NCBI GenBank assembly: GCA_963704725.1
Contig: OY969934.1
Span: 288,001 to 352,000 of the forward strand
Source: an uncultured Actinomycetes bacterium
GTDB lineage: Bacteria > Actinomycetota > UBA4738 > HRBIN12
Direction of reading: 5' to 3'
Length of the DNA stretch: 64,000 nt
Below the pieces are notes generated by a model. The model searched no databases. It worked only from the letters and a program-made list of their open reading frames with translations, and was not told where the DNA came from. The position numbers and the translations under genes are program-made. Of the stretch, positions 1 to 64,000 are shown piece by piece (positions within the stretch are counted from its first letter, which is position 1; each line of letters starts with the position of its first letter).

Positions 1-1778
1 ACCTGCGCCTGTTCCACTTCGCGTACCAGGGCAACGTGTACGAGGGGTGGCCGGTGTTCGTGACGACCGACGTCGCGTACCACGTCTGGCACCAGGTCTT
101 CGACAAGATGCTGCGGAGCCTCGAGCAGGAGGTGCTGCTGCCCGAGCTCGAAGACCTGGTCACCGGTCTGCTCGACGCCGCTCGCGCGCAGGCGGGGGAG
201 CTCGAGGGGACGCAGCTCGCCGACGCCGCCTCCCGCGTCGAGCAGCTCTACCAGGTCGCTGCGGCCGAGCTTGGTCTTCCCGTGACCCTCGGGCCGCTCG
301 CGGAGCAGGAGAAGGCGCTCGTCGACGAGCACTCCGCCCCGAACGAGACCTCGCCGATCGTCGGCGGGAAGGTCGACTACTCCCTGTTCACGCCCCGAGG
401 CCACTACACGCGGAACGAGGACCTCACGCGGTTCTTCCTCGGCATGTCGGTGCTCGGGCAGCTCGCGTTCTGCCTGCCCGGTACGACCGACTGCCCCGGG
501 ATCGAGCCGGCGCGGATGTCGATCCTCGCGTCTCGCGTCCTCGTGCAGGACCCGGCGCTCGTCGGGCGATGGCGGCGGATCTTCGAGCCGACGGCGTTCC
601 TCGTGGGGCTCGCCGACGACTACACGCCGTTCGAGGTCGCCGACGCTGCCGCGAGCGCCACGCCGGCCGGGCTCGACGACCCGATGGCCTTCGCGGACGA
701 TGCGGTCGTCGGCGACGTGGTGGAGAGGCTCGTCGCCACTCGCCCCGTGCGGATCAGCCCCGATCGCGCCGCGATCCGGCTGATGGGGACGCGGTTCGTG
801 ATCGACTCGTTCATCTTCGACCAGCTCATCTCGCCGAACGTCGGTACGCCCGAGGATCCCCGCACGCTTCCGTCGGCGCTCGACCTGGCGGCGGCGTTCG
901 GGTCCGAGTTGGCGCACGGCGTGCTCGAGGAGATCGGGGACACGTCGATCCCGGGCTACGAGGAGCAGCTGCAGAAGATGCAGGAGCTCCTGGCGAACCG
1001 CCCGGCGCAGGACTGGGGCGGCACGGTCTACGACGCTTGGCTCCACGCGCTCGAGCCCTCGTTCGTCGAGCACGGCACGGCCTACCCGGACTTCATGCGC
1101 ACCGACGCCTGGGCCGCCAAGGCGCAGCAGTCGGGCCTCGGCTCGTTCGCCGAGCTGAAGCACGACACGATCCTGTACGCGAAGCAGGCCGTCGGCGAGG
1201 GCGGCGACGGCGTGCCGATCCCCGACCGCCGCAACTGGGTCGAGCCCGACCCGGTCGTGTTCGGGCGCCTGGCAGCCATGGCCGACCTCGCGCGAGAGGG
1301 GCTCGAGAATCGGGATCTGCTCACGCAGGAGCAGCTCCAGCTCCTGGCGGACGCGGTCGACCTGTTCGAGTTCCTCCAGCGCATCGCGACCGACGAGCTG
1401 GCCGGCCGCCCGATCTCCGCGGCCGACGACGAGCGGCTCACCTTCCTCGGCGGCGAGCTGGAGTCGTTCTGGTTCCGGACCTCGGACCAGGCCAACACCG
1501 GCGAGCCCGAGGCCGACGAGGACGCCGCCATCGTCGCCGATGTGGCCAGCAGTGGCGACGGTGTGCTCGAGGTGGGGACCGGACGGATCGATCGGATCTA
1601 CGTGCTCGTGCCGGACGACGAAGGGAGCTTCCAGGTCGCGGTGGGAGGCGTGTACTCGTACTACGAGTTCACGTCGCCGCCGGGCGAGCGGCTCTCCGAC
1701 GAGCTCTGGCGTTCGATGCTGGAGGACGGGGACCAGCCCGAGCGACCGGCGTGGGAGCGGGTGCTGTTCGGCGGCTGA
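1..1778 (+). CDS. DUF3160 domain protein (5'-partial)
   Basis: Frame is open to the window edge. Motifs FVTTD..YH, PRGHYT, ELKHDTILYAKQ, WVEP and G.VYSYYEF are typical of DUF3160. Confidence 0.85.
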   Translation, partial: LRLFHFAYQGNVYEGWPVFVTTDVAYHVWHQVFDKMLRSLEQEVLLPELEDLVTGLLDAARAQAGELEGTQLADAASRVEQLYQVAAAELGLPVTLGPLAEQEKALVDEHSAPNETSPIVGGKVDYSLFTPRGHYTRNEDLTRFFLGMSVLGQLAFCLPGTTDCPGIEPARMSILASRVLVQDPALVGRWRRIFEPTAFLVGLADDYTPFEVADAAASATPAGLDDPMAFADDAVVGDVVERLVATRPVRISPDRAAIRLMGTRFVIDSFIFDQLISPNVGTPEDPRTLPSALDLAAAFGSELAHGVLEEIGDTSIPGYEEQLQKMQELLANRPAQDWGGTVYDAWLHALEPSFVEHGTAYPDFMRTDAWAAKAQQSGLGSFAELKHDTILYAKQAVGEGGDGVPIPDRRNWVEPDPVVFGRLAAMADLAREGLENRDLLTQEQLQLLADAVDLFEFLQRIATDELAGRPISAADDERLTFLGGELESFWFRTSDQANTGEPEADEDAAIVADVASSGDGVLEVGTGRIDRIYVLVPDDEGSFQVAVGGVYSYYEFTSPPGERLSDELWRSMLEDGDQPERPAWERVLFGG

Positions 1779-1784
1779 GTCCGG

Positions 1785-2201
1785 TCAGGCGTCCTCGCCC
1801 GTCCGGGCGCGGTGCTCCTCGCGCCGTTCGGCCATCGCGGAGCGGATCTTGGCCGCCACCTCCGGCATCTGGTCCTCCATGATGCGGAAGTCCCGGTCGT
1901 GCATGACCACGATCCGCATGTCCGACGTCGCCGTGACGGTGGCCGTGCGCCGGTGCTCGGCGAGCAGGGCGATCTCGCCGAAGAAGTCGCCGGGCCCGAG
2001 GTCGGCGAGGTGGTTCCCCTCGTGCAGCACCTCCGCGGTGCCCGACTCGATCACCATGAACTCGTGCGGGAAGGCGCCCTCCTCCATCAGTCTTCGGCCC
2101 GCAGGCACGTCGACGTCGTCCGCCCACCGGGCCACGCGCTCCACGTCGCGGCGGGGGAGCTCGCGGAACAGGGGCAGCTGGGCGAGACGATCGGCATCCA
2201 C
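1785..2201 (-). CDS. cyclic nucleotide-binding domain protein
   Basis: LGPGDFFGEIALL...RTATVTA cNMP-binding signature. Confidence 0.9.
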   Translation of the reverse strand: MDADRLAQLPLFRELPRRDVERVARWADDVDVPAGRRLMEEGAFPHEFMVIESGTAEVLHEGNHLADLGPGDFFGEIALLAEHRRTATVTATSDMRIVVMHDRDFRIMEDQMPEVAAKIRSAMAERREEHRARTGEDA

Positions 2202-2276
2202 GCGTTCGACCTCCGAGGGCGGCGACCGTCGAATCCTGCCACAGGGCGGCGAGGGCCTGCTTGCTAGACTCGCCCC

Positions 2277-2365
2277 GGAGGCGTGCCGGAGCGGACGAAC
2301 GGGACCGCCTCGAAAGCGGTTAGGGGCTTTGCGGCCCCTCGCGTGTTCGAATCACGCCGCCTCCG
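2277..2365 (+). tRNA. tRNA-Ser (CGA)
   Basis: Acceptor GGAGGCG/CGCCTCC, anticodon arm ACCGC-CT-CGA-AA-GCGGT, long variable arm, T-arm GCGTG-TTCGAAT-CACGC, G discriminator, no encoded CCA. TAGACT -10 at 2265-2270. Confidence 0.95.
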
Positions 2366-2426
2366 CGAACGGACGGCCGCCCCGATGCTGGGGCGGCCAT
2401 CCGGCGATCTGCTGGTGGGGGGATGG

Positions 2427-3026
2427 ATGGTCGACGCAAGCACGCCGCCGACGGGCATGTTGGAGGGGCGACGCGTCCTTCTTCGGCCGGTCCGTGAGGG
2501 CGACCTCGAACGCCTCTACGACGCACACATCGCCGTCCGTGCCCGCGGCAGCTACTTCCCGCTCGGCGTGATGTCCGAGTCGGCGTTCCGTCGCGAGTTC
2601 GCGGAGAACGGCTTCTGGCAGAAGACCGAGGGGATGCTGGTCATCTTGACCCCGCAGGGGGAGATCGCCGGTCATATCGAGTTCTTCCGGCCGGTCTCGT
2701 ACTGGGACGCGTTCGAGCTCTCGTACCAGCTGTACGACGATCGCCACGCCGGCAAGGGATACATCACCGAGGCGGTTCAGCTGCTCGTCGACTATCTGTT
2801 CTGGGCCAAGAAGGAGCATCGGATCCACCTCGTCATCGTCCCGGAGAACGCCGCCTCTCTACGGATCGCCGAGAAGTGTGGGTTCACCCTGGAGGGGACC
2901 GTGCGCGGCGCGTTCTTCAACGAGGGTCGGAACCAGGACGTCCTGCTCTACTCGCTGCTTCGAACCGATCCCAGGCCGTGGCGCGGGTCGCGAGGGACGA
3001 GCGGAGCAGCGTCGGCCCTCCCGTAG
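2427..3026 (+). CDS. GNAT N-acetyltransferase, RimJ/RimL-like
   Basis: RVLLRPV...GKGYITEA...PENAASLRIAEKCGFTLEG. Start moved downstream of the tRNA (ATG 2427 or 2457). Confidence 0.85.
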   Translation: MVDASTPPTGMLEGRRVLLRPVREGDLERLYDAHIAVRARGSYFPLGVMSESAFRREFAENGFWQKTEGMLVILTPQGEIAGHIEFFRPVSYWDAFELSYQLYDDRHAGKGYITEAVQLLVDYLFWAKKEHRIHLVIVPENAASLRIAEKCGFTLEGTVRGAFFNEGRNQDVLLYSLLRTDPRPWRGSRGTSGAASALP

Positions 3027-3036
3027 ACTTGGTCGC

Positions 3037-3123
3037 GGAGGCCTGCCCGAGCGGACGAAGGGGCACGCCTGGAGAGCGTGTAGGGGGGCAACCCTCTCGC
3101 GGGTTCGAATCCCGCGGCCTCCG
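3037..3123 (+). tRNA. tRNA-Ser (GGA)
   Basis: Acceptor GGAGGCC/GGCCTCC, anticodon arm CACGC-CT-GGA-GA-GCGTG, long variable arm, GGTTCGAATCC T-loop. TAGACT -10 at 3024-3029. Confidence 0.95.
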
Positions 3124-3252
3124 CCGAAGGTGCCCGCGGCGCCCAATGGTCACACGCTACCGTTTCTGCGCACTCCGCAATACCGTTCCTCCGCAGCCTT
3201 GGGTACCATCCTCGCTCAGGCGGACGACCTCGGGATGGCCAACCCCGGGGAG

Positions 3253-4170
3253 CTACGCGAGGGCCTTGGTGTAGCGCGTGTAGGACCGACGGACGGACAT
3301 CCCCACGCGCTCGTACAGGCCGAGCGCACCGGTCCGCGAGTCGGTGGACAGCCCGCAACGCGCCTTGCCGCTCGCGAAGAAGCCCCGGAACGCGGCGTGG
3401 AGCAGGGCCCGGGCGATGCCCCGGTGGCGGTGCGTCGCCCTCGTCGCGAGCTGGTGGATCCATCCCTCGTCGGAGCCCGCGTAGTCGAAGGACATCGCGA
3501 CTCCGACCAGCTCGTCGCCGTCGAACGCGAGGGGCGACAACGCCGGCGAGAACGCGTTGTGCCGGATCACATACGGTGCCCACTCCTCGAAGGGGATCGG
3601 ATCGCGCCCCTCCCACTCGCCGAAGGCATCGTCGATCAGCCGATGGACGGCCGGTGCGTCGCGAGCGGGCTCGTATGGGCGGATCGCGATGCCCTCGGGG
3701 GGAGCCGGCGCCGGAGGTGGCCCATGGAACGCGATCTCCAGGATCCATGCGGTGCGGGTCGGCTCGTAGCCGTTCGCCACGAACAGCGCGGCTCCGGCCG
3801 CGTTCGCGTCGGCGATGGTCTGGCTGACCTTGACCTCGCCGTGCGCCCGCGCTCGCCCCTCGGTCCACGCAAGGATCGCCGCGCCGATGCCCCGTCCGCG
3901 GTGCGACGGCCGCACGTCCGCCTCCGCGCGGTTCTGGTAGACGTCCGCCCACGCCACCGGCGTCATCCCTTCGTAGATGAGGATGCAGTCCGCCGCGATG
4001 TCGAACCCGTTGCGGTCGAACCCCATCAGGACGTCGTCGCGCTCGACCTCGGCCACGCCGTCGAGGTCGAGCTCGGCCGCCGCGATGAGCTCGAGGATCG
4101 GATCGACGTCGTCGGTCGTCGCGGGACGCATCGTGAGTCCTTTCGGGAGCTCGATCACGGTGTCGGCCAT
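3253..4170 (-). CDS. tandem GNAT acetyltransferase
   Basis: Two acetyl-CoA motifs (HRGRGIG; HRHRGIARALL) and ALGLYERVGM. Confidence 0.85.
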   Translation of the reverse strand: MADTVIELPKGLTMRPATTDDVDPILELIAAAELDLDGVAEVERDDVLMGFDRNGFDIAADCILIYEGMTPVAWADVYQNRAEADVRPSHRGRGIGAAILAWTEGRARAHGEVKVSQTIADANAAGAALFVANGYEPTRTAWILEIAFHGPPPAPAPPEGIAIRPYEPARDAPAVHRLIDDAFGEWEGRDPIPFEEWAPYVIRHNAFSPALSPLAFDGDELVGVAMSFDYAGSDEGWIHQLATRATHRHRGIARALLHAAFRGFFASGKARCGLSTDSRTGALGLYERVGMSVRRSYTRYTKALA

Positions 4171-4843
4171 CCCGGGCAAGGCCCGCGCTCCACTGGCCCG
4201 GGTGTCGCCCCAAGCTCCCGGAGCCGGTCTCGCACGTCGTCGAACGTCTCCCACGGCAGGAAGGGCACGCCGTCCGCAGAGGCGATCTCCACCAGACGGT
4301 CCTTGGCGAACACGACGTCCGCGTACCGGGCCCCCAGCCGGTCCGACGAACCCTCGCCGACGAACGCGACGTGCCGCGATCTCGGGCCTCGACCACCGCC
4401 CGGACCTTGCAGGTGCCGCAGAACCGGCATCCTTGGTGACCATCCTCGAACCGAAGCGCTTCGGATCCACCCACCCACGTGTTGCTGATGATCCGAACGC
4501 CGTCGAGGCCGGCGGCGCGGAGGATTGGCTCGATGTAGAAGCCGAATCCGTCGGAGACGATCGTCACGTCGACCCCGGCGTCGCGCAGCCACCGCACGAA
4601 CGGCGGGAACGTCGGATCGATCGGGCAGTGCGCCAGCGCGAACGAGACCAGCCGTTCGAGCGGTGCTCCGAGCATCGCCGCCTGCGCATTCAGGCACGCG
4701 CGGGCACTGATCGATCCTCGGGCCTCGGCCTCGTCGTACTCGACCCAGGTGGGGTCGCCGAACTCGATCAGGAGGTGCTCGGCGACGTCGTGCAGGCACG
4801 CCGTGCCGTCGAAGTCCACCAGGACCGAGCCGACCGGGAACAC
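4155..4843 (-). CDS. HAD-IB phosphatase, MtnX-like (frameshift at ~4372)
   Basis: DFDGT motif I, IVSDGF and CxxCGTCK. The C-terminus VAFVGEGSSDRLGARYADVVFAK lies in another frame. Confidence 0.8.
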
Positions 4844-4882
4844 GGGGCGACCAGGCTACCGACTGCCGCTACGCTGCGAGCC

Positions 4883-5683
4883 GTGTCTCGCGAGGTCGCC
4901 GATCGGATCGCCGGCGGGATGGTCGCGGCGTGGCGGAACCGGGTCGGCCACCTCGAGGCGCACCTGCTCCGCACCGACGACGGCGTCGTCACCTGCCTTT
5001 CGAACCTGCCGGACGAGGAGTTGAACGTCGCGTTGATCGAGCGGGCCCCGGAGGACGCGCTCGGGGCGCTGTCACGTTCGGAGTGGCTGTTCAAGGCGCA
5101 CGGCCATGCGTTCGGCGTCGAGGTCGAGGAGGCTCGCCATCCCAGCGTCGACCGGGCCGTGCGCACGCTCGGGCTCACGGTGGGGATCGCCCGCCCGGCG
5201 ATGGCGATCCGCGTCGCCGACCTCCCGGAGCCCGTGCTCCCCACAGGCGTCGAGATCCACAGCGTGACCGAGACGGGCGAGCTGCCGGCGATGGCCGACC
5301 TCGAGGTGCGTGTGTTCGGCACCCGGCGCGAGGTCGCAGAGCGGCTCCTCGGCGCCGGCATGCTCCGGGTGGCCGGCGTCCGCTTGTCGCTGGCGACGCT
5401 CGACGGCGCGTCGGCGGGGTTCGCCTGGACGAGCAGCCACGAGGGCGCGGTCGGCGTCTTCGGCGTCGGCACGGTGCCCGAGCTTCGGCGCCGGGGTCTC
5501 GGCACCGCCGTGACCTCGTTCGCGATCCACGACGCGCCGGGCGTCGACCTCGCCTGGCTCCAGCCGACGAGCATGGGACGGCCGCTCTACGCGTCGATGG
5601 GCTTCGAGGCCGTCGCCGAGTGGCGGGTCTGGGTGCGCCCCGGCCCGCGACCGGGGCCGACCGCGGAGCGCGAGGGGCTGTGA
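4883..5683 (+). CDS. GNAT acetyltransferase
   Basis: VGTVPELRRRGLG...GRPLYASMGF. Leaderless GTG after TACGCT. Confidence 0.8.
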   Translation: MSREVADRIAGGMVAAWRNRVGHLEAHLLRTDDGVVTCLSNLPDEELNVALIERAPEDALGALSRSEWLFKAHGHAFGVEVEEARHPSVDRAVRTLGLTVGIARPAMAIRVADLPEPVLPTGVEIHSVTETGELPAMADLEVRVFGTRREVAERLLGAGMLRVAGVRLSLATLDGASAGFAWTSSHEGAVGVFGVGTVPELRRRGLGTAVTSFAIHDAPGVDLAWLQPTSMGRPLYASMGFEAVAEWRVWVRPGPRPGPTAEREGL

Positions 5684-5794
5684 TCCGGCCGATCGGGCGA
5701 CGGCCGTCTCGGGGGCAGGGCGCGGGCACAACGTCCGAATCGAGCGGGACCCGCGTTCCAGACTCCCTCCGGAGACGACCTGGAGAATGCACTC

Positions 5795-6613
5795 ATGAGG
5801 GCCGGTCGATGGATCGCTGCCATGGTCGTCTCACTCCCGCTGTTCACGGCCTGCGGCGGTGGCGGGTCCGCCGTGCCGGGGAGCACGATCCGCAATGCGG
5901 CCGAGGCTACGCTGGCGACCGGTTCTGCCGCATTCGAACAGCATGTGTCGTTCGAGGGCTCGGACCAGATACCAGACAGTACGCGGTTCGGGAGCTCCGG
6001 GACTTCGACGTTCGGCGATCTCGACGAGAAGCAGATGCACCTCATCGTCGAGGTGCCGGGAATGGTGGGGTCGATCGAGGTGGTGGTCAGCGGGTCGAGC
6101 GCGTACCTGCGCGGCGCCCCATTCGCCGAGCTCACCGGCACGCCCGACACGTGGCTCTCCTTGGACCTCGAGTCCTCAGGAGAGCTGGTCAACGAGCTGG
6201 AGGGGTTGACGTCGGGGAGGAACGATGCCGCCCTGCTGCTCTACTACCTGTTCGGCGGCGACGATGAGGCGGAGATCATCGGCCACGACTCGATCGACGG
6301 AGTCGAGGTCACGGGATATGCCACCTCCCTGAGCCTTGGGCTCGCCGTGGAGGAGACGCCGTACGGGGCACGCGACGCCATGCGGACGAACCTGTCGGAG
6401 ATCATGGCTCAGGACACGAGTACGACGCTCGGGGCCGAGGTCTGGATCGACGGCGATGGGCTGATCCGGCGGATGGTCTACGTGTACGACGTCGGGCGAG
6501 AAGCCGGTGGCGGTGAGATGCGCCTCGTCAGCGAGCTCTCCGAGTTCGGCGAGCACGCCACGGTAGAGGCTCCCCCTTCCGGCGAGATCGTGACGTTGGG
6601 CGGCAGCGCTTAG
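5795..6613 (+). CDS. lipoprotein, LppX/LprAFG-like
   Basis: Lipobox-like LFTAC. VWIDGDGLIRRM...FGEHATVEAP C-terminus. Confidence 0.7.
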   Translation: MRAGRWIAAMVVSLPLFTACGGGGSAVPGSTIRNAAEATLATGSAAFEQHVSFEGSDQIPDSTRFGSSGTSTFGDLDEKQMHLIVEVPGMVGSIEVVVSGSSAYLRGAPFAELTGTPDTWLSLDLESSGELVNELEGLTSGRNDAALLLYYLFGGDDEAEIIGHDSIDGVEVTGYATSLSLGLAVEETPYGARDAMRTNLSEIMAQDTSTTLGAEVWIDGDGLIRRMVYVYDVGREAGGGEMRLVSELSEFGEHATVEAPPSGEIVTLGGSA

Positions 6614-6661
6614 CCCGCCCGAGATGGGCTCGTCCGGGGCCCCGCGTATACTCGTCGCGGT

Positions 6662-6931
6662 GGCCGTGCTAGGCGGGGAGCTAGCGGTGCCCTGTACCCG
6701 CAATCCGCTTCAGCGGGGCTGAATCCCCGCCCGAGGCCCGTCGGGTCCGATGTCGCTCCCGGCACGGAGCGTCGATGGTCGGGTCCCGCGCGACGCCAAC
6801 CTCTGAACCCGGTCAGGTCCGGAAGGAAGCAGCCGTAAGGAGGCGCTGGCGGGTGCCGCGGGCGTGCCTGGCCGGAGCTACCGGCCGGTGATGCGCTCGA
6901 GTCCGGCGTGGTCGACGGCGGGTGCGCGGCC
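6662..6931 (+). ncRNA. ffs: signal recognition particle RNA, large (Alu-domain) bacterial type
   Basis: Helix-8 motif GGTCAGGTCCGGAAGGAAGCAGCC, 5' Alu-like GGGGAGCTAGCGGTGCCCTGTACCCGCAATCCGC, and paired ends GGCCGTGC/GCGCGGCC. TATACT -10 at 6647-6652; lies upstream of dnaX. Confidence 0.92.
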
Positions 6932-6974
6932 GCCACTACCTTCCCGTACGCTTCGTCGGAACCTGGGGGAGAGC

Positions 6975-8798
6975 GTGGCCGAGGAGAAGCCGTACCAGTC
7001 CCTGTACCGGAAGTACCGGCCGCAGGGCCCGAACGAGGTCCTCGGCCAGGACCACGTCACGAGGGCCCTGATGGGCGCGGTCCGCGAAGGACGCCTGGCG
7101 CACGCCTTCCTGTTCTGCGGGCCGCGAGGCACGGGCAAGACCTCCACCGCCCGGATCCTGGCCAAGATGGTCAACTGCGAGCAGGGCCCCACCCCCGAAC
7201 CTTGCGGCGTCTGCGACCAGTGCCTGCGGATCCGGGAGGGACAGCATCTCGACGTCGTCGAGATCGACGCGGCGAGCCACGGCGGCGTCGACGACGCCCG
7301 CGATCTCCGCGAGAAGGCGCCGACGGCGCCGGTCCAGGGCCGCGAGAAGGTCTACATCATCGACGAGGCCCAGCGCCTGTCGCGCGAGGCGTTCGACGCG
7401 CTGCTCAAGGTGTTCGAGGAGCCGCCGCCCGGCGTGCGGTTCGTGCTCGCCACCACGGAGCCCCACAAGATGCCCGCCACGATCGTCGGCCGGTGCCAGC
7501 GTTTCGACTTCCGCCGCGGCTCGATGGACGTGCTAACCGACCACCTCCTCCACGTCGCCAAAGACGAGAACGTCGCGCTCACCAAGGAAGCGGCACAGTC
7601 GATGGCCCGCCAGTCCGAGGGATCGTTCCGCGACTCGCTCTCGCTCCTCGACCAGGCCTCCGTGCTCGGCGGCGGGACGATCGACGAGGACGTCGTCGCC
7701 TCGCTCATCGGCACGGGTCGCCAGGACGTCCAGTACGCGCTCGCCGACGCGGTCGCCGTCGGCGACGCCAAAGGTGTGTTCGAGCTGGTCAGCCAGCTCG
7801 TCCACGAGGGCCAGGACATGCGCTTCGTGACCAACGAGGTCCTGGCGCACTTCCGCAACCTCCTCGTCGTCAAGACCGCCCCCGCCCAACCCGACCTCCT
7901 CGACATCACCGAGGACGAGGGCGAGAAACTCACCACCCAGGCCACCAAGTACTCGGCCCCCGAGCTCGCCCGCGTGATCTCCCTCCTCCTCGCCGCCCAG
8001 ACCGACATGCGCTGGACGACCTCCCCCCGCCTCTCCCTCGAGCTCGCCCTCGTCCGCTCCACCATCCCCGAAGCCGACGAGCGCCCGGAGGCCCTCGTCT
8101 CCCGCATCGAGCGCCTCGAGCGCATCGCCGGCTTGTCCGGTTCGGCGTCCGGCTCCGGGGTGCCGGCGCCAGGCTCCGGTTCCGCGGCGCCATTACCCTC
8201 GACGGATGCTCCGACGCCGGTGAGCGCCGCTCCACAGTCGCCCTCTGCCGACCCCCCTCCGCCGAAGCAAGCGCAGACCGCGGCCGGGGTCCGGGCGGAA
8301 GGCGACTCTGCGCCGCCGGCCGGAGAACCGACCGTGAAGCGATCACCGGCCGTGGATGCCGGCGGCGCTGTGGAGCCTGGAGCTCGGACCCCGGCCGCGA
8401 CCACGCCCGTGCTCGGGGCGGGAACGTCGGCGGTGGACGTCTCGATGCTGAGGTCGAACTGGCGGTCGGTGATCCAGCACCTGCAGACGGAGGGGAAGAA
8501 GGTGATCCCCTCGTTCCTGGAGGTGGGGACGCCGGCGGCGTTCGACGGGACGACGCTCGAGATCGTGTTCCCCCCGGATCGGAAGCTGGCGTGCTCGAAG
8601 GTGAAGGAGCGGGAGGGCGAGCTGCGGGACGCGCTGCACCAGCTCTTCGGGATCGCGCCGGCGATCGAGTGCGTGATGCGGGATCCGGTGGCGGGGATGG
8701 CGGACGTCGAGGACGACCCGCCGCTGTCGGAGGAGGAGGCGCTCGCCCGGTTGACGGCCGAGCTGGGGGCGACGCCGGCGACCGAGGACGGGGCGTAG
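6975..8798 (+). CDS. dnaX: DNA polymerase III subunit gamma/tau
   Basis: LYRKYRP, GPRGTGKTS, zinc CxxC cluster, EIDAASHGGVDD, IIDEA, Pro/Ala linker. Confidence 0.97.
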   Translation: MAEEKPYQSLYRKYRPQGPNEVLGQDHVTRALMGAVREGRLAHAFLFCGPRGTGKTSTARILAKMVNCEQGPTPEPCGVCDQCLRIREGQHLDVVEIDAASHGGVDDARDLREKAPTAPVQGREKVYIIDEAQRLSREAFDALLKVFEEPPPGVRFVLATTEPHKMPATIVGRCQRFDFRRGSMDVLTDHLLHVAKDENVALTKEAAQSMARQSEGSFRDSLSLLDQASVLGGGTIDEDVVASLIGTGRQDVQYALADAVAVGDAKGVFELVSQLVHEGQDMRFVTNEVLAHFRNLLVVKTAPAQPDLLDITEDEGEKLTTQATKYSAPELARVISLLLAAQTDMRWTTSPRLSLELALVRSTIPEADERPEALVSRIERLERIAGLSGSASGSGVPAPGSGSAAPLPSTDAPTPVSAAPQSPSADPPPPKQAQTAAGVRAEGDSAPPAGEPTVKRSPAVDAGGAVEPGARTPAATTPVLGAGTSAVDVSMLRSNWRSVIQHLQTEGKKVIPSFLEVGTPAAFDGTTLEIVFPPDRKLACSKVKEREGELRDALHQLFGIAPAIECVMRDPVAGMADVEDDPPLSEEEALARLTAELGATPATEDGA

Positions 8799-9392
8799 GT
8801 GTACGAGGGGCCGATCCAGGAGCTGGTCGACGAGCTCTCCCGGCTGCCGGGGATCGGGCCGAAGTCGGCGCAGCGGCTGGCGTTCTACCTGGTCAAGAGC
8901 GACGCGGTGGACGCCAAGCGGTTGGCCGAGGCGATCGTGCACGCGAAGGAACGCATCTCGTTCTGTCAGGAGTGCGGCAACGTCGCCGAGGGCGACCTCT
9001 GCCGGATCTGCCGGGACGAAGGCCGCGAGCGGACCACGCTCTGCGTCGTCGAGGAGCCCAAGGACGTCTCGACGATCGAGAAGGCCGGCGTGATCAAGGG
9101 GCGGTACCACGTGCTGGGCGGGGCGATCAGCCCGCTCGACGGGATCGGCCCCGAGGACCTGCGGACGCAGGAGCTCCTCGAGCGGGTTCAGCGCGACGGC
9201 GTCACCGAGGTGATCATCGCCACGAACCCCAACCTCGAAGGGAACGCCACCGCGATGTACGTGGCCGCCTTGCTGAAGCCGGCCGGCGTTCGGGTGACGA
9301 GACTCGCGAGCGGCCTTCCGGTAGGCGGCGATCTCGAGTACGCGGACGAGGTGACGCTCTCGCAAGCGCTCGAGGGCCGTCGCGAGATGTGA
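8799..9392 (+). CDS. recR: recombination mediator RecR
   Basis: [15 protein letters not shown]4 zinc finger, Toprim domain, [12 protein letters not shown]. Confidence 0.98.
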
Positions 9393-9417
9393 CCGGTCCG
9401 CGCCGCGGCGACCCGTC

Positions 9418-9810
9418 TCACCAGAGCGTCAGCGGGCGCGGATGCCGGTGCGTCCGGAGCTTGCGGTCCTTGGTGACGAGCCGACATCCGTGCTCGATCG
9501 CCGTCGCGTAGATCAAGCGGTCGGCGGGGTCGCCCGGGAACGAGGACGGCAAGGACACCGCGGTGGCCGCGATCGCGGGGGTCAGCGGAAGGGTCCGCAC
9601 CTGGGCGGCGAGCTGCTCGAGCCACGAGCGGACAGGGATGGTCACGGTGATCCGCTCGTGTTCGGCGAGCCACGCGAGCTCGAACCACGAGATGGCGGCG
9701 ACGGCGAGCTCGTCGGCTCCCCGCAAGGCCGCTGTCGCGGGTCGGCTCACCCGGTGTGCTTCCGCCGACCACCAGTGGAGGATGTGGCTGTCGAGCACCA
9801 GCATGGTCAC
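9418..9810 (-). CDS. vapC: PIN-domain toxin VapC
   Basis: LVLDSHILHWW...SWFE...GDPADRLIYATA...LVTKD. GTGA overlap with the antitoxin stop. Confidence 0.9.
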   Translation of the reverse strand: MTMLVLDSHILHWWSAEAHRVSRPATAALRGADELAVAAISWFELAWLAEHERITVTIPVRSWLEQLAAQVRTLPLTPAIAATAVSLPSSFPGDPADRLIYATAIEHGCRLVTKDRKLRTHRHPRPLTLW

Positions 9811-10034
9811 GGGAGGTTCCACGACGCGTCCGTCGTGAACAGCTTCTCGTCCCGGCCTGCGGTCATCGCGATCCCGGTCAGACTCCCTTCGAGCGCCCGG
9901 GAGCCGCCGGCCGGAACGAGACGGGCCACGGTCCGGCCGTACTTGGTGATCTCGATCTCATCACCGGCGGCGACCTCGTCGAGCAGGGCGAGGATCTTGG
10001 CCTTCGCTTCGGTGGCGGTCAGTTTCTTGGACAT
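9807..10034 (-). CDS. Phd/YefM antitoxin
   Basis: TATEAKAKILALLDEVAAGDEIEITKYGRTVARLVP. Confidence 0.9.
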   Translation of the reverse strand: MSKKLTATEAKAKILALLDEVAAGDEIEITKYGRTVARLVPAGGSRALEGSLTGIAMTAGRDEKLFTTDASWNLP

Positions 10035-10046
10035 ATGGTCATAATA
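10028..10046 (-). promoter_or_regulatory. leaderless TA promoter with probable autorepression operator
   Basis: TATTAT -10 lies 6 nt before the ATG. An imperfect palindrome TGGACATATGGTCA overlaps the start. Confidence 0.55.
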
Positions 10047-10081
10047 CAGGACACCATGCAAAGTGACCGGGATGGAAGCCC

Positions 10082-11104
10082 TCAGGCGACCCGGCGTCGC
10101 CGGACGATGACCACGACCATCCACGCCGCGGCGGCGATCACCATCAGCGGCAGCAGGTAGCCGAGCCCGACCACGATCCCTGCGATCACGCCGACGAACC
10201 CGGCGACGCCGCGCTCGAACGCGTTCGGGATGCTCGCCTTCTCGACCTCCTCGACGGGCCGGACGCCCTGCTCGCGCAGGTCGACCTGGATCGTCGCGAG
10301 CGACGTGCGGTTGTCGAGCACGTTGAGCTGGCCCTGGATCTCCTCGATGCGGAGCTGGGTGTCGTCGAGCGCGTTCTGCACGCGGATCGTCTGCTCGATC
10401 GTCGTGGCCTTGTCCATGAGGCGCAGGAGCACCTCACGTCGGGAGCGCGCGATGCGCAGCCGCGCGTGCAGGTCGACGTAGTCGGCCGTCACGTCTCGTC
10501 CCTCGATGCCCTGCACCTCGACGTCGCCGAGCTCGCGAAGCGCCCGGAGCGTGGGCTCGAAGCTCGCGGCGGGCACGCGGATAGTGAGGCTGCCCGCGCG
10601 CTTGCGGCTGGACGACGTCTGGACGTACCCGCCGTTGTCGTCCGCGATCTGCGAGACTCGCGAGAACCGATCGTTGAACGAATCGCGGGGGATCACCAGC
10701 ACGAGCTCGCCGGTTCGGATGACCCTCGATACGTCGGATGGCGGGCCTTCGGCTGGGACCCCGCCGCTGTGATCGTTGGGCGCGGGCGTCGTCGAGGGCG
10801 CGGCGAGACCGGGCAGAGCCTGGAACTCGTTGCCTCCGGCGGTAGAGCCCGTCGCTCCGGTCGCGGCCGATCCCCCCGTGACGCCTCCCACGGCGCCGCC
10901 TCCACCGGCGTCATCCGAGGGGCCACCGGTCACCACCAGCAAGCCGATGAGTCCGGCGAGTGCCAGCGTTACCCCGGCTCCCGCGAGGAGCGGCCGGGCC
11001 GATTGCCAGCGGTCTCGACTCCGCCGGCGCAGCTCCTTCACGCGGCGAGCGGCATCGTCCAGGTCCGCCCGGACGAGCTCGAGGTATCGGATGTCCGTGT
11101 CCAC
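10082..11104 (-). CDS. DUF4349 membrane protein
   Basis: VIRTGEL...LTIRVPA...DVTADYVDL, coiled coil and C-terminal TM helix. Confidence 0.85.
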   Translation of the reverse strand: MDTDIRYLELVRADLDDAARRVKELRRRSRDRWQSARPLLAGAGVTLALAGLIGLLVVTGGPSDDAGGGGAVGGVTGGSAATGATGSTAGGNEFQALPGLAAPSTTPAPNDHSGGVPAEGPPSDVSRVIRTGELVLVIPRDSFNDRFSRVSQIADDNGGYVQTSSSRKRAGSLTIRVPAASFEPTLRALRELGDVEVQGIEGRDVTADYVDLHARLRIARSRREVLLRLMDKATTIEQTIRVQNALDDTQLRIEEIQGQLNVLDNRTSLATIQVDLREQGVRPVEEVEKASIPNAFERGVAGFVGVIAGIVVGLGYLLPLMVIAAAAWMVVVIVRRRRVA

Positions 11105-11106
11105 GA

Positions 11107-11694
11107 TCAGCTCCCCGCTTCGGTCTCGATGCCGGTTCGGTCGAGCGAGGTGGCGAGACGCCGGAGGCCACGGCTCACGCGGGCGCGGGCCGTCTCCTCG
11201 GTGACCCGGAGCGTCTCGGCCACCTCACGGTAGGGGCGGCCCTCGATCACGCGAAGGGTGAGGGCCTCACGTTGCTCGCTCGATAGGACCGAGAACGCCT
11301 GCCCGATCTCGCGCCCCACCTTCTCGAAGTCGATGAGCTCCTCGATCCGGTCGTAGTCGTCGGACGAGAGGTCCCGGTCGGGCATCCCCAGCCGCTTCCG
11401 GGCCCGGGAGTCCACCGCCCCCCGGCGGAAGAAGCGCGAGAGCTGGTGCCGGGCGATCCCGTACAGCCACCCCACGCCGCCGAGGCCCCGGTCTCGGAAC
11501 CGCCTGCGGGACGCGAACGCCTCCGCGAAGGTCTCGGCCACCAGCTCGGCGGCGGCCTCGGGATCGAGCGTCCGCCGGGCGAAGTAGCTCAGGAACTCCT
11601 CGGCGTGGCGTTCGAACACCCGGCCGAACGCCTCCGGCTCGTCCCAGGAGCGGACGATCAGCTCGACGTCGCTCCAGTCCTCCCGCTTGTCCAT
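11107..11694 (-). CDS. ECF RNA polymerase sigma factor
   Basis: Region 2 (AELVAETF..WLYGIARH) and region 4 (QREALTLR..YREVAETL..ARARVSRGL). Confidence 0.92.
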   Translation of the reverse strand: MDKREDWSDVELIVRSWDEPEAFGRVFERHAEEFLSYFARRTLDPEAAAELVAETFAEAFASRRRFRDRGLGGVGWLYGIARHQLSRFFRRGAVDSRARKRLGMPDRDLSSDDYDRIEELIDFEKVGREIGQAFSVLSSEQREALTLRVIEGRPYREVAETLRVTEETARARVSRGLRRLATSLDRTGIETEAGS

Positions 11695-11777
11695 CCCCGC
11701 TCCGGCCGGATCGGTCGTCCCACCCCGACCATGCCACTTCCCCGGCGATCCGTGACCGTTGGTACGCTCCCGCGGCC

Positions 11778-13868
11778 ATGGCGGATGTGCTCGAGGAGTT
11801 CCCGCGGCAGGTCGCCCGGACCCGGGGGTTCACGCTCGGCGTGCCCCGCTCGTTCACCGTCTCGCCCGACGGCGAGCGGGTCGCGTTCCTGCGGACGAAG
11901 GCCGGCGACGACCCGGTGTCGTGCCTGTGGGTGTTCGATACCGCGAGCGGGGAGGAGCGCTGTGTCTTCGACCCCCGCCACCAGGCGGTCCCGGACGAGG
12001 AGCAGCTCACCGACGCCGAGCGGGCCCGGCGCGAGCGCGCCCGGGAGCGCTCCTCGGGGGTAACGGCGTACGCCACCGACCGGGACGTCCGGCGGGCGGT
12101 GTTCGCGGTCTCGGGACGGCTGTTCCTCGCGGATCTGGTGGAGGGTTCCGCCCGCGAGCTGGCCTCGCCCGGAGCGGTCGACGACCCCCGGCTGGACCCG
12201 CCCGGCGAGCGCATCGCGTTCGTCGTGGACGGTGCGCTCCACGTCCGCGAGATCGAGGGCGGAGACCGCGTCGTGGCCGCCGACGACGATCCGGACGTCT
12301 CGTGGGGGCTCGCCGAGTTCGTGGCGGCCGAGGAGATGGAGCGGATGCGGGGCTTCTGGTGGTCGCCGGACGGGACGACGATCGCGGCCGCCCGCGTCGA
12401 CGAGCGCCCCGTCCTCATCTGGCACATCGCCGACCAGACCGAGCCCGCCCGGCCGCCTCGCGCCGTGCGCTATCCCCAGGCGGGGACCGACGACGCCATC
12501 GTCACGCTCCATCTCGTCGAGGTCGCGACCGGCGAGCGGACCGAGGTCGGCTGGGACGCCGCGACGTTCCCGTACCTGGGGCGGTTCCACTGGGGCGACG
12601 TGGGGGCGCCGCTCGTGCTCGTCGTGTCGCGCGACCAGGGCCGGACGCGGCTGCTCGAGGTCGATCCCGCCACCGGGGGGACCACGCTCGTCCGCGAGGC
12701 CTCGGACCCCGAGTGGGTCGATCTCGTGGACGACGTCCCCGTGCGCCTGTCGGACGGCCGCGTCGTCGAGGTCGTCGCCGATCGAGAGGCCGACACGTAT
12801 CGGTTGTCCGTCGACGGCGTTTCGGTCACGCCGCCGGGGCTCCAGGTGCGCCAGGTGCTCGACGCCGGCGCCGAGGTGTGGTTCCGGGCGTCGCAGGAGC
12901 CGACCGAGATCCACGTCTGGCGATGGGCCGATGCGGAGGGTGCGGTCCCGGTGACCGAGGAGCCGGGCGTGCACGCCGCCTCCGTCGGCGGCGGTGGCAC
13001 GATCGTCGTGTCCTCGGCCACCCCGGGGTCGGCGCGCTCGACGACGACCGTGCAGCGCCACGGGGCGCTGGTCGGCGAGATCCACAACCTCGCCGAGGTC
13101 CCGGTCGTCGAGCCGCTGCCCTCGTTCACCGCGCTCGGCGCGCGCGAGCTCCGCACGGCGCTGCTGCTCCCCGGGGGGCGCGAGCCCGAGGGGTCCCTTC
13201 CCGTCCTGATGGATCCGTACGGGGGCCCCCACGGCGCTCGGGTCCTGAAGGCCGGCGGGCTGTTCCCCACCTCGCAGTGGTTCGCCGACCACGGGCTCGC
13301 CGTGCTCGTCGTCGACGGACGCGGCGTCGACGGCCGGGGGCCGGCGTGGGACCGGGAGATGCGGTTCGACTTCACGGTGGCGCTCGAGGATCAGGTCGAC
13401 GCGCTCCACGCGGCCGCCGAGCGCTACCCGTTCCTCGACCTGTCGCGCGTGGGGATCCGCGGTTGGTCGTTCGGCGGGTACCTCTCGGCGATGGCGGTGC
13501 TCCGGCGGCCGGACGTGTTCCACGCCGGCGTGGTCGGCGCCCCCGTGACCGACATGCGCCTGTACGACACGTACTACACCGAGCGGTTCTTCGGGCATCC
13601 GGACGAGCACCCGGACGTCTACGACCGCAACGCGATCCTTGAGGACGCGCCCAAGCTCGAACGGCCCATGCTGTTGATCCACGGGCTCGTGGACGACAAC
13701 GTCTACGTGGCGAACACGCTCCGACTCTCGACGGCGCTGTTCGAGGCGGGACGGCACCACGAGCTCGTCCTGATCCCGAACGCGACCCATCTCACGCGCT
13801 CGGAGGCCGTGACCGAGAACCTCCTGCGCGTCCAGCTCGACTTCCTGCGGCGATCCCTCGGCGTCTGA
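11778..13868 (+). CDS. S9 family peptidase (dipeptidyl-peptidase IV-like)
   Basis: AAEEM, YGGPH, GWSFGG nucleophile elbow, HGLVDDNV and catalytic His. Confidence 0.95.
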   Translation: MADVLEEFPRQVARTRGFTLGVPRSFTVSPDGERVAFLRTKAGDDPVSCLWVFDTASGEERCVFDPRHQAVPDEEQLTDAERARRERARERSSGVTAYATDRDVRRAVFAVSGRLFLADLVEGSARELASPGAVDDPRLDPPGERIAFVVDGALHVREIEGGDRVVAADDDPDVSWGLAEFVAAEEMERMRGFWWSPDGTTIAAARVDERPVLIWHIADQTEPARPPRAVRYPQAGTDDAIVTLHLVEVATGERTEVGWDAATFPYLGRFHWGDVGAPLVLVVSRDQGRTRLLEVDPATGGTTLVREASDPEWVDLVDDVPVRLSDGRVVEVVADREADTYRLSVDGVSVTPPGLQVRQVLDAGAEVWFRASQEPTEIHVWRWADAEGAVPVTEEPGVHAASVGGGGTIVVSSATPGSARSTTTVQRHGALVGEIHNLAEVPVVEPLPSFTALGARELRTALLLPGGREPEGSLPVLMDPYGGPHGARVLKAGGLFPTSQWFADHGLAVLVVDGRGVDGRGPAWDREMRFDFTVALEDQVDALHAAAERYPFLDLSRVGIRGWSFGGYLSAMAVLRRPDVFHAGVVGAPVTDMRLYDTYYTERFFGHPDEHPDVYDRNAILEDAPKLERPMLLIHGLVDDNVYVANTLRLSTALFEAGRHHELVLIPNATHLTRSEAVTENLLRVQLDFLRRSLGV

Positions 13869-13913
13869 TCGCGCCTCCCCGGGCGGCCCGGAGCCCACTG
13901 CTACCCTTCGGCC

Positions 13914-15155
13914 ATGCCGATCGTGGTGCAGAAATACGGGGGGACCTCGGTCGGCGACGCCGAGCGGATCCAGCGCGTCGCCGAGCGCATCGCCCGGACC
14001 CGCGAGGAGGGCAACGACGTCGTCGTCGTGGTGTCGGCGATGGGCGAGACGACCGACGACCTCGTGGTGCTCGCCGCGCAGATCACGCCGGTCCCCGAGC
14101 CGCGCGAGATGGACATGCTCCTCACCGCGGGCGAGCGGATCGCCATGTCGCTGCTCGCGATCGCCGTGAACGCGCGGGGCTGCCGCGCCGCCTCCTACAC
14201 CGGCTCGCAGGCCGGGATCATCACGGACACCCACCACGGCAAGGCCAAGATCGTCGACATCCGCCCCGGCCGGATCCGCGAGTCGCTCGACGCCGGCAAC
14301 GTGGTGATCCTCGCCGGATACCAGGGCCTCTCGACGAACTACGACATCACCACGCTCGGCCGGGGCGGCTCGGACATGACCGCCGTGGCCATGGCGGCCG
14401 CGCTCGGCGCCGACGTGTGCGAGATCTACACGGACGTCGAGGGCGTGTTCACGGCGGATCCCCGCCTGGAGCCGAGGGCGCGCAAGCTCGACCGGGTGTC
14501 GTTCCACGAGATGCTCGAGCTCTCGGCGTCGGGCGCCAAGGTCCTGCAGCTTCGCTCCGTCGAGTACGCTCGACGGCACAACGTTCGGCTCCACGTGCGG
14601 CACTCGCAGCTCGAGGACGAGGGCACGTGGGTGGTGGAGGAGGACGAGATCCCCATGCTCGAACAGGCCCTGATCCGCGGCGTGGCGCTCGACGACGGCG
14701 AGGCGAAGGTCACGCTGGAGGACGTCCCCGACCGGCCCGGTATCGCGGCTCTGATCTTCAAGGCCGTCGCGGCGGAGGGGATCAACGTCGACACGATCGT
14801 GCAGAACGTCTCGCGCAAGGACCGCACCGACGTCTCGTTCACGGTCCCCCGGGACGACCTGCCGCGGATCGACGGCGTCCTGCAGGGGATCGTCACCGAC
14901 ATCGGCGCGATCCGCTACTCGACCGACGCCGGCATCGCCAAGCTCTCGCTCGTCGGCGCGGGGATGAAGAGCAACCCCGGCGTCGCGGCGGACATGTTCG
15001 ACGCGCTCGCCGCCGAGGGCATCAACATCGAGATGATCTCGACCTCCTCGATCCGGGTCTCCTGCGTGATCCGGGCCGGGGACGCCGAGCGCGCCGTCCG
15101 GGCCGTCCACCAGCGCTTCGGGCTCGAGGGCCCACCCATCCCGGACGAGGGCTGA
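13914..15155 (+). CDS. lysC: aspartate kinase
   Basis: VQKYGGTSV, TTLGRGGSD, two ACT domains. Confidence 0.97.
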   Translation: MPIVVQKYGGTSVGDAERIQRVAERIARTREEGNDVVVVVSAMGETTDDLVVLAAQITPVPEPREMDMLLTAGERIAMSLLAIAVNARGCRAASYTGSQAGIITDTHHGKAKIVDIRPGRIRESLDAGNVVILAGYQGLSTNYDITTLGRGGSDMTAVAMAAALGADVCEIYTDVEGVFTADPRLEPRARKLDRVSFHEMLELSASGAKVLQLRSVEYARRHNVRLHVRHSQLEDEGTWVVEEDEIPMLEQALIRGVALDDGEAKVTLEDVPDRPGIAALIFKAVAAEGINVDTIVQNVSRKDRTDVSFTVPRDDLPRIDGVLQGIVTDIGAIRYSTDAGIAKLSLVGAGMKSNPGVAADMFDALAAEGINIEMISTSSIRVSCVIRAGDAERAVRAVHQRFGLEGPPIPDEG

Positions 15156-15202
15156 GCAGCCTCCCGGGCGGCCGGGTGCCCGGCCGCTACCATGGACCGA
15201 CC

Positions 15203-16237
15203 ATGCGCGTTGCCGTCGTCGGAGCCACGGGCGCCGTCGGCCGGAACATGGTCCGTCTCCTGCAGGAGCGCGACTTCCCGGTCGACGAGCTGATCCCGCT
15301 CGCGTCGGAACGGACGGCGGGCACACGGCTGCCGTTCCGCGGCGAGGATCGCGAGGTCGGCGTGCTCTCGCTCGACGCGCTCCGAGGCGTCGACGTCGCG
15401 CTCAGCTCGTGCGGGTCTGCCGCGGCGAAGACGTGGGTGCCGGCCGCGGCGGAGGCGGGCACGATCTGCATCGACAACTCGAGCGCGTTCCGCATGGAGC
15501 CGTGGGCGGAGCTGGTCATCCCCGAGGTGAACCCCGAGGCGCTTTCGAGCGGCGCCAGAGTCTTCGCCGTGCCGAACTGCACGATCATCACCACGCTGAT
15601 GGCGGTCGCGCCGCTGCATCGTGCCGCCGGGGTGCGGTCGCTCATCGTGAGCTCGTACCAGTCGGTCTCCGGCGCCGGGCAGAAGGGCGTTCGGGAGCTC
15701 GCCGAGCAGATCGAGAAGCTCCACGGCATGGAGGAGGAGCTCGGCCACCCCGACCTCGACGCGCTCCCGGTCGGGGACGTGTTCGGCAAGACGATCGCCT
15801 ACAACGTCGTGGCCAAGATCGACGTCTTCGACGAGGCGACGGGGTTCACGTTCGAGGAGATCAAGATGCACCGCGAGGCCAAACGGATCCTCTCGCTGCC
15901 CGAGCTCGACATCACCGCCACCTGCGTCCGGGTCCCGGTGCCGGTCGGCCACGCCGTCAGCGTCCACGCCACGTTCGACCGCCCGATCTCAACCGCCGAG
16001 GCCCGCGAGGTGCTCGCCGAGGCGCCCGGCGTCCAGCTCCGCGACGACCCGGCGGACGGCGTCTACCCCACCCCCCTCGAGGCGGCGGGCCTCGACGACG
16101 TGCTCGTCGGCCGGATCCGGCAGCCCGAGGGCCACGACGACGCCCTGCTCCTGTTCGCCTGCGGCGACAACCTCCGCAAGGGCGCGGCGCTCAACGCTGT
16201 CCAGATCGCAGAAGAGCTCATCCGGTCCCGTCGCTGA
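15203..16237 (+). CDS. asd: aspartate-semialdehyde dehydrogenase
   Basis: VVGATGAVG, IDNSSAFRM, PNCT, YQSVSGAG, DNLRKGAALNAVQIAE. Confidence 0.97.
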   Translation: MRVAVVGATGAVGRNMVRLLQERDFPVDELIPLASERTAGTRLPFRGEDREVGVLSLDALRGVDVALSSCGSAAAKTWVPAAAEAGTICIDNSSAFRMEPWAELVIPEVNPEALSSGARVFAVPNCTIITTLMAVAPLHRAAGVRSLIVSSYQSVSGAGQKGVRELAEQIEKLHGMEEELGHPDLDALPVGDVFGKTIAYNVVAKIDVFDEATGFTFEEIKMHREAKRILSLPELDITATCVRVPVPVGHAVSVHATFDRPISTAEAREVLAEAPGVQLRDDPADGVYPTPLEAAGLDDVLVGRIRQPEGHDDALLLFACGDNLRKGAALNAVQIAEELIRSRR

Positions 16238-16310
16238 GGCATCTCGCGCCCCGGCGAGTTGGGCCACGTTCGAGTCGCTTGGCCGCTCTCCGTCCGTCAG
16301 AATCGACGTT

Positions 16311-16778
16311 GTGAATGAGACGGGCACTCGCTTGCCCCTCGCCCGCGTTCCTGAGACCGCAGTCAGACTCGGCTTCCTGGCTCTTGCGCTTATCGCGCTC
16401 TGGGCTGGCATCGCTCGGTGGAACGTCTGGGCCGAGGCGGGTCTCGGAGGTCGAACATCAGTGGCCGACTGGGTCATCTGGCTCGCGGTCGTCGCCTTGG
16501 CCGGCTTCTTCTTCGGCCTTGCCGCGGTGCCGCCGAGCACCCTTCGCTATCGGATCGGCCCTCCGCTGCTCTTGGCGGCAATCCCGGTGATGCTCCTCGC
16601 CCACACCGTGGTCCTGTTTGGCGTCAGGTGGGAGGCCCTACCCGACTTCTTGGCCACCCCTCGCTTCTATATGGACTCTCCATTCCAGTTTGGCCTAGCG
16701 ACATGGGTGGGCGTCGCCTTCGTTTCGGGGCTCCACTCGCGCACCGGCCCCAATCAAGAGGATGGTCTGAGCACATAA
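16311..16778 (+). CDS. hypothetical 4-TM membrane protein
   Basis: Four hydrophobic segments; lower GC than the flanks. Confidence 0.6.
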   Translation: MNETGTRLPLARVPETAVRLGFLALALIALWAGIARWNVWAEAGLGGRTSVADWVIWLAVVALAGFFFGLAAVPPSTLRYRIGPPLLLAAIPVMLLAHTVVLFGVRWEALPDFLATPRFYMDSPFQFGLATWVGVAFVSGLHSRTGPNQEDGLST

Positions 16779-17222
16779 GTCCACGCGCCCTGGCGCGCGA
16801 GGCACCCTTAGGCGGGGTCGCTGGCGCGCGGCGAAACACGCGCTCATCATGGCGTCTATGGACTGGCTTCCGCCAAGATCGCTGGCGGCCCGCTCGCAGT
16901 GGGTCAAAGCGCGGCCGTGGCTAGCTGCCTGCTACCTCGCAACCTTCTCGTCGATCTTCATGGCCTTCGTGTTCCCCCTGCTAGCCGACGGCCCCGCGAG
17001 CGTTCGATTCAAGGTCACCCTCGGCTTGGTGATGTGGCCGGTGACCGTGCCGCTGTTCCATGCTGGTCTCAAGCGCGGGTGGGGCGAACGGCCAGATGCC
17101 GAGACTAGCCCCCCTCCGACGGCTCGCCGGATGTGGAGTCGCGCCTCGGACCGGATGGGTCTGCCCAGCCTTTGGTTGACTCCTGACGTGTGAGGATGAC
17201 CCTCACCGGAAGGAGGCAGCAG

Positions 17223-17507
17223 ATGCCCCAGGCGTTCCCCCTTGAGTTCCGCCGTGACGTCGTCGCCGTGGCCCGGCGCAAAGAGGCTCCGATGAGCCAG
17301 ATCGCGAAGGACTTCGGGATCTCCGAGTCCTGTCTGCATCGCTGGGTGAAGCGCGCCGAGATCGAGGACGGCATGCGCGAGGGCCTGACGCTCGCCGAGG
17401 AGGCGGAGATCCGCGAGCTGCGAAAGCGCAACCGGCTGCTCGAGCAGGAGAACGAGGTGCTCCGCCGGGCCGCCGTCTACCTCGGGCAGGGCGTCAACCC
17501 AAAATGA
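17223..17507 (+). CDS. IS3-family OrfA (element A)
   Basis: FPLEFRRDVV..IAKDFGISESCLHRWV..LEQENEVLRRAA. ATGA overlap with orfB. Confidence 0.9.
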   Translation: MPQAFPLEFRRDVVAVARRKEAPMSQIAKDFGISESCLHRWVKRAEIEDGMREGLTLAEEAEIRELRKRNRLLEQENEVLRRAAVYLGQGVNPK

Positions 17508-18203
17508 TGTACCCGCTGGTCCGCGAGCTTGCCGCAGACGGGATCCCCGTCACGGTGACCTGCCGGGTGCTCGGCTTCTCGCCGCAGGCCTATCACAAGT
17601 GGAAGGCGAACCCGGTCAGCACCAGGGACTGGTCCGACGCCCACCTTGGGTTCAACCGGTCGATGCAACACCTCCCGCAAGATGAGCGATCGGCTCAGGG
17701 GAGGGTGGAGCGTGACGGATCGAAGACGGCCGCATGCACCGGCGAAGGTGCACAGCTGGCCGAAGATGAGGGACCTGCGTCGGGAGATGATCCAGCTCGC
17801 GAGGCAGGGCATCCTCCAGCGCGAGATCGCCAAGATGTTGGGCGTATCGCAGCAGCTGGTCAGCGTGGTCCTGTTGCCGAAGGGGGGCGTCTACCGGGTC
17901 GAGGACTGGCACCCCTCGGATGCACGGCTGTCCCTGGAGGACCGGATCGAGGTCGGCCTGGGGTGCCAGCGCGGAGACTCGCTTCGCGTGATCGCGCACC
18001 GGATCGGTCGAAGTCCCTCCACGGTTTCCCGCGAGGTGGCCGCGAACGGGGGTCGTGTTTGGTACCGGCCAATGAAGGCCCACCGGCGGGCTCACGCCCT
18101 GGCACGTAGGCCCAAGCCGACCAAGCTCTCTCGCCATCGTCGGTTGCTCTGAACCGCCCTGGGTTTGATGGAGACTCCGAACCTTGGAAACGGAGGAGGA
18201 TCC

Positions 18204-18536
18204 ATGGCCCAGCAGAAGCACCCGTCGTCCAGGCGGTACCCGCCCGAGGTGAGGGACCGAGCGGTCTCACTCGTCCTCACCACGATGCAGCAAAGCGGTG
18301 AGCGTCACGGCGTCGTCACGCGGATCGCCCGCAAGCTCGACATCGGCCCGGAGACGCTCCGCAACTGGGTCCGCCAGGCCGAGATCGACAACGGGACGCG
18401 ACCAGGCCTCAGCACCGACGAGCGTGCCCGGATCGCCGAGCTCGAGAAGGAGAACCGCGAGCTCCGCCGCGCCAACCAGATCCTGAAGGAGGCGAGCGTG
18501 TTTTTCGCCCAGGAGCTCGATCGGCCCCGGAGATGA
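18204..18536 (+). CDS. IS3-family OrfA (element B)
   Basis: RRYPPEVRDRAV..ETLRNWVRQ..ELRRANQILKEASVFFAQELDR. Candidate slippery GTTTTTC at 18500-18506. Confidence 0.92.
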   Translation: MAQQKHPSSRRYPPEVRDRAVSLVLTTMQQSGERHGVVTRIARKLDIGPETLRNWVRQAEIDNGTRPGLSTDERARIAELEKENRELRRANQILKEASVFFAQELDRPRR

Positions 18537-19420
18537 CCCGCTTCATCGAGACCAGGCGGGATCGTTTCGAGGTCGAGCTCCTGTGCCGGACCCTGGGGGC
18601 ATCGCCGTCGACCTACTACACCCGCAGAAGCCGTCCCCCGTCGGCGAGAGCGATCACCGACGCCTGGCTGCACGAGGAGATCGAACGGGTCTTCAAGGCC
18701 AACTACTCGGTCTACGGCGCCAGGAAGGTGTGGCACCAGCTGCACCGCGAAGGCATCGCGATCGGGCGCGACCGGGTGGCCCGCCTGATGCGCCAGGCTG
18801 GCCTGCACGGAGTCCGGCGAGGGAAGAAGACGTTCACCACCCGTCGCGACGAGAAGGCAGCCCGACCGCCGGATCTCGTGGAGCGGGACTTCACGGCAGC
18901 TCGGCCCAACGCGCTGTGGCTCGCGGACATCACCTACGTCCGTACCTGGTCCGGGTTCTGCTACGTGGCGTTCGTGCAGGACGTCTTCTCCCGCATGATC
19001 GTCGGCTGGTCGATCGCCACGCACCTTCGGACCTCACTCGCCACCGAGGCGCTCGAGATGGCGGTGTGGCGTCGAGGGGTCTCCGTCGAGGGTCTCGTTC
19101 ATCACTCCGACGCCGGAGGTCAATACGTATCGGTGGCCTACTCCGAGCGCCTGGCAGAGCACGGCATCGTCCCCTCGGTCGGCTCCGTGGGCGACTCCTT
19201 CGACAACGCCATGGCCGAGTCGGCGATCGGGCTCTACAAGACCGAGCTGATCCGCCGCCGTGGGCCCTGGCCGAGCCCCGATCAGGTCGAGATCGCCACG
19301 CTTGAGTACATCGACTGGTTCAACTTCCGAAGGCTGCACGGAGAGATCGGCCACGTCCCGCCGGCGGAGTTCGAGGAGGTGTTCTACGCTTCGGAGATCG
19401 AGGAGCGAATCCAAGCCTGA
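18533..19420 (+). CDS. IS3-family OrfB DDE transposase (element B)
   Basis: VYGARKVW, WLADITYV, HHSDAGGQY, GDSFDNAMAES. Confidence 0.95.
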   Translation: MTRFIETRRDRFEVELLCRTLGASPSTYYTRRSRPPSARAITDAWLHEEIERVFKANYSVYGARKVWHQLHREGIAIGRDRVARLMRQAGLHGVRRGKKTFTTRRDEKAARPPDLVERDFTAARPNALWLADITYVRTWSGFCYVAFVQDVFSRMIVGWSIATHLRTSLATEALEMAVWRRGVSVEGLVHHSDAGGQYVSVAYSERLAEHGIVPSVGSVGDSFDNAMAESAIGLYKTELIRRRGPWPSPDQVEIATLEYIDWFNFRRLHGEIGHVPPAEFEEVFYASEIEERIQA

Positions 19421-21061
19421 AGGTCTCTACGGAACCCAGGGCGGTTCAGTCTGCGCACCGGCCGAGCCAAGCGGCTTCCGAGGGCCTGGACGGGCAACCG
19501 ACGGCGCATGATCCCAAACATGGTGATGATCTCCGAACGGCCGCCGGAGGTGGCCGACCGCGCCGTTCCCGGTCACTGGGAGGGTGACCTGTTGATGGGC
19601 CGGGACAACAAGACCGCGATCGGCACGTTGGTGGAACGCAGCACCCGGTTCACGATGCTGGTGAGGCTCCCGGTGGATCACTCCGCCCCGGCGGTGCGAG
19701 AGGCGATCGCTCGAGCGATCGCCTCGCTGCCCGAAGCGGTCCGGCGATCGCTCACGTGGGATCAGGGGCCGGAGATGGCCGAGCACGTGCGATTCAGCGT
19801 GGACACGGGGGTGCAGGTCTACTTCTGTGACCCGCACTCGCCCTGGCAGCGAGGGAGCAACGAGAACACCAACGGACTGCTGCGCCAGTACTTCCCGAAG
19901 GGCACCGACCTGCCCGTCGGCGACCCGAAGCGCCTTCGACAGGTCGCAGACTTGCTCAACGGCAGGCCCCGCAAGACACTGGGATGGAAGACACCGGCGG
20001 AGAAACTCGCGGAAGTTGTTGCGACGACCACTTGAATCCGCCCACCTGGTCGACGCCGCCCTGCAGATCCACGCCGATGATCCGGCCTTCGGCTACCGGT
20101 TCATCACCGACGAGCTCGTCGCCGAGCGCGGCATCACCGCCAGCGAGAACCGGGTGCACCGTCTGTGCAGCGCGCACGGCATCTTCTCGGTGCTCGCCCG
20201 CAAGAAGGGACGAAGGCCCAGGCCCGGAGAGCCGGTGCACGACGACCTGGTCCGCCGTGCGTTCGGTGCCCGCAGGCCGAACGAGCTGTGGTTCACCGAC
20301 ATCACCGAGCACCCGACGGCGGAGGGCAAGCTCTACCTCTGTGCGATCAAGGACGCCTTCTCCGGTCGCATCGTCGGCTACTCGATGGACCACCGGATGA
20401 AGGCTTCTCTGGCCGTGGCCGCGCTCCGAGGCGCGATCGGCCTGCGGAGCCCTGCCGGCACGCTGGTTCACTCGGACCGCGGCAGTCAGTTTCGCTCCGG
20501 GAAGTTCGTGCGTCTGCTGAGGAACCACGGCCTCATCGGGTCGATGGGTCGCACCGGGACCTGCGCCGACAACGCCGCCATGGAGTCGTTCTTCGCCCTG
20601 CTGCAAAGGAACGTCTTGGACCGACAACGCTGGCAGACCAGAGAGGAGCTCCGCCTGGCGATCGTCACCTGGATCGAGCGGACCTATCACCGCCGGCGAC
20701 GTCAGCGCGGCCTCGGTAGGCTCACCCCGATTGAGTTCGAGGCCGTGCACGAGGTCGCCTATGCGGCCTGAAAGCCGTCAACCCCGCGAGTCAACCAAAC
20801 CTGGGGCAGACCCGATCCTGGTCTTGTGGTTGTGGCTCGGTGCGGCTGGCACGATCGTGCTGACACTCGCACTCATAACGGGGTCGGACAGATCGTGGGC
20901 CACCGTGCTGGCGGTCCCGTGTGCCGTCTGGTTCGCCACGACAGCGTGGGCGGAGCGCAGACGTCGTCGAACCGGTCTCTGACTCCGTTTGAAGAAGTCC
21001 ATGCGCCCCGGCGTCCGCAGGCCCGCCCGGATCGGCTATTCACGGAGGACCTGTTCGATCC

Positions 21062-21536
21062 TCAGCCGGTGGCCTCGTCGAGGCCGGGTGTCGGGTAGGG
21101 GCTCGCCTCCTCGGCGGTCGGTGGCCGCATGCACAGCGTCTCGATGTCGACGGTCCAGGTTCCGTCGGCGAGCTGGCCTAGCGCGATCCGCGCCTCGACC
21201 CTGTCACCGATGTACAGCTTGCCGGTCTCAGGCTCGAAACGGTTCGGCCCGGCTCGCGAGGCGAGAGCCGCCGCGTACTCTGCCGCCGCTCGCGGCCCGT
21301 CGGAGGCCAAGAAGGCAGGGAGAGCGGCGAGGGTCTCCTCGGGTGACCGTATCCACCCCCTTCCGCTGGTTCGAAGATCGAGTGCCCGACCTGCGCCTGA
21401 GGACATCCCCACTCGTCGTAGGGGCCACCAGCCGAACCGACCGCCATCGCAAGAGCAGCAGCAGCGGTGAGCCCGGAGACAAACGCCCAACTCGGATGGC
21501 TTTGGATGGCTTCGATCCCACGTGCATCAGACTCAT
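21062..21536 (-). CDS. hypothetical exported protein (frameshift at ~21350; start uncertain)
   Basis: A hydrophobic N-part (AFVSGLTAAAALAMAVG..EGGGYG) continues in another frame (SPEETLAALP..WTVDIETLC). Confidence 0.4.
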
Positions 21537-21669
21537 TCTGCGTCGTCCAAGAGCCCTGATCGAACCCGGCCCTAGAGTCCCCGCGCCCCGGCGCCTGCCG
21601 CCTGCGCATCGCGGCGACGTGCGTGGACGGCCGATTCTCAGCTACCAGCGCAGGGGCGTCGCCGGCGAG

Positions 21670-22575
21670 CTAACTCCTGATCTGGGAGACCGCTCGGCGG
21701 ACGAACGCCTCGTACCTCGCGTGCCGCTCTTCCTCGTCCGAGCCGACCGGCGGATCGTCCGAGAGCCACTCCATCGCATCGAGGAGATCCCAGTACGGGT
21801 CGTAGCCGGCAACTCCGATGCTCTCGGACGCGGCGAGGAATCGGTCGGCGACCGCGAGCGAGAAGTCCCACGTGAGGTTCAGGCGCATGTGGGCGAGGTC
21901 GATCCCCACAGGACCGATCGAGCCGGTCGTCCAGTCGACGACGCCCGAGAGATCCTCACCCATCCACAGCGTGTTTCCCTGGTGGTAGTCGCGGTGGATG
22001 AAGCGGGGCGAGTGGTCGGGCCGACGGCCTCCCAGGATCTCGAGGGCTCGTTCCCACGGCCCGGGATCTTTCGACCAGCGGGGGGGTCGAAGGTCGCCGA
22101 CCGCCTTCCCGTCGGACTCGAAGTACGGCTGGTAGCGGTGAAGCTGCTCGCTCGTTCGTGCCGCGTGGATCGGCGGAAGCACCTCGGCGAGGCGTCCGAT
22201 GTACCCATCGAGGTGCGTCGGCCTGTCCGGCATGGGTTCTCCCGGCAGCCATGAGACGAGCAGTGTCGGGACGTCGCACTCGAGCGGGCCGATGTCGGCC
22301 CCGAGCAGCTGCGGCACCGGCAGGTCGACCGGCCGAAGGACCTCGAGAGCCTGGATCTCGCATGCAGGGTCGTACCAGGGGTCGGAGCCGAGTCGATCCG
22401 CATCCACGTAGCGCCGGAGCACCGTGTCGGTCCGAGCTCCGTCCGCCGTCTCGGCGACGAGGTGGTGGTGCGCGTGCGATGCCTTGGGCATTGGCTCGAT
22501 CCGCACGATCCTGGTCCCAGCCCCAAGGGCTGATGCGGCCCACGCGAGCGTGGTCGGTGGAAGCCGTGTCGTCAT
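21670..22575 (-). CDS. aminoglycoside phosphotransferase (APH)-family kinase
   Basis: Brenner motif IHRDYHQGN, GVVDW and IDLAH. Confidence 0.88.
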   Translation of the reverse strand: MTTRLPPTTLAWAASALGAGTRIVRIEPMPKASHAHHHLVAETADGARTDTVLRRYVDADRLGSDPWYDPACEIQALEVLRPVDLPVPQLLGADIGPLECDVPTLLVSWLPGEPMPDRPTHLDGYIGRLAEVLPPIHAARTSEQLHRYQPYFESDGKAVGDLRPPRWSKDPGPWERALEILGGRRPDHSPRFIHRDYHQGNTLWMGEDLSGVVDWTTGSIGPVGIDLAHMRLNLTWDFSLAVADRFLAASESIGVAGYDPYWDLLDAMEWLSDDPPVGSDEEERHARYEAFVRRAVSQIRS

Positions 22576-22750
22576 CGGGGCTTCGATGCCCGGAGCCCGA
22601 ACTCGAGCGGGATCCGCCCGCCGCCGACGACCAGAGCGGCTCGTCCGTCCGAGGCGACCGTGAACTTGCTGCCAGCGATGTCGTAGAAGACGCCGTCGTC
22701 ACCGTGGAGAGCCGCCCGCTCCTCCCACCAGGCCAGGTTCCGATCGATCG
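22572..22750 (-). pseudogene. collapsed remnant of a class I SAM methyltransferase
   Basis: DRNLAWWEERAALHGDDGVFYDIAG fused to GRIPLEFGLRASKPR*. Stop overlaps the APH start (ATGA); no start codon found. Confidence 0.45.
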
Positions 22751-22758
22751 TCGGCCCC

Positions 22759-23244
22759 CTATTCGTTGTAGCCGGTCGCGCCCCAGGTCTCGTCGAGGAG
22801 CTTCACGAACCACGTGCCGTTGTCGGTCCAGCCCTCCCGGCGGTAGAAGCGGTGGGTCGCCTCCCGCCAGGCGGAGGTCTCGAGCGACATCCGGAAGCAG
22901 CCGCGCTTGCGAGCGAGCGTCTCGGCCTCCGCCAGCAGCGAGCTCCCGATGCCCTTGCCGCGGGCCGACTCCGTCACGACGAGGTCGTTCACCCACGCCT
23001 GGGGCCTGGGGTGGCCGAGGCGCTGGCGGAACTCCATGTCGAGGAACCCGATCACGTCGCCCGCCGGGACCTCGGCGACCAGGGTCCGGGACTCGCGCAG
23101 CGCGAGATGGCCGCCGAACCGGATCACGAACGACGGGTTCGAGGCCGCCGAGGGCGACACGTCGCGCCCGAGCTCGACGAGGAGCGCGGCCACCTGCGGC
23201 CAGTCGTCCACGGTGGCGCGCCGGATGACGTGTGCGAGCCCCAC
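22759..23244 (-). CDS. GNAT acetyltransferase
   Basis: IRRAT..DLVVTESARGKGIGSSLL..HRFY. Confidence 0.88.
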   Translation of the reverse strand: MGLAHVIRRATVDDWPQVAALLVELGRDVSPSAASNPSFVIRFGGHLALRESRTLVAEVPAGDVIGFLDMEFRQRLGHPRPQAWVNDLVVTESARGKGIGSSLLAEAETLARKRGCFRMSLETSAWREATHRFYRREGWTDNGTWFVKLLDETWGATGYNE

Positions 23245-23251
23245 GGCCCGG

Positions 23252-24445
23252 TCAGAACCAGTCGTACATGAAGGGCGCCGGCCCGGCGAACAGCCGCGCC
23301 AGGACGGGCACGGCGGGGTCGTCGCCGTCGATGAGGCCGAGCCGCACGGCGTCGAAGGGCGAAAGGAACCCCGTGTACATCGCCGACAGGATGCCCACGG
23401 GCATCGGCCGGACGCGCGCACCGGTCGCCGACGACACCTCGACCTTGCCGCCCTCCGCCGAGATCCTCCACGGGCCCCGGTTGTCGGGGAACATCCCGTC
23501 CTCGACCGCGAGGATCGCCTCGCCGCTCACCGGTGGGTAGCCCCGGCCCTCGAGCGCGGCGGCGACGTCCAGCAGCCGGAGCATCCACCGGAAGGTCCAC
23601 GACGGCTTCACGCGCTGCTCCTCGACGAGCAGGGCGAGCGGATCCGCCAGCGGTCCCGGGAACGTCACCGCCTGCCCGAGCCCTCGGAAGCCGCGGAAGT
23701 AGCCGAGCAGGGAGGCGTAGCCCTCGATCGTGGAGGCGACGAAGTGCTTGCACGAGAGGCGGAACGCCACGTCGAGGTCGCCCTCGTCCTTCTCGTACAG
23801 GAACGACGCGTAGCCCTCGACCGTCCCCTCCTCGCCCCGCGCCACGACCGCGCGCTGCGGCTCGTCGGGTTTGCGACGACCCATGATCCGCTCCGGCCAC
23901 CACCGGGGGTCGTCGCTGTCGATCGGGCCGTTGTCCTGCTCGGTGGCGCGCCGGTAGCAGGCCCGGACGGCCTCGAGGTCGGGGTCCGGCTCGTACTCCT
24001 CGACCGGCAGGGGCCCGCCGCCCTTGGGCAGGTCCTCCAGACCGACGCAGTGCTCGGTGTACGTTCCCGCGAGCTCGTACCCGAGGCCTCGATACGGGCG
24101 CAGGATGGCCGGGAACAGCGCCGTGAGCGGCACGCCCCGCTCCCTGGCCTCTCGCATGAGGCGTCCGACGGCGAGCGTCGCCAGGCCGGCGCCCCGATGC
24201 TCGGGGAGCGTGCCGACCCCCCAGATCCCGCACATCTCGACGTCGCGGCCGCCGAAGCGCTGCCGGAAGTCGCGGTCGGCGGCCACGCCGAGGACCCGGT
24301 CGCCCTCGAACGCGCACCGGAACCGCTCGAGCGGCAGCTTGGGACCGCTGTGCTCGAGGAAGCCGTGCTCCAGGTTCAGCGAGACGCGAAGGACGTTCGC
24401 CACCTGGTCGCGGTGGTCCTCGGCGGGCGTACGGATCTCGGTCAT
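23252..24445 (-). CDS. Eis-like GNAT acetyltransferase with SCP2-like C-terminus
   Basis: VGTLPEHRGAGLA, YRGLGYE, WMLRLLDVAAALEGRGY and terminal DWF. Confidence 0.88.
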   Translation of the reverse strand: MTEIRTPAEDHRDQVANVLRVSLNLEHGFLEHSGPKLPLERFRCAFEGDRVLGVAADRDFRQRFGGRDVEMCGIWGVGTLPEHRGAGLATLAVGRLMREARERGVPLTALFPAILRPYRGLGYELAGTYTEHCVGLEDLPKGGGPLPVEEYEPDPDLEAVRACYRRATEQDNGPIDSDDPRWWPERIMGRRKPDEPQRAVVARGEEGTVEGYASFLYEKDEGDLDVAFRLSCKHFVASTIEGYASLLGYFRGFRGLGQAVTFPGPLADPLALLVEEQRVKPSWTFRWMLRLLDVAAALEGRGYPPVSGEAILAVEDGMFPDNRGPWRISAEGGKVEVSSATGARVRPMPVGILSAMYTGFLSPFDAVRLGLIDGDDPAVPVLARLFAGPAPFMYDWF

Positions 24446-24732
24446 CGGACGAACTCGCACCGGCAGGGCGAGGCGTCGCACTTCGGGCAGCCGGTCTCGT
24501 AGCGCGCGGCGGCGGTCGCCAGGTCGACGCCGGTCAGGTTGGCCAGGGACGCCAGCCACGCGAGCACGTCGGAGAACTCCAGCTCGAGCTGGGCCTGGTC
24601 GCCGTGGCGAAGCGCCCGGGCGAGCTCGCCCACCTCCTCGGTGAGCCATCGGAACGTGGCGTCGCGCCCGCGCTTCGCGTCGCGCTCGTAATAGGTCGAG
24701 CGCAGCGTCCGCTGCAGGTCTTCGAGCTCCAT
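24442..24732 (-). CDS. MazG-like nucleotide pyrophosphohydrolase
   Basis: WLTEEVGELA..EFSDVLAWLASLAN with a Cys tail CPKCDASPCRC. Confidence 0.9.
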   Translation of the reverse strand: MELEDLQRTLRSTYYERDAKRGRDATFRWLTEEVGELARALRHGDQAQLELEFSDVLAWLASLANLTGVDLATAAARYETGCPKCDASPCRCEFVR

Positions 24733-26135
24733 CAGGTCGCCGAGTCTACCGGCCTCGCATCGGGGATCCGCCGGGCCACGAGGGCGAGGAGGAGGGCCGC
24801 GAGGACCCCGATCCCGAACGCGCCGGCGATCCCCGCTCGCAGCGAGATCGTGCCGGCGTCCGCGAGCGCGACGCTCGCCCCGCCGAGTCCGGCGCCGACA
24901 CCGACGCCGAGGTAGTCCATCAGGATCATGGACGAGAGCTCGCCGGCCTCGCGGCCCTGGGTGGCCTCCGACATCACCGAGAGCGGGATCGTGGGGAACA
25001 CGATGCCCATGCCGAGGCAGCCCACCGCCCACCCCACGTACGGGACGGCGATCGGGAGGCTCCGCACGAGCCCCCCGCCGACGAGCACGGCGCCCGACGC
25101 GATCAGGAGTCCACCGACGGCGACCAGCCACCGCGCACCGCGACGGCCGATCGTCCGCGACTCGTACCAGCTCCCGAGAGCCCACGCCAGGCTCGCGGCC
25201 GTCACGACCAGCCCCGCCTCGGCCAGCGTGAGCCCCCGCACCTTGCGGAGCATCAGCACGATGAAGCCGTCGACGGCCAGGAACGCGCACGACGCCAGGA
25301 ACGCGCACGCCGCCGCGGCCGGAGCGCCTCGCCGAGCCCACAGCGTGCCGCGCGGCGTGATCCGCCGCAGCCCGGGCACGGCGAGCGCGATCCCGATCGG
25401 GACGAGGACCGCCGTCGCCCACGTCACGCGAGTCAGGCCGGCCAGGACCAGGCCGACCCCCGCCATCACGAGGAGGGCCGGAAGGACCGGCAGCCGGCGC
25501 TCGTCCGGAGAGGGTTCCATCCCCCGGAGCGAGGGGATCACCAGGAGCGCGCCGGCCACGATGGCCGGGACCGGCGCGAGGAACGCCCACCGCCACCCGA
25601 TGGACTCGGCGATGATCGCCCCCAGTAGCGGACCGACCAGGCCGGGCAGGATCCACATCGACGCGAGCAGCGCCATCACCCGCGGCCGGATCCGCTCCGG
25701 GTACGTCTTGGCCACCGCCGCCAGCGAGACGGTGTACAGGCCCCCGCCGCCGACGCCCTGTACGAAGCGGCCCAGCACGATCACGAGCATGGACGGGGCC
25801 GACGCGGCGATGATCAGTCCCAGCGCATACAGTGCGATGGTCACGGCGAGCACCGGGCGTGGTCCCACCCGGTCGGTGATCCGCCCGGCGATCGGCACGG
25901 AGCCGAGCGAGGCCAGCGTGAACGCGGTGAAGATCCACCCGTAGAGCGACAGCCCGCCGAGGTCGCTCTCGACGGCCGGCAGGATCGTCGCGACGATGAG
26001 CGCCTCGATCGCCACGAGCGCCTCGAGCAGGAGCAGCCCGGTCGTGAGCCTTCCCCGCGCTCCGGAGAACACCTCTCGCCACCGTGGAGGCCCCGCGGCG
26101 ACGCCCGTCCCGGCGTCGGTGGTTCCGTCCGTCAT
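24732..26135 (-). CDS. MFS transporter
   Basis: About 14 TM segments, GRITDRVGPR motif A, GRFVQGVGGG. Confidence 0.92.
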   Translation of the reverse strand: MTDGTTDAGTGVAAGPPRWREVFSGARGRLTTGLLLLEALVAIEALIVATILPAVESDLGGLSLYGWIFTAFTLASLGSVPIAGRITDRVGPRPVLAVTIALYALGLIIAASAPSMLVIVLGRFVQGVGGGGLYTVSLAAVAKTYPERIRPRVMALLASMWILPGLVGPLLGAIIAESIGWRWAFLAPVPAIVAGALLVIPSLRGMEPSPDERRLPVLPALLVMAGVGLVLAGLTRVTWATAVLVPIGIALAVPGLRRITPRGTLWARRGAPAAAACAFLASCAFLAVDGFIVLMLRKVRGLTLAEAGLVVTAASLAWALGSWYESRTIGRRGARWLVAVGGLLIASGAVLVGGGLVRSLPIAVPYVGWAVGCLGMGIVFPTIPLSVMSEATQGREAGELSSMILMDYLGVGVGAGLGGASVALADAGTISLRAGIAGAFGIGVLAALLLALVARRIPDARPVDSAT

Positions 26136-26230
26136 CGTGACGAGAGCTTACGGAGGCCCCCGACCATGAACCGGGCGATTTCCCGACCGCGAGTCCCATT
26201 CGAGCCCCGGCCGGCCGCTACACTCGGCCG

Positions 26231-27532
26231 ATGCGTCGGATCGTCGTGATCGGTGCGGGAAGCGTGGAGTTCACGCGGAACGTCGTCGCCGACCTGTGCT
26301 CGTTCACCGAGCTCCACGGCGAGGTCACGTTCGCCCTGCACGACATCGACGAGGAGCGCCTCGCGTACTCGGCCAGGGCGGCGGAGTCCATCGTTCGACG
26401 GACCGGCGCCGGCTACGCGGTCGAGGCCCACGCCGACCGGCGAGCGGCGCTCGACGGCGCGGATTACGTCATCAACGAGATCCAGGTCGGTGGGTACCGT
26501 GCGACGCTGACGGACTTCGAGATCCCCAGGAAGTACGGGCTGCGCCAGACGATCGCGGACACGATCGGGATCGGCGGGATCTTCCGCGGACTGCGGACGA
26601 TCCCCGTCGTGGTCGGGATCGGCAACGACATGGCCCAGTTGTGCCCCGACGCCCTGCTGCTCAACTACGCGAACCCGATGGCGATGCTGCCGTGGGGCGT
26701 CTACGCCGGCACGCCGTTCTCGAACGTCGTGGGCGTGTGCCATTCGGTCCGCGACACCCACCACTTCCTCGCGGCCACGGTGGGCGTGCCCGAGGAGCAC
26801 GTGGCCTTTCGGACCGCCGGGTTCAACCACCAGGCGTTCGTCCTGGAGTTCCGGGACCGCCGGACGGGGAAGGACCTGTACCCCAGGCTCCGCGAGATCG
26901 TCGAGGCCGATCCCGAGGGGCTCGGCCGGCGCGTCCGCGTCGAGATCTTCCGGCGCTTCGGCTACTTCCCCACCGAGTCGAGCGAGCACTCGAGCGAGTA
27001 CGTCCCGTGGTTCCTGCACCACGACGACCAGGTCGAGCGGTACCGCTCAGAGATCGACGAGTACGTCCGCCGCAGCGACGAGAACCTGCTGGACTGGGAG
27101 TCGACGAAGGCGGCGCTCGACCGCGGCGAGGAGCTGGAGATCGAGCCGAGCTCCGAGCTGGCCTCGGAGATCATCCACTCGATCGAGACCGGCGTGCCCC
27201 GAGAGGTCTACACGAACGTCCGCAACGATGGACTGATCGATGGTCTGCCGCGCGACGCCTGCGTCGAGGTCCCCACGCTCGTCGACAAGAACGGCGTGCA
27301 GCCCACGCGGATCGGCGCGCTCCCGCCACAGCTCCTCGCGCTGAACCGGACGTTCGTGAACGTGGTGGAGCTCACCGTGCGGGCGGCGCTCGAGGGCCGT
27401 CGCGACCTCGTGTACGACGCGGCGCTCCTCGACCCCAACACGGCGGCGACGCTCACCGTCGATCAGATCGTGGCCATGTGCGACGACCTGATCGAGGCGC
27501 ACGGCGAGCTCCTGCCGCCGGGCATCCGCTGA
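26231..27532 (+). CDS. GH4 glycoside hydrolase (alpha-galactosidase subgroup)
   Basis: IGAGS, IPRKYG..DTIGIGG, NYANPM, CHSV, TESSEH. Confidence 0.93.
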   Translation: MRRIVVIGAGSVEFTRNVVADLCSFTELHGEVTFALHDIDEERLAYSARAAESIVRRTGAGYAVEAHADRRAALDGADYVINEIQVGGYRATLTDFEIPRKYGLRQTIADTIGIGGIFRGLRTIPVVVGIGNDMAQLCPDALLLNYANPMAMLPWGVYAGTPFSNVVGVCHSVRDTHHFLAATVGVPEEHVAFRTAGFNHQAFVLEFRDRRTGKDLYPRLREIVEADPEGLGRRVRVEIFRRFGYFPTESSEHSSEYVPWFLHHDDQVERYRSEIDEYVRRSDENLLDWESTKAALDRGEELEIEPSSELASEIIHSIETGVPREVYTNVRNDGLIDGLPRDACVEVPTLVDKNGVQPTRIGALPPQLLALNRTFVNVVELTVRAALEGRRDLVYDAALLDPNTAATLTVDQIVAMCDDLIEAHGELLPPGIR

Positions 27533-27539
27533 GCGCCGC

Positions 27540-28292
27540 TCACACCTCGGTCACGGTCAGACCGGCCTCGCGGAGCTCGGCCACGGCGGCGGGCTCGGCG
27601 CCGGAGGTGAGCAGCTCGTGGACCGCCGCGATCGGGCAGATGCGGGCGAACGCGACCACGCCGAGCTTCGAGCCGTCGGCCACCGCGATCACGCGATCCG
27701 CTCGCTCGAGCAGGATGCGGTTCGTGTGGGCCTCGACCTCGTGATGCGTCGTGAGGCCGTCGCGCGTGGAGATCCCGTCGGCGCCGAGGAAGACCACGTC
27801 GAGATGGAGATCGGCCAGCGTCTGCTCCGCGATCGGGCCGACGAGCTCGTAGGACTCGCTCCGGGCGATCCCGCCCGTGACGACGAGCTTGATGTTGGGC
27901 CGCACCGCGAGCTCGGCGGCGATGTTCAGGGCGTTCGTGACGACCGTCAGCCGTCGCTCCACCAGGGCCCGGGCGACCTGGGTCGTCGTCGTCCCGCCGG
28001 TCAGGCCGATCGCGGCGCCGTCGGAGACCCGGTCCGCCGCGGCCTGGGCGAGTCGACGTTTCTCCTCCTCGTGCCGGGAGGCCTTGTACCGCAGCGGGAG
28101 CTCGTACAGGACGCCGTGCGCCACCGCCCCGCCGTGGGTCCGGCTGAGGAGTCGCTGGTCCTCCAGCAGCTCCAGGTCCCGGCGGATCGTGGCCGAGGAG
28201 ACGCCGAGCCTGGAGGAGAGGTCGGCGACGGCGACGGAGCCGCCCGTGGAGAGCTCCTCGAGGATCGTTCCGAGCCGGTCGGACTGCCGCAC
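27540..28292 (-). CDS. DeoR/GlpR regulator, AgaR-like
   Basis: VSSATIRRDL..RTHGGA, GLTGGTTT, VVTNALNIA. Confidence 0.92.
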   Translation of the reverse strand: MRQSDRLGTILEELSTGGSVAVADLSSRLGVSSATIRRDLELLEDQRLLSRTHGGAVAHGVLYELPLRYKASRHEEEKRRLAQAAADRVSDGAAIGLTGGTTTTQVARALVERRLTVVTNALNIAAELAVRPNIKLVVTGGIARSESYELVGPIAEQTLADLHLDVVFLGADGISTRDGLTTHHEVEAHTNRILLERADRVIAVADGSKLGVVAFARICPIAAVHELLTSGAEPAAVAELREAGLTVTEV

Positions 28293-28353
28293 GCCCCGAG
28301 CATAGCGCGCTCGTGTTGCGTTCGTGAGCGATATGACTCTATAGTCGCCCCAA

Positions 28354-29229
28354 GTGAGCGAAATCGAGCGCGAGATCGCCAGCCAGCCCTCCTGTTGGAG
28401 GCAGGCCGCGAGTCGCGAGCCCTCGGTCCGGGAGGCGCTGCCGGCCCCGGGGACGCGGGTCGCGGTGATCGGCTGCGGGACCTCGCTGTTCGTGGCCCAG
28501 GCGTACGCGACGCTCCGCGAGGCGCTCGGGAAGGGGGAGACGGACGCGTTCCCCGCGTCGGAGGTTCCCACCGGCCGCGCCTACGACCACCTGCTCGCCA
28601 TCTCGAGGAGCGGGACGACGACGGAGGTCGCGCGCACCCTCTCCAGCGGGCGAGCCGGCACGCGCGTCGCGGTCGTGGGGGTCCCCGACACCCCGGTGGC
28701 CCGCGCCGCCGACCGCGTGGTGACGCTCGAGTTCGCCGACGAGCGATCGGTCGTCCAGACGCGCTTCGCGACGACGGCGCTCGCGCTGCTGCGCGCGAAC
28801 CTCGGCCAGGAGCTCGGCCCGCCGATCCGGGAGGCGGAGGCGACGGCCGGCTCGGCGCTCCCGGCGGACCCCGTGCGGTTCTCCCATTTCGTCTTCCTGG
28901 GGAGAGGATGGAGCGTGGGACTTGCCAGCGAGGCCGCGCTGAAGCTCCGCGAGGCTGCGCAGGTGTGGACCGAGTCCTATCCCGCGATGGAGTACCGGCA
29001 CGGCCCGATCAGCGTGGCCGGTCCCTCCACGCTGGTGTGGGCGCTCGGCGACGTCGGGGGCTCGGTCCTGGAGGACGCGAGGGCCACGGGCGCGACGGTC
29101 GTCGGCGGGGATCTGGACCCCATGGTGGAGCTGATCGGGATCCAACGGGCGGCGGTGCGGCTCGCGGAGCATCGGGGCCTCGACCCCGATCGCCCGCCGC
29201 ACCTGACGCGCTCGGTGGTGTTGTCGTGA
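28354..29229 (+). CDS. SIS-domain sugar-phosphate isomerase/deaminase (GlmS/AgaS-like)
   Basis: EIASQP, GCGTS, ISRSGTT, ALKLRE, EYRHGP, P.HLTRSV. Confidence 0.9.
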   Translation: MSEIEREIASQPSCWRQAASREPSVREALPAPGTRVAVIGCGTSLFVAQAYATLREALGKGETDAFPASEVPTGRAYDHLLAISRSGTTTEVARTLSSGRAGTRVAVVGVPDTPVARAADRVVTLEFADERSVVQTRFATTALALLRANLGQELGPPIREAEATAGSALPADPVRFSHFVFLGRGWSVGLASEAALKLREAAQVWTESYPAMEYRHGPISVAGPSTLVWALGDVGGSVLEDARATGATVVGGDLDPMVELIGIQRAAVRLAEHRGLDPDRPPHLTRSVVLS

Positions 29230-29254
29230 CGTGCTGCTCGACGGGAGGTCGACG

Positions 29255-30574
29255 ATGAAGCGCTCGTGGTGGCTCGCGCTGGGGCTCGTGCTGACGCTCG
29301 TGGCCGTGGGATGCACGAGCGGCGACGACGGCGGCGACGGCGACGGCGGATCGACGGGCGGGAACGTCCATCTCGTCATGTGGATGGGCTACACGCCCCC
29401 GCCGCCCGAAGCCGAATCCCTCGAGTACCTCTCCGTCCAGCGCATGGTGGAGGCGTTCCAGGCGGAGAACCCGGACATCACGATCGAGCTCCAGTACGTG
29501 AACAGCGACAACGCGCTGCAGAAGGCCACGGTCGCGCTGCAGGGCGACAAGCAGCCCGACATCTCGTACCAGTACGGGACGAACATGCCGCAGCTCGCGA
29601 CGAGCCCCAAGCTCGTCGACCTGACCGACCGCGTCCAGGCGGACGGCTACAACTGGGACGACTTCTACCCCGGCGAGCAGAAGGTGGCCACGGTGGACGG
29701 GAGGGTCCTCGGCGTGCCCGCGCTCGTCGACAACCTGGCCGTGGTCTACAACAAGGACCTGTTCGCGGCGGCCGGCGTGCCCGAGCCCGGCCCGGACTGG
29801 ACGTGGGCCGACCTCCGCGCGGCGGCCCAGGCCGTCACCGACCCGGCGAACAAGATCTTCGGCCTGGTCTTCCCGGCGGACGGGAGCGAAACGACGGTGT
29901 GGCAGTACGACGCGATGCTGTGGGCCGCCGGCGGCGACCTCCTCACCGACGACAACAGCCAGGTCGCGTTCAACGACGACGCCGGCGTCCGGGCTCTGAC
30001 GACGCTCACCGAGATCCAGCAGGACGGTTCCATGTACCTGGACTTCCAGCCGGACTCCGGCAAGTACGGACAGCTCTTCAACTCGGGCAAGATCGGGATG
30101 GTGATCACGGGGCCGTGGGACCTGGGCGGGTTCCCCGACGTGAACTACGGTGTGCAGGTCATGCCGTCGTTCGACCCGGGTGGGAACCACCAGACGATCG
30201 CCGGCCCGGACAACTGGGTCATCTTCGACAACGGTCCCGAGCGCGTCGACGCCGCGTGGAGGTTCCTCAGCTTCATGACCTCCCCCGAGCAGGTGCTGCA
30301 GGACTCGCTCGACACGAGCCACCTGCCGACGCGGGCGTCAGTCGCCGGGATGAGCGACTTCCAGCCGTTCTTCACGACGTACCCGGGCACCGAGGTCTTC
30401 GTCGACAACCTGGAGAACGTGGTGAACGCCCGGCCGCAGATCCCCCAGTACCCGAGGATCTCCACGGCGCTGGGCCAGGCCATCGTGAGTGCGCTCCAGG
30501 GTGACGTCTCGCCGCAGGACGCGCTCGATCAGGCGGCCGAGCAGGGCAACGGGTTCCTGGCGATCCCGGGCTGA
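29255..30574 (+). CDS. sugar ABC transporter substrate-binding lipoprotein
   Basis: Lipobox AVGC, YNKDLF, WTWADL. Confidence 0.93.
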   Translation: MKRSWWLALGLVLTLVAVGCTSGDDGGDGDGGSTGGNVHLVMWMGYTPPPPEAESLEYLSVQRMVEAFQAENPDITIELQYVNSDNALQKATVALQGDKQPDISYQYGTNMPQLATSPKLVDLTDRVQADGYNWDDFYPGEQKVATVDGRVLGVPALVDNLAVVYNKDLFAAAGVPEPGPDWTWADLRAAAQAVTDPANKIFGLVFPADGSETTVWQYDAMLWAAGGDLLTDDNSQVAFNDDAGVRALTTLTEIQQDGSMYLDFQPDSGKYGQLFNSGKIGMVITGPWDLGGFPDVNYGVQVMPSFDPGGNHQTIAGPDNWVIFDNGPERVDAAWRFLSFMTSPEQVLQDSLDTSHLPTRASVAGMSDFQPFFTTYPGTEVFVDNLENVVNARPQIPQYPRISTALGQAIVSALQGDVSPQDALDQAAEQGNGFLAIPG

Positions 30575-30580
30575 CGGCCG

Positions 30581-31474
30581 GTGGCCGTGAGCGCCCGCCG
30601 CGTCGTGCAGTCCGAGCACTTCGTCGGCTGGGCGTTCGCGTTCCCCGCGGTCGCCCTCGTCGTCGTGTTCGGCATCGTGCCGATCCTGTGGTCGGCGTTG
30701 ATGTCCTTCCAGCGCACGAACCTCATCGCGCCCGCCGAGTGGGTCGGCCTGGAGAACTACCGGGCCCTGCCCCAGGACCCGCTCTTCAAGACCGCGATGG
30801 TCCACGCCGCGATCTACACGGCGCTGTTCGTCCCGCTCTCCGTCGCCGGGGGCCTGTTCGCAGCCGTGGCCCTCAACCGGAGGATCCGAGGCATCCGGCT
30901 CTACCGGCTGGCGGTGTTCGTGCCCGTGGTCATCTCGACGATCGCGACCGTCATCATGTTCCTCGTCCTGCTGGACCCGAACTACGGGCTGGCCAACTGG
31001 CTCCTGGGGAAGGTGGGGCTGGGCCCGTTCGGCTTCTTCACCAGCTCGAACGGCGCCCTGTTCGCCATCGTCGTGATGACGGCGTGGGGGTGGGTCGGGT
31101 TCGACGCCCTGATCTACCTCGCGGCTCTCCAGGGCGTCCCCGCCGACCTGCTCGAGGCCGCGTCGATCGACGGCGCCCGACCCTGGAGCATCTTCCGGAA
31201 CGTGACGCTGCCGCTCCTCGGCCCGGCGACGCTGTTCCTGGTCGTGTTCTCGTCGATCAACGCGTGGCAGCTCTTCGACGAGGTGTATCTGGCGACGAGA
31301 GGGGGGCCGGGCAGCGCCACGTACGTCCCCGTCTACTACCTGTTCACGCTGGCGTTCCAGCAGGGGATCGCCGGGTACGCCGCGGCGATCGCGTACGTCC
31401 TGCTCCTGGTCATCCTCGTCTTCACGGTCATCGAGCTGTGGGTGGGCAAGCGACTCGTGTACTACGCCTCATGA
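30581..31474 (+). CDS. sugar ABC permease
   Basis: EAASIDGA motif, VGLENY. Confidence 0.95.
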   Translation: MAVSARRVVQSEHFVGWAFAFPAVALVVVFGIVPILWSALMSFQRTNLIAPAEWVGLENYRALPQDPLFKTAMVHAAIYTALFVPLSVAGGLFAAVALNRRIRGIRLYRLAVFVPVVISTIATVIMFLVLLDPNYGLANWLLGKVGLGPFGFFTSSNGALFAIVVMTAWGWVGFDALIYLAALQGVPADLLEAASIDGARPWSIFRNVTLPLLGPATLFLVVFSSINAWQLFDEVYLATRGGPGSATYVPVYYLFTLAFQQGIAGYAAAIAYVLLLVILVFTVIELWVGKRLVYYAS

Positions 31475-32349
31475 CCGACGTCCTCGAACGCCCCGTGCTC
31501 TCCCCGCTCCCCGACGACGAGGCGAACCGGCGGCGTCGCTTCCTGTTCAGCCCGTGGCACCTCGTCCTGCTGCCGCTCGCGCTCCTGATGATCCTTCCGC
31601 TGGCCTGGATGGTGATCACGTCGCTCGAGACGCTGAACGAGACCCGACACTTCCCGCCCATCGTGATCCCGAGCGGCCTGCAGGGACACAACTACACCGA
31701 GGTCCTGCGGCGGGCCCCGTTCGGGTGGTGGATGCTCAACACGGTCATCGTCACCGGCGCGGTCGTCGTCGGGAACCTGCTGTTCTGCAGCCTGGCGGGC
31801 TACGCGTTCGCGCGGTTCAAGTTCTTCGGTCGGGACGTCGTGTTCCTGCTCGTGCTGGCCACGCTGATGGTCCCGTTCCAGGTCATCCTGATCCCGACGT
31901 TCGTGATCCTGCGCAAGCTCGGCCTCATCGACACGCTCGGAGCGCTGATCCTGCCGAACCTCTCGGGCGCGTTCGGCATCTTCCTCCTCCGGCAGTTCTT
32001 CCGGACGCTCCCGATCGAGCTCGAGGAGGCGGCGCGGATCGACGGAGCCTCGCGGCTCGGCGTGCTGTTCAAGATCGTGCTGCCGCTGTCGGGGCCGGCG
32101 CTCGCGACGCTGGCCATCGTCACGTTCCTGTGGACGTGGAACGACTTCCTGCTCCCGCTCGTGACCATCTACTCTCCGAACCACATGACGCTGCAGCTCG
32201 GTCTCGCGACGTTCCAGGGCGCCCATTCGACGAACACGCACCTGCTCATGGCGGCGAACGTGATGAGCCTCGTGCCGATGCTGGTGCTGTTCCTCGTGCT
32301 GCAGCGGTACTTCATCCGCGGCATCGCCACGACCGGGCTCAAGGGGTGA
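31471..32349 (+). CDS. sugar ABC permease
   Basis: ELEEAARIDGA, WNDFL. Confidence 0.95.
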   Translation: MTDVLERPVLSPLPDDEANRRRRFLFSPWHLVLLPLALLMILPLAWMVITSLETLNETRHFPPIVIPSGLQGHNYTEVLRRAPFGWWMLNTVIVTGAVVVGNLLFCSLAGYAFARFKFFGRDVVFLLVLATLMVPFQVILIPTFVILRKLGLIDTLGALILPNLSGAFGIFLLRQFFRTLPIELEEAARIDGASRLGVLFKIVLPLSGPALATLAIVTFLWTWNDFLLPLVTIYSPNHMTLQLGLATFQGAHSTNTHLLMAANVMSLVPMLVLFLVLQRYFIRGIATTGLKG

Positions 32350-32353
32350 GGTC

Positions 32354-33469
32354 GTGGCCGAGGTCGTGATCGACGGCGTCACGAAGGAGTTCCTCGGCGG
32401 CGCGGTGGCCCTGGAGGACCTGTCGCTGCAGATCCCCGACGGCGAGTTCATGATCCTGGTCGGGCCGTCGGGATGCGGGAAGACGACCGCGCTCCGCTGT
32501 GTCGCCGGGCTCGAGCGGCCGACGCGCGGCCGGATCCTGATCGGCGATCGGGTCGTCAACGACGTGACCCCGCGGGACCGGGACATCGCCATGGTCTTCC
32601 AGAGCTACGCCCTGTATCCGCACATGTCGGTCCGCCGGAACCTGGCGTTCGGCCTGAAGGAGCGGAGGACGCCGAAGCCGGAGGTCGAGCGGCGGGTCCT
32701 CGAGATCAGCTCGATGCTCGGCCTCGACGACCTGCTCAAGCGCCGCCCGGCGCAGCTCTCGGGCGGGCAGCGGCAGCGGGTGGCGATGGGGCGGGCGCTC
32801 GTGCGCGAGCCGAAGGCGTTCCTGCTGGACGAGCCGCTGTCGAACCTCGACGCGAAGCTCCGCGTGCAGATGCGGGCCGAGCTCAAGCGGCTCCACGCCC
32901 GGCTCGGCATCACTACGATCTACGTGACGCACGACCAGGTCGAGGCCATGACCCTCGGCGACCGCATCGGCGTCCTGTCCGCCGGCCGCCTGCAGCAGGT
33001 CGGGCCGCCGCAAGAGCTCTACGACCGGCCGTGCAACCTGTTCGTCGCCGGGTTCATCGGGAGCCCGCCGATGAACCTGGTGCGCGGGATGGCCTCGGCC
33101 GGTCGCGTCACCGCGGGGGACCTGACCTTCGAACGAGGCGGCGTCCCGGACGGGGAGGTCGCGATCGGCATGCGCCCGGAGGCCTACGTCCCGGGCGACG
33201 ACGGGCTGCCGTCGCTCGAGCTGCTGGTCGACGTCGTCGAGCCACTCGGCGACGAGGTGGTCGTCCACGGGACCACGCCGGGCACCGCCGTCGAGAGTGG
33301 CGCCGAGGAGGAGGAGGTCCCGGTCGCCGTGGAGGAGTCGCGGGCTCCCATCACCGCGCGGTTCGACCCCGACGTTCGGCTGCGACCCGGCGAGCGGATC
33401 CGGCTCGGCGTCCGGCCCGAGCGCGTGCACCTGTTCGACGTTCGCACGGGCGTCGCGATCGGCCGCTGA
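32354..33469 (+). CDS. sugar ABC ATP-binding protein (MalK/MsiK-like)
   Basis: GPSGCGKT, LSGGQRQR, DEPLSNLDAKLR. Confidence 0.96.
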   Translation: MAEVVIDGVTKEFLGGAVALEDLSLQIPDGEFMILVGPSGCGKTTALRCVAGLERPTRGRILIGDRVVNDVTPRDRDIAMVFQSYALYPHMSVRRNLAFGLKERRTPKPEVERRVLEISSMLGLDDLLKRRPAQLSGGQRQRVAMGRALVREPKAFLLDEPLSNLDAKLRVQMRAELKRLHARLGITTIYVTHDQVEAMTLGDRIGVLSAGRLQQVGPPQELYDRPCNLFVAGFIGSPPMNLVRGMASAGRVTAGDLTFERGGVPDGEVAIGMRPEAYVPGDDGLPSLELLVDVVEPLGDEVVVHGTTPGTAVESGAEEEEVPVAVEESRAPITARFDPDVRLRPGERIRLGVRPERVHLFDVRTGVAIGR

Positions 33470-34962
33470 TCACCGGCAGGGCGTCCAGGGCTCGCGTAGA
33501 GGCTGTAGTTCCGGGCCTTGACGATCGAGCTGAAGTCCCAGGCGTTCGCCGTGTCGCAGAACTCGCCGGGGTCGAGCCGGTACTCGGCCTGGAAGACCGG
33601 CTTGCCGGACTCGATGAACGCCCGCCAGGCCGGCGCCGGGATAGCCGCCGCCGTCGCACTCGTCGTACTGGAAGCACTGCTCGTTGATCGCGTAGTCGAA
33701 CGACGAGAGCAGGTCCTGCGATCTGGCCGCCGTCATTCTTCAGCGCGACCGAGAGGCCGTCGGCGTGCGCCATCTCGGCGAGAGCCAGGTCGTACGCGAG
33801 CTGCGTCCGGGAGCTCACGCGCCAGCCGGTCGTGTCCCGTCCCTGCGCGTAGGTGTCGACGATGTCGTACTCGATGCCGTCGAACCCGGCCGCCGCGACC
33901 CGGTCGGTTCTCGCGCGCATCATCTGGAGCATGAAGTCGCGCTGGCCGTGGTCGTCGTTCAGGTTCGCCCAGTACTCGTCGGGGAAGCGGCGGCTGAACG
34001 GGTTGCCGAGCAGGCAGCCGTCGCACCGCCGGTCGAAGTCGACGAACTGCGCGTAGTCGGGGCGCCATCGCTCGGCGTCCCCCGCGGTCACGTAGCCGAT
34101 CGCGTGGCGGTCCGAGGCGTGGATCGCGTCGACGGCCGCCGTGTCGATCACGTAGCCGAACCGGCCGGCGATCTGTGGGTCGACGTAGATGTCGATGTCG
34201 AAGACGTCCGGACGCACACACGGGCCGCCGCCGAACGGCGGTTCGCAGACGTCGACGTCGATCCCGTTGGTCGCCTCGTGCTCCCCAGCCCGGGCCTCGA
34301 GCTGCCACTGCCAACGGGTGCCGACGGCGGGGAGCCACGGTGCCGAGGCGGGGCCGGCGCTCGAGTAGACCCACAGGGACTCCCAATCGAGGCGGGCGTC
34401 GCCGGGCTCGGCCGCCCGGAGCCGGATCCGCAGCTCACGCGTGCCGGGGTCCACGAGGTCGGCGAGGCTCGCGCCCGGCGCGTGGATCACGTTGTCCTGC
34501 ACGTACTTCCACCGGGCGCGCCGGAGGTCGTCGCACGGCCACTGGGCCGTCCCCGCGTCGCCGCCGCAGTGGTTCTGGTTCCCGAGCCGGACCCACGCGT
34601 CGCGCGCCCAGTCGAACGCGCTCCACGTCCATGCGTTCGATCGCGCCCTCGGGCCGCGGAGGTTCGCCACGAGCGTGATCGTCGTGACGGCCGAGGGCGC
34701 GACGTCGGCCGGCAGGACGTACGTGCGGGTGCCCGAGTACGGCTCGTCGGTCCCGGTCAGCCTGGACGAAGCGGGACGGGTCGTCCTGCGTCCCCGACTG
34801 ATCGCGCGCCGCGAGCGCCTCGACCGATCCCTCGTGCGAGCCGACGGCGTCGGTCAGGGCGGTCGGCGCGAGCTCGCTCAGGCGGACGGGTTCGGCGGCG
34901 GCGGTCGACGGCACGCTGAGGAGCGTTCCGACGATCGCCAGCGCGACGACGAGCCGATTCAC
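33470..34962 (-). CDS. secreted GH114 endo-alpha-1,4-polygalactosaminidase-like protein (about 4 frameshifts)
   Basis: Signal peptide, extra N-domain, then WQWQL, FDID, ERWRPD, GFDGIEYD, LKND, AINEQCFQYDEC, KPVFQAEY, spread over several frames. Confidence 0.8.
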
Positions 34963-36296
34963 CGGTCGAACTGTGGCAGCCATCGCGCCTCCGCTTCGAG
35001 CATCCGATCCGCCATCTCGTGGATCCGGGGCAGGGTGAGCACGGCGCCCGTCAGCGGGTCGAGTGCGAGGGCCGTGTGGACGAGGTCCCGGTCGCCGGTG
35101 GTCGCCGCCTCGACGGTCAGGCGCTGCACGTTGACCTGGACCTCGTTGAGCGCGGCGCAGGCCGGCGGGAGCGCACCGTAGGGCGTGGGGTGCACGCCGT
35201 TCGCGTCGACCGAGCACGCCACCTCGACGCAGGCGTCGGGCGGGAGGTTGTCGATCAGCCCGGCGTTGCGCACGTTCCCGTACACGACGCGCGGCGTTCC
35301 GGTGACCATGCTGTCGACGATGAGCGCCGCGAACTCGCCTCCGTGCCGGAGCCCGTTCGTCCGCGCGTCCTCGACGATGTCCTCGTTCGTCACGTCGGCC
35401 GTCGTCGACCGGCAGATCTCGAGGTAGTCCCACCGGCGGTCCAGGTACTCCTCGACCAGCTCGGGCGTCTTGCGGAACCACGCCCAGTACTCGCTGGCGT
35501 GGTGGCTCGACTCGGTGTGGAAGTAGCCCGTGAGCCGCATGAGCTCGGCCCGGACGCGCTCGATGCTCTCGTAGGCGTCGTCCGACCGCGGCAGCAGGGG
35601 GATCGAGCGCTCCACGTGCCGCCGCGTCATGACGTCGCGGATCCGGGGGATCAGGTCCTCGTCGCCGCGGCGAAACGTCGTGAACCAGGCCGTGTGGTTC
35701 ACGCCGGCGCACTCGAAGGTCACCTCGTCGCGCGGAACCCCGAGCTCGCGAGCCAGGAGCTCGGACGTCCCCTGGACGCTGTGGCACAGGCCGACGACGT
35801 TCACGCGGGTGAGGTCCGTGGCCCAGCAGTTCACCGACATGGGGTTCGCGTAGTTGAGGAGGAGGGCGTCCGGGCAGATCTCGAGCATGGTCTCGGCCAC
35901 CACGCGGAGCGCCTCGACCGTCCGCAGCCCGCGGAACAGCCCGCCCGGCCCGAGCGTGTCGCCTACGGTCTGGTCGATCCCGAACTCCCGGGGGATCTCG
36001 ATGTCGGCGCCGTACGCGTCGAGTCCCCCGACCTGGAACACCGTCAACACGACGTCGGCGCCGGCGAGAGCCTCGCGCAGCTCGCGCGCCACGCGGACGC
36101 GCGCGGGCACCCGACCGATCTCGATCAGGGCCTCGACGAAGCCGCGGGTGCGCTCCGCCGCCGGGACGTCGAGGTCGTACAGCACGAACTCGGAGCCCCC
36201 CAGCGCCGGGAACGAGAGCACGTCGCGGGCGAGCTCCAGCGGGAACACCCACCCGCCCGCGCCCACGATCACGATCCGCGGCGTCTCCGAGGGCAT
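34959..36296 (-). CDS. GH4 glycoside hydrolase (second paralog)
   Basis: VGAGG, QTVGDTLGPGG, NYANPM, CHSV, TESSHH. Confidence 0.93.
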   Translation of the reverse strand: MPSETPRIVIVGAGGWVFPLELARDVLSFPALGGSEFVLYDLDVPAAERTRGFVEALIEIGRVPARVRVARELREALAGADVVLTVFQVGGLDAYGADIEIPREFGIDQTVGDTLGPGGLFRGLRTVEALRVVAETMLEICPDALLLNYANPMSVNCWATDLTRVNVVGLCHSVQGTSELLARELGVPRDEVTFECAGVNHTAWFTTFRRGDEDLIPRIRDVMTRRHVERSIPLLPRSDDAYESIERVRAELMRLTGYFHTESSHHASEYWAWFRKTPELVEEYLDRRWDYLEICRSTTADVTNEDIVEDARTNGLRHGGEFAALIVDSMVTGTPRVVYGNVRNAGLIDNLPPDACVEVACSVDANGVHPTPYGALPPACAALNEVQVNVQRLTVEAATTGDRDLVHTALALDPLTGAVLTLPRIHEMADRMLEAEARWLPQFDR

Positions 36297-36384
36297 GTCG
36301 TGCCGATCCTAGCGAACCACCGGTGCGCCCCGGTCGAAGGAGGGTCGGGCCGCATCGACGCCGCCCAGGCGGAAGGAGAGGTTC

Positions 36385-36864
36385 ATGAGACGGATCGGGA
36401 TCATCGCGATCTCGGCGGGACTGGCGCTGGCGCTGGCCGCGTGCAGCAGCACGACGAACGACTCGACGTCGACGTCGCCGACGGGCGCAGCCGCCGCATC
36501 GACCGCCCCGGCCGGTTCGACGGCTCCGGCCGCGACGAGCACACCGGCCGCGACGAGCACACCGGAGGACTCCGGCGGACTCTCGGGCACCTGGTCGGGG
36601 CAGTACGACGGCGCCTACCACGGCACCTTCGTCCTCGACTGGCAGCAATCGGGGACGAACCTCAGCGGCACGATCGAGCTGTCGTCTCCGGCCCAGACCC
36701 TCAGCATCGACGGGACCGTGGAGGGGGGCACGATCAGCTTCGGCACCGTCGGCTCGACGGCGATCACCTACTCGGGAACGGTCTCCGGCGACTCGATGTC
36801 GGGCACGTACGAGGTTCAGGACGGGAGCGGCGGCTCTTGGAGCGCCGCCAAGGAGAGCTCCTGA
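36385..36864 (+). CDS. small lipoprotein with Ser/Thr/Ala linker and beta-rich domain
   Basis: Lipobox LAAC, LSGTWSG..SGSWSA-like domain. Confidence 0.8.
   Translation: MRRIGIIAISAGLALALAACSSTTNDSTSTSPTGAAAASTAPAGSTAPAATSTPAATSTPEDSGGLSGTWSGQYDGAYHGTFVLDWQQSGTNLSGTIELSSPAQTLSIDGTVEGGTISFGTVGSTAITYSGTVSGDSMSGTYEVQDGSGGSWSAAKESS
36526..36565 (+). repeat. 18-bp tandem repeat (PAATST x2) in the lipoprotein linker
   Basis: ccggccgcgacgagcaca occurs twice, followed by ccgg. Confidence 0.8.
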
Positions 36865-36967
36865 GCGAGGGGACCGGCGGCCCGGCGCGGCTCCGCGGCC
36901 CGGCGCGTCGTCGCTCCCTCGGCGCGAGCGCCGGACACGGAGGCCGCGAGCGGGAGAAGATGCGTCC

Positions 36968-37723
36968 GTGCGCGGTCTGGACGACCAGGGGGTGCTCGTC
37001 ACCGGCGGGTCGAGCGGGATCGGCTTCGCGATCGCCGAGCGATTCCTCGCCGAGGGCGCGCGCGTGTTCCTGTGCGGCGTCGACCAGCCCGAGGTGACGG
37101 CGGCGCTGGATCGGCTGGGGCCGGATCGCCCCGTCGCCGGCGCGCCGTGCGACGTCAGCGGGCCCGACGGCGTCGCCGCCCTGGTCGAGGCCGCCGAGCG
37201 GTTCCTCGGCCGGATCGACGTGCTGGCCAACAACGCCGGCATCGCGAGCAAGGCCAGGTTCCTCGACCTGGACCTGGCCGAGCTGGGACCGCACGATCGC
37301 GGTGAACCTCCGCGGGATGTTCCTCGTGGCCCAGGCGGTCGCCCGGCGCATGGTGGCCGAGGCGGCGGCGGGTGCATCGTCAACATGGCCTCGACGAACG
37401 CCCTCGGTGGGGAGGAGGAGTTCGCCCACTACAACGCGTCGAAGGGCGGCGTGCTCCAGCTCACCCGGACGATGGCGATCGAGCTCGCCCCCCGCGGCGT
37501 GCGCGTGAACTGCGTCTGCCCCGGGTTCATCGACACGCCGCTGAACGCGGCCCTGGCCGACGAGGATGCCTCGCGCGCGTACGAGCGTGACAAGATCCCG
37601 CTCGGCCGCCGGGGCCGGCCCGAGGAGGTCGCCGCGGTGTTCGCGTTCCTCGCCTCGGACGACGCCTCGTTCGTCCACGGCGCCGCCGTCGTGGTGGACG
37701 GCGGCCAGACCGCGGTGATGTGA
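36968..37723 (+). CDS. SDR oxidoreductase (compensating frameshifts at ~37283 and ~37361)
   Basis: TGGSSGIG, NNAGI, YNASKGG. The expected WDRTIAVNLRGMF segment is in another frame. Confidence 0.88.
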   Translation: MRGLDDQGVLVTGGSSGIGFAIAERFLAEGARVFLCGVDQPEVTAALDRLGPDRPVAGAPCDVSGPDGVAALVEAAERFLGRIDVLANNAGIASKARFLDLDLAELGPHDRGEPPRDVPRGPGGRPAHGGRGGGGCIVNMASTNALGGEEEFAHYNASKGGVLQLTRTMAIELAPRGVRVNCVCPGFIDTPLNAALADEDASRAYERDKIPLGRRGRPEEVAAVFAFLASDDASFVHGAAVVVDGGQTAVM

Positions 37724-37734
37724 AGGAGACGCCC

Positions 37735-38571
37735 GTGCCCACGCCGCTCGATCGCACCAGGCAGATCCCGACCGGTCCGGGCAAGGTCACGCTGTGCTGG
37801 CTTGGGCAGGCGGGGTTCGTCGCGCGCGGGCCGGAGGCGACCGTCCTCATCGACCCGTTCCTCTCGCCCCACCGCGGGCGGTTGTACGAGAGCGCCCTCC
37901 CCCCGGCCGAGGCCTCCGGCGTCGACGTCGTGCTCTGCACGCACGAGCACGTCGATCACTTCGACGCGGCGAGCGCGCCGGCCATCGCTAAGGCCTCGCC
38001 CGGCGCGGTCTTCGTGGTGCCCGCTCCGATCGTGGACATGGTGACCGAGGCGGGCATCGCCGCGGAACGCGTGGTGGGGCTTCAGCCGGGGGGCCCCGTC
38101 GAGGTGGCCGGGGTCACGCTCCGCGCCATGCCGGCCATGCACGGGGTCACGATGGCCGACGCGTACGGGTTCGGCGAGGCGCTCTCCGGGGGGATGATCA
38201 GGTTCCTCGGCTACGTGGTGGACCTCGGCGGCGTGCGGCTGTACCACGCGGGCGACACGATCCACTACGAGGGGATGGAGACGCGGCTCCGCGAGCTGTC
38301 GATCGACGTCGCCCTCCTGCCGATCAACGGCCGCGACCCCGAGCGCGAGGGCCGGGACATCGTGGGGAACCTCTCCGAGCGCGAGGCCGCGTGGCTCGCC
38401 GGCGAGATCGACGCGGGCGTGCTCATCCCTATGCACCACGACCTGTTCGAGCGGAACCGCGGCTACCCGGCCCACGTCGTCGAGAGCGTCGAGCGCGAGC
38501 ACCCCGGGACCGCCGTGCTGGTCCCGCCGCGCGAGGTGCCGTTCGTCCTCGCGCCGGCGAGGCCGGCGTGA
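37735..38571 (+). CDS. MBL-fold hydrolase (UlaG-like)
   Basis: WLGQAGF, THEHVDHFD, YHAGDT, LPING, PMHHD. Confidence 0.88.
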   Translation: MPTPLDRTRQIPTGPGKVTLCWLGQAGFVARGPEATVLIDPFLSPHRGRLYESALPPAEASGVDVVLCTHEHVDHFDAASAPAIAKASPGAVFVVPAPIVDMVTEAGIAAERVVGLQPGGPVEVAGVTLRAMPAMHGVTMADAYGFGEALSGGMIRFLGYVVDLGGVRLYHAGDTIHYEGMETRLRELSIDVALLPINGRDPEREGRDIVGNLSEREAAWLAGEIDAGVLIPMHHDLFERNRGYPAHVVESVEREHPGTAVLVPPREVPFVLAPARPA

Positions 38572-39566
38572 ACGCGCTCGTCTACCTCGGCCCCCGGCGG
38601 ATGTCGTGGCAGGAGGAACCCGATCCCGAGCCGGGCCCGGGGGAGGTGGTGATCCGGGCCACGGCCTCGGCCGTGTGCGGCTCCGACCTCCACGGCTTCC
38701 GGGAGGCCAGCCCGCGACGGATCCCCCCGCTCGTCATGGGACACGAGACCGTGGGCCGGATCGACGCGGTGGGCGAGGGCGTGGACGCCTCGCGCATCGG
38801 CGAGCGGGTCGTGCTCAAGCCGATCCTGGCGTGCGGCGCGTGCGACCGGTGTCTCGAGGGACGCGACAACATCTGCCGGCAGGGACGTCTCGTGGGGCGG
38901 GACCTCGCCGGCGGGTTCGCCGAGCGCTTCGCCGTCCCGGCGCCGGCGACGGTCCCGATCGCCGGGGACGTGTCCGACGACGTCGCCACCCTGACCGAGC
39001 CGCTGGCGAACGCCGTCCACGTGACGAGCCGGAGCGTGGCCCTCGGTGACACGGTGCTGGTGATCGGCGCCGGGCCGATCGGCGCGCTCATGGCGCGGAT
39101 GGCCGTCGAGCGCGGGGCATCGGCCGTGTTCTCGGCCGATCGCATCCCCTCGCGCCTGGAGCTCGCTCGGGCGCAGGGCGCCCGGCCGCTCGACCCGGAC
39201 GACCCGGAGGGCTCGATGCGGCGCGAAATCGCCGACGGCGTCGACGTGGTGATCGACGCGGTGGGGGTCGAGGCGACGTGGGCCCTTGGCCTCCGCTCGG
39301 TGCGTCCGGGTGGCCGGATCGAGGTGGTGGGTCTCGGGGCGCCCGCCGGGACGATCGACTTCTTCTCCGTGGTCGGCCGCGAGGTCCAGGTCTCCGGGTC
39401 GTTCGGCTGGACGAGCGAAGACTTCCGCCGCGCGCTCGAGCTCGTCGAGGGCGGCTCGATCGACGTCGCCGGGTGGCTGACGGGCTTCTCGATGGCCGAG
39501 GGTCAGCGCGCGTTCGAGGAGCTCGTCGACGGCACGGCACTGTTCAAGGTGGTCCTCGCTCCTTGA
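38568..39566 (+). CDS. Zn-dependent (sugar alcohol-type) dehydrogenase
   Basis: CGSD, GHE, CxxCxxC..C, GAGPIG. Confidence 0.92.
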   Translation: MNALVYLGPRRMSWQEEPDPEPGPGEVVIRATASAVCGSDLHGFREASPRRIPPLVMGHETVGRIDAVGEGVDASRIGERVVLKPILACGACDRCLEGRDNICRQGRLVGRDLAGGFAERFAVPAPATVPIAGDVSDDVATLTEPLANAVHVTSRSVALGDTVLVIGAGPIGALMARMAVERGASAVFSADRIPSRLELARAQGARPLDPDDPEGSMRREIADGVDVVIDAVGVEATWALGLRSVRPGGRIEVVGLGAPAGTIDFFSVVGREVQVSGSFGWTSEDFRRALELVEGGSIDVAGWLTGFSMAEGQRAFEELVDGTALFKVVLAP

Positions 39567-39580
39567 ACCCGAACGCGGCG

Positions 39581-40267
39581 ATGTTCGTCTACGCCGACGA
39601 GGTCGCCGAACGCTATCCGGCGATCCGCGCCGGGGTCGCCCACGCGGCCGGCCTGACCAATAGGCCGAGCGGACCGGAGCTGCTGGCCGAGCTCCGCGCC
39701 GAGCAGCGAGCGGCCGCCGACCGGCTGGCGGTCACGACGATCGCGGACCTCCCCTCGATCGCGGCGTGGCGGCGCGCGTTCTCGGCGTTCGGCGCCAAGC
39801 CGACGCAGTACCGCAGCGCGGCGGAAGCCCTGCTGCGCAGGCTCTCCAAGCAGGGCGATCTCCCCAGCATCAACACGCTCGTCGACATCGGGAACCTGGT
39901 CTCGATCCGCTTCGCCGTGCCGGTGGCCGTGTTCAATCTGGCCACCGTGGCCGTTCCCATCACGGTCCGGTTCGCCACCGGCGAGGAGCGGTTCGACGAC
40001 CTCGGGTCCGGCGGGAGCGACGCCCCCGAGCCCGGCGAGGTGATCTTCGTCGACCGGGACGGGGTGGTGTGCGCGCGACGGTGGTGCTGGCGCCAGAGCG
40101 CCGGCAGCGCGACCGGTCCGACCACGGCCGAGGCGCTGTTCGTCGTCGAGGGTCACCACGCCGCCGCGGCGACGGACGTGGAGGCGGCGCTGGCGGATCT
40201 GACTGGGCTGCTCGCGTCGCACCAGCCCGCGAGCGTGGTCACGACCCGAGCGGTCGCTCCGGTCTAA
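39581..40267 (+). CDS. B3/B4 (PheRS-beta editing-like) domain protein
   Basis: AWRRAF..KPTQYRSAAEALLRR..INTLVD..RRWCWRQ. Confidence 0.88.
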   Translation: MFVYADEVAERYPAIRAGVAHAAGLTNRPSGPELLAELRAEQRAAADRLAVTTIADLPSIAAWRRAFSAFGAKPTQYRSAAEALLRRLSKQGDLPSINTLVDIGNLVSIRFAVPVAVFNLATVAVPITVRFATGEERFDDLGSGGSDAPEPGEVIFVDRDGVVCARRWCWRQSAGSATGPTTAEALFVVEGHHAAAATDVEAALADLTGLLASHQPASVVTTRAVAPV

Positions 40268-41177
40268 GGGCTTCGAGCGCCTCCGCCATCGTCGGCTGCC
40301 CCCCCGTGCCCCCCACCGCGCGGGTCGAGAGCGCGCCGCACGCCACGGCGAGACCGAGGCAGCGCGACAACGGCCACGACGCCAGGAGTCCGGCGATGAA
40401 CCCCGCGTCGAACGAGTCCCCCGCCCCGACGGCGTCGACGACGTCGACCCGGGGTGCGCCCGTGTGGACGAGCTCGTCCCCCTGCGCGGCCACCGCGCCG
40501 ATCTCTCCGAGCTTCACGGCGACGATGCCGCCGTGCGTGCCGAGTGTGCGGGCCGCGTCCTCGGCGACCTCGACGCGAGCGATCGCGATCGCCTCGGCCG
40601 CGTTGGGGAGGAACACGTCGGTGTGCGGCAGGAGCTCGAGGAGCCAGTCGTCCCACCCCCCGCTCGCGTCCCAGTTGGGGTCGACCGATGTCGTGGCGCC
40701 GGCGCGGTGCGCCTCCTCGAACAGCGACGCCAGCCCGGGACGGAGCGAACGCTGCAGGAAGTACGACGACACATGGACGTGGCGCGCCGACCGCACGAGA
40801 TCGAGGTCGACGTCGTCGGCGGAGAGCGCCTCGACCGTGCCCGGGGACGTGAGGATCGCCCGATCCGTCCCATCGGACAGGATGACCGAGAGTCCCGTGG
40901 GGCCGCGGCCGCCGGTGACGATCCCCGCCGTGCCGACACCCCGCTCGGACAGCGCCCCGACCATGAACGCGCCGAACGGGTCGTCCCCGACGACCCCGCA
41001 GAGCGCCGTCCGCAGGCCGAGTCGCGCGGCGCCGCACGCGGTGATCGCCCCCGAGCCCCCCACGACCAGGGTGTGCTCGACGAGCTGCTCCACCTGGCCG
41101 AACGCCGGCCGAACGTCCCCCCGCAGGACCAGGTCGGGGTTCACGTCGCCCAGCACCAGGAGGTCGAGGTCGGCCAT
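40239..41177 (-). CDS. PfkB family carbohydrate kinase
   Basis: GGSGAITA, VGDDPFG, DAVGAGDSF. Confidence 0.93.
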   Translation of the reverse strand: MADLDLLVLGDVNPDLVLRGDVRPAFGQVEQLVEHTLVVGGSGAITACGAARLGLRTALCGVVGDDPFGAFMVGALSERGVGTAGIVTGGRGPTGLSVILSDGTDRAILTSPGTVEALSADDVDLDLVRSARHVHVSSYFLQRSLRPGLASLFEEAHRAGATTSVDPNWDASGGWDDWLLELLPHTDVFLPNAAEAIAIARVEVAEDAARTLGTHGGIVAVKLGEIGAVAAQGDELVHTGAPRVDVVDAVGAGDSFDAGFIAGLLASWPLSRCLGLAVACGALSTRAVGGTGGQPTMAEALEALRPERPLGS

Positions 41178-41381
41178 GGCCGGCCCAGCCTATCGACCGC
41201 CGGTGTCGGGCTCCGGTGGGGCCGGGCCGGCGGTTGGCGCCGTCGCTGCAGGAAAGCACGTCGGCTTGCCCGCGATAGTCACGGAAGGGACAGCATCGCG
41301 CTCGAACGATGGCCGAGCGGTCGGTGCCGGTGGGCTCGCGCGTCGGGACGCTCCATCCCTCGGCACGAGAGGAGGGCGGCG

Positions 41382-41594
41382 ATGGACGTCGAGGAGCTCA
41401 AGCGCGGTGCCCGGATGGTGTGGGGTCTCGGCGACTACCGGGTGGAGGTGATCCTGCGATCGATGCTTCCGCCCGAGCGACTCGTCGAGTTCGAGCGCGA
41501 GGCCGAGCTCCTCGCTCGCGAGATGGCGCGGCCCGAGGGGGACGGCATCGTCATCCCGAACGCGTACCTGCGTGTCCTCGCTCGCAAGCGCTGA
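41382..41594 (+). pseudogene. collapsed class I SAM methyltransferase (N- and C-termini only)
   Basis: Good RBS. MDVEELKRGARMVWGLGDY is fused to ..VIPNAYLRVLARKR*, with no SAM-binding core. Confidence 0.55.
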
Positions 41595-41859
41595 GGGCTC
41601 GAGCGGCAGCCATCGACAGGCCCCTTGAAGATCCGGACCGGCCCACCCGATCGGTCAAGCGCCCGGCGATGGGGCGCAATGCGCTTGACCAGGCCTTTGT
41701 CGAACTGGTCGCCGATCTTGGCACTCCGACCGGTGGTCAACCCTTCCTGGCACACCGGTACTTCAGGTATCACACGCTCAGGGAAGGCTCGAGCAGGTTC
41801 GCCCGGTTGAGAATCCCCTGAGATACCTGGGGTTGAAAGAATGGAACATCGTGCCTAAC

Positions 41860-42102
41860 ATGTCCGAACGCTCGTTCGATGCGGAGCACGGGGAGGAGTC
41901 TCAGGTGATCTCGGAACGCACCCGCAAGCGCCGGGAAGCACTTGAGCGAACCCGGGAGGCTCGCCGCCAGATGCTCGAGGATCCGGCGATCAAGGCGCGG
42001 ACGCGTGAGGTGCTTGACCAGATGGCGGGAGGGGACAAGCCGAAGGAGCCTGGAATCACCAAGGAGAGATTGCCGGACTTCCTTCGTGAGCACAACTCCT
42101 AG
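41860..42102 (+). CDS. small charged helical hypothetical protein in a lower-GC patch
   Basis: Plausible 80-aa ORF with no recognisable motif. Confidence 0.45.
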   Translation: MSERSFDAEHGEESQVISERTRKRREALERTREARRQMLEDPAIKARTREVLDQMAGGDKPKEPGITKERLPDFLREHNS

Positions 42103-42185
42103 TTGGACTCTCGATCCTGATCGACTCGCCGAATCCCTGGCGGAGTGGCACCAAACGAATCCGAGCGTTCCCACAAGGGGTCGAT

Positions 42186-42214
42186 TTGTCTACCGAGCGG
42201 TAGAGATGCATAAT
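42186..42214 (+). promoter_or_regulatory. sigma70 promoter with internal operator palindrome
   Basis: TTGTCT-17 nt-CATAAT, with TCTACCG-AG-CGGTAGA (42189-42204) between the boxes. GTG 7 nt downstream (leaderless). Confidence 0.75.
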
Positions 42215-42221
42215 CTGCCGC

Positions 42222-44510
42222 GTGGTAGAGCCTCGGCGGCCCCGCGCGAGCTCGATCGTGAAGCGGCTCGCGGGCAGGAACGTCCTGGTCACGGGCGTGA
42301 CCGGCTTCCTCGGGCAGGCCGTGTTCGAGCGCCTCCTGAACGACTTCCCCGAGACGCGGATCACGCTGCTGGTCCGGCCCCAGCTCGGCTCGAGCGGGCG
42401 GCAGCGGGTCGAGTCGCTGTTCGGCCGGCCCACCTTCGGAGCCCTCCGGGACAAGCTCGGCAACGAGGGGATGAAGGCGGCCTTCGAGGAGCGGGTCGAG
42501 GTCGTCGACGGCGACTTCTCGCAGGAGGGGCTGGAGATCCCGGGCGGGATCGACGTCGTCATCCACTGCGCGGCCACCGTCTCGTTCGACCCGCCGATAG
42601 ACGAGGGGTTCCTGACGAACCTGCTCGGTGCGGTCCGCTTCTACGAGGCGGTCCTGGCGAGCAACGACGCCCCGCACCTGCTCCACGTCTCGACGGCGTA
42701 CGTGGCGGGCAACCGCAAGGGTGTGATCCCCGAGGCCACGCTCGACCATCGCGTCGACTGGCGGGTCGAGGCCGAGCTCGCGCTCCAGGCCCGCAAAGAC
42801 GTCGAGGCGGCCAGCCGCAAGCCCGAGCTCTTGGACTCGTTCCTGCGCAGGGCGCGAGCCGAGCACGGCCGAGCCGGCCCCCAATCGGTCTCCGACGACG
42901 CCGAGGACCGCCGCAAGACCTGGGTGACCAAGCGCCTCGTCCAGTACGGGCGGGCCCGGGCGCAGACGCTCGGGTGGCCGGACAACTACACGTTCACGAA
43001 GGCCATGGGGGAGCGCGCCGTCGAGGAGACCGCCGCCGCGCACGGCGCGCCGCTATCGATCGTGCGCCCCTCGATCATCGAGTCCGCGTACGCGCACCCG
43101 TTCCCCGGCTGGATCGAGGGCTTCAAGATGGCCGAGCCGATCATCCTGGCGTACGGCCGCGGCACGATCCCCGAGTTCCCCGGCATCCCCGAGGGCATCG
43201 TCGACATCATCCCGGCCGACTACGTGGTGAACGCGATGCTCGCGGCCGCAGCCACCCCGCCCGAGCCGGCGAAGCCCGCCTACTACCACGTGAGCTCGGG
43301 GTCCCGGAACCCCTTGCAGTACAAGGGCCTGTACGAGTACGTGAAGGAGTACTACGAGCGCGACCCGCTGCCACAGCACGGGCGGGGCGACGTGAAGGTA
43401 CCCGAGTGGTCCTTCCCCGGCCATCTCCGCGTGGAGCGGCTCCTCAAGACGGCCGAGCGCGCCGTCGAGGTGGCCGACAAGGTGGTCACCCACCTCCCGA
43501 AGTCGAAGAAGATGCGCGACCTTGTCGGCCGCCTTGATCGCGACAAGGGGCGGGTCGACTTCATCCGGCGCTACTCGGACCTCTACGGTGCGTACACCGA
43601 GGCTGAGGTGATCTACACCGACGACCGCACGGTGGAGCTGTTCGGCTCGCTCACCGCGGCCGACCGCAAGCGGTTCCCGTTCGACTCGGCCGCGATGGAC
43701 TGGCGCTACTACCTCCAGGACGTGCACTGCCCCGCGGTGACGCAGGGGCTGCGGATGCTGTCGAGCGCGCGACTGAAGCCCCAGGTCCGGATCCGCGAGC
43801 GCGAACAGCTCGTCCTGGCGCTCTTCGACATGGAGGGGACGATCCTGCCCTCCAACGTCGTCGAGTCCTACGTGTGGTCGCGCATGGCAGACCTGCCGTG
43901 GGACCAGTGGCCGGATGAGCTCGTCAGCGTGTTCTCGCGGATCCCCTCGTACCTGATGGCCGACCGCCGAGACCGCGGTGAGTTCCTCCGCACGTTCTTC
44001 CGCCGGTACGAGAACGCCACCGTCGAGGGCGTCGACCGGCTCGTAGAGGAGGTCGTGTCGGAGTTCATGCTCCAGAAGGTCTCGGCGGCGGCGGTCCGGC
44101 GGGTCCGCGAGCACCGCGCGCACGGCCACCGCACGATCATGATCACGGCCGCCGCCGAGCCGTTCATCCAGCCGCTCGCGCCGCTGTTCGACGAGGTGGT
44201 GGGGGCTCGGTTGGCGGTCGAGAACGGCATCTACACCGGCTACCTGGCCGAGCCGCCGCTCGTGGGCGAGGCCCGGGGAGCGTGGCTCCGCCGGTACGCC
44301 CTCCTCGAAGGGGCCGACCTGAAGTCGAGCTACGCGTATGCGGACTCGCACTCGGACCTCGCGCTCCTGCGGGCGGTCGGCAACCCCGTCGCCGTGAGCC
44401 CCGACGCGGCGCTCCTGCGCCTGGCCCGCCGCCGCCGGTGGCCGGTCGAGGAGTGGCAGATGGCCGGCGGCATGCCTCGCGTCCGTTTCCCGAAGCCGGC
44501 GGTGCGCTGA
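42222..44510 (+). CDS. fatty acyl-CoA reductase (male-sterility type) fused to HAD-IB hydrolase
   Basis: TGVTGFLG, HVSTAYV, YTFTKAMGE, RPSIIES; C-domain FDMEGT..YADSHSDL..GNPVAV. Confidence 0.9.
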   Translation: MVEPRRPRASSIVKRLAGRNVLVTGVTGFLGQAVFERLLNDFPETRITLLVRPQLGSSGRQRVESLFGRPTFGALRDKLGNEGMKAAFEERVEVVDGDFSQEGLEIPGGIDVVIHCAATVSFDPPIDEGFLTNLLGAVRFYEAVLASNDAPHLLHVSTAYVAGNRKGVIPEATLDHRVDWRVEAELALQARKDVEAASRKPELLDSFLRRARAEHGRAGPQSVSDDAEDRRKTWVTKRLVQYGRARAQTLGWPDNYTFTKAMGERAVEETAAAHGAPLSIVRPSIIESAYAHPFPGWIEGFKMAEPIILAYGRGTIPEFPGIPEGIVDIIPADYVVNAMLAAAATPPEPAKPAYYHVSSGSRNPLQYKGLYEYVKEYYERDPLPQHGRGDVKVPEWSFPGHLRVERLLKTAERAVEVADKVVTHLPKSKKMRDLVGRLDRDKGRVDFIRRYSDLYGAYTEAEVIYTDDRTVELFGSLTAADRKRFPFDSAAMDWRYYLQDVHCPAVTQGLRMLSSARLKPQVRIREREQLVLALFDMEGTILPSNVVESYVWSRMADLPWDQWPDELVSVFSRIPSYLMADRRDRGEFLRTFFRRYENATVEGVDRLVEEVVSEFMLQKVSAAAVRRVREHRAHGHRTIMITAAAEPFIQPLAPLFDEVVGARLAVENGIYTGYLAEPPLVGEARGAWLRRYALLEGADLKSSYAYADSHSDLALLRAVGNPVAVSPDAALLRLARRRRWPVEEWQMAGGMPRVRFPKPAVR

Positions 44511-44601
44511 TGAGAGGGATGGCGCCTTCCGAACGCGGTCGATCTCGAATTCGGTATCGAGTCGTCTCGGGAGGTCTGCATGTGTGCCGGGTGCCGGGCC
44601 G

Positions 44602-45807
44602 ATGACGGTCCAGGCGCTCGAGCTGTTCCGCTCGGCCCCGCGGTACCTGACGGCTCGCGCGGTGGGCGACAGGGTCCCCGGCCTGCTCTCCGGCGCCCTC
44701 GCCCCGATGCGGCTCGTGAACAAGAAGGACCCCGAGGTGAAGGGCCCCGGCTGGGCCCGTGTGCGCCCCCTGCTCTCCGGTATCTGCGGCTCCGACCTCG
44801 CCACGATCAGCGGCAAGTCGAGCTTCTATTTCTCGCCGCTCGTCTCGCTCCCGTTCGTCCCCGGCCACGAGGTCGTGGGCGAGCTGATCGACGACGTCGA
44901 CGACCTCCCCGCCGGCACGCGGATCGCGCTCGAGCCGGTCCTGTCGTGCCTGGCCCGCGGCCTCGACCCGTGCCCGAACTGCGCCGCCGGCCTCACCGGC
45001 CGGTGCGACCGCGTTACCACCGGCCACGTCAGCGCCGGCCTCCAGACCGGGTACTGCGCCGACACCGGCGGGGGCTGGTCGAGGATGTTCGTCGCGCACC
45101 GGTCGCAGCTCCACCCGGTGCCGGACGAGCTCTCCGACCGCCGCGCCGTGCTCGTCGAGCCGCTCTCGTGCGCCGTCCACACCGCGCTCCGCGCGAACGT
45201 CGAGCCGAACGCGAACGTGCTCGTCGTCGGCGCGGGGACGGTCGGCGTCCTCGTCCTCCTCGCGCTGAAGGAGCTGACGAAGGCGGGCCGGATCACCGTC
45301 GTGGCCAAACACGGCGCCCAGCGCGAGTGGGCGAGGGCGTTCGGCGCCACCGAGGTCGTCGACACGAAGGAGGCCACGAACGCCGTCCGCCGCTCGAGCC
45401 ACGCGATGAAGCTGAAGCCCGAGTACGGGCCCTCGTTCCTGCTCGGCGGTGTCGACGTGGCGATCGACTGCGTGGGCTCGAAGGCAAGCCTCGACCTGGC
45501 GCTCCGGACCACCAAGGCGGGCGGGCGCGTCGTTGCGGCCGGCATCCCCGGCCCCGGCGCCGACCTCACGCCGCTGTGGTACCGCGAGCTCGAGCTCGTC
45601 GGCGCCTACACCGGCGGGATCGAGACCGTCGAGGGCGAGCAACGCAGCGCCTTCGACCTCGCCATCGACATCGCCCGCGAGAACCCGATCGACGGGATCG
45701 TCGGCGCGACCTACCCCCTCCCGCGGTGGCGCGAGGCCATCGACCACGCCCTCGGCGCGGGCAAGCTCGGCACGCTCCGCGTGGCCTTCGACCCTCGAAA
45801 GGACTGA
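44602..45807 (+). CDS. Zn-binding dehydrogenase
   Basis: SGICGSD, PGHEVVG, structural Cys cluster, GAGTVG. Confidence 0.9.
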   Translation: MTVQALELFRSAPRYLTARAVGDRVPGLLSGALAPMRLVNKKDPEVKGPGWARVRPLLSGICGSDLATISGKSSFYFSPLVSLPFVPGHEVVGELIDDVDDLPAGTRIALEPVLSCLARGLDPCPNCAAGLTGRCDRVTTGHVSAGLQTGYCADTGGGWSRMFVAHRSQLHPVPDELSDRRAVLVEPLSCAVHTALRANVEPNANVLVVGAGTVGVLVLLALKELTKAGRITVVAKHGAQREWARAFGATEVVDTKEATNAVRRSSHAMKLKPEYGPSFLLGGVDVAIDCVGSKASLDLALRTTKAGGRVVAAGIPGPGADLTPLWYRELELVGAYTGGIETVEGEQRSAFDLAIDIARENPIDGIVGATYPLPRWREAIDHALGAGKLGTLRVAFDPRKD

Positions 45808-45815
45808 GACCAACC

Positions 45816-47402
45816 ATGGCGCGACCGGGTTTCGTGTTGGAAGTCGACGAGCGGACGCCTCCGCTCCTCGTCCACCAGGGCGAGGGGTTCCGGCTCCAGA
45901 AGTTCCCGCTCGGCTCGCGGGTGATCTACCCGCCGGACTCGCTCCCGGCGATCCGCAACGTCCGCGGCGCGATCCGCCACGCCCTCGAGCACCCCGTCGA
46001 CGCCGAGCCCCTCCGCGAGTTGCTCACGCCCGGCATGAAGCTCACGATCGCGATCGACGACGTCTCGCTCCCGCTCCCGCCGATGCGGAGCCCCGACGTC
46101 CGCCAGCTCGTGCTCGAGGAGGTCATCGAGCTCGCGGCCCACGAGGGCGTCGAGGACGTCAAGCTCTACATGGCCAACTCGCTGCATCGCCGGATGACCG
46201 CCGACGAGATCAAGCACGCCGTCGGCGAGCGCGTGTTCCGCTCGTTCTACCCGAAGGACCTCAAGAACCACGACGCCGAGGACCGCGACAACCTCGTCTT
46301 CGTCGGCACCACCGACCAGGGCGAGGAGGTCGAGCTCAACAAGCGGGCCATGGAGTCGGACCTGCTCGTCTACGTGAACATCAACCTCGTGGCCATGGAC
46401 GGTGGCCACAAGGCCGTGCCGGTCGGCCTGGCGAGCTACCGCAGCGTCCGCCATCACCACAACGTGCACACGATGCTGCACTCGAAGTCGTACATGGACC
46501 CCCGGCCCGGGCGCTCGGCGATCCACGACTCGTGCGCCCGGATGGGCCTCGTGCTGAAGGACGCCGGTCTGAAGATCTTCCAGATCGAGACCACGCTGAA
46601 CAACGAGACCTTCCCCAAGCCCTTCGGCTTCATGAACAAGCGCGAGTGGGAATGGTCGCTGATCGAGCAGGGCACGTACCTCGCGGCGAAGAAGGCCAAC
46701 GAGCTCGGCCCGAGCGCAGCCAAGCACCAGATCTGGACGCGGATCGAGTCGCCCTACGGCGTGACCGGGGTCAACGCCGGCGCCGTCGACGGCGTGCACG
46801 AGCGGACGCTGGCCCGCTTGCACGAGCAGCAGCTCGTCGAGGTGCAGGGCCAGAGCGACGTCATGGTGATCGGCCTGCCGTACGTCGGCCCGTACAACGT
46901 GCACTCGATCATGAACCCGATCCTCGTGCACTGCCTGGGGCTCGGCTACCTGTTCAACATGTACCGGAACAAGCCGGTGGTGCGGCCGGGCGGCGTGATG
47001 ATCCTGTTCCACCCGATGCCGAACGAGTTCCACCAGGTCCACCACCCGAGCTACGTCGACTTCTTCGAGGAGGTCCTGGCCGAGACCACCGACCCCAGCA
47101 CGATCGAGTCGAAGTACGAGGAGCGGTACGCCACCGACCCCTGGTACATACACCTGTACCGCAAGAGCTACGCGTACCACGGCGTGCACCCCTTCTACAT
47201 GTGGTACTGGGGCGCGCACGCGCTCGACTACCTCGGCGACGTGGTGGTGGTCGGCGGTGACGCCAAGGTGTGCGAGCGCCTGGGCTACCGGGCGGCGTCG
47301 AGCTTCCGCGACGCGCTCGAGATGGCCGGCGAGAAGGTGGGCCGCTCGCCCTCGATCAGCTACCTCCACGTGCCCCCGTTGGCGATCGCGGACGTGCGAT
47401 GA
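45816..47402 (+). CDS. lactate racemase (LarA/DUF2088)-domain protein
   Basis: ALEHPV..PLRELL..IAIDDVSLP, ANSLHRRMT, NHDAED, GGHK. Confidence 0.8.
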   Translation: MARPGFVLEVDERTPPLLVHQGEGFRLQKFPLGSRVIYPPDSLPAIRNVRGAIRHALEHPVDAEPLRELLTPGMKLTIAIDDVSLPLPPMRSPDVRQLVLEEVIELAAHEGVEDVKLYMANSLHRRMTADEIKHAVGERVFRSFYPKDLKNHDAEDRDNLVFVGTTDQGEEVELNKRAMESDLLVYVNINLVAMDGGHKAVPVGLASYRSVRHHHNVHTMLHSKSYMDPRPGRSAIHDSCARMGLVLKDAGLKIFQIETTLNNETFPKPFGFMNKREWEWSLIEQGTYLAAKKANELGPSAAKHQIWTRIESPYGVTGVNAGAVDGVHERTLARLHEQQLVEVQGQSDVMVIGLPYVGPYNVHSIMNPILVHCLGLGYLFNMYRNKPVVRPGGVMILFHPMPNEFHQVHHPSYVDFFEEVLAETTDPSTIESKYEERYATDPWYIHLYRKSYAYHGVHPFYMWYWGAHALDYLGDVVVVGGDAKVCERLGYRAASSFRDALEMAGEKVGRSPSISYLHVPPLAIADVR

Positions 47403-48304
47403 GCTTCGTCGACGAGATCCGCGACGTCGCCAAGGGCTGGCGGTGGGGCCGCCGGACGATGACCCCGCGCTCGGCCCTCGAGTCGACGCCGCCGCCCAAG
47501 CGCTGGGACTTCCCCACGGACTGGGCCAGGACCGACGCGGCCGGCGTGGCGCGGGACGTGATCCTGGACTACGGGATCAAGTCGATCATCTGGAACGAGA
47601 CGAGCCCCGAGGTCTTCGGCCTCGACAACCTCGAGGGGCTGAAGGGCCCGGTGATGTTCATCTCGAACCACTCGAGCCACCTCGACGCGTCGATCCTCAT
47701 GGTCACGCTGCCGAAGGACTGGCGCGAGAAGACCGCGACCGCGGCGGCCAAGGACTACTTCTTCGACGTGTGGTGGCGCTCGGCGTTCACGGCGCTCGTG
47801 TACGCGGGCTTCCCGGTCGAGCGCGGCGCCGGCGAGCGGGCCACGGCCAAGGCCAAGGAGCTGATCCGCGACGGCTGGAACATCATCGTGTTCCCCGAGG
47901 GGACGAGGTCGGTCGACGGCTGGCTCCAGCGCTTCCGCCACGGGACGGCCAAGCTGGCCCTCGAGATGCACATGCCGGTGATGCCGGTGGCGATCGTCGG
48001 CGCATACGCGGCGATGCCGAAGGGCCGGTCCTGGCCCAAGCCGGGCCGGCCGCCGATCCGGGTCCGGTACGGCAAGCCGCTGTTCCCGGCCGAGGGCGAG
48101 ACGCACCAGCAGCTCTCGCTCCGGATGCAGCAGGCCGTGGCCGAGCTGTTCGACGAGGACCGCACGAGCTGGTTCGAGGCCCAGCAGCGCGCCGCCCGCG
48201 GCGAGACCCCCAAGATGACCGGCCCCCAGGGCCCCGGCTGGCTCCGGACCTGGGAGGGCACGAGGCCGATCCGCCGCAGCGGCAAGCCCCCGGTCTGGAA
48301 GTGA
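47399..48304 (+). CDS. PlsC-type lysophospholipid acyltransferase
   Basis: NHSSHLD (HX4D), FPEGTRS. Confidence 0.93.
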   Translation: MSFVDEIRDVAKGWRWGRRTMTPRSALESTPPPKRWDFPTDWARTDAAGVARDVILDYGIKSIIWNETSPEVFGLDNLEGLKGPVMFISNHSSHLDASILMVTLPKDWREKTATAAAKDYFFDVWWRSAFTALVYAGFPVERGAGERATAKAKELIRDGWNIIVFPEGTRSVDGWLQRFRHGTAKLALEMHMPVMPVAIVGAYAAMPKGRSWPKPGRPPIRVRYGKPLFPAEGETHQQLSLRMQQAVAELFDEDRTSWFEAQQRAARGETPKMTGPQGPGWLRTWEGTRPIRRSGKPPVWK

Positions 48305-48308
48305 TCAG

Positions 48309-48917
48309 GTGACGCGCACGGGCGGCGAGGTCCGGCGCCACGCGCTCATCGAGGAGGCCATCCGCGCGTTCGGCCGCGAGGGCTACTCGGGCGCGAGCCT
48401 CGAGCAGATCGCGACCGCCGTCGGGATCCGCAAGCAGACCCTCCTGTACTACTTCCCGACCAAGGATGCGCTCCTCGAGGCGTGCCTCCAGGCCGCCGGT
48501 CAGCGCGTCGCCCAGGACGTCGTCGCCGCCCTCGAGGGCAAGGAGACCTACTGGGACCGGGCCGAGGCGGTCATCCACGCCGTCTTCCGCCTCGCCGAGG
48601 AGTGGCCCGAGTTCCCCATGTTCGTTCGGGAGGCGGGTCGGCTCGGCGCCGAGGGGTTCGAACGGTTCGCGAGCGTGATCGACCCGCTGAGGAAGCGGGC
48701 AGTGGACTTCCTCCAGGCCGGGATGGATGCGGGGGAGATCCGAGAGCAGGACCCCGCGTTGCTGCTGTTCATGCTGTACACGGCGGTGGTGGGATCGCTC
48801 ACTGAGGCGAGCGTCCTGAATGCCGTGGTCGGAAAGGACAGGAGCCGCGCTTCACTTCGTCGGCGTGAACGAGAGGTTGTCTCGTTCGTTCGGGGCGCCC
48901 TGGCGCCCGCCGTGTAG
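48309..48917 (+). CDS. TetR/AcrR regulator
   Basis: GYSGASLEQIATAVGIRKQTLLYYFPTKDAL. Confidence 0.93.
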   Translation: MTRTGGEVRRHALIEEAIRAFGREGYSGASLEQIATAVGIRKQTLLYYFPTKDALLEACLQAAGQRVAQDVVAALEGKETYWDRAEAVIHAVFRLAEEWPEFPMFVREAGRLGAEGFERFASVIDPLRKRAVDFLQAGMDAGEIREQDPALLLFMLYTAVVGSLTEASVLNAVVGKDRSRASLRRREREVVSFVRGALAPAV

Positions 48918-48939
48918 TCCTCGCCCTTCTTTGACAGGT

Positions 48940-49326
48940 CTAGGCAGTTTGCGCGAGGCGCCTGGGATTGCCCGTGAAGCTCTCCTCGTGCGCCACACCC
49001 GTCACCGAAACAGGGGCCTGCTGTGCTGACGTCACGGCCTCTCGCAAGGCGGCCAGGAGGTTGTTGCTTGTCCCGGTTCCTGCCTCGACCGTGTACCTGG
49101 GGCTGAGGTAGGCCTTGAGCGCTTGCCGCACCACATCTGAGTAGCTGACGTCGAGGTCTCTTGCGGCACGCCGCAGTAGTTCTGCATCTTCTGAAGACAA
49201 GCGGACGGTAATTGTGGCGCCCAGTGGTCGGCGCGGGGCGCCGGCTTCAGACGTCTCGTCCTCACCCCACACATTCGAGTCGTCCTTGTGAGCCTGGTAG
49301 AAGGCTGCGCGCTCCATATCCGACAT
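48940..49326 (-). CDS. RHH/CopG-like antitoxin with C-terminal extension
   Basis: TITVRLSSEDAELLRRAA..SYSDVVRQAL, downstream of a BrnT-like gene. Confidence 0.7.
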   Translation of the reverse strand: MSDMERAAFYQAHKDDSNVWGEDETSEAGAPRRPLGATITVRLSSEDAELLRRAARDLDVSYSDVVRQALKAYLSPRYTVEAGTGTSNNLLAALREAVTSAQQAPVSVTGVAHEESFTGNPRRLAQTA

Positions 49327-49341
49327 CTCCGCTCCTCGCTT

Positions 49342-49626
49342 TCACTTCGCCAAGTACTTCGCTTCCTCTTCCTTCGTAGGCCGCCAGCCGGTAACTGCCC
49401 TAAGCCACAGCGTCCGTTCGTTCATCGAGACCACGATCGTAAGCGGTCGGCCAGCGTCGGTGCGACCGACCATCTTCCAGTCTGCGCTCCCGCCGGCCTT
49501 ATTCGGAGCCCACTTGGGTGCGTTCCAGAAGACTTCCTCGACTTCCCAAGGGCGGATCTCGTGTGCCGCAAGCTCGCTCTCGTTCGCTTCATCCCACTCC
49601 AACCCCTCGCTGTCCCTTGGGTGCAC
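49342..49626 (-). CDS. BrnT-like ribonuclease toxin
   Basis: LEWDEAN..HEI..EVEEVF..GRTDAGRPLTIV..RAVTGW..EE..Y. Confidence 0.8.
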   Translation of the reverse strand: MHPRDSEGLEWDEANESELAAHEIRPWEVEEVFWNAPKWAPNKAGGSADWKMVGRTDAGRPLTIVVSMNERTLWLRAVTGWRPTKEEEAKYLAK

Positions 49627-49661
49627 TTGTCAACTCCCGCCATCTGTCTTACACTTCAGCC

Positions 49662-49679
49662 CAGAATGTAATACATCTG
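49662..49679. promoter_or_regulatory. palindrome in the divergent TA/DUF6941 promoter
   Basis: CAGA-ATGTA-A-TACAT-CTG in an AT-rich spacer. Confidence 0.5.
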
Positions 49680-49694
49680 AAAGGGGTCGACAAC

Positions 49695-50120
49695 ATGCAG
49701 GTTGACTACGTGGTCCTGGCGGATGCCGCCGTGACGGCGGACGGGAAGCACTACATCCACGGTGCTGGGTGGGACACGATCTACGCGGCGGCGTTCCCAG
49801 TGCAACACCCGCTGCTTGCCGTGGCTGTGCGGCTCCGAGTGCCGTGGACGGCGACGAACCAGCCCCATTCGCTGGAGTTGGATATCGTCGATGAGGACGG
49901 GCGCTCAGCGTTGCCGGAGCCGCCAGGCGTGCTGAAGGGTGAAATCAACGTTGGCCGACCGCCTCAACTGCAGCCGTCCCAAGACCAAGTTGTCCCCCTG
50001 ACCTTCAATCTGCGGTCGCTCACCTTTGAGAAGCCAGGAGGCTACTCCGTTGTGGTCCGCGTCGACGGAAGCGAGGAAGGAAGATCGCCATTCAAGGTCG
50101 CTGAAGTGCTTGGTGGCTGA
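49695..50120 (+). CDS. DUF6941-like protein
   Basis: VLADAA..GKHYIHGAGWD..LRVPW..PGGYSVVVRVDG. Family name from recognition only. Confidence 0.7.
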   Translation: MQVDYVVLADAAVTADGKHYIHGAGWDTIYAAAFPVQHPLLAVAVRLRVPWTATNQPHSLELDIVDEDGRSALPEPPGVLKGEINVGRPPQLQPSQDQVVPLTFNLRSLTFEKPGGYSVVVRVDGSEEGRSPFKVAEVLGG

Positions 50121-50165
50121 TTGGCCAGTCGAAGCCAGTGACGGGGAAGGTGCGCGAGGCCGCTG

Positions 50166-50855
50166 CTAGGGGCCCGCCAGGAGATGCTCGAGGCCATCCA
50201 GGATCAGGTCGAGCGCGAACTCGAACTCGAACTGGTCGTCGCACCCCTCGCCGACCACCGCGCCGCCCTCGTCGTGCGTCCCCATGGCCACCGGGATCAG
50301 CTTCGCGATGTTCGGGTAGGCGTCGGCCATCTGCGTCCACATCTCGGCCGCTTCCTCCTCGGGCATGCTCGACGTGTCGTCGAACAGCTCCTGCGAGAAC
50401 CCCAGGATCCGACTGCCCATCACGTGCATCGCGTGGTGCGTCAGGTCGATCGAGAAGCCGCCGGCGAGGAAGACGCCCATCATCGAGTCCATGTAGGCGA
50501 TGACGGTCGGCGTCGGCTCGCCGCGGGACTCGAGCACGCGCGAGGCCCAGGGGTGGCGCAGCAGCGCGCGTCGGGCGGACAGGATCCGCTCGCGCATCGT
50601 CGTCTTCCACTCCGCGCCCTCGATCGGCGGGTCGATCTCGCCGACGACGACGTCGATCATCCCGTCGAGGAGCTCGCCCTTGTCGGCGACGTGTTTGTAG
50701 AGCGCCATCGGCACGACGCCGAGCTCCTGGGCGATCCGCCGCATGCTGATCGACTCGACGCCGCCCTCGTCGGCCAGGGCCACCGCCGCCCGGAGGATCC
50801 GCTCGCGGCTGAGCGGCTCGCGGGGACGTGCCTCGACCTCGGCCTTCGCGCTCAT
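50166..50855 (-). CDS. TetR regulator (TetR_C type)
   Basis: LSRERIL..SMRRIAQELGVVPMALYKHV..FEFALDLILDGL. Confidence 0.93.
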   Translation of the reverse strand: MSAKAEVEARPREPLSRERILRAAVALADEGGVESISMRRIAQELGVVPMALYKHVADKGELLDGMIDVVVGEIDPPIEGAEWKTTMRERILSARRALLRHPWASRVLESRGEPTPTVIAYMDSMMGVFLAGGFSIDLTHHAMHVMGSRILGFSQELFDDTSSMPEEEAAEMWTQMADAYPNIAKLIPVAMGTHDEGGAVVGEGCDDQFEFEFALDLILDGLEHLLAGP

Positions 50856-50878
50856 CTCACCCCCGTCCGGAATCTGAC

Positions 50879-50934
50879 TTGACGAGTGTACGACGTACAC
50901 CCTAGGATACGCGCGCAGGTGTACGGCGTACACC
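50879..50934 (+). promoter_or_regulatory. promoter with two TetR-type operators
   Basis: GTGTACGACGTACAC (50886-50900) and GTGTACGGCGTACAC (50919-50933); TTGACG-18 nt-TAGGAT. Confidence 0.8.
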
Positions 50935-50988
50935 AGCGAACGAGGGGCCGGCGGAGGGGCTCGCCGGCGGGACGGATCGGAGGGATCC

Positions 50989-51681
50989 ATGGCTTCGGAG
51001 AGACGGCTCGCGAGGATCGCAGGTCTGCTGTACCTGGCGGTCGCCGTGCTCGGCGGCTTCGCGGAGCTCTACGTGCGCGACCGCATCGTCGAGCTCGGGG
51101 ACCCGGCCGCGACGGCCGGGAACATCCGGGCGTCGGCCACGCTGTTCCGCGCCGGATTCGTCGCGGACCTCGCCCAGGCGACGATCTTCCTGTTCACCGC
51201 GATGGCGCTGTACCTGCTGCTCCGCGGCGTGAACGAGCTGGTGGCGCGCGCGATGGTCGTCATCGTCGCGGTGAGCGTCGCGATCATGTGCCTGAACCTG
51301 CTCAACCAGTTCACGGCGCTCCAGCTCGCCACCGGCGAGACGGCCGGATCCGCCGCCCAGGCGGGGCTGTTCGCCGAGATGCACCACGCCGGGTACCTGA
51401 TCGCGCAGGTCTTCTTCGGCCTGTGGCTGCTGCCGCTCGGCTACCTGGTCGTGCGGTCCGGATGGTTCCCGAAGGCGATCGGCGTCCTGCTGATCGCGGG
51501 GTGCTTCGGCTACCTGATCGACACGTTCGCGCGGTTCCTGGCTCCGAGCGTCGCGGACGGGATCGGGGCGGTCGTCCTCGTGCCGGCGGCGATCGGGGAG
51601 CTGTCGTTCGTGGCCTGGTTGCTCGTCAAGGGCGTGCGCGTCCGCGAGCGCGACGCGCTCGTGCCCGCGGTGGCGGCGTAG
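50989..51681 (+). CDS. DUF4386 membrane protein
   Basis: ARIAGLLYL..FFGLWLLPLGYL..GEL..WLLVKG. Confidence 0.85.
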   Translation: MASERRLARIAGLLYLAVAVLGGFAELYVRDRIVELGDPAATAGNIRASATLFRAGFVADLAQATIFLFTAMALYLLLRGVNELVARAMVVIVAVSVAIMCLNLLNQFTALQLATGETAGSAAQAGLFAEMHHAGYLIAQVFFGLWLLPLGYLVVRSGWFPKAIGVLLIAGCFGYLIDTFARFLAPSVADGIGAVVLVPAAIGELSFVAWLLVKGVRVRERDALVPAVAA

Positions 51682-51700
51682 GTCGAGAGAGGAGATGGCG

Positions 51701-52663
51701 ATGAAGGCGATCGTGCAGGACAGGTACGGGACCGCGGACGTGCTCGAGTTCCGGGACGTGCCGGAGCCGGACGTGGGGGAGGGCGAGGTCCGCATCCGGG
51801 TGCGGGCGGCGGGCGCGGGGCCCGACGTGTGGCACCTCATGACGGGGCAGCCGTACTTCGCGCGGCTCATGCCGGGGTTCCGGAAGATCTGGGGGCACCC
51901 CCGCGGCCGCGACGTGGCCGGCGTCGTCGAGTCCGTCGGCGCGAAGGTCACCGGGCTCGCGCCCGGCGACGAGGTGATGGGCATCGCCGAGGGCACGTTC
52001 GCCGAGCTCGCGGTGGGCACGGCCGAGCTCGTCGTCCCCAAGCCGTCGAGGCTCTCGTTCGAGGAGGCCGCCGCGGCGCCGATCTCGGGCCTCACGGCGG
52101 TCCAGGCGATCCGCGATTTCGCGAAGGTGAAGCCCGGGCAGCGCGTGCTCGTGATCGGCGCGGGCGGCGGCGCCGGCACCCTGACCGTGCAGGTCGCGAA
52201 GGCCTTCGGCGCCCACGTCACCGGGGTGGCGAGCACGTCGAAGCTCGAGCTCGTGCGCTCGGTCGGCGCCGACGAGGTCATCGACTACACGCGCCAGGAG
52301 CTCGCCGGCCGGTGGGACGCGATCGTCGACACGGCCGGCCGGCGTCCGCTCCGCGTGCTCCGCAAGCTCCTCACGCCGACCGGTGTGCTCGGGATCGTCG
52401 GCGGCGACGGCGGCGGGCGGTGGACGGGCGGGTTCTTCCGCCAGGTCCTCCGCGCGCCGATCGTCTCGCTGTTCACGAGGCAGCGGCTCGGCCCGGTGAT
52501 CGCGAAGGAGAAGGGCGAGGACCTGCGCGCGCTCGCCGAGCTGATCGAGCGCGGCGACGTCACGCCGGTCGTCGGCCGGACGTTCCCGCTGATCGAGGCC
52601 GCCGACGCGATCCGCCACATCGAGGGCGGTCACGCCGCCGGCAAGGTCGTCGTGACGGTCTGA
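51701..52663 (+). CDS. NAD(P)-dependent MDR oxidoreductase (quinone reductase-like)
   Basis: MKAIVQDRYG, GRDVAGVV, GAGGGAG, GHAAGKVVV. Confidence 0.92.
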   Translation: MKAIVQDRYGTADVLEFRDVPEPDVGEGEVRIRVRAAGAGPDVWHLMTGQPYFARLMPGFRKIWGHPRGRDVAGVVESVGAKVTGLAPGDEVMGIAEGTFAELAVGTAELVVPKPSRLSFEEAAAAPISGLTAVQAIRDFAKVKPGQRVLVIGAGGGAGTLTVQVAKAFGAHVTGVASTSKLELVRSVGADEVIDYTRQELAGRWDAIVDTAGRRPLRVLRKLLTPTGVLGIVGGDGGGRWTGGFFRQVLRAPIVSLFTRQRLGPVIAKEKGEDLRALAELIERGDVTPVVGRTFPLIEAADAIRHIEGGHAAGKVVVTV

Positions 52664-52813
52664 TCACCGCTCTTGGATGGCCTGCACGGGTGCGAGCCGG
52701 CAGCCATCCGCCGCCCGGAGGCGCTCGAGGATCTCGATCGTGCCGATGTGCGCGACCCCCCGCGCCCAGCCGCTCCCGAGCGCGAGGCCGATCCGCGGTC
52801 GGCGTGAGCTCAT
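52664..52813 (-). pseudogene. truncated patatin-like phospholipase
   Basis: RIGLALGSGWARGVAHIG (patatin glycine loop), then an early stop at the block edge. Confidence 0.7.
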
Positions 52814-53346
52814 CGTCGGCTCGCACCTGCGGCTTTGACCGGCTCGGCCTCGGGCCACTCGGGAGGCGGGCCGTACTCGGCGGCGAGACGGTCGAGGACC
52901 GCCTGACGGCGCTCGGGCGGCAGCTCCTGCAGCAGCGGGAGGTAGAGATGCTCGAGCTTCTCGAGGTGCAGCCGGACGATCGCCTCGAGCTGCGCCGCGA
53001 GGCGTTGGATCCGCTCCGTGCCGTCGCGCTGGGCCTCCGGGGGTGCGCCGAGGGTCAGGAGCGCGAGCCCCTCCGCCTCGTTCATCGTGTCGTCGATCGC
53101 GCGGATGTCGAAGATCATCGGCGCCATCACCTCGTCGTCCGAACGGACGAGCGGCGCCACGACGGGGAAGAGCGCCGACTCGTTCGCTTGCATGTACCGG
53201 ATGACGTCCTCGGCCAGCGACGACAGCGCGTCCCCGAGCAGGGGCTCGTCGTCGTTCGCGCGCTCGTCGAGTTGACCGAGCGCCGCTTCGATGCGCGTCC
53301 GGAACGCGCGATGGTAGGACCGGATGATGTCCTCTGCGTCGACCAT
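52810..53346 (-). CDS. hemerythrin/HHE-like protein (degenerate metal ligands)
   Basis: Helical repeat ..ESALFP.. and ..HLEKLEHLYLP. Confidence 0.65.
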   Translation of the reverse strand: MVDAEDIIRSYHRAFRTRIEAALGQLDERANDDEPLLGDALSSLAEDVIRYMQANESALFPVVAPLVRSDDEVMAPMIFDIRAIDDTMNEAEGLALLTLGAPPEAQRDGTERIQRLAAQLEAIVRLHLEKLEHLYLPLLQELPPERRQAVLDRLAAEYGPPPEWPEAEPVKAAGASRR

Positions 53347-53350
53347 GTCC

Positions 53351-54420
53351 TCACACCTCCTCATCGGGGCCCGTGTCCTGCCCCTCGATCGGGATCCACA
53401 GCTCCAGCGTCATGCCGTGACCGGATGACGCCGACGCGTCGACGCGTCCGCCGATCGGGCTGAGCCGCCGGCGGATCGGGTCGAGCACGGTGTTTCGCCA
53501 GGCATGCGGGTCCGTCGTTCCGTCGTCGAAGATCGTGACCAGGAGCCCTCCGTCACGTTCGGCGAGCTCCACCTCGATCCGCGAGGCGTCGACGTTCGTC
53601 TCGAGGAACGCGAGGATCTCGCGCACCATCTCGTGGGCGATCGTCGCGACATCGACGGGCAGCGGCTCCGTCAACCGGTCGCGGACCTCGTGGGTCACGG
53701 TCGTGCGGCGCCCGACCTCGCCGAAAGCGATCTCGATCGCCGCCGCGAGTCCGGTCTGCTCCTGAACGGGTCGACGAAGCCCGGACACCATGGCTCTGGT
53801 CGACCTGGTTGCCGCGTCGAGCGCCTCGCCGAGGCGCTGGGCCTCAGCGAGGTTCCCGGGCGCGAGGCTCTCGTTCAGGAGGTAGAGCCGGAGCGTCGCG
53901 ACGGTCAGGTGCTGAAGCGTGGACTCGTGGAGCTCGTTCGCGATCCGAGCGCGCTCCTCGCCGACGGCGAGATCCAGCCGGGCGCTCAGCCGACGGCGTT
54001 CGACCGCCGGCGCCCGGACCGATCGACGGGACCGATCAAGCTCGTCGGTGCGAGCCAGTTCGTCCGAGACGTCTTCGCCCATCGCGAGGACGTACTCGGT
54101 GCCGTCCGCCTCGACGAGCTCGGCGGACCCGCGCAGCACCCGGACCATGCCGTCCTTCGAGCGGAGCTCGACCGCGACGCCCGAGACAGGACGGCCGCCC
54201 CTGAGCTCCTCGAGGATGCGCCCGATGAGGTCGCGATCGACCCAGAGGCCGAGGTCCGCGGGGCGCTTCCCGAGCACCTCGTCGCGATCGAAGCCGGTCA
54301 CGCGGAGGAACGCGTCGTTGACGTCGACGATCCGTTCCCCGGCGGGCGCGAGCACCGTCGCGGGGTCGGCCGTCAGGTCGAACGCTCGGGCGCGGACCGG
54401 GTCGAGATCGTGGTTGCTCG

Positions 54421-54424
<4 letters not shown>
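53351..54424 (-). CDS. PAS + HisKA_3 sensor kinase-like protein
   Basis: VNDAFLRVTGFDRDEVLGK (PAS), ERARIANELHE (H-box), degenerate ATPase domain. Confidence 0.8.
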
Positions 54425-56325
<1,901 letters not shown>

Positions 56326-56424
56326 CGTGAGCCTCCCCTTCTCGGGAACCCGCTCCGGCACCGGTCGTGCCCCTCGCGTGGTTCCATCCGATAGCCCCAC
56401 TCTCGGTCCGGGCCCCGGCCCTCA

Positions 56425-56454
56425 CATCCGTGGGACCACCGGCGCGTCCACCGG
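56425..56454 (-). promoter_or_regulatory. triple-hexamer activator site upstream of ftsH
   Basis: CCGGTG-N6-CCGGTG-N6-CGGATG, with GAGAGT 20 nt downstream. Confidence 0.65.
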
Positions 56455-56535
56455 TGTGTCGCGAGCGCTGGCGCCCCCTCGACACGGCGGACGCCGGCGC
56501 CACGGGGGCGCCGGCGTCCGGGTCGATCCGTCGGG

Positions 56536-57156
56536 TCAGCTGCGGGGCCGGTCGAGCTCCTTCGAGATCGAACGCATCTCGAACGCGAGCACGATCTCCG
56601 AGAAGCCTCGGAACATCGCGTAGAACCCCACCCACACCAGGACGAGCGCGGCCTGGGCCGGATACAGCTGCTGCGACGCCCAGAAACCGAGCAGGGTCTC
56701 GAGGATCCCGACCACGAGGCCGAGGCCCCAGATCGGGTTCACGATCCGCGACATCGTCGAGGCGATGATCTGCACCGATCCGCGGAGGATCAGCAGCAGC
56801 CCGAACACCGCCGCGAGCGCCCAGAAGGACTCGATCGGCCGGATGAAGCACCACGTCGCACCAGCGACGAACGCCACCGAGAGCAGCACGTGCACCCATC
56901 GCCCGGACGGGCGGACGGCGGCGATGAAGGCCTCGTCCGCGCCGGACAGCAGGAACACCACCCCGAGCAGACCGCCGACGGTGGCGATGGAGGCAACGTC
57001 GAACCGCAGGACCAGCGCCGCGATCAGCATCCAAGCCACGCCGGCGACCGCGAAGAGCCACCATCCGCCGGTCATCAACCGCGCGGCGTCGCGTGCCGCA
57101 TCGCCGGCGCCTTCCGTGTGGAGCGTGAACGGACGCTCCGGGTTGCTCATCGACAT
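56536..57156 (-). CDS. HdeD/DUF308 membrane protein
   Basis: Six-TM repeat: WWLFAVAGVAW..GILETLLGFW..VGFYAMFRG. Confidence 0.85.
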   Translation of the reverse strand: MSMSNPERPFTLHTEGAGDAARDAARLMTGGWWLFAVAGVAWMLIAALVLRFDVASIATVGGLLGVVFLLSGADEAFIAAVRPSGRWVHVLLSVAFVAGATWCFIRPIESFWALAAVFGLLLILRGSVQIIASTMSRIVNPIWGLGLVVGILETLLGFWASQQLYPAQAALVLVWVGFYAMFRGFSEIVLAFEMRSISKELDRPRS

Positions 57157-57238
57157 CGTTCTCTCCTTCCCTTCCGTGTCCGGGCTCTCTTCCGGCCCGG
57201 GAACCGACACCGACTCTCGTCGTGGCCGACCCCGGCCG

Positions 57239-57268
57239 CATCCGTGGACCCACCGGTTGGAGCACCGG
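57239..57268 (-). promoter_or_regulatory. triple-hexamer activator site upstream of the DUF308 gene
   Basis: CCGGTG-N6-CCGGTG-N6-CGGATG, with GAGAGT 20 nt downstream. Confidence 0.65.
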
Positions 57269-57347
57269 CCACCCGGCGGCTCGCCTCGCCGGAGCCGGAA
57301 CGCGTGCCGGGGTAGGCTTCGACGGGCGAGGATCGCGGGGGGCGCGG

Positions 57348-60113
57348 ATGGTCCAGGGATCGGCCGCCGGACGCGGCGCTACCGCAGGGGCTCCGCTGCG
57401 CGGCCGCGATGTCGAGCTCGCGGCGATCGAGGGCCTCATCACGCGCGCTCGCGAGGGCCGGGGCGCCGGCGCGATCGTGCTGATCGGCGACGCCGGTCTC
57501 GGCACCTCCGCCCTGCTCGAGCGTGCGGCGGCGCTCGCAGACGGGATGCGAGTCCTGCGGTGCGTCGGCGCCCCGACAGAGGTCGAGCTGCCGTTCGCCG
57601 GCTTGCTGCAGATGCTGCGACCGCTGCTCGGGCTGCTCGCGCGCCTCCCGGCGCCGCAAGCCGCCGCGCTGCGAGGCGTGTTCGGTCTGTCGCCCGACCG
57701 GGTCGAGGATCGGTTCCTCATCTCGGTCGGCGCGCTGACGCTGCTCGGCGAGGCGGCGGAGGACGAGCCGCTCCTGTGCCTCATCGACGATGTCGGATCG
57801 CTCGACCACGAGACCGTCGAGACCCTCGTGTTCGTCACCCGCCGGCTGGAGGCGGAACGGATCGGGCTGCTCGTCGCGCTCACCGAGGAGGAAGCGGCGC
57901 GGTTCGCGCTCGCGAGCGTGACCGCCGTCCGGCTCTCGCCGCTCGAGGTCGACGATTCGCTCGCCGCCGTGCGCGACGTGGCCGGACCGGACGTGTCGCC
58001 TTCGGTCGCCGGCCGGATCGTCGCGGCCGCGGGCGGGGTGCCGCTCCTGCTGACCGAGCTCGTGGCGTCACTGTCGGCCGATCAGCTCCGCGGCCGCGAG
58101 CCGCTACCGGTCCCCCTCCCGGTCCCCGCGGGCGTCGAGGAGCTGTATCGGCAGCGCCTGCGGGCGCTCTCCGGGGCGACGCAGACGGCGCTCCTCGTCG
58201 CTGCGGCGACGCAGTTCGGGGAGATGAAGACGGTCTCCGCAGCCCTCACGAGCCTCGGTGTCGACGAGGACGCGTTGGACGCCGCGGCTCGGGCGGGGCT
58301 CGTCGACGTCGGCGATCGCGTCGTGTTCCGGCACCCGGCCGTGCGGCTGGCCGCGTACGCAGGTGCGTCGTCGGCCGACCGCCGGCGTGCGCACGAGGCG
58401 CTCGCCTCGGTCCTCGTCGACGCCGTGGATGAGGACCTCAGGGTGTGGCACCGCGCGCTCGCGACCGTCGGACCGGACGAGGGTGTCGCCGCCGAGCTCG
58501 AACGCTCGGCCGACCGGGCGGCCGCGCGCAGCGGGTGCGCCGGCGCGGCCTCGGCGCTCGAGCGGGCGGCCGCGCTCAGCGTCGACGACGCAGGCCGGGC
58601 CCGCCGGCTCGCGCGCGCGGCGGAGCTCGCGTGGCTCGGCGGGCAGTCCGACCGCGCGATGGCCTTCGCGGGCGAGGCGGAGGCGCTCGACCGCGATCGA
58701 GTGATCCGCGCGAGGCTGGATCTCGTCCGTGCCGCGTGGGAGGCGCAGCACGGCGTGACGAGCGACGCGATCCCGCTTCTCCTGCAGGCATCGTCGGCGG
58801 TGGAGGACGAGGATGCGGAGACGGCGTTGCGGTCGCTCTTCAGCGGCGTGATGGTGATGTCGTTGGTCGGCCGGCGACCCGCACCGCGGGACCTCGAGCG
58901 CCTCGGGCGGCTCGCGCGTCGGACGCCTCACGGCGATGCATTGGTCGCCCTCGTCACGGTCCAGGACTGGATGGCCGCCGGCGCGACGACGCCGGCACCG
59001 ATGTCCCCCGGGGACGTGGCATCGATCGTCGAGCGCGTCGACGACCCGCTCTCCGCACCGTTCGCGATCCCGACCGCGGCGTACCTCGGCGATCTCGGCG
59101 CTGCACGGATCAACGGGGAGGTCGTCGTGCGACGGGCGCGGGCGCGTGGCGCGGTCGCGATGCTCTCGTTCGCGCTGCGCGGCCTGGCGGGGCTCGAGTT
59201 CTGGGCGCGGCGGTTCGACGACGCGCGGATCAACGCGGCCGAGGGCCTGCGGCTCGGCCTCGAGACCGGCAACGAGAACGTGGCGTTCGTCCACCACGGG
59301 ATCCTCGCGGCCGTCGCCGCCGCACGTGGCGACGAGGCGACATGCCGCGAGGAGGCCGAAGCCGCGCTGCTCGGCGCGATCGAACGGGGCAACCGCGACG
59401 CGATCGAGTGGGCGAACTTCGCGCTCGGTCATCTCGAGCTGAGCCTCGGTGATCCGGACGCGGCGGATCGCTTCGAAGCCGTGTGGGCGCAACCGGGGAT
59501 CGGCGAGCCACGGCTGATCGGCGCGGCCGACGCTGTCGAGGCCGCCGTCCGCACCGAGCGGCGCCCGGTTGCCGAGCTCCGCCTCGCGGAGCTCGAGCGA
59601 TGGACGGCCCACACGCACGCTCCGTGGGCGCTCCCGCTCGTCGCGCGCTGCCGTGGGCTACTCGCGACCGGCGAGGCGGCGGAGCTGCACCTCGAGCAGG
59701 CGCTCGCGCTCCACGACGCCGGGGGGTCGGCGTTCGACCGGGCAAGGACGGAGCTCCTGCTCGGCGAGCTGCTGCGGCGCGATCGTCGGCGTGCCGACGC
59801 TCGCCCGCATCTCCGCGCGGCGGCCGAGACCTTCGCGAGCGTTCGAGCCGTGATCTGGGAGGAGCGGGCGCGGCACGAGCTCCGCACGACCGGCGAGGTC
59901 CTCCGCCGCCGTGACCCTGAGGCGATCTGGCAGCTCACGCCGCAGGAGCTCCAGATCGCCAGGATCGTCGCGCGCGGCGCGAGCAACCGCGATGCCGCCG
60001 CCGAGCTCTTCCTCAGCCCCCGCACGGTCGAGTACCACCTCCGGAAGGTCTTCACCAAGCTCGGCGTCTCCTCCCGCGCCGAGCTCGCCCGGATGTCGCT
60101 CGACGCCCCTTAG
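57348..60113 (+). CDS. large LuxR-family regulator with AAA ATPase (LAL/MalT-like)
   Basis: LRGRDVE..GDAGLGTSALL, LIDD, FRHP, TPR-like helices, LTPQELQIA..LFLSPRTVEYHLRKVFTKLG. Confidence 0.93.
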   Translation: MVQGSAAGRGATAGAPLRGRDVELAAIEGLITRAREGRGAGAIVLIGDAGLGTSALLERAAALADGMRVLRCVGAPTEVELPFAGLLQMLRPLLGLLARLPAPQAAALRGVFGLSPDRVEDRFLISVGALTLLGEAAEDEPLLCLIDDVGSLDHETVETLVFVTRRLEAERIGLLVALTEEEAARFALASVTAVRLSPLEVDDSLAAVRDVAGPDVSPSVAGRIVAAAGGVPLLLTELVASLSADQLRGREPLPVPLPVPAGVEELYRQRLRALSGATQTALLVAAATQFGEMKTVSAALTSLGVDEDALDAAARAGLVDVGDRVVFRHPAVRLAAYAGASSADRRRAHEALASVLVDAVDEDLRVWHRALATVGPDEGVAAELERSADRAAARSGCAGAASALERAAALSVDDAGRARRLARAAELAWLGGQSDRAMAFAGEAEALDRDRVIRARLDLVRAAWEAQHGVTSDAIPLLLQASSAVEDEDAETALRSLFSGVMVMSLVGRRPAPRDLERLGRLARRTPHGDALVALVTVQDWMAAGATTPAPMSPGDVASIVERVDDPLSAPFAIPTAAYLGDLGAARINGEVVVRRARARGAVAMLSFALRGLAGLEFWARRFDDARINAAEGLRLGLETGNENVAFVHHGILAAVAAARGDEATCREEAEAALLGAIERGNRDAIEWANFALGHLELSLGDPDAADRFEAVWAQPGIGEPRLIGAADAVEAAVRTERRPVAELRLAELERWTAHTHAPWALPLVARCRGLLATGEAAELHLEQALALHDAGGSAFDRARTELLLGELLRRDRRRADARPHLRAAAETFASVRAVIWEERARHELRTTGEVLRRRDPEAIWQLTPQELQIARIVARGASNRDAAAELFLSPRTVEYHLRKVFTKLGVSSRAELARMSLDAP

Positions 60114-60144
60114 CGCGTCGCACCGCCGCGCGGGGGTGCACCGA

Positions 60145-60174
60145 CCGGTGATCGTCCTGGTCGCTCCACGGATG
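60145..60174 (+). promoter_or_regulatory. triple-hexamer activator site upstream of the 60225 operon
   Basis: CCGGTG-N6-CTGGTC-N6-CGGATG, with CACTCT 20 nt downstream. Confidence 0.55.
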
Positions 60175-60224
60175 TGACGCATCCCCTCGAGCACCACTCT
60201 GGAGGCATCGAGGGGTAGGAGGAG

Positions 60225-60524
60225 ATGAGGACCATGGGACCGGCGTTCAACGCGGGGGCCGAGGTCATGAACCACGTGTTCCGCACGTACCTGCTGATCG
60301 GGACCGGGGCGTTCTTGGTGATCGTCGGGATGTTGCTCGCGGGGGATCGGGTGCGGTCGCTCCGGCGACGCCGTCGCGCTCGCGCGAGGAAGGATGACCT
60401 GTGCTCGGCGTTCGCCGAGGCCGTCGCGCTCGGCGACCTGGATGGCGCCGAGGCGATCGCCGCCGTCGCCTTCATGCAGCCCGGCGTGGGCAGCGCGTCG
60501 AACCGCGGGGCCGGCGTCCGATGA
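60225..60524 (+). CDS. small single-TM hypothetical protein
   Basis: Strong RBS AGGAGGAG, one TM helix, ATGA overlap with the next gene. Confidence 0.55.
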   Translation: MRTMGPAFNAGAEVMNHVFRTYLLIGTGAFLVIVGMLLAGDRVRSLRRRRRARARKDDLCSAFAEAVALGDLDGAEAIAAVAFMQPGVGSASNRGAGVR

Positions 60525-61402
60525 GGCTCCCCGCTCGGTCGCGCCCGCGCTCGGGATGGGGACTCGCCGACGCGCCGCGACACCCGGCCCTGTTCGTGAA
60601 TCCGTCGTCGGGCCGAGGCAAGGCCGAGCGGGTCGGGCTCGTCGGGTCCGCGCGCGAACGCGGGATCGAGGTCGTGGTGCTGTCGCCGGGCGACGACTTG
60701 CTCGCCCTCGTTCGAGGCGCGGTTGCTCGCGGCGCCGACGCCCTGGGCGTCGCCGGCGGGGACGGCTCTCTCGGTGCGGTCGCGGCGATCGCGTCGGCGC
60801 ACGGGCTGCGGTTCGTGTGCGTCCCCGTCGGCACGCGGAATCACTTCGCGCTCGACATCGGCCTCGACCGGCACGACCCGATCGCCGCCCTCGGCGCCTT
60901 CACCGACCCGGTCGAGCATCGGATCGACGTCGGCGAGGTGAACGGACGCGTCTTCCTCAACAACGTCTCGATGGGCGTCTACGGGGACGCGGTCCGACGA
61001 CCGGCGTACCGCGACGCGAAGGTCCGGACCTTGCTCGAGACGGCGGAGGAGGTCCTCGATCTCACGGGCGGCACGTCGGAGGTCGAAATCGTCGACGACA
61101 TCGGACGCGAGCACACGAATCCGGCCGTGGTCATCGTGTCGAACAACCCCTACGCGCTCGAGCCCCGGAACCGGGTGGGTGCGCGTGCGGCGCTGGACGG
61201 CGGCCTGCTCGGGGTCGTCGTCCTCGATCCGCCGCGACCGGGCCGGCCACCCCGGGGCCGGGCGTGGACGGCGCCGCGCCTCGAGGTCGCCTCCACCGGC
61301 ACCGTGCACGCGGGCATCGACGGCGAGGCCGTCGATCTCGTTCCCCCGCTGCGGTTCGGCGTCCGTCCGGCGGCGCTCCGCGTGCTCGTCCCCGCGCCCT
61401 GA
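60521..61402 (+). CDS. diacylglycerol/lipid kinase family protein
   Basis: FVNPSSGRG, AGGDGS, PVGTRNHFA, IDGE. Confidence 0.88.
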   Translation: MRLPARSRPRSGWGLADAPRHPALFVNPSSGRGKAERVGLVGSARERGIEVVVLSPGDDLLALVRGAVARGADALGVAGGDGSLGAVAAIASAHGLRFVCVPVGTRNHFALDIGLDRHDPIAALGAFTDPVEHRIDVGEVNGRVFLNNVSMGVYGDAVRRPAYRDAKVRTLLETAEEVLDLTGGTSEVEIVDDIGREHTNPAVVIVSNNPYALEPRNRVGARAALDGGLLGVVVLDPPRPGRPPRGRAWTAPRLEVASTGTVHAGIDGEAVDLVPPLRFGVRPAALRVLVPAP

Positions 61403-61470
61403 ACCGGCTGTCTCCCCGCGTCTGCGGGGACGGCAACCCTCGAGCCCAGGGTCGGCGGTCAGCCCCCGGC

Positions 61471-61633
61471 CGCGAAAGAGAGCGGCGAGGACCTGCGCGC
61501 GCTCGCCGGGCTGATCGAGCGCGGCGAGATCACACCGGTCGTCGACCGGACGTTCCAACTGGTCGAGGCCGCCGACGCGATCCGGTATCTCGAGCAAGGG
61601 CACGCCGCCGGCAAGGTCGTCGTGACGGTCTGA
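61471..61633 (+). repeat. diverged duplicate of the 3' end of the 51701-52663 oxidoreductase gene (other copy 52501-52663)
   Basis: 163 bp ungapped with 19 mismatches by hand count. The last 33 bp, including the stop, are identical. Confidence 0.9.
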
Positions 61634-61660
61634 CCTCGCGGATCGCTGGTCCGGGGGCGC

Positions 61661-62217
61661 TCAGGAGTCCCCGCCGGGCGCCCGCTTCCCGGCAGCCTCG
61701 ATCCAGCCCATGACCCGCCGTCTGACGGCCTCGGGCCCGGGAAGGAGCTTTGCGCGTTCGGACGGGACCTCGGCCCGGATCAGACGGGCATCGAGGAGCG
61801 CCCGGGCGAACCGATAGTCCTTCTCGCGTCCGGCGACCAGCTTCGAAACGACCAGATCGTGGGGCTCGAGGCAGACGGCCTTGCTCTCGCCAGCCTCGGG
61901 GTCGTCGAACGAGGCGACACGCTTCTCCCAACCTGCGGGGAGGATCGCCGTGGAGAGGCTGACACTTGCCCGTAGATACCGAACTCGTCGTGGAAGGGCG
62001 AGAGCTCGCCGATCGCACCATCGACGAGGTCGGACTTGCGCTCCTCCGGATCGTCGAAGAATGCGATGTCGGCTTCGATCGACAGCATGGCTTCCCGCGG
62101 CAGTGCGTCCTCGTCGAAGCCCGCGAGGATGGCCTGGCTCCCGATCACGAGGATCCGGGGATCGTTGGTGACGTCGCACGCGGCGCGGAGGATGTGCGCG
62201 AGGTCGCTCCTCCTCAC
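61661..62217 (-). CDS. DUF6036-like nucleotidyltransferase (frameshift at ~61965)
   Basis: LVIGSQAIL..SIEADI..GAIGELSPFH | LPAGW..HDLVVSKLVAGREKD. Confidence 0.8.
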
Positions 62218-62747
62218 GATCCGCTCCTGCGCCGGGTGGCCCGGAAGGCGGAGAGCACGCGCTGCCGCTCCTCCTTGGTCAGCACACCGGCGAACGGCGA
62301 GTTCTGCCGAAGCTCACGGAACCGAGGAGCCCTGGACGTGAGCGCCTCGAGGATGCGATCGAGCGGTCCACGAAGGAGAGACTCCCACTCATCGAGCCAC
62401 CGGCGGCTCACACCACGCGAGTGGACCACCTTGAGCTCGGCGAGATTCTCCCGAGCCTTCTGGAGGACGCCCGAGGGATCCGCGACGAGCTTGCCGGCCG
62501 CCGCATGCCCGAGCCAGAGGCTCCGTTCCTGGTCCAGCGTCAGTCGCTGGGTACGGGTTCGCAGCGCCTCGATGTCGGAGCGGCGGATGCGCCGATGCTT
62601 CCCCGTCGTGACGAACGGCAGGTCGCCCCGGTCGCACAGGTCGACCACGTGTTGGCGCGAGGTGTTGAGGATCTTCGCCGCCTCCCCGGTCGTCAGGAGC
62701 TCGTCACCCTCAGGGCCGATCACAGCGTCCACGGCCTGGACTCTCAT
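62214..62747 (-). CDS. excisionase-type HTH (HTH_17) protein, putative antitoxin
   Basis: LLTTGEAAKILNTSRQHVV..GKHRRIRRSD; C-domain LRQNSPFAGVLT..ER. Confidence 0.8.
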   Translation of the reverse strand: MRVQAVDAVIGPEGDELLTTGEAAKILNTSRQHVVDLCDRGDLPFVTTGKHRRIRRSDIEALRTRTQRLTLDQERSLWLGHAAAGKLVADPSGVLQKARENLAELKVVHSRGVSRRWLDEWESLLRGPLDRILEALTSRAPRFRELRQNSPFAGVLTKEERQRVLSAFRATRRRSGS

Positions 62748-62767
62748 GCCGGCTATCGCACGTCATA

Positions 62768-62815
62768 ATCACAAGAAACACAATACCCCGCTACGCGAGT
62801 AGTGTTTCTTGTGAT
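62768..62815. promoter_or_regulatory. 14-bp perfect inverted repeat (operator and/or terminator)
   Basis: ATCACAAGAAACAC-N20-GTGTTTCTTGTGAT. Confidence 0.7.
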
Positions 62816-62837
62816 ATCTGCGCCCGGGTCAGCCGAG

Positions 62838-63266
62838 CTACTCGGCCAGTGCGAGGAGCACGCCCTCGGGGCCGCGGACGTAACAGAGCCGATAGCTGTC
62901 CTCGTACTGCACCACCTCGCCGACGAGCTCGGCGCCGCGGGCCTGCAGGCGGGCGAGGACGTCCTCGATGTCGTCGACGGCGAACATGATGCGACCGATG
63001 CCCAGCGTGTTCACCGGTGCGTTCGGCTCAGCGGTGGTGGCGGGCGGCGAGTGGAACTTGCTCAGCTCGATCCGGCTATGGCCGTCCGGGGTTCGCAGCA
63101 TCGCGATGTCGCTCCGGACGCCGTCGAGCCCGACGAGGCGGTCCACCTCTGGTCCCTCGACCGTCGTCTCGCCCTCCAGCGCCAGACCGAGCTCGACGAA
63201 GAACGCGATTGCAGCCTGGAGGTCGTCCACGACGATGCCGACGTTGTCCATCCGCTTGATCGTCAT
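62838..63266 (-). CDS. VOC/glyoxalase family protein
   Basis: MDNVGIVVDDL..IELSKF..RIMFAVDD..CYVRGPEG. Confidence 0.92.
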   Translation of the reverse strand: MTIKRMDNVGIVVDDLQAAIAFFVELGLALEGETTVEGPEVDRLVGLDGVRSDIAMLRTPDGHSRIELSKFHSPPATTAEPNAPVNTLGIGRIMFAVDDIEDVLARLQARGAELVGEVVQYEDSYRLCYVRGPEGVLLALAE

Positions 63267-63291
63267 GTCCTCGACTCCTCTGTCACGTGCT

Positions 63292-63906
63292 TCAGGGTGT
63301 GGCGGTTGCATACTGCGGGCGCCCGGTGGGCCGGTAGACCTGGATCGTGACGCCCGACGGGGTGGGTCGCGAGTCGACCAGGTCGAGCGCCGTGTCCGGG
63401 CCGGAGTCGGGGAACAGCCGCGTGCCCTGGCCGACGACCACCGGGACGGTGAGCAGGGTGATCTCGTCGACGAGCTGGTTCTCGAGCAGCCACCGGATCA
63501 GGGCGCCGCTGCCGTGCACCTGCAGCTCGCCTTCCGGCTCGGCCTTCAGCTCGCCGACGGCGGCCGCGAGGTCACCGGAGAGGACGGTCGTGTCCGCCCA
63601 CAGCGGGTCGGTGAGTGTCGTCGATGCGACGTACTTGGGCTTCGCGTTCAACACCGTCCAGATCGGGCTGTCGCCCGGATCCGCCCACGTTCCCCAGGAG
63701 GCGGCGAAGATCTCGTAGGTCCGCCGGCCGAACAGGAACGCGTCGGCGCGCGCATAGACCTCGTTCAGGAACCCCATGGCCTCGGTGTCGGCGTACGGCG
63801 TGACCCATCCGCCGCGCTCGAAGCCGCCGCTGCGGTCCTCGTCCGGCCCGCCGAGTCCCTGCATCACTCCGTCGACGGTGACCATCGTGACGGTCGTCAG
63901 CTTCAT
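63292..63906 (-). CDS. dihydrofolate reductase/RibD C-terminal family protein
   Basis: TVDGVMQ, FGRRTYE, KYVASTT, QVHGSG, PVVVGQGTRLF. Confidence 0.92.
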   Translation of the reverse strand: MKLTTVTMVTVDGVMQGLGGPDEDRSGGFERGGWVTPYADTEAMGFLNEVYARADAFLFGRRTYEIFAASWGTWADPGDSPIWTVLNAKPKYVASTTLTDPLWADTTVLSGDLAAAVGELKAEPEGELQVHGSGALIRWLLENQLVDEITLLTVPVVVGQGTRLFPDSGPDTALDLVDSRPTPSGVTIQVYRPTGRPQYATATP

Positions 63907-63931
63907 GGTCGCATGTCCTTTCCCTCGTGGG

Positions 63932-64000
63932 TCAGTCGACCGTGGCCGTTCCGTACTGCGGGCGCCCGGTGGGCCGGTAGACCCGGATCGTTATGCCGCT
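63932..64000 (-). CDS. C-terminus of a tandem DHFR-family paralog (partial)
   Basis: SGITIRVYRPTGRPQYGTATVD*, near-identical to the end of 63292-63906. Confidence 0.75.
   Translation of the reverse strand, partial: SGITIRVYRPTGRPQYGTATVD

Follow-up and report, generated by a model that had tools for sequence, protein, structure and literature searches.

The gene cluster at positions 26231-41177 of the window, i.e., the whole stretch of 64,000 nucleotides analysed here, is more than a chance neighbourhood, since its arrangement is repeated in many related genomes, and it is conserved in soil-type Actinomycetota. Judged from sequence, the balance leans modestly towards a locus for the uptake and breakdown of alpha-1,4-galactosamine or galactosaminogalactan oligomers, whose GH114 gene appears, in this genome, as a recent pseudogene.

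Profile searches with Pfam and NCBIfam recovered every element named by the first-pass annotation, which had proposed a pathway consuming alpha-1,4-polygalactosamine (Table 1). All its genes are present, with two reservations: GH114 is broken, and the PfkB kinase accompanies only three related loci. Beyond that list, the interval also holds an SDR, an MBL-fold hydrolase, a Zn-ADH, a B3_4-domain protein and a small lipoprotein ORF. Among the transport genes, the binding protein begins with a signal peptide ending in Cys; its nearest PDB matches are generic sugar binders, and its acidity is not above that of the other 8 SBP_bac_1 proteins of the genome. The start of permease 2 overlaps permease 1 via ATGA. 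An ORF at 31554-32369, considered as permease 2, was discarded for its wrong frame and lack of a Pfam match, the open frame running instead from 31471.

Table 1. Features of the locus, with positions in the window
Feature	Position	Strand	Evidence
GH4-A, cytoplasmic NAD/Mn-type family 4 glycosidase, MelA clade, CHSV	26231-27532	+	PF02056, PF11975
DeoR-family repressor, AgaR as top model	27540-28292	-	Pfam HTH_DeoR, DeoRC
SIS-domain protein, GlmD/NagB-II/GlmS-isomerase type, candidate amino-sugar-6-phosphate deaminase	28354-29229	+	Pfam SIS
CUT1-type solute-binding lipoprotein of ABC importer	29231-30574	+	Pfam SBP_bac_1, SBP_bac_8
ABC permease 1	30581-31474	+	Pfam BPD_transp_1
ABC permease 2, EAA-type loop	31471-32349	+	open translation from 31471, GC3 phase
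MalK/UgpC-like ABC ATPase	32354-33469	+	Pfam ABC_tran, OB_MalK; UgpC subfamily 440.6 bits (NCBIfam)
GH114, read as pseudogene: signal peptide, GH114_assoc domain, GH114 catalytic domain	33470-34983	-	frame reading, Pfam, tblastn
GH4-B, cytoplasmic family 4 glycosidase, separate clade, CHSV and TESSHH	34959-36296	-	Pfam, NF011657, tree
Small lipoprotein ORF	36385-36864	+	strong RBS, ATG, signal peptide ending in Cys
SDR oxidoreductase, glucose 1-dehydrogenase-like	36968-37723	+	Pfam adh_short_C2
MBL-fold hydrolase, UlaG lactonase-like	37720-38571	+	Pfam Lactamase_B_2
Zn-dependent alcohol dehydrogenase, threonine 3-dehydrogenase-like	38568-39566	+	Pfam ADH_N, ADH_zinc_N
B3_4-domain protein	39563-40267	+	Pfam B3_4
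PfkB-family sugar kinase, convergent with ADH operon	40239-41177	-	Pfam PfkB

Intact GH114 homologues measure 471-521 aa, and the orthologous proteins carry N-terminal signal peptides. The best PDB match of the clade profile is Ega3 (6oj1, E 2.4e-28), while 9ep5, which we take to be a GH191 chain, reaches only 5.5e-06. In the available part of one account, the characterised GH114, GH135, GH166 and GH191 enzymes are all endo-galactosaminidases, GH114 prefers de-acetylated stretches, and hardly any bacterial GH114 enzyme has been characterised (PMC12054363). The closest orthologues (66-72% identity, ~500 aa, intact) have GH4-B directly upstream in 7/7 loci, with the convergent ATPase gene downstream in the same seven. 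SDR-MBL-ADH genes are found in all five of these loci that reach far enough, the binding protein and permeases in 5/5, four of which also have SIS; DeoR and GH4-A are also found where the loci reach that far. Furthermore, three other arrangements unite this gene set with a second, shorter GH114 type, Streptosporangium providing one of the three. The short type adjoins a GH4-A-like gene in two genomes (G203, G190) and lies 12 kb from GH4-B in another (G018); in Streptosporangium sp. its neighbours are two GH4-A-like genes, Amidohydro_2, a binding protein with permeases, ADH and SDR. With two GH114 types in four arrangements, genomic context upholds the claim that an Ega3-type GH114 is functionally tied to GH4s, an ABC importer and amino-sugar-type enzymes.

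In a phylum sample of 401 genomes, a GH4-B orthologue (at least 57% identity) exists in 10 genomes, with GH114 within 15 kb in only 4 of them; GH114 was found nowhere, at E 1e-20, in genomes G293, G229, G104 and G102. The genomes having GH4-B without GH114 indicate that the core locus works without it. GH114-GH4 co-localisations in this sample come from 6 genomes, all of one family, and therefore much of the synteny reflects shared descent. Among more distant GH114 loci, a GH4 lies within 10 kb in only 1 of 27. The best reading is that GH114 constitutes an optional and frequently lost front end of the locus.

Both GH4 proteins start directly with the Rossmann motif and carry the CHSV motif attributed to them at first sight. 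Both pass the cut-off (486 bits) of the NCBIfam alpha-galactosidase model NF011657, GH4-A with 570 and GH4-B with 501.6 bits, and they are 45% and 38% identical, respectively, to E. coli MelA. In the tree, the GH4-B clade (13 rows, support 99/97) stands apart from the one comprising MelA and GH4-A (17 rows, 99/99). TESSHH in 13/13 members of the former replaces TESSEH, present in 17/17 rows of the latter, a fixed Glu-to-His change which, contrary to what might be expected for amine binding, adds no acidic residue. GH4-A probably acts as an alpha-galactosidase and GH4-B is a candidate alpha-galactosaminidase; plain alpha-galactoside use by both may also be envisaged, given the NF011657 scores and the identity of GH4-A to a true alpha-galactosidase. 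A GH4 is already known from an uptake cluster for amino-sugar oligomers: csnH of the glucosamine-oligosaccharide operon csnR-K, as described in the accessible parts of PMC5635096 and bioRxiv 10.1101/2023.09.20.558697.

The SIS protein had been taken for an AgaS-type deaminase, an assignment that does not hold: it scores 34.5 bits against a cut-off of 529 with the AgaS family model (TIGR02815) and 80 bits with GlmD, missing every curated NCBIfam cut-off, and its nearest relatives are GlmD/NagB-II/GlmS-isomerase proteins. In the PDB it comes closest to 2cb0, 1j5x and 8eol, and its closest solved relatives are GlcN-6-P deaminases. The DeoR protein, starting at GTG 28292 according to orthologue alignment and start scan, has AgaR as its top NCBIfam model (199 bits, under the cut-off of 260). 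Moreover, eight related loci include a D-Ser-dehydratase-like gene, adjoined by RidA in three of them, and the closest solved relatives of its product all act on D-beta-hydroxy-alpha-amino acids. This PLP enzyme and RidA, often added in related loci, point to an amino sugar, as do the solved relatives of the SIS protein and the AgaR model of the DeoR. Their place is occupied in the window by the small lipoprotein ORF, which belongs to no Pfam family and has no tblastn match in 14 related loci. Amidohydro_2, for which no characterised close relative was found, a second PfkB and AraD-like genes also occur in orthologous loci.

The SDR, MBL and ADH genes are all syntenic in relatives. The SDR attains 212 bits against the 215 required by the NCBIfam glucose 1-dehydrogenase subfamily, the best PDB match of the MBL-fold hydrolase is UlaG (2wyl, E 2.1e-16), and the Zn-ADH, whose start overlaps the MBL stop, scores 197.8 bits with the Tdh model, under its cut-off. 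The B3_4-domain protein, lacking any tblastn match in related loci, is not conserved. As for the PfkB kinase, its best NCBIfam models are IolC (132 bits) and ribokinase, all under cut-off, and orthologues of 55-58% identity stand beside only 3 of the 14 mapped loci. No tagatose-6-P kinase model matched it, and its assumed part in feeding tagatose-6-P is not supported. The pathway proposed earlier was also incomplete, omitting the conserved SDR-MBL-ADH operon as well as the D-Ser-dehydratase-like, RidA, Amidohydro_2, second PfkB and AraD-like genes of orthologous loci, which altogether hint that the released sugar takes another or a further route. From that interpretation, the link between GH114, GH4, importer and amino-sugar genes is retained by context, whereas the AgaS type, the PfkB role and the GH114 step in this genome are not.

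Gene content, frameshifts, synteny and family assignments were read from the DNA, and all substrates and enzymatic steps are predictions drawn from them. The cluster would be a Gram-positive locus of the polysaccharide-utilisation type, directed at galactosamine-rich oligosaccharides with alpha-1,4 linkages, with fungal galactosaminogalactan or Pel-like polymers of fungal and bacterial biofilms as likely sources. In intact relatives, a secreted GH114 endo-alpha-1,4-galactosaminidase (signal peptide, GH114_assoc, catalytic barrel) would cut de-N-acetylated stretches. The oligomers would be imported via the lipoprotein binding protein, two permeases and the MalK-like ATPase, and the two cytoplasmic NAD/Mn-type GH4 enzymes would remove terminal alpha-linked residues. 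The released amino sugar would then be deaminated towards central metabolism, under the control of the AgaR-like DeoR repressor. The conserved genes would accommodate either of two routes. A phosphorylative one would lead from a PfkB-type kinase through the GlmD-like SIS deaminase to tagatose-6-P and, in some relatives, an AraD-like 4-epimerase; against it stand the lack of any fitting kinase model and the SIS scores, all of them under the curated cut-offs. In an oxidative one, an SDR or ADH sugar dehydrogenase and a UlaG-like or Amidohydro_2 lactonase would yield D-galactosaminate, to be converted by the D-Ser-dehydratase-like PLP enzyme with RidA into a 2-keto-3-deoxy acid; against it, the genome, at 95% completeness, yielded no KDPG/KDPGal aldolase (PF01081).

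An ordinary alpha-galactoside locus (melibiose, raffinose, galactinol-type), with two MelA-like GH4 alpha-galactosidases and a CUT1 importer, in which the dehydrogenases and lactonase oxidise freed galactose and GH114 is an unrelated or loosely associated neighbour, seems unlikely to us. The NF011657 scores, the CHSV motif and the grouping of GH4-A with E. coli MelA would all agree with it, as would four related loci kept without GH114 (L051, L052, L053, L064) and GH4-A/B-like tandem pairs without amino-sugar genes in another family (L061-L063). It leaves unexplained, however, the conserved GlmD-like SIS, the D-Ser-dehydratase-like PLP enzyme and RidA, the translational coupling of GH4-B and GH114, and the presence of two GH114 types beside these GH4s in four arrangements, one in Streptosporangiaceae; nor was a galactonate dehydratase found in the locus. 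Another amino-sugar glycoside, such as glucosamine/chitosan oligomers or alpha-GalNAc glycans, with a GH114 of undescribed specificity, is less probable still. CsnH and the scarcity of characterised bacterial GH114 enzymes, as far as the sources cited above go, lend it some room, together with a second locus in the genome that gathers a GH4, a D-Ser-dehydratase-like gene, RidA, two SIS, a CE4 deacetylase, a ROK regulator and an ABC importer. That GH4, however, is only 27-31% identical to GH4-A/GH4-B orthologues and lacks CHSV, the GH4s of our locus being of MelA (alpha-galacto) type; every characterised GH114 is an alpha-1,4-galactosaminidase, the clade profile fits Ega3 best, and no deacetylase was found in the GH114 locus.

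Use of galactosamine oligomers thus stays as our preferred reading, and the state of GH114 bears on what this strain would do. In the one assembly concerned, three-frame reading of the gene reveals four single-base indels and four frame segments; relative to six orthologous genes, they are +1 near 34763, +1 near 33719, +1 near 33641 and -1 near 33493. The Pfam GH114 match is split (model positions 1-160, 158-181 and 184-226), and tblastn pieces fall in three frames. Assembly errors, e.g., in a low-coverage or strain-mixed long-read stretch, would leave the gene functional, and some features fit them: the genome was assembled into one 3.45-Mb contig, each segment retains 60-75% identity to orthologues and high GC3, the catalytic-motif codons are intact, and two of the insertions occur in GATC- or CCAGG-like contexts, which are error-prone in nanopore base calling. 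We nonetheless hold this explanation to be quite unlikely, as the four indels fall within 1.5 kb whereas eleven syntenic genes nearby, totalling ~11.1 kb, have none (by our own arithmetic, the chance of four randomly placed indels all hitting GH114 is ~2e-4), the genome's 9 SBP_bac_1 genes have zero indels, and 0/4 indels sit at a homopolymer. In addition, several relatives with otherwise intact loci have GH114 absent or decayed, making its loss a pattern in this family.

The GTGA overlap from which coupling of a secreted GH114 to GH4 had been deduced does exist (GH4-B stop TGA at 34961-34959; GTG at 34962-34960 opening the signal-peptide frame; alternative start ATG at 34983), but GH114 is not an open gene. 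A true pseudogene without synteny elsewhere had been named as evidence against the pathway; we find a pseudogene here, and an intact, syntenic gene in relatives. The polymer-cutting step is lost in this genome and, with the D-Ser-dehydratase-like, RidA and Amidohydro_2 genes also missing from the locus, the strain would at most scavenge oligomers freed by other organisms.

Known systems resemble this locus in part. The PF03537 catalytic domain is common to its GH114, Ega3 of Aspergillus fumigatus and the Pseudomonas sp. 881 enzyme (CAZy GH114, endo-alpha-1,4-polygalactosaminidase), and the motifs that surround both acidic residues align with EYDIVD and INEQC. Unlike these two, the proteins of the clade are ~500 aa long, with a further GH114_assoc domain at the N-terminus, a catabolic rather than biosynthetic setting and a predicted activity, and the copy in the window is frameshifted. 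With E. coli MelA, an NAD+/Mn2+-dependent GH4 alpha-galactosidase, the GH4s share two GH4 Pfam domains, CHSV and NF011657; they differ in being paired, linked to GH114 and amino-sugar-type genes, and served by an ABC importer instead of the MelB symporter, GH4-B lying outside the MelA clade with TESSHH instead of TESSEH.

The E. coli aga regulon (AgaR, AgaS, tagatose-6-P route for GalNAc/GalN) recalls the AgaR-best DeoR repressor and the SIS protein as candidate amino-sugar phosphate deaminase. Our locus, in contrast, is without PTS, AgaA deacetylase and AgaZ/AgaY or KbaY aldolase, and its SIS protein (291 aa, versus 372 positions of the model) fails the AgaS family. With the system outlined in the available part of PMC9529869 it shares the idea of a PLP enzyme that deaminates an amino-sugar acid to a 2-keto-3-deoxy acid; the PLP fold of related loci is of D-Ser-dehydratase / D-threo-3-hydroxyaspartate dehydratase type, the gene is absent from the window's locus and a KDPG aldolase was not found in the genome. 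Finally, Streptomyces csnR-K (CsnEFG importer, CsnH GH4, CsnK kinase), as far as the parts at hand of PMC5635096 and bioRxiv 10.1101/2023.09.20.558697 describe it, handles glucosamine oligomers from secreted chitosanases, the activity of CsnH itself being presumed. Compared with it, our locus has DeoR and not ROK, alpha-galacto GH4s, GH114 and not GH46, and extra SIS, SDR, MBL and ADH genes, but the logic would be shared: a secreted endo-enzyme acting on a cationic amino-sugar polymer, ABC import of oligomers, and a cytoplasmic GH4 with a kinase.

The window (G+C ~71%) covers positions 288001-352000 of a single 3.45-Mb contig. Since its high G+C gives rise to many spurious open reading frames (ORFs), genes were called by third-position G+C (GC3) and frame plots, the called genes were scanned against Pfam and NCBIfam, and their start positions were refined afterwards.

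Genes called at the locus, in window coordinates
Gene	Position	Strand	Assignment
GH4-A	26231-27532	+	PF02056 + PF11975
DeoR repressor	27540-28292	-	AgaR (NF040755) best of 10 NCBIfam DeoR models, below cut-off (199 vs 260 bits)
SIS protein	28354-29229	+	nearest GlmD, TM0813 and NagB-II glucosamine-6-P deaminases; far from AgaS
Lipoprotein binding protein	29231-30574	+	SBP_bac_1 type
Permease 1	30581-31474	+	
Permease 2	31471-32349	+	frame set by GC3 phase
MalK-like ATPase	32354-33469	+	
GH114, frameshifted	33470-34983	-	PF03537 in pieces
GH4-B	34959-36296	-	PF02056 + PF11975
Small lipoprotein ORF	36385-36864	+	
SDR	36968-37723	+	near glucose 1-dehydrogenase subfamily (212 bits, just under the 215 cut-off)
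MBL-fold hydrolase	37720-38571	+	nearest UlaG lactonase
Zn-ADH	38568-39566	+	
B3_4-domain protein	39563-40267	+	
PfkB kinase	40239-41177	-	PfkB domain 180 bits

All the genes that a first-pass annotation had listed are present at 26231-41177, together with an SDR-MBL-ADH operon that it had left out, and the GTGA overlap it described between the GH4-B stop and the GTG start of GH114 is found at 34962-34959. The observation as a whole is real, except that GH114 is broken by frameshifts. Two ORFs were discarded: one for permease 2 (31554-32369), which has no Pfam match and by GC3 phase lies in the wrong frame, so that the tblastn matches of its peptide (50-60% identity) mark position only, and a minus-strand ORF upstream of GH4-B (36309-36590), where the lipoprotein ORF on the plus strand was preferred. 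The B3_4 protein is a stand-alone PheRS-beta-subunit domain, translationally coupled to Zn-ADH and absent from every related locus examined.

The minus-strand translation of GH114 runs through three frames, and it covers its Pfam model in three separate parts (positions 1-160, 158-181 and 184-226). Aligned with six orthologous genes at the nucleotide level, the gene shows four indels of 1 nt: insertions near 34763, 33719 and 33641, and a deletion near 33493, none of the four at a homopolymer, the frame being lost ~73 residues after the native start. A local assembly fault is the alternative explanation, and one public run (5% of sampled words) gave no reads spanning the indels and, at 85% likeness, only short fragments of related organisms. 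The eleven flanking syntenic genes (~11.1 kb), however, carry no indels, each aligning to its orthologues in one frame, and none of the genome's nine SBP_bac_1 genes is broken; by our own arithmetic, the chance that four random indels within 12.6 kb would all hit GH114 is ~2e-4. Given this concentration of indels beside unbroken flanking and SBP_bac_1 genes, GH114 is very probably a recent pseudogene in the window's genome, where the polymer-cutting front end of the locus is lost. In the assemblies of three related loci (L015, L058 and L064), matches for ADH, SDR, GH4-A or ATPase are split, and single-gene frameshifts in genomes like these need care before a pseudogene is called.

Despite its frameshifts, the family of the gene can be recognized. 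The largest frame segment scores 106.6 bits against PF03537 (cut-off 27), covering profile positions 1-160 of 231, and the remaining positions are recovered in the two other frames. The motifs EYDIVD and INEQC are both present, in different reading frames, and would correspond to the DxD-type and NEQC motifs that reportedly hold the catalytic acidic residues of Ega3, the Aspergillus fumigatus GH114. With the same segment, 95 homologues were retrieved, 43 of them full-length (471-521 aa, 62-76% identity, with GH114_assoc and GH114 domains) and mostly from metagenomes and uncultured Actinomycetota; the three full-length relatives inspected have a signal peptide. A clade profile built from 16 intact members and compared with the PDB found Ega3 (6oj1, E 2.4e-28) as the best of four matches, with 9ep6 at 4.9e-16 and 9ep5 (5.5e-06) as the weakest; the latter is taken to be a GH191 chain, judging from entry titles and PMC12054363. 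By sequence comparison, the gene is assigned to GH114 proper, nearer to GH114 structures than to GH191, with which it shares the Pfam model. According to the accessible text of PMC12054363, every characterised enzyme of GH114, GH135, GH166 and GH191 is an endo-galactosaminidase; GH114 acts preferentially on de-acetylated stretches, and its bacterial members are described as scarcely studied. A search for a GH135-type hydrolase (PF12138) gave no match, but neither did the control genomes, so that this absence carries no weight.

A scan of species-representative genomes for GH114 yielded 34 loci, seven of them with the closest GH114 (66-72% identity). The co-occurrence of GH114 and GH4 to be expected from the first-pass annotation holds in all seven, where GH4-B lies upstream and the ATPase converges from downstream, but the core locus often exists without GH114. 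Among these closest loci, SDR-MBL-ADH is found in all five that reach far enough, the binding protein and permeases in 5/5 (with SIS in four of those five), and DeoR and GH4-A in all four that reach far enough. Only one of the 27 other loci, from Streptosporangium sp., has GH4 genes nearby: the neighbours of its short GH114 are two GH4-A-like genes, Amidohydro_2, a binding protein with permeases, an FAA-hydrolase-family gene, ADH, SDR and a lactonase of the SMP-30 type. GH114 was also present in one of 13 same-genus genomes; this copy and those of three other relatives are a short paralogue (28-31% identity) and, since all 16 other proteins of the locus are missing from around the four copies, they are of no use for synteny.

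The reverse test, on a 401-genome sample of the phylum, found GH4-B-like genes (cut-off E 1e-60) in 50 genomes and GH114 (cut-off E 1e-20) in 45, each tally including one unpublished genome that was not used otherwise. GH4-B orthologues of at least 57% identity occur in ten genomes, with GH114 within 15 kb in four (the window's genome, G280, G021 and G018), elsewhere in the genome in two and absent in four. Besides these, G203 and G190 each carry a short GH114 adjoining a GH4-A-like gene, that of G190 being fragmentary with an in-frame TAG, and all six co-localisations in the sample fall within the window's own family. Mapping of 14 loci shows that this family conserves a core of GH4-B, GH4-A, the ABC importer, SIS, DeoR and SDR-MBL-ADH, to which most loci add a gene resembling D-serine dehydratase; RidA, Amidohydro_2, an AraD-like gene accompanied by a second PfkB, and the window-type PfkB (L053, L058 and L060) are variable. 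GH114 is accessory, occurring in two forms and several positions and being absent or decayed in other loci, a pattern which argues for a functional link and also shows the core locus to be independent of GH114. One related locus (L016) comes from a record titled Planctomycetaceae MAG; its proteins are 69-78% identical to, and fully syntenic with, those of the actinobacterial loci, at 71% G+C, and the contig is probably mis-binned.

The main rival to a galactosamine-directed function is an ordinary alpha-galactoside locus. Both GH4 proteins, with N-terminal Rossmann (GxGS) motifs VIGAGS and IVGAGG, exceed the cut-off (486) of the NCBIfam alpha-galactosidase model NF011657 (GH4-A 570 bits, GH4-B 501.6 bits) and share with the E. 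coli alpha-galactosidase MelA a CHSV at the metal-binding Cys, which Hall, Pikis and Thompson reportedly described in 2009 as marking alpha-galactosidases. Identity to MelA is 45% for GH4-A and 38% for GH4-B (43% between the two); a PDB search with the GH4s returned no MelA-type structure, the best matches being at ~E 1e-40. In a 34-row tree with one characterised enzyme, GH4-A-like sequences and MelA form a 17-row clade (support 99/99), and GH4-B orthologues form a separate 13-row clade without MelA (99/97). All 17 MelA/GH4-A rows read TESSEH, which is replaced by TESSHH in the GH4-B clade; that clade also has Trp at a position holding Asp in 15 of those 17 rows. As putative specificity markers, these changes are only a lead. 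Two extra GH4-A-like paralogues in related loci (L021 14304-15602 and L024 12154-13491) have CMSA or CHAA in place of CHSV and may have altered or lost activity.

We regard the alpha-galactoside reading as rather unlikely, and lean, by a modest measure, towards galactosamine-rich oligomers as the best explanation of this conserved locus for uptake and breakdown. Galactosaminogalactan contains alpha-1,4-linked Gal together with GalN and GalNAc, according to the accessible text of PMC12054363, and an alpha-galactosidase paired with an alpha-galactosaminidase would suit its oligomers. The pathway proposed by the first-pass annotation is partly supported; its polymer-cutting step is lost here, and the downstream chemistry differs or goes further.

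The SIS protein, proposed to be of the AgaS type, proved closer to another group: it scores 34.5 bits on TIGR02815 (AgaS family, cut-off 529.2), and in the PDB the AgaS-like 3i0z and 3odp reach only E ~2e-4, against 6e-17 for GlmD-type deaminases. From the nearest relatives of the accessory genes, two downstream routes appear possible, one phosphorylative (kinase and SIS deaminase) and one oxidative (dehydrogenase, lactonase and D-serine-dehydratase-like enzyme with RidA). The lack of an assignable kinase counts against the former: PfkB passed no specific kinase model in the NCBIfam scan (IolC 132 vs 300, ribokinase 121 vs 300, 1-PFK subfamily 61.6 vs 216). For the latter, the nearest solved relatives of the dehydratase-like protein are D-threo-3-hydroxyaspartate dehydratase, D-threonine aldolase and D-serine dehydratase, all acting on D-beta-hydroxy-alpha-amino acids, a class to which D-galactosaminate belongs, and the adjacent RidA fits an enamine-releasing dehydratase. 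The absence of a PF01081 aldolase from the window's genome counts against the oxidative route. Relatives carry a 'class II aldolase' that comes nearest to L-ribulose-5-P 4-epimerase (246 bits vs 251). The dehydratase-like, RidA and Amidohydro_2 genes were not found at the window's locus; an intact dehydratase-like gene and a RidA gene lie in a second amino-sugar-type locus of the genome (~520-532 kb).

The net charge of the binding protein (-8.6 per 100 aa) was considered as a sign of a cationic ligand and set aside, being within the range (-8.1 to -12.2) of the genome's nine SBP_bac_1 proteins. All nine are strongly acidic, a possible sign that the secreted proteome is acidic, through salt adaptation or otherwise; two of their genes (1074842 and 1663041 on contig C1) have identical scores and composition, suggesting a duplicated region. 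A search for a shared operator, as exact 9-mers common to five promoter regions of the window, gave trivial words only. A CAYGAACG-type word, seen by eye upstream of GH4-B and in the DeoR-SIS gap of orthologous loci, was rejected, its 47 matches in the window not differing significantly from the 35.9 +/- 6.2 expected.

Outside the locus, an IS-type transposase (19508-20771; rve integrase core, HTH_21) of lower G+C (~0.67) lies a few kb upstream. Divergent from GH4-A, the genes at 21670-26135 encode an APH-family phosphotransferase, an Eis-like GNAT with an SCP2 domain and an MFS transporter, and look like a putative aminoglycoside modification and efflux set beside an amino-sugar locus; neither GNAT nor MFS had a match across the 34 GH114-related loci, except a weak one for MFS in an unrelated locus. 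On the other side, 42222-44510 encodes a 762-aa protein in which a HAD hydrolase domain is fused to one of the fatty-acyl reductase type (NAD_binding_4, Sterile).

The cationic polymers galactosaminogalactan and Pel occur in biofilms and are linked to the persistence of fungi and bacteria; most enzymes known to cut them belong to the biosynthetic clusters of the producers themselves. We know of no galactosaminidase among GH4 activities and, to our knowledge, bacterial GH114 enzymes have so far resisted production. A bolder and more doubtful proposal, which we put forward tentatively, is that GH4-B and its orthologues would be the first NAD+/Mn2+-dependent exo-alpha-1,4-galactosaminidases, and the locus family a complete, undescribed system of bacterial galactosaminogalactan/Pel-type catabolism, including an oxidative branch from GalN to D-galactosaminate and its deamination by the PLP enzyme resembling D-serine dehydratase, together with RidA; on this view, the gene for the secreted GH114 would be a public good, repeatedly lost to leave scavenger strains, as here. 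Literature searches that covered few subscription journals turned up CAZyme surveys and work on unrelated subjects, but neither a catabolic locus combining GH114 and GH4, nor a galactosaminidase in GH4, nor a galactosaminate pathway, and nothing matching bacterial galactosaminogalactan catabolism, a Pel catabolic pathway or a glucosaminate dehydratase route. The locus offers clonable candidates for a new GH4 specificity, a GalN-oligomer binding protein and the missing intracellular galactosamine route, and its family is a source of soluble-enzyme leads for bacterial GH114. Moreover, the recurrent loss of GH114 from otherwise intact loci constitutes a testable case of producer versus scavenger roles in polymer degradation.

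The second amino-sugar-type locus (contig C1, ~520000-532000) carries, besides its dehydratase-like and RidA genes, two two-domain SIS proteins, a MalK-like ATPase, a CE4 polysaccharide deacetylase, a third, distant GH4 without CHSV, a ROK regulator, a binding protein and a permease. This gene set resembles the csnR-K glucosamine-oligomer cluster of Streptomyces. As far as the accessible parts of PMC5635096 and bioRxiv 10.1101/2023.09.20.558697 go, the GH4 of that uptake cluster, CsnH, whose activity is presumed, provides a precedent for a GH4 enzyme serving the use of amino-sugar oligomers.

What the first reader, a model, noticed from the sequence alone, without database searches (positions are those of the whole stretch)
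42222..48917. FAR-HAD / Zn-dehydrogenase / LarA-like / PlsC operon: probable actinobacterial ether-lipid pathway using a racemase-fold enzyme
Seen: fatty acyl-CoA reductase fused to a HAD phosphatase (variant DME motif), an MDR dehydrogenase, a LarA-fold protein retaining His and the GGxK lysine, an acyltransferase and a TetR. Established: alkyl-ether synthesis needs a fatty alcohol, acylation, acyl/alkyl exchange, ketone reduction and dephosphorylation, and the Myxococcus elb cluster supplies FAR and acyltransferase domains in ElbD. My recollection that ElbB is LarA/DUF2088-like needs verifying. Inference: a split, rearranged elb-like system without the acyl-CoA synthetase/ACP module, in which the LarA-fold protein forms the ether bond or epimerises the glycerol backbone. 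No larB/C/E cofactor genes are in the window. This is the best candidate for an undescribed system here.
Basis: partly seen in the sequence, partly recalled or inferred. Interest (0 to 1): 0.8.

Follow-up and report, generated by a model that had tools for sequence, protein, structure and literature searches.

The report
Actinobacterial elb-like lipid operon, LarA-type enzyme
This is a real, widely conserved actinobacterial operon whose parts match the myxobacterial ether-lipid (elb) genes, and its best-conserved enzyme is a relative of nickel-dependent lactate racemase, which may carry out the still unknown ether-forming step.

Summary
Five co-directional genes sit at the stated coordinates: a FAR-HAD fusion, a Zn-dehydrogenase (MDR), a LarA homologue (LarAH), a PlsC-type acyltransferase and a TetR.

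- **Synteny:** the first four keep this order in 59 of 59 related loci with enough flank.
- **LarAH family:** it scores 887.9 bits against NCBIfam LarAH14/15/16 (cut-off 740). It keeps the cofactor Lys, the Ni-binding His and one catalytic His. Asn replaces the second catalytic His.
it was off by one gene. ElbB is a HAD phosphatase. ElbC (MXAN_1529) is the LarA homologue.
- **Match to elb:** elb-type loci read HAD, LarAH, then FAR-ACS-ACP-acyltransferase, then SDR. This operon is a split version that lacks ACS-ACP and has an MDR where elb has an SDR.
- **Cofactor genes:** larB/C/E lie 1 Mb away in this genome and directly beside the operon in 22 of 80 loci. Five related carriers lack all three.

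No ether lipid has been shown for any carrier, and the LarAH's role is inferred. No paper in the library links lactate racemase to ether lipids. Earlier notes of this scan reached the same reading on other genomes.

The parts
42186..42214 (+). Promoter-like site (TTGTCT, 17 nt spacer, CATAAT) ending 8 nt before the FAR-HAD start codon. A consensus match only.
   Evidence: 2 sites found against a mean of 0.4 in shuffles. Sequence read.
42222..44510 (+). Fatty acyl-CoA/ACP reductase (NAD_binding_4 plus Sterile/FAR_C) fused to a HAD-IB phosphatase domain. HAD motif I reads DxE (FDMEGT).
   Evidence: Pfam. NCBIfam TIGR01490 HAD-IB 101.3 bits, cut-off 98.3. Translation. One open frame in 63 of 63 related loci. 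It is the only FAR-type match in the own genome to the elb-type FAR domain at E<=1e-4.
44584..45807 (+). Medium-chain Zn-dependent dehydrogenase of the polyol / polyol-phosphate / threonine dehydrogenase branch. The start codon is not proven.
   Evidence: Pfam ADH_N plus ADH_zinc_N. Best solved relatives are 4ej6, ketose reductase 1e3j, galactitol-1-phosphate 5-dehydrogenase 4a2c and sorbitol dehydrogenase 1pl6. GICGSD, PGHE, a Cys-rich loop and EPLSC are read. Homologues align from residues 1-11 in many loci.
45816..47402 (+). LarA homologue of the LarAH14/15/16 family, the counterpart of ElbC. It keeps D81/D82, H124, K199 and H214/H215, and has Asn190 where LarA has its second catalytic His.
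   Evidence: NF052592 887.9 bits, cut-off 740. PDB 9q2u E 1e-31 over both domains. Residue counts over 78 actinobacterial and 69 elb-type sequences. It is the most conserved protein of the operon, with median identity 67%.
47399..48304 (+). PlsC/AGPAT-type acyltransferase with NHSSHLD (HX4D) and FPEGTRS motifs. Its start overlaps the LarAH stop (ATGA).
   Evidence: Pfam PF01553. Translation. DNA. Best own-genome match to the acyltransferase domain of elb-type ElbD-like proteins.
48309..48917 (+). TetR-family regulator starting 5 nt after the acyltransferase stop.
   Evidence: Pfam TetR_N. Weak NCBIfam matches to FasR and FadR, below cut-offs. Found downstream in 26 of 67 loci with enough flank, and in 8 of 8 close relatives.

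Best explanation
The five genes are one operon and form the actinobacterial, split version of the myxobacterial elb ether-lipid system. It most likely makes a 1-O-alkyl-glycerol-type lipid.

Shown here:
- Four enzymes (FAR-HAD, MDR, LarAH, PlsC) are inherited as a fixed cassette.
- The FAR, HAD, LarAH and acyltransferase parts each have their counterpart in elb-type clusters.
- NPN synthesis genes are in the genome, and sit next to the operon in other lineages.

Inferred pathway:
1. The FAR domain reduces an acyl thioester to a fatty aldehyde, or to the alcohol.
2. The aldehyde forms a hemiacetal with the sn-1 hydroxyl of glycerol 3-phosphate.
3. The LarAH takes the hydride from glycerol C2 onto NPN, with H124 as the base. 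After loss of water it returns the hydride to the former aldehyde carbon. This gives 1-O-alkyl-dihydroxyacetone phosphate without net redox and without an AGPS enzyme.
4. The MDR reduces the 2-keto group.
5. PlsC acylates sn-2.
6. The HAD domain removes the phosphate.
7. TetR senses a lipid ligand and regulates the operon.

The step assigned to the LarAH is the least certain part.
For: - **Synteny:** 59 of 59 loci with both flanks. It scored over cut-off in 72 of 301 sampled genomes of the phylum. No other window ORF is conserved beside it.
- **Elb link from papers:** MXAN_1529 is LarAH Group 15, and elbC is MXAN_1529 by the locus-tag range. The Group 15 context is COG0560 100%, COG0451 150% and COG1022 75%. 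The Group 14 context is COG0204, COG0560 and COG1063 at 88% each and COG3320 at 50%.
- **Elb link from tools:** in elb-type loci HAD is directly upstream in 42 of 51, FAR directly downstream in 33 of 53, and FAR plus acyltransferase in 21 of 31. Domain content was confirmed on L094 and L091. The best own-genome hits fall inside the operon.
[quoted passage not shown] It reports that an i15:0 aldehyde was seen in wild type but not in elbD mutants, and that fatty alcohols were not detected.
- **Cofactor residues:** H124, K199, H214 and H215 are invariant in 78 of 78 actinobacterial sequences. H124, K199 and H215 are invariant in 69 of 69 elb-type sequences, and H214 in 68 of 69.
- **Cofactor genes:** larB, larC and larE are all over cut-off in the own genome. 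They are adjacent to the operon in 22 of 80 loci, confirmed by curated models on L028 and L044. The LarAH is the only Lar_N match in 4 of 5 cultured carriers, and all 5 have LarC.
- **Nearest solved relatives:** these bind NPN, have a single His plus Asn, and lie among triose- and hexose-phosphate genes.
- **MDR:** its relatives act on polyols and polyol phosphates.
Against: - No ether lipid is reported for any carrier in what I could search. These searches gave only ElbD-homologue hits in MAGs.
- PMC11868695 notes that Pontiella carries ElbD homologues yet showed no ether lipids.
- ElbC has never been tested alone. The elbB insertion phenotype was put down to polar effects.
- LarAH14 of Frankia showed no activity in seven alpha-hydroxyacid assays. 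This excludes those substrates and does not support any other.
- Five carriers of the window's own family (92-98% complete) have intact operons and invariant cofactor residues but no LarB, LarC or LarE over cut-off. A sixth, G287, lacks LarB and LarC.
- LarB is common in the phylum even without any LarA-family hit, in 144 of 229 genomes by my tally. Its presence is therefore weak evidence.
- The MDR is not homologous to ElbE/ElbA, and the ACS-ACP module is absent from the operon.
- The hydride-shuttle step is my inference. No tool result bears on it directly.
Confidence: 0.5

Rival explanations
1. The operon and lipid context are as above, but the LarAH is a stereo-inverting enzyme. It would epimerise the C2 hydroxyl of glycerol phosphate, or of a lyso-lipid, through the 2-keto intermediate. 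A second base would come from the His/Tyr-rich C-terminal domain. The product would be a glycerolipid of unusual backbone configuration, with or without an ether bond.
For: Inversion at a hydroxyl-bearing carbon is the only chemistry shown for the LarA superfamily (abstracts and passages). H399, H410, H455, H458, Y413, Y444 and Y448 are invariant in both cluster types and could supply a second base. The MDR resembles polyol-phosphate dehydrogenases.
Against: The residue at the second-His position is Asn, Thr or Ser (N 55, T 22, S 1 of 78). The structural paper argues that such enzymes cannot run a two-base racemisation. This reading leaves the ether bond of the ElbD route without an enzyme. 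The M. xanthus ether phospholipids are written with the ordinary sn-glycero-3-phospho configuration in the review legend.
Confidence: 0.17
2. The LarAH is a functional analogue of alkyl-DHAP synthase (AGPS). PlsC would acylate DHAP, the FAR would make a fatty alcohol, and the LarAH would exchange acyl for alkyl on acyl-DHAP, with the electrophilic C4 of NPN playing the part of the flavin. The MDR would then reduce the ketone and the HAD would dephosphorylate.
For: The enzyme set (FAR, acyltransferase, ketoreductase, phosphatase) mirrors the mammalian and MXAN_1676 route described in PMC9131029. No AGPS gene sits in the elb or actinobacterial cassettes. The FAR carries the Sterile/FAR_C domain, which by my recollection is typical of alcohol-forming reductases.
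Against: Fatty alcohols were not detected, and an aldehyde was, in the ElbD work as reviewed. No covalent carbon adduct chemistry is known for NPN in what I read. I did not search the own genome for an AGPS.
Confidence: 0.1
3. The LarAH of this branch works without the nickel-pincer cofactor, either with another ligand on the conserved Lys/His or as a non-redox or scaffold subunit of the lipid enzymes.
For: Five carriers with intact operons have no LarB, LarC or LarE over cut-off and still keep every cofactor residue. [quoted passage not shown] The two Group 16 Frankia sequences shown have Gly at the Lys184 position, and Group 16 neighbours are PlsC and HAD.
Against: larBCE directly abut the operon in 22 of 80 loci from several families. 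The LarAH is the sole Lar_N protein in 4 of 5 cultured carriers that have LarC. The cofactor residues are invariant. The nearest solved relative was purified with NPN bound.
Confidence: 0.1
4. The LarAH is an ordinary 2-hydroxyacid racemase that merely lies next to lipid genes.
For: It belongs to the LarA superfamily.
Against: Synteny is fixed in 59 of 59 loci, and its stop overlaps the acyltransferase start. It lacks the second catalytic His, and the Group 14 signature has Ile at the Arg75 position. The Frankia member was inactive on seven hydroxyacid reactions.
Confidence: 0.03

Closest known systems
Myxococcus xanthus elbABCDE ether-lipid operon (MXAN_1531 to MXAN_1527; Lorenzen et al. 2014). 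I know it here only through the reviews PMC9131029 and PMC13012113, because the original paper is not held.
   Same: It has a FAR domain with NAD_binding_4 plus Sterile, a HAD PF12710 phosphatase (ElbB), a LarA homologue of the same NCBIfam family (ElbC; 43-51% identity to the window's protein in elb-type loci), an AGPAT-type acyltransferase domain and an NAD(P)-dependent reductase.
   Different: Here FAR is fused to HAD rather than to ACS-ACP-AT, and the acyltransferase is a separate gene. No ACS or ACP is in the operon. An MDR Zn-dehydrogenase stands where elb has SDR-type ElbA/ElbE (0 of 80 elb-type loci have an MDR hit). HAD motif I is mostly DxE instead of DxD. A TetR is attached. The host phylum is Actinomycetota.
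LarAH14 of Frankia sp. (Franean1_4168), Group 14 of Desguin et al. 2020 (PMC7583248)
   Same: It is the same family and has the same neighbours: COG0204, COG0560 and COG1063 at 88% each and COG3320 at 50%. It has the same signature, with Asp, His108, Lys184 and His200 kept and His174 missing.
   Different: None in kind; the window's gene is a further member. The paper lists the group as 'Unknown function', found no activity in seven assays and does not mention lipids in its main text (0 occurrences).
LarA_Sp and LarA_Bw (PDB 9q2u/9q3k and 9q3j; PMC12611868)
   Same: These are the best solved relatives (E 1e-31 and 1e-27, both domains aligned). They have a single catalytic His, Asn at the second-His position, Lys-tethered NPN and a His-coordinated Ni.
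   Different: They belong to another subfamily of about 500 aa whose neighbours are glycolytic and sugar genes. Nothing links them to lipids, and their substrate is unknown.
AGPS-dependent ether-lipid route (FAR1, GNPAT, AGPS, acyl/alkyl-DHAP reductase; also MXAN_1676-1674)
   Same: The logic is the same: a fatty-acyl reductase, an acyltransferase, a ketone reduction on a DHAP-derived backbone and later dephosphorylation.
   Different: No AGPS gene is in the cassette. The LarA homologue is the only enzyme without an assigned step.
Plant GPAT4/GPAT6, bifunctional HAD-phosphatase plus PlsC acyltransferases (recalled from memory, from no call)
   Same: A HAD-type phosphatase is coupled to a PlsC-type acyltransferase acting on glycerol phosphate lipids.
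   Different: They have no reductase and no LarA homologue, and their products are ester-linked.

Membership tests
LarA superfamily, LarAH14/15/16 family (NCBIfam NF052592) | Score over the curated family cut-off across the full length | tested here: met
   887.9 bits against a cut-off of 740; residues 6-528 on profile positions 1-520.
LarA superfamily, LarAH14/15/16 family (NCBIfam NF052592) | Lys that tethers NPN (Lys184 of LarA; Lys195 of LarA_Sp) | tested here: met
   K199 aligns with K195 of 9q2u. It is invariant in 78 of 78 and 69 of 69 sequences.
LarA superfamily, LarAH14/15/16 family (NCBIfam NF052592) | His that coordinates Ni (His200 of LarA), and the first catalytic His (His108) | tested here: met
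   H215 and H124 align with the corresponding residues of 9q2u. Both are invariant in 78 of 78 and 69 of 69.
LarA racemases/epimerases in the strict sense (two-base proton-coupled hydride transfer) | Second catalytic His (His174 of LarA) | tested here: not met
   Asn190 aligns with Asn185 of LarA_Sp. The position is N 55, T 22, S 1 of 78 actinobacterial sequences and N in 69 of 69 elb-type sequences. Desguin's signature shows a gap there.
LarA superfamily | NPN synthesis genes larB, larC and larE in the same genome | tested here: met
   All three are over cut-off at C1:1332749-1335398. Across relatives the result is mixed: adjacent in 22 of 80 loci, LarB in 63 of 72 carriers (my tally), and none of the three in 5 carriers.
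LarA superfamily | Bound NPN/Ni and hydride-transfer activity | not testable with these tools
   This needs purified protein from an NPN-producing host.
elb-type ether-lipid cluster | ElbC-type LarA homologue next to an ElbB-type HAD (PF12710) | tested here: met
   The HAD domain is in the gene two upstream, fused to FAR. In elb-type loci HAD is directly upstream of the LarAH in 42 of 51.
elb-type ether-lipid cluster | FAR domain (NAD_binding_4 plus Sterile) and AGPAT-type acyltransferase domain | tested here: met
   Both are present as parts of separate genes. They are the best own-genome matches to the ElbD-like FAR and acyltransferase domains.
elb-type ether-lipid cluster | Acyl-CoA synthetase and ACP module of ElbD | tested here: not met
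   No AMP-binding or PP-binding domain is in the operon. The best ACS matches lie elsewhere in the genome.
elb-type ether-lipid cluster | SDR-type NAD epimerase/dehydratase (ElbE, ElbA) | tested here: not met
   The operon has an MDR instead. The best SDR match is at C1:1281476-1282447, outside the window.
elb-type ether-lipid cluster | Alkyl or alkenyl ether lipid as the product | not testable with these tools
   This needs lipid analysis of carriers and mutants.
HAD-IB phosphatases | Motif I DxDxT, with a nucleophile Asp and an acid/base Asp | tested here: inconclusive
   The window reads D-M-E-G-T. DxE is the commonest form among the 73 actinobacterial copies, with a DxD minority. In elb-type copies, 46 of 47 are DxD. 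TIGR01490 scores 101.3 bits, just over its 98.3 cut-off. Whether Glu can act as the acid/base was not tested.
MDR Zn-dependent polyol/threonine dehydrogenases | GroES-like and Rossmann domains with catalytic-Zn ligands and a Cys-rich structural-Zn loop | tested here: met
   Both Pfam domains are present. GICGSD, PGHE, EPLSC and the loop with four Cys align with 4ej6. The roles of the motifs are recalled. No NCBIfam equivalog cut-off was reached.
AGPS (alkyl-DHAP synthase) route | An FAD-dependent AGPS gene | not tested
   None is in the cassette. I did not search the genome for one.

The most novel reading that the evidence does not exclude
The LarAH14/ElbC family is the missing, AGPS-independent ether-bond-forming enzyme of aerobic bacteria. 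It would use the nickel-pincer nucleotide as an internal hydride shuttle to turn a fatty aldehyde plus glycerol 3-phosphate into 1-O-alkyl-DHAP, a redox-neutral reductive etherification. That would be the first non-racemase chemistry and the first lipid role for this cofactor. It would make about a quarter of sampled Actinomycetota genomes (72 of 301) potential ether-lipid producers.
Probability: 0.22. Interest if true: 0.9.

Novelty: new variant of a known kind. Interest (0 to 1): 0.72.

Why it matters
How the ElbD pathway makes its ether bond is an open question: the review PMC9131029 calls these steps unknown. The one gene of that operon without an assigned function belongs to the nickel-pincer LarA superfamily. 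Its actinobacterial counterpart is the most conserved protein of a four-gene cassette found in many cultured genera, including Micromonospora, Actinomadura, Actinoplanes and Frankia relatives.

This makes the question testable by knock-outs, lipidomics and assays of cofactor-loaded enzyme. A positive result would do three things:
- extend nickel-pincer chemistry beyond racemisation;
- explain LarA homologues with a single catalytic His;
- add Actinomycetota to the possible sources of alkyl glycerol ethers in soils and sediments.

If the product proves not to be an ether lipid, the cassette still defines an undescribed, widespread lipid pathway.

Tried and rejected
- **'ElbB is LarA-like':** rejected. 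ElbB is a HAD and ElbC is the LarA homologue.
- **Plain 2-hydroxyacid racemase:** rejected on fixed synteny, the missing second His and the Frankia assays.
- **Further conserved neighbours:** tblastn of all window ORFs of at least 100 aa between 33000 and 57000 against the 80 loci gave only the operon genes, their shadow frames and an MDR paralogue.
- **Literature searches that gave nothing useful:** 'lactate racemase' with 'ether lipid' returned 0 papers. A broad five-term search and a six-term actinobacteria search were dominated by unrelated papers. 'ElbD' with 'Actinobacteria' (6 papers) and 'glycerol ether', 'Actinobacteria', 'monoalkyl' (5 papers) showed only ElbD-homologue counts in MAGs.
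- **Papers and supplements not seen:** Lorenzen 2014 is not held. Supplements of bioRxiv preprints and of PMC11868695 were not read and may list actinobacterial elb-like clusters.
- **larBCE on elb-type metagenome records:** these records are not held. Within their flanks no larB/C/E was found in 0 of 80 loci at E<=1e-15. I could not reach a Myxococcus genome, so whether M. xanthus has larBCE stays open.
- **Not run:** no structure, fold search or complex prediction, because sequence matches to solved structures were already strong and I make no binding claim.
- **Words search of earlier findings:** it failed on word count and I did not repeat it.

Full report
**1. What is in the window**

The region is about 70% G+C, so many shadow frames appear. 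Domain searches pick out five co-directional genes.
- **FAR-HAD, 42222-44510:** a 762-aa protein with NAD_binding_4, Sterile and HAD PF12710 domains.
- **MDR, 44584-45807:** a medium-chain Zn-dehydrogenase.
- **LarAH, 45816-47402:** a 528-aa protein with the lactate racemase N-terminal domain.
- **PlsC, 47399-48304:** a PlsC-type acyltransferase.
- **TetR, 48309-48917**.

The acyltransferase ATG overlaps the LarAH stop as ATGA. A promoter-like hexamer pair ends 8 nt before the first start codon; it is a consensus match only.
- The HAD motif I reads FDMEGT.
- The acyltransferase has NHSSHLD and FPEGTRS.
- The MDR has the Zn-ligand motifs of the polyol/threonine dehydrogenase branch. Its best solved relatives include ketose reductase, galactitol-1-phosphate 5-dehydrogenase and sorbitol dehydrogenase.

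**2. The LarA-like protein**

It scores 887.9 bits against NCBIfam NF052592, 'NPN-dependent hydroxyacid isomerase, LarAH14/15/16 family' (cut-off 740). Its best solved relatives are 9q2u and 9q3j (E 1e-31 and 1e-27, both domains aligned). These are the two single-histidine LarA homologues of PMC12611868, one of which was solved with the nickel-pincer nucleotide bound to Lys195 (passages and sections 2.5 and 2.6 read).

From that alignment:
- H124 is the retained catalytic His.
- K199 is the cofactor Lys.
- H215 is the Ni ligand.
- Asn190 takes the place of the second catalytic His.

I aligned 78 actinobacterial sequences (the window, 69 of the 80 species-genome loci and 8 fetched relatives) and 69 elb-type sequences. 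I kept only full-length tblastn hits without stops, so 11 loci of each 80-locus set were dropped before counting.
- D81, D82, H124, N188, K199 and H215 are invariant in both sets. H214 is invariant in the actinobacterial set and is His in 68 of 69 elb-type sequences.
- H399, H410, Y413, Y444, R449, H455, H458, Y461, W463 and W465 in the C-terminal domain are also invariant in both.

The family is catalogued. Desguin et al. 2020 (PMC7583248) list it as Group 14, 'Unknown function'. They tested the Frankia member in seven alpha-hydroxyacid reactions and found no activity (passages; supplement passages).

**3. The cassette is conserved**

The best 80 loci come from uncultured Actinomycetota and from Actinomadura, Micromonospora, Actinoplanes, Actinoallomurus, Phytohabitans, Wenjunlia, Streptomyces synnematoformans, Haloechinothrix, Frankiaceae, Pseudonocardiaceae and Acidimicrobiaceae.

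Local tblastn with the window's proteins gave these counts:
- FAR, HAD and MDR in order upstream in 61 of 61 loci with at least 3.7 kb upstream.
- The acyltransferase downstream in 74 of 74 loci with at least 1 kb downstream.
- Both in 59 of 59 loci with both flanks.
- TetR downstream in 26 of 67.
- FAR and HAD in one open frame in 63 of 63.

Median identity to the window's proteins is 67% for the LarAH, 58% for the MDR, 55% for the HAD part, 53% for the FAR part and 47% for PlsC. The LarAH is therefore the most constrained member. No other window ORF is conserved beside the cassette. In a sample of 301 genomes of the phylum, 72 have a match over the family cut-off. This count includes the unpublished genomes G088, G226 and G148.

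**4. The link to the elb operon**

The review PMC9131029 (passages) says ElbB is a HAD-like phosphohydrolase, ElbC has unknown function, ElbA and ElbE are NAD-dependent epimerase/dehydratase proteins, and ElbD carries FAR, ACS, ACP and AGPAT-like parts. PMC13012113 (passage) gives elbA to elbE as MXAN_1531 to MXAN_1527, so elbC is MXAN_1529. The Desguin dataset lists MXAN_1529 as LarAH Group 15.

Their gene-context table reads:

| LarAH group | Neighbouring COGs |
|---|---|
| Group 14 | COG0204 88%, COG0560 88%, COG1063 88%, COG3320 50% |
| Group 15 | COG0560 100%, COG0451 150%, COG1022 75% |
| Group 16 | COG0204 100%, COG0560 100% |

I checked this with tools. A 48%-identical representative from a cluster that includes a Myxococcales MAG protein drew 80 metagenome loci. 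In these loci:
- HAD lies directly upstream of the LarAH in 42 of 51.
- A FAR domain lies directly downstream in 33 of 53.
- FAR plus an acyltransferase domain 3-5.5 kb downstream occurs in 21 of 31.
- No locus has an MDR hit (0 of 80).

Pfam on L094 and L091 shows HAD, then Lar_N, then a protein of about 1600 aa, then an SDR. That protein carries NAD_binding_4, AMP-binding, PP-binding and Acyltransferase; the Sterile domain was scored only in L094. In reverse, the best match in the whole own genome to each elb-type HAD, LarAH, FAR domain and acyltransferase domain falls inside this operon. The ACS and SDR parts match elsewhere.

Other arrangements exist:
- L139 has a stand-alone FAR, ACP-ACS, HAD, LarAH, SDR and a diacylglycerol-kinase-like gene.
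- L131 has only the HAD-LarAH pair among unrelated genes, and L110 looks the same on the three ORFs scanned.

HAD plus LarAH is thus the constant core.

**5. The cofactor question**

The own genome has larE, larC and larB side by side at C1:1332749-1335398, all over cut-off. It also has a second, canonical LarA homologue at C1:2233175, so their presence alone proves little.

Evidence for a link with the cofactor:
- In 22 of 80 actinobacterial loci larB/C/E directly abut the cassette, upstream or downstream. These include Actinomadura, Micromonospora, Actinoplanes, Actinoallomurus, Wenjunlia, Haloechinothrix, Thermomonospora and Pseudonocardiaceae.
- Curated models confirm LarC, LarB and LarE on L028, and LarC and LarB on L044. 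The LarE frame I chose on L044 scored below cut-off.
- In five cultured carriers LarC is present in 5 of 5, and the LarAH is the only Lar_N match in 4 of 5.

Evidence against an obligate link:
- By my hand tally, LarB is in 63 of 72 carriers and in 144 of 229 non-carriers. That is only a modest enrichment among related genomes.
- Nine carriers lack LarB.
- For five of them (G183, G116, G014, G222, G074; 92-98% complete, 2-40 contigs) LarC is absent in 5 of 5, and LarB and LarE are below cut-off in 5 of 5.
- G287 also lacks LarC.
- G059 and G261 have LarC at contig ends, so their LarB may simply be unassembled.
- G196 has only a partial LarC-like match.
- The eight operons fetched from LarB-lacking carriers are intact, one of them cut off inside FAR by the contig end, and keep every cofactor residue.

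I cannot explain this.

**6. How it most likely works**

Shown:
- the fixed cassette;
- the part-by-part correspondence with elb;
- the retained cofactor residues;
- the physical link to larBCE in many lineages.

From the literature:
- The elb operon is needed for most alkyl and vinyl ether lipids in M. xanthus.
- The steps up to the alkyl ether are unknown.
- An aldehyde, not an alcohol, was detected.

Inferred pathway:
1. The FAR domain supplies a fatty aldehyde.
2. The LarAH oxidises C2 of a glycerol-phosphate hemiacetal and returns the hydride to the former aldehyde carbon after dehydration. This gives alkyl-DHAP.
3. The MDR reduces the ketone.
4. PlsC acylates sn-2.
5. The HAD domain dephosphorylates.

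This scheme uses every enzyme once and needs only one catalytic base. It fits a cofactor whose known role is transient hydride storage. It also fits the phosphate-metabolite neighbourhoods of the nearest solved relatives.

The rivals are:
- an epimerase of the glycerol C2;
- an AGPS-like acyl/alkyl exchange;
- a cofactor-independent role.

None is excluded.

**7. Novelty**

No paper in the searched library holds both 'lactate racemase' and 'ether lipid'. The LarA papers I searched do not mention lipids. The ether-lipid papers I read call ElbC unknown or screen only ElbD. The gene context itself has been in a supplementary table since 2020. I therefore rate this a new variant of a known kind.

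Eight earlier notes of this scan on other genomes reached the same reading. I saw them after my own, and they are not independent evidence.

**8. Limits**

- The original ElbD paper was not available.
- I did not read the supplements of the preprints or of PMC11868695.
- I could not search a Myxococcus genome.
- No product is known for any carrier.

Noticed in passing
P0183 (947 aa; representative of a 13-member cluster): A LarAH-family domain (residues about 107-634) is followed by a chlorophyll a/b-binding domain (PF00504, E 7e-37). This suggests a eukaryotic algal homologue or a merged gene model.
   Followed up: partly
L139:3030-12632: A third arrangement of the same parts: stand-alone FAR (with Sterile), ACP-ACS, HAD, LarAH, SDR epimerase, then a diacylglycerol-kinase-like gene (DAGK_cat plus YegS_C).
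   Followed up: partly
L131:7975-10560 and L110:8244-10560: In L131 the HAD-LarAH pair stands among unrelated genes (amylase, RecA, semialdehyde dehydrogenase). In L110 only two flanking ORFs were scanned, and both are unrelated. The pair is thus the constant core, and the other parts can be unlinked.
   Followed up: partly
L110:11109-12041: An ORF downstream of the HAD-LarAH pair matches Pfam ATLF, the anthrax lethal factor N/C domain family (E 9e-15). It is an incidental hit on a metagenome contig.
   Followed up: no
G000:C1:221274-221981 (outside the window): A second, partial LarC-like frame matches profile positions 1-239 of 375, apart from the complete larB-larC-larE cluster. G196 has a similar partial match as its only LarC hit.
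   Followed up: no
G000:C1:2233175-2233771 (outside the window): A second, canonical-length LarA homologue (429-aa frame, Lar_N E 1e-45). It could be the main client of the genome's larBCE.
   Followed up: no
window 38391-39566 (+), 51695-52663 (+), 50166-50990 (-): Two further MDR Zn-dehydrogenase genes and a second TetR gene lie near the operon. The first MDR explains weak tblastn hits to the MDR gene of related loci.
   Followed up: partly
window 41861-42103 (+): A small ORF of about 80 codons lies just upstream of the operon. A promoter-like site at 41833-41861 ends at its ATG. No family search was run on it.
   Followed up: no
L094:6177-7367 (-): A radical SAM gene lies just upstream of the elb-type cluster on this contig.
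   Followed up: no
window 48940-49326 (-) and 49518-50120 (+): A ribbon-helix-helix (CopG) gene and a DUF6941 gene follow the TetR. Neither is conserved with the cassette.
   Followed up: partly
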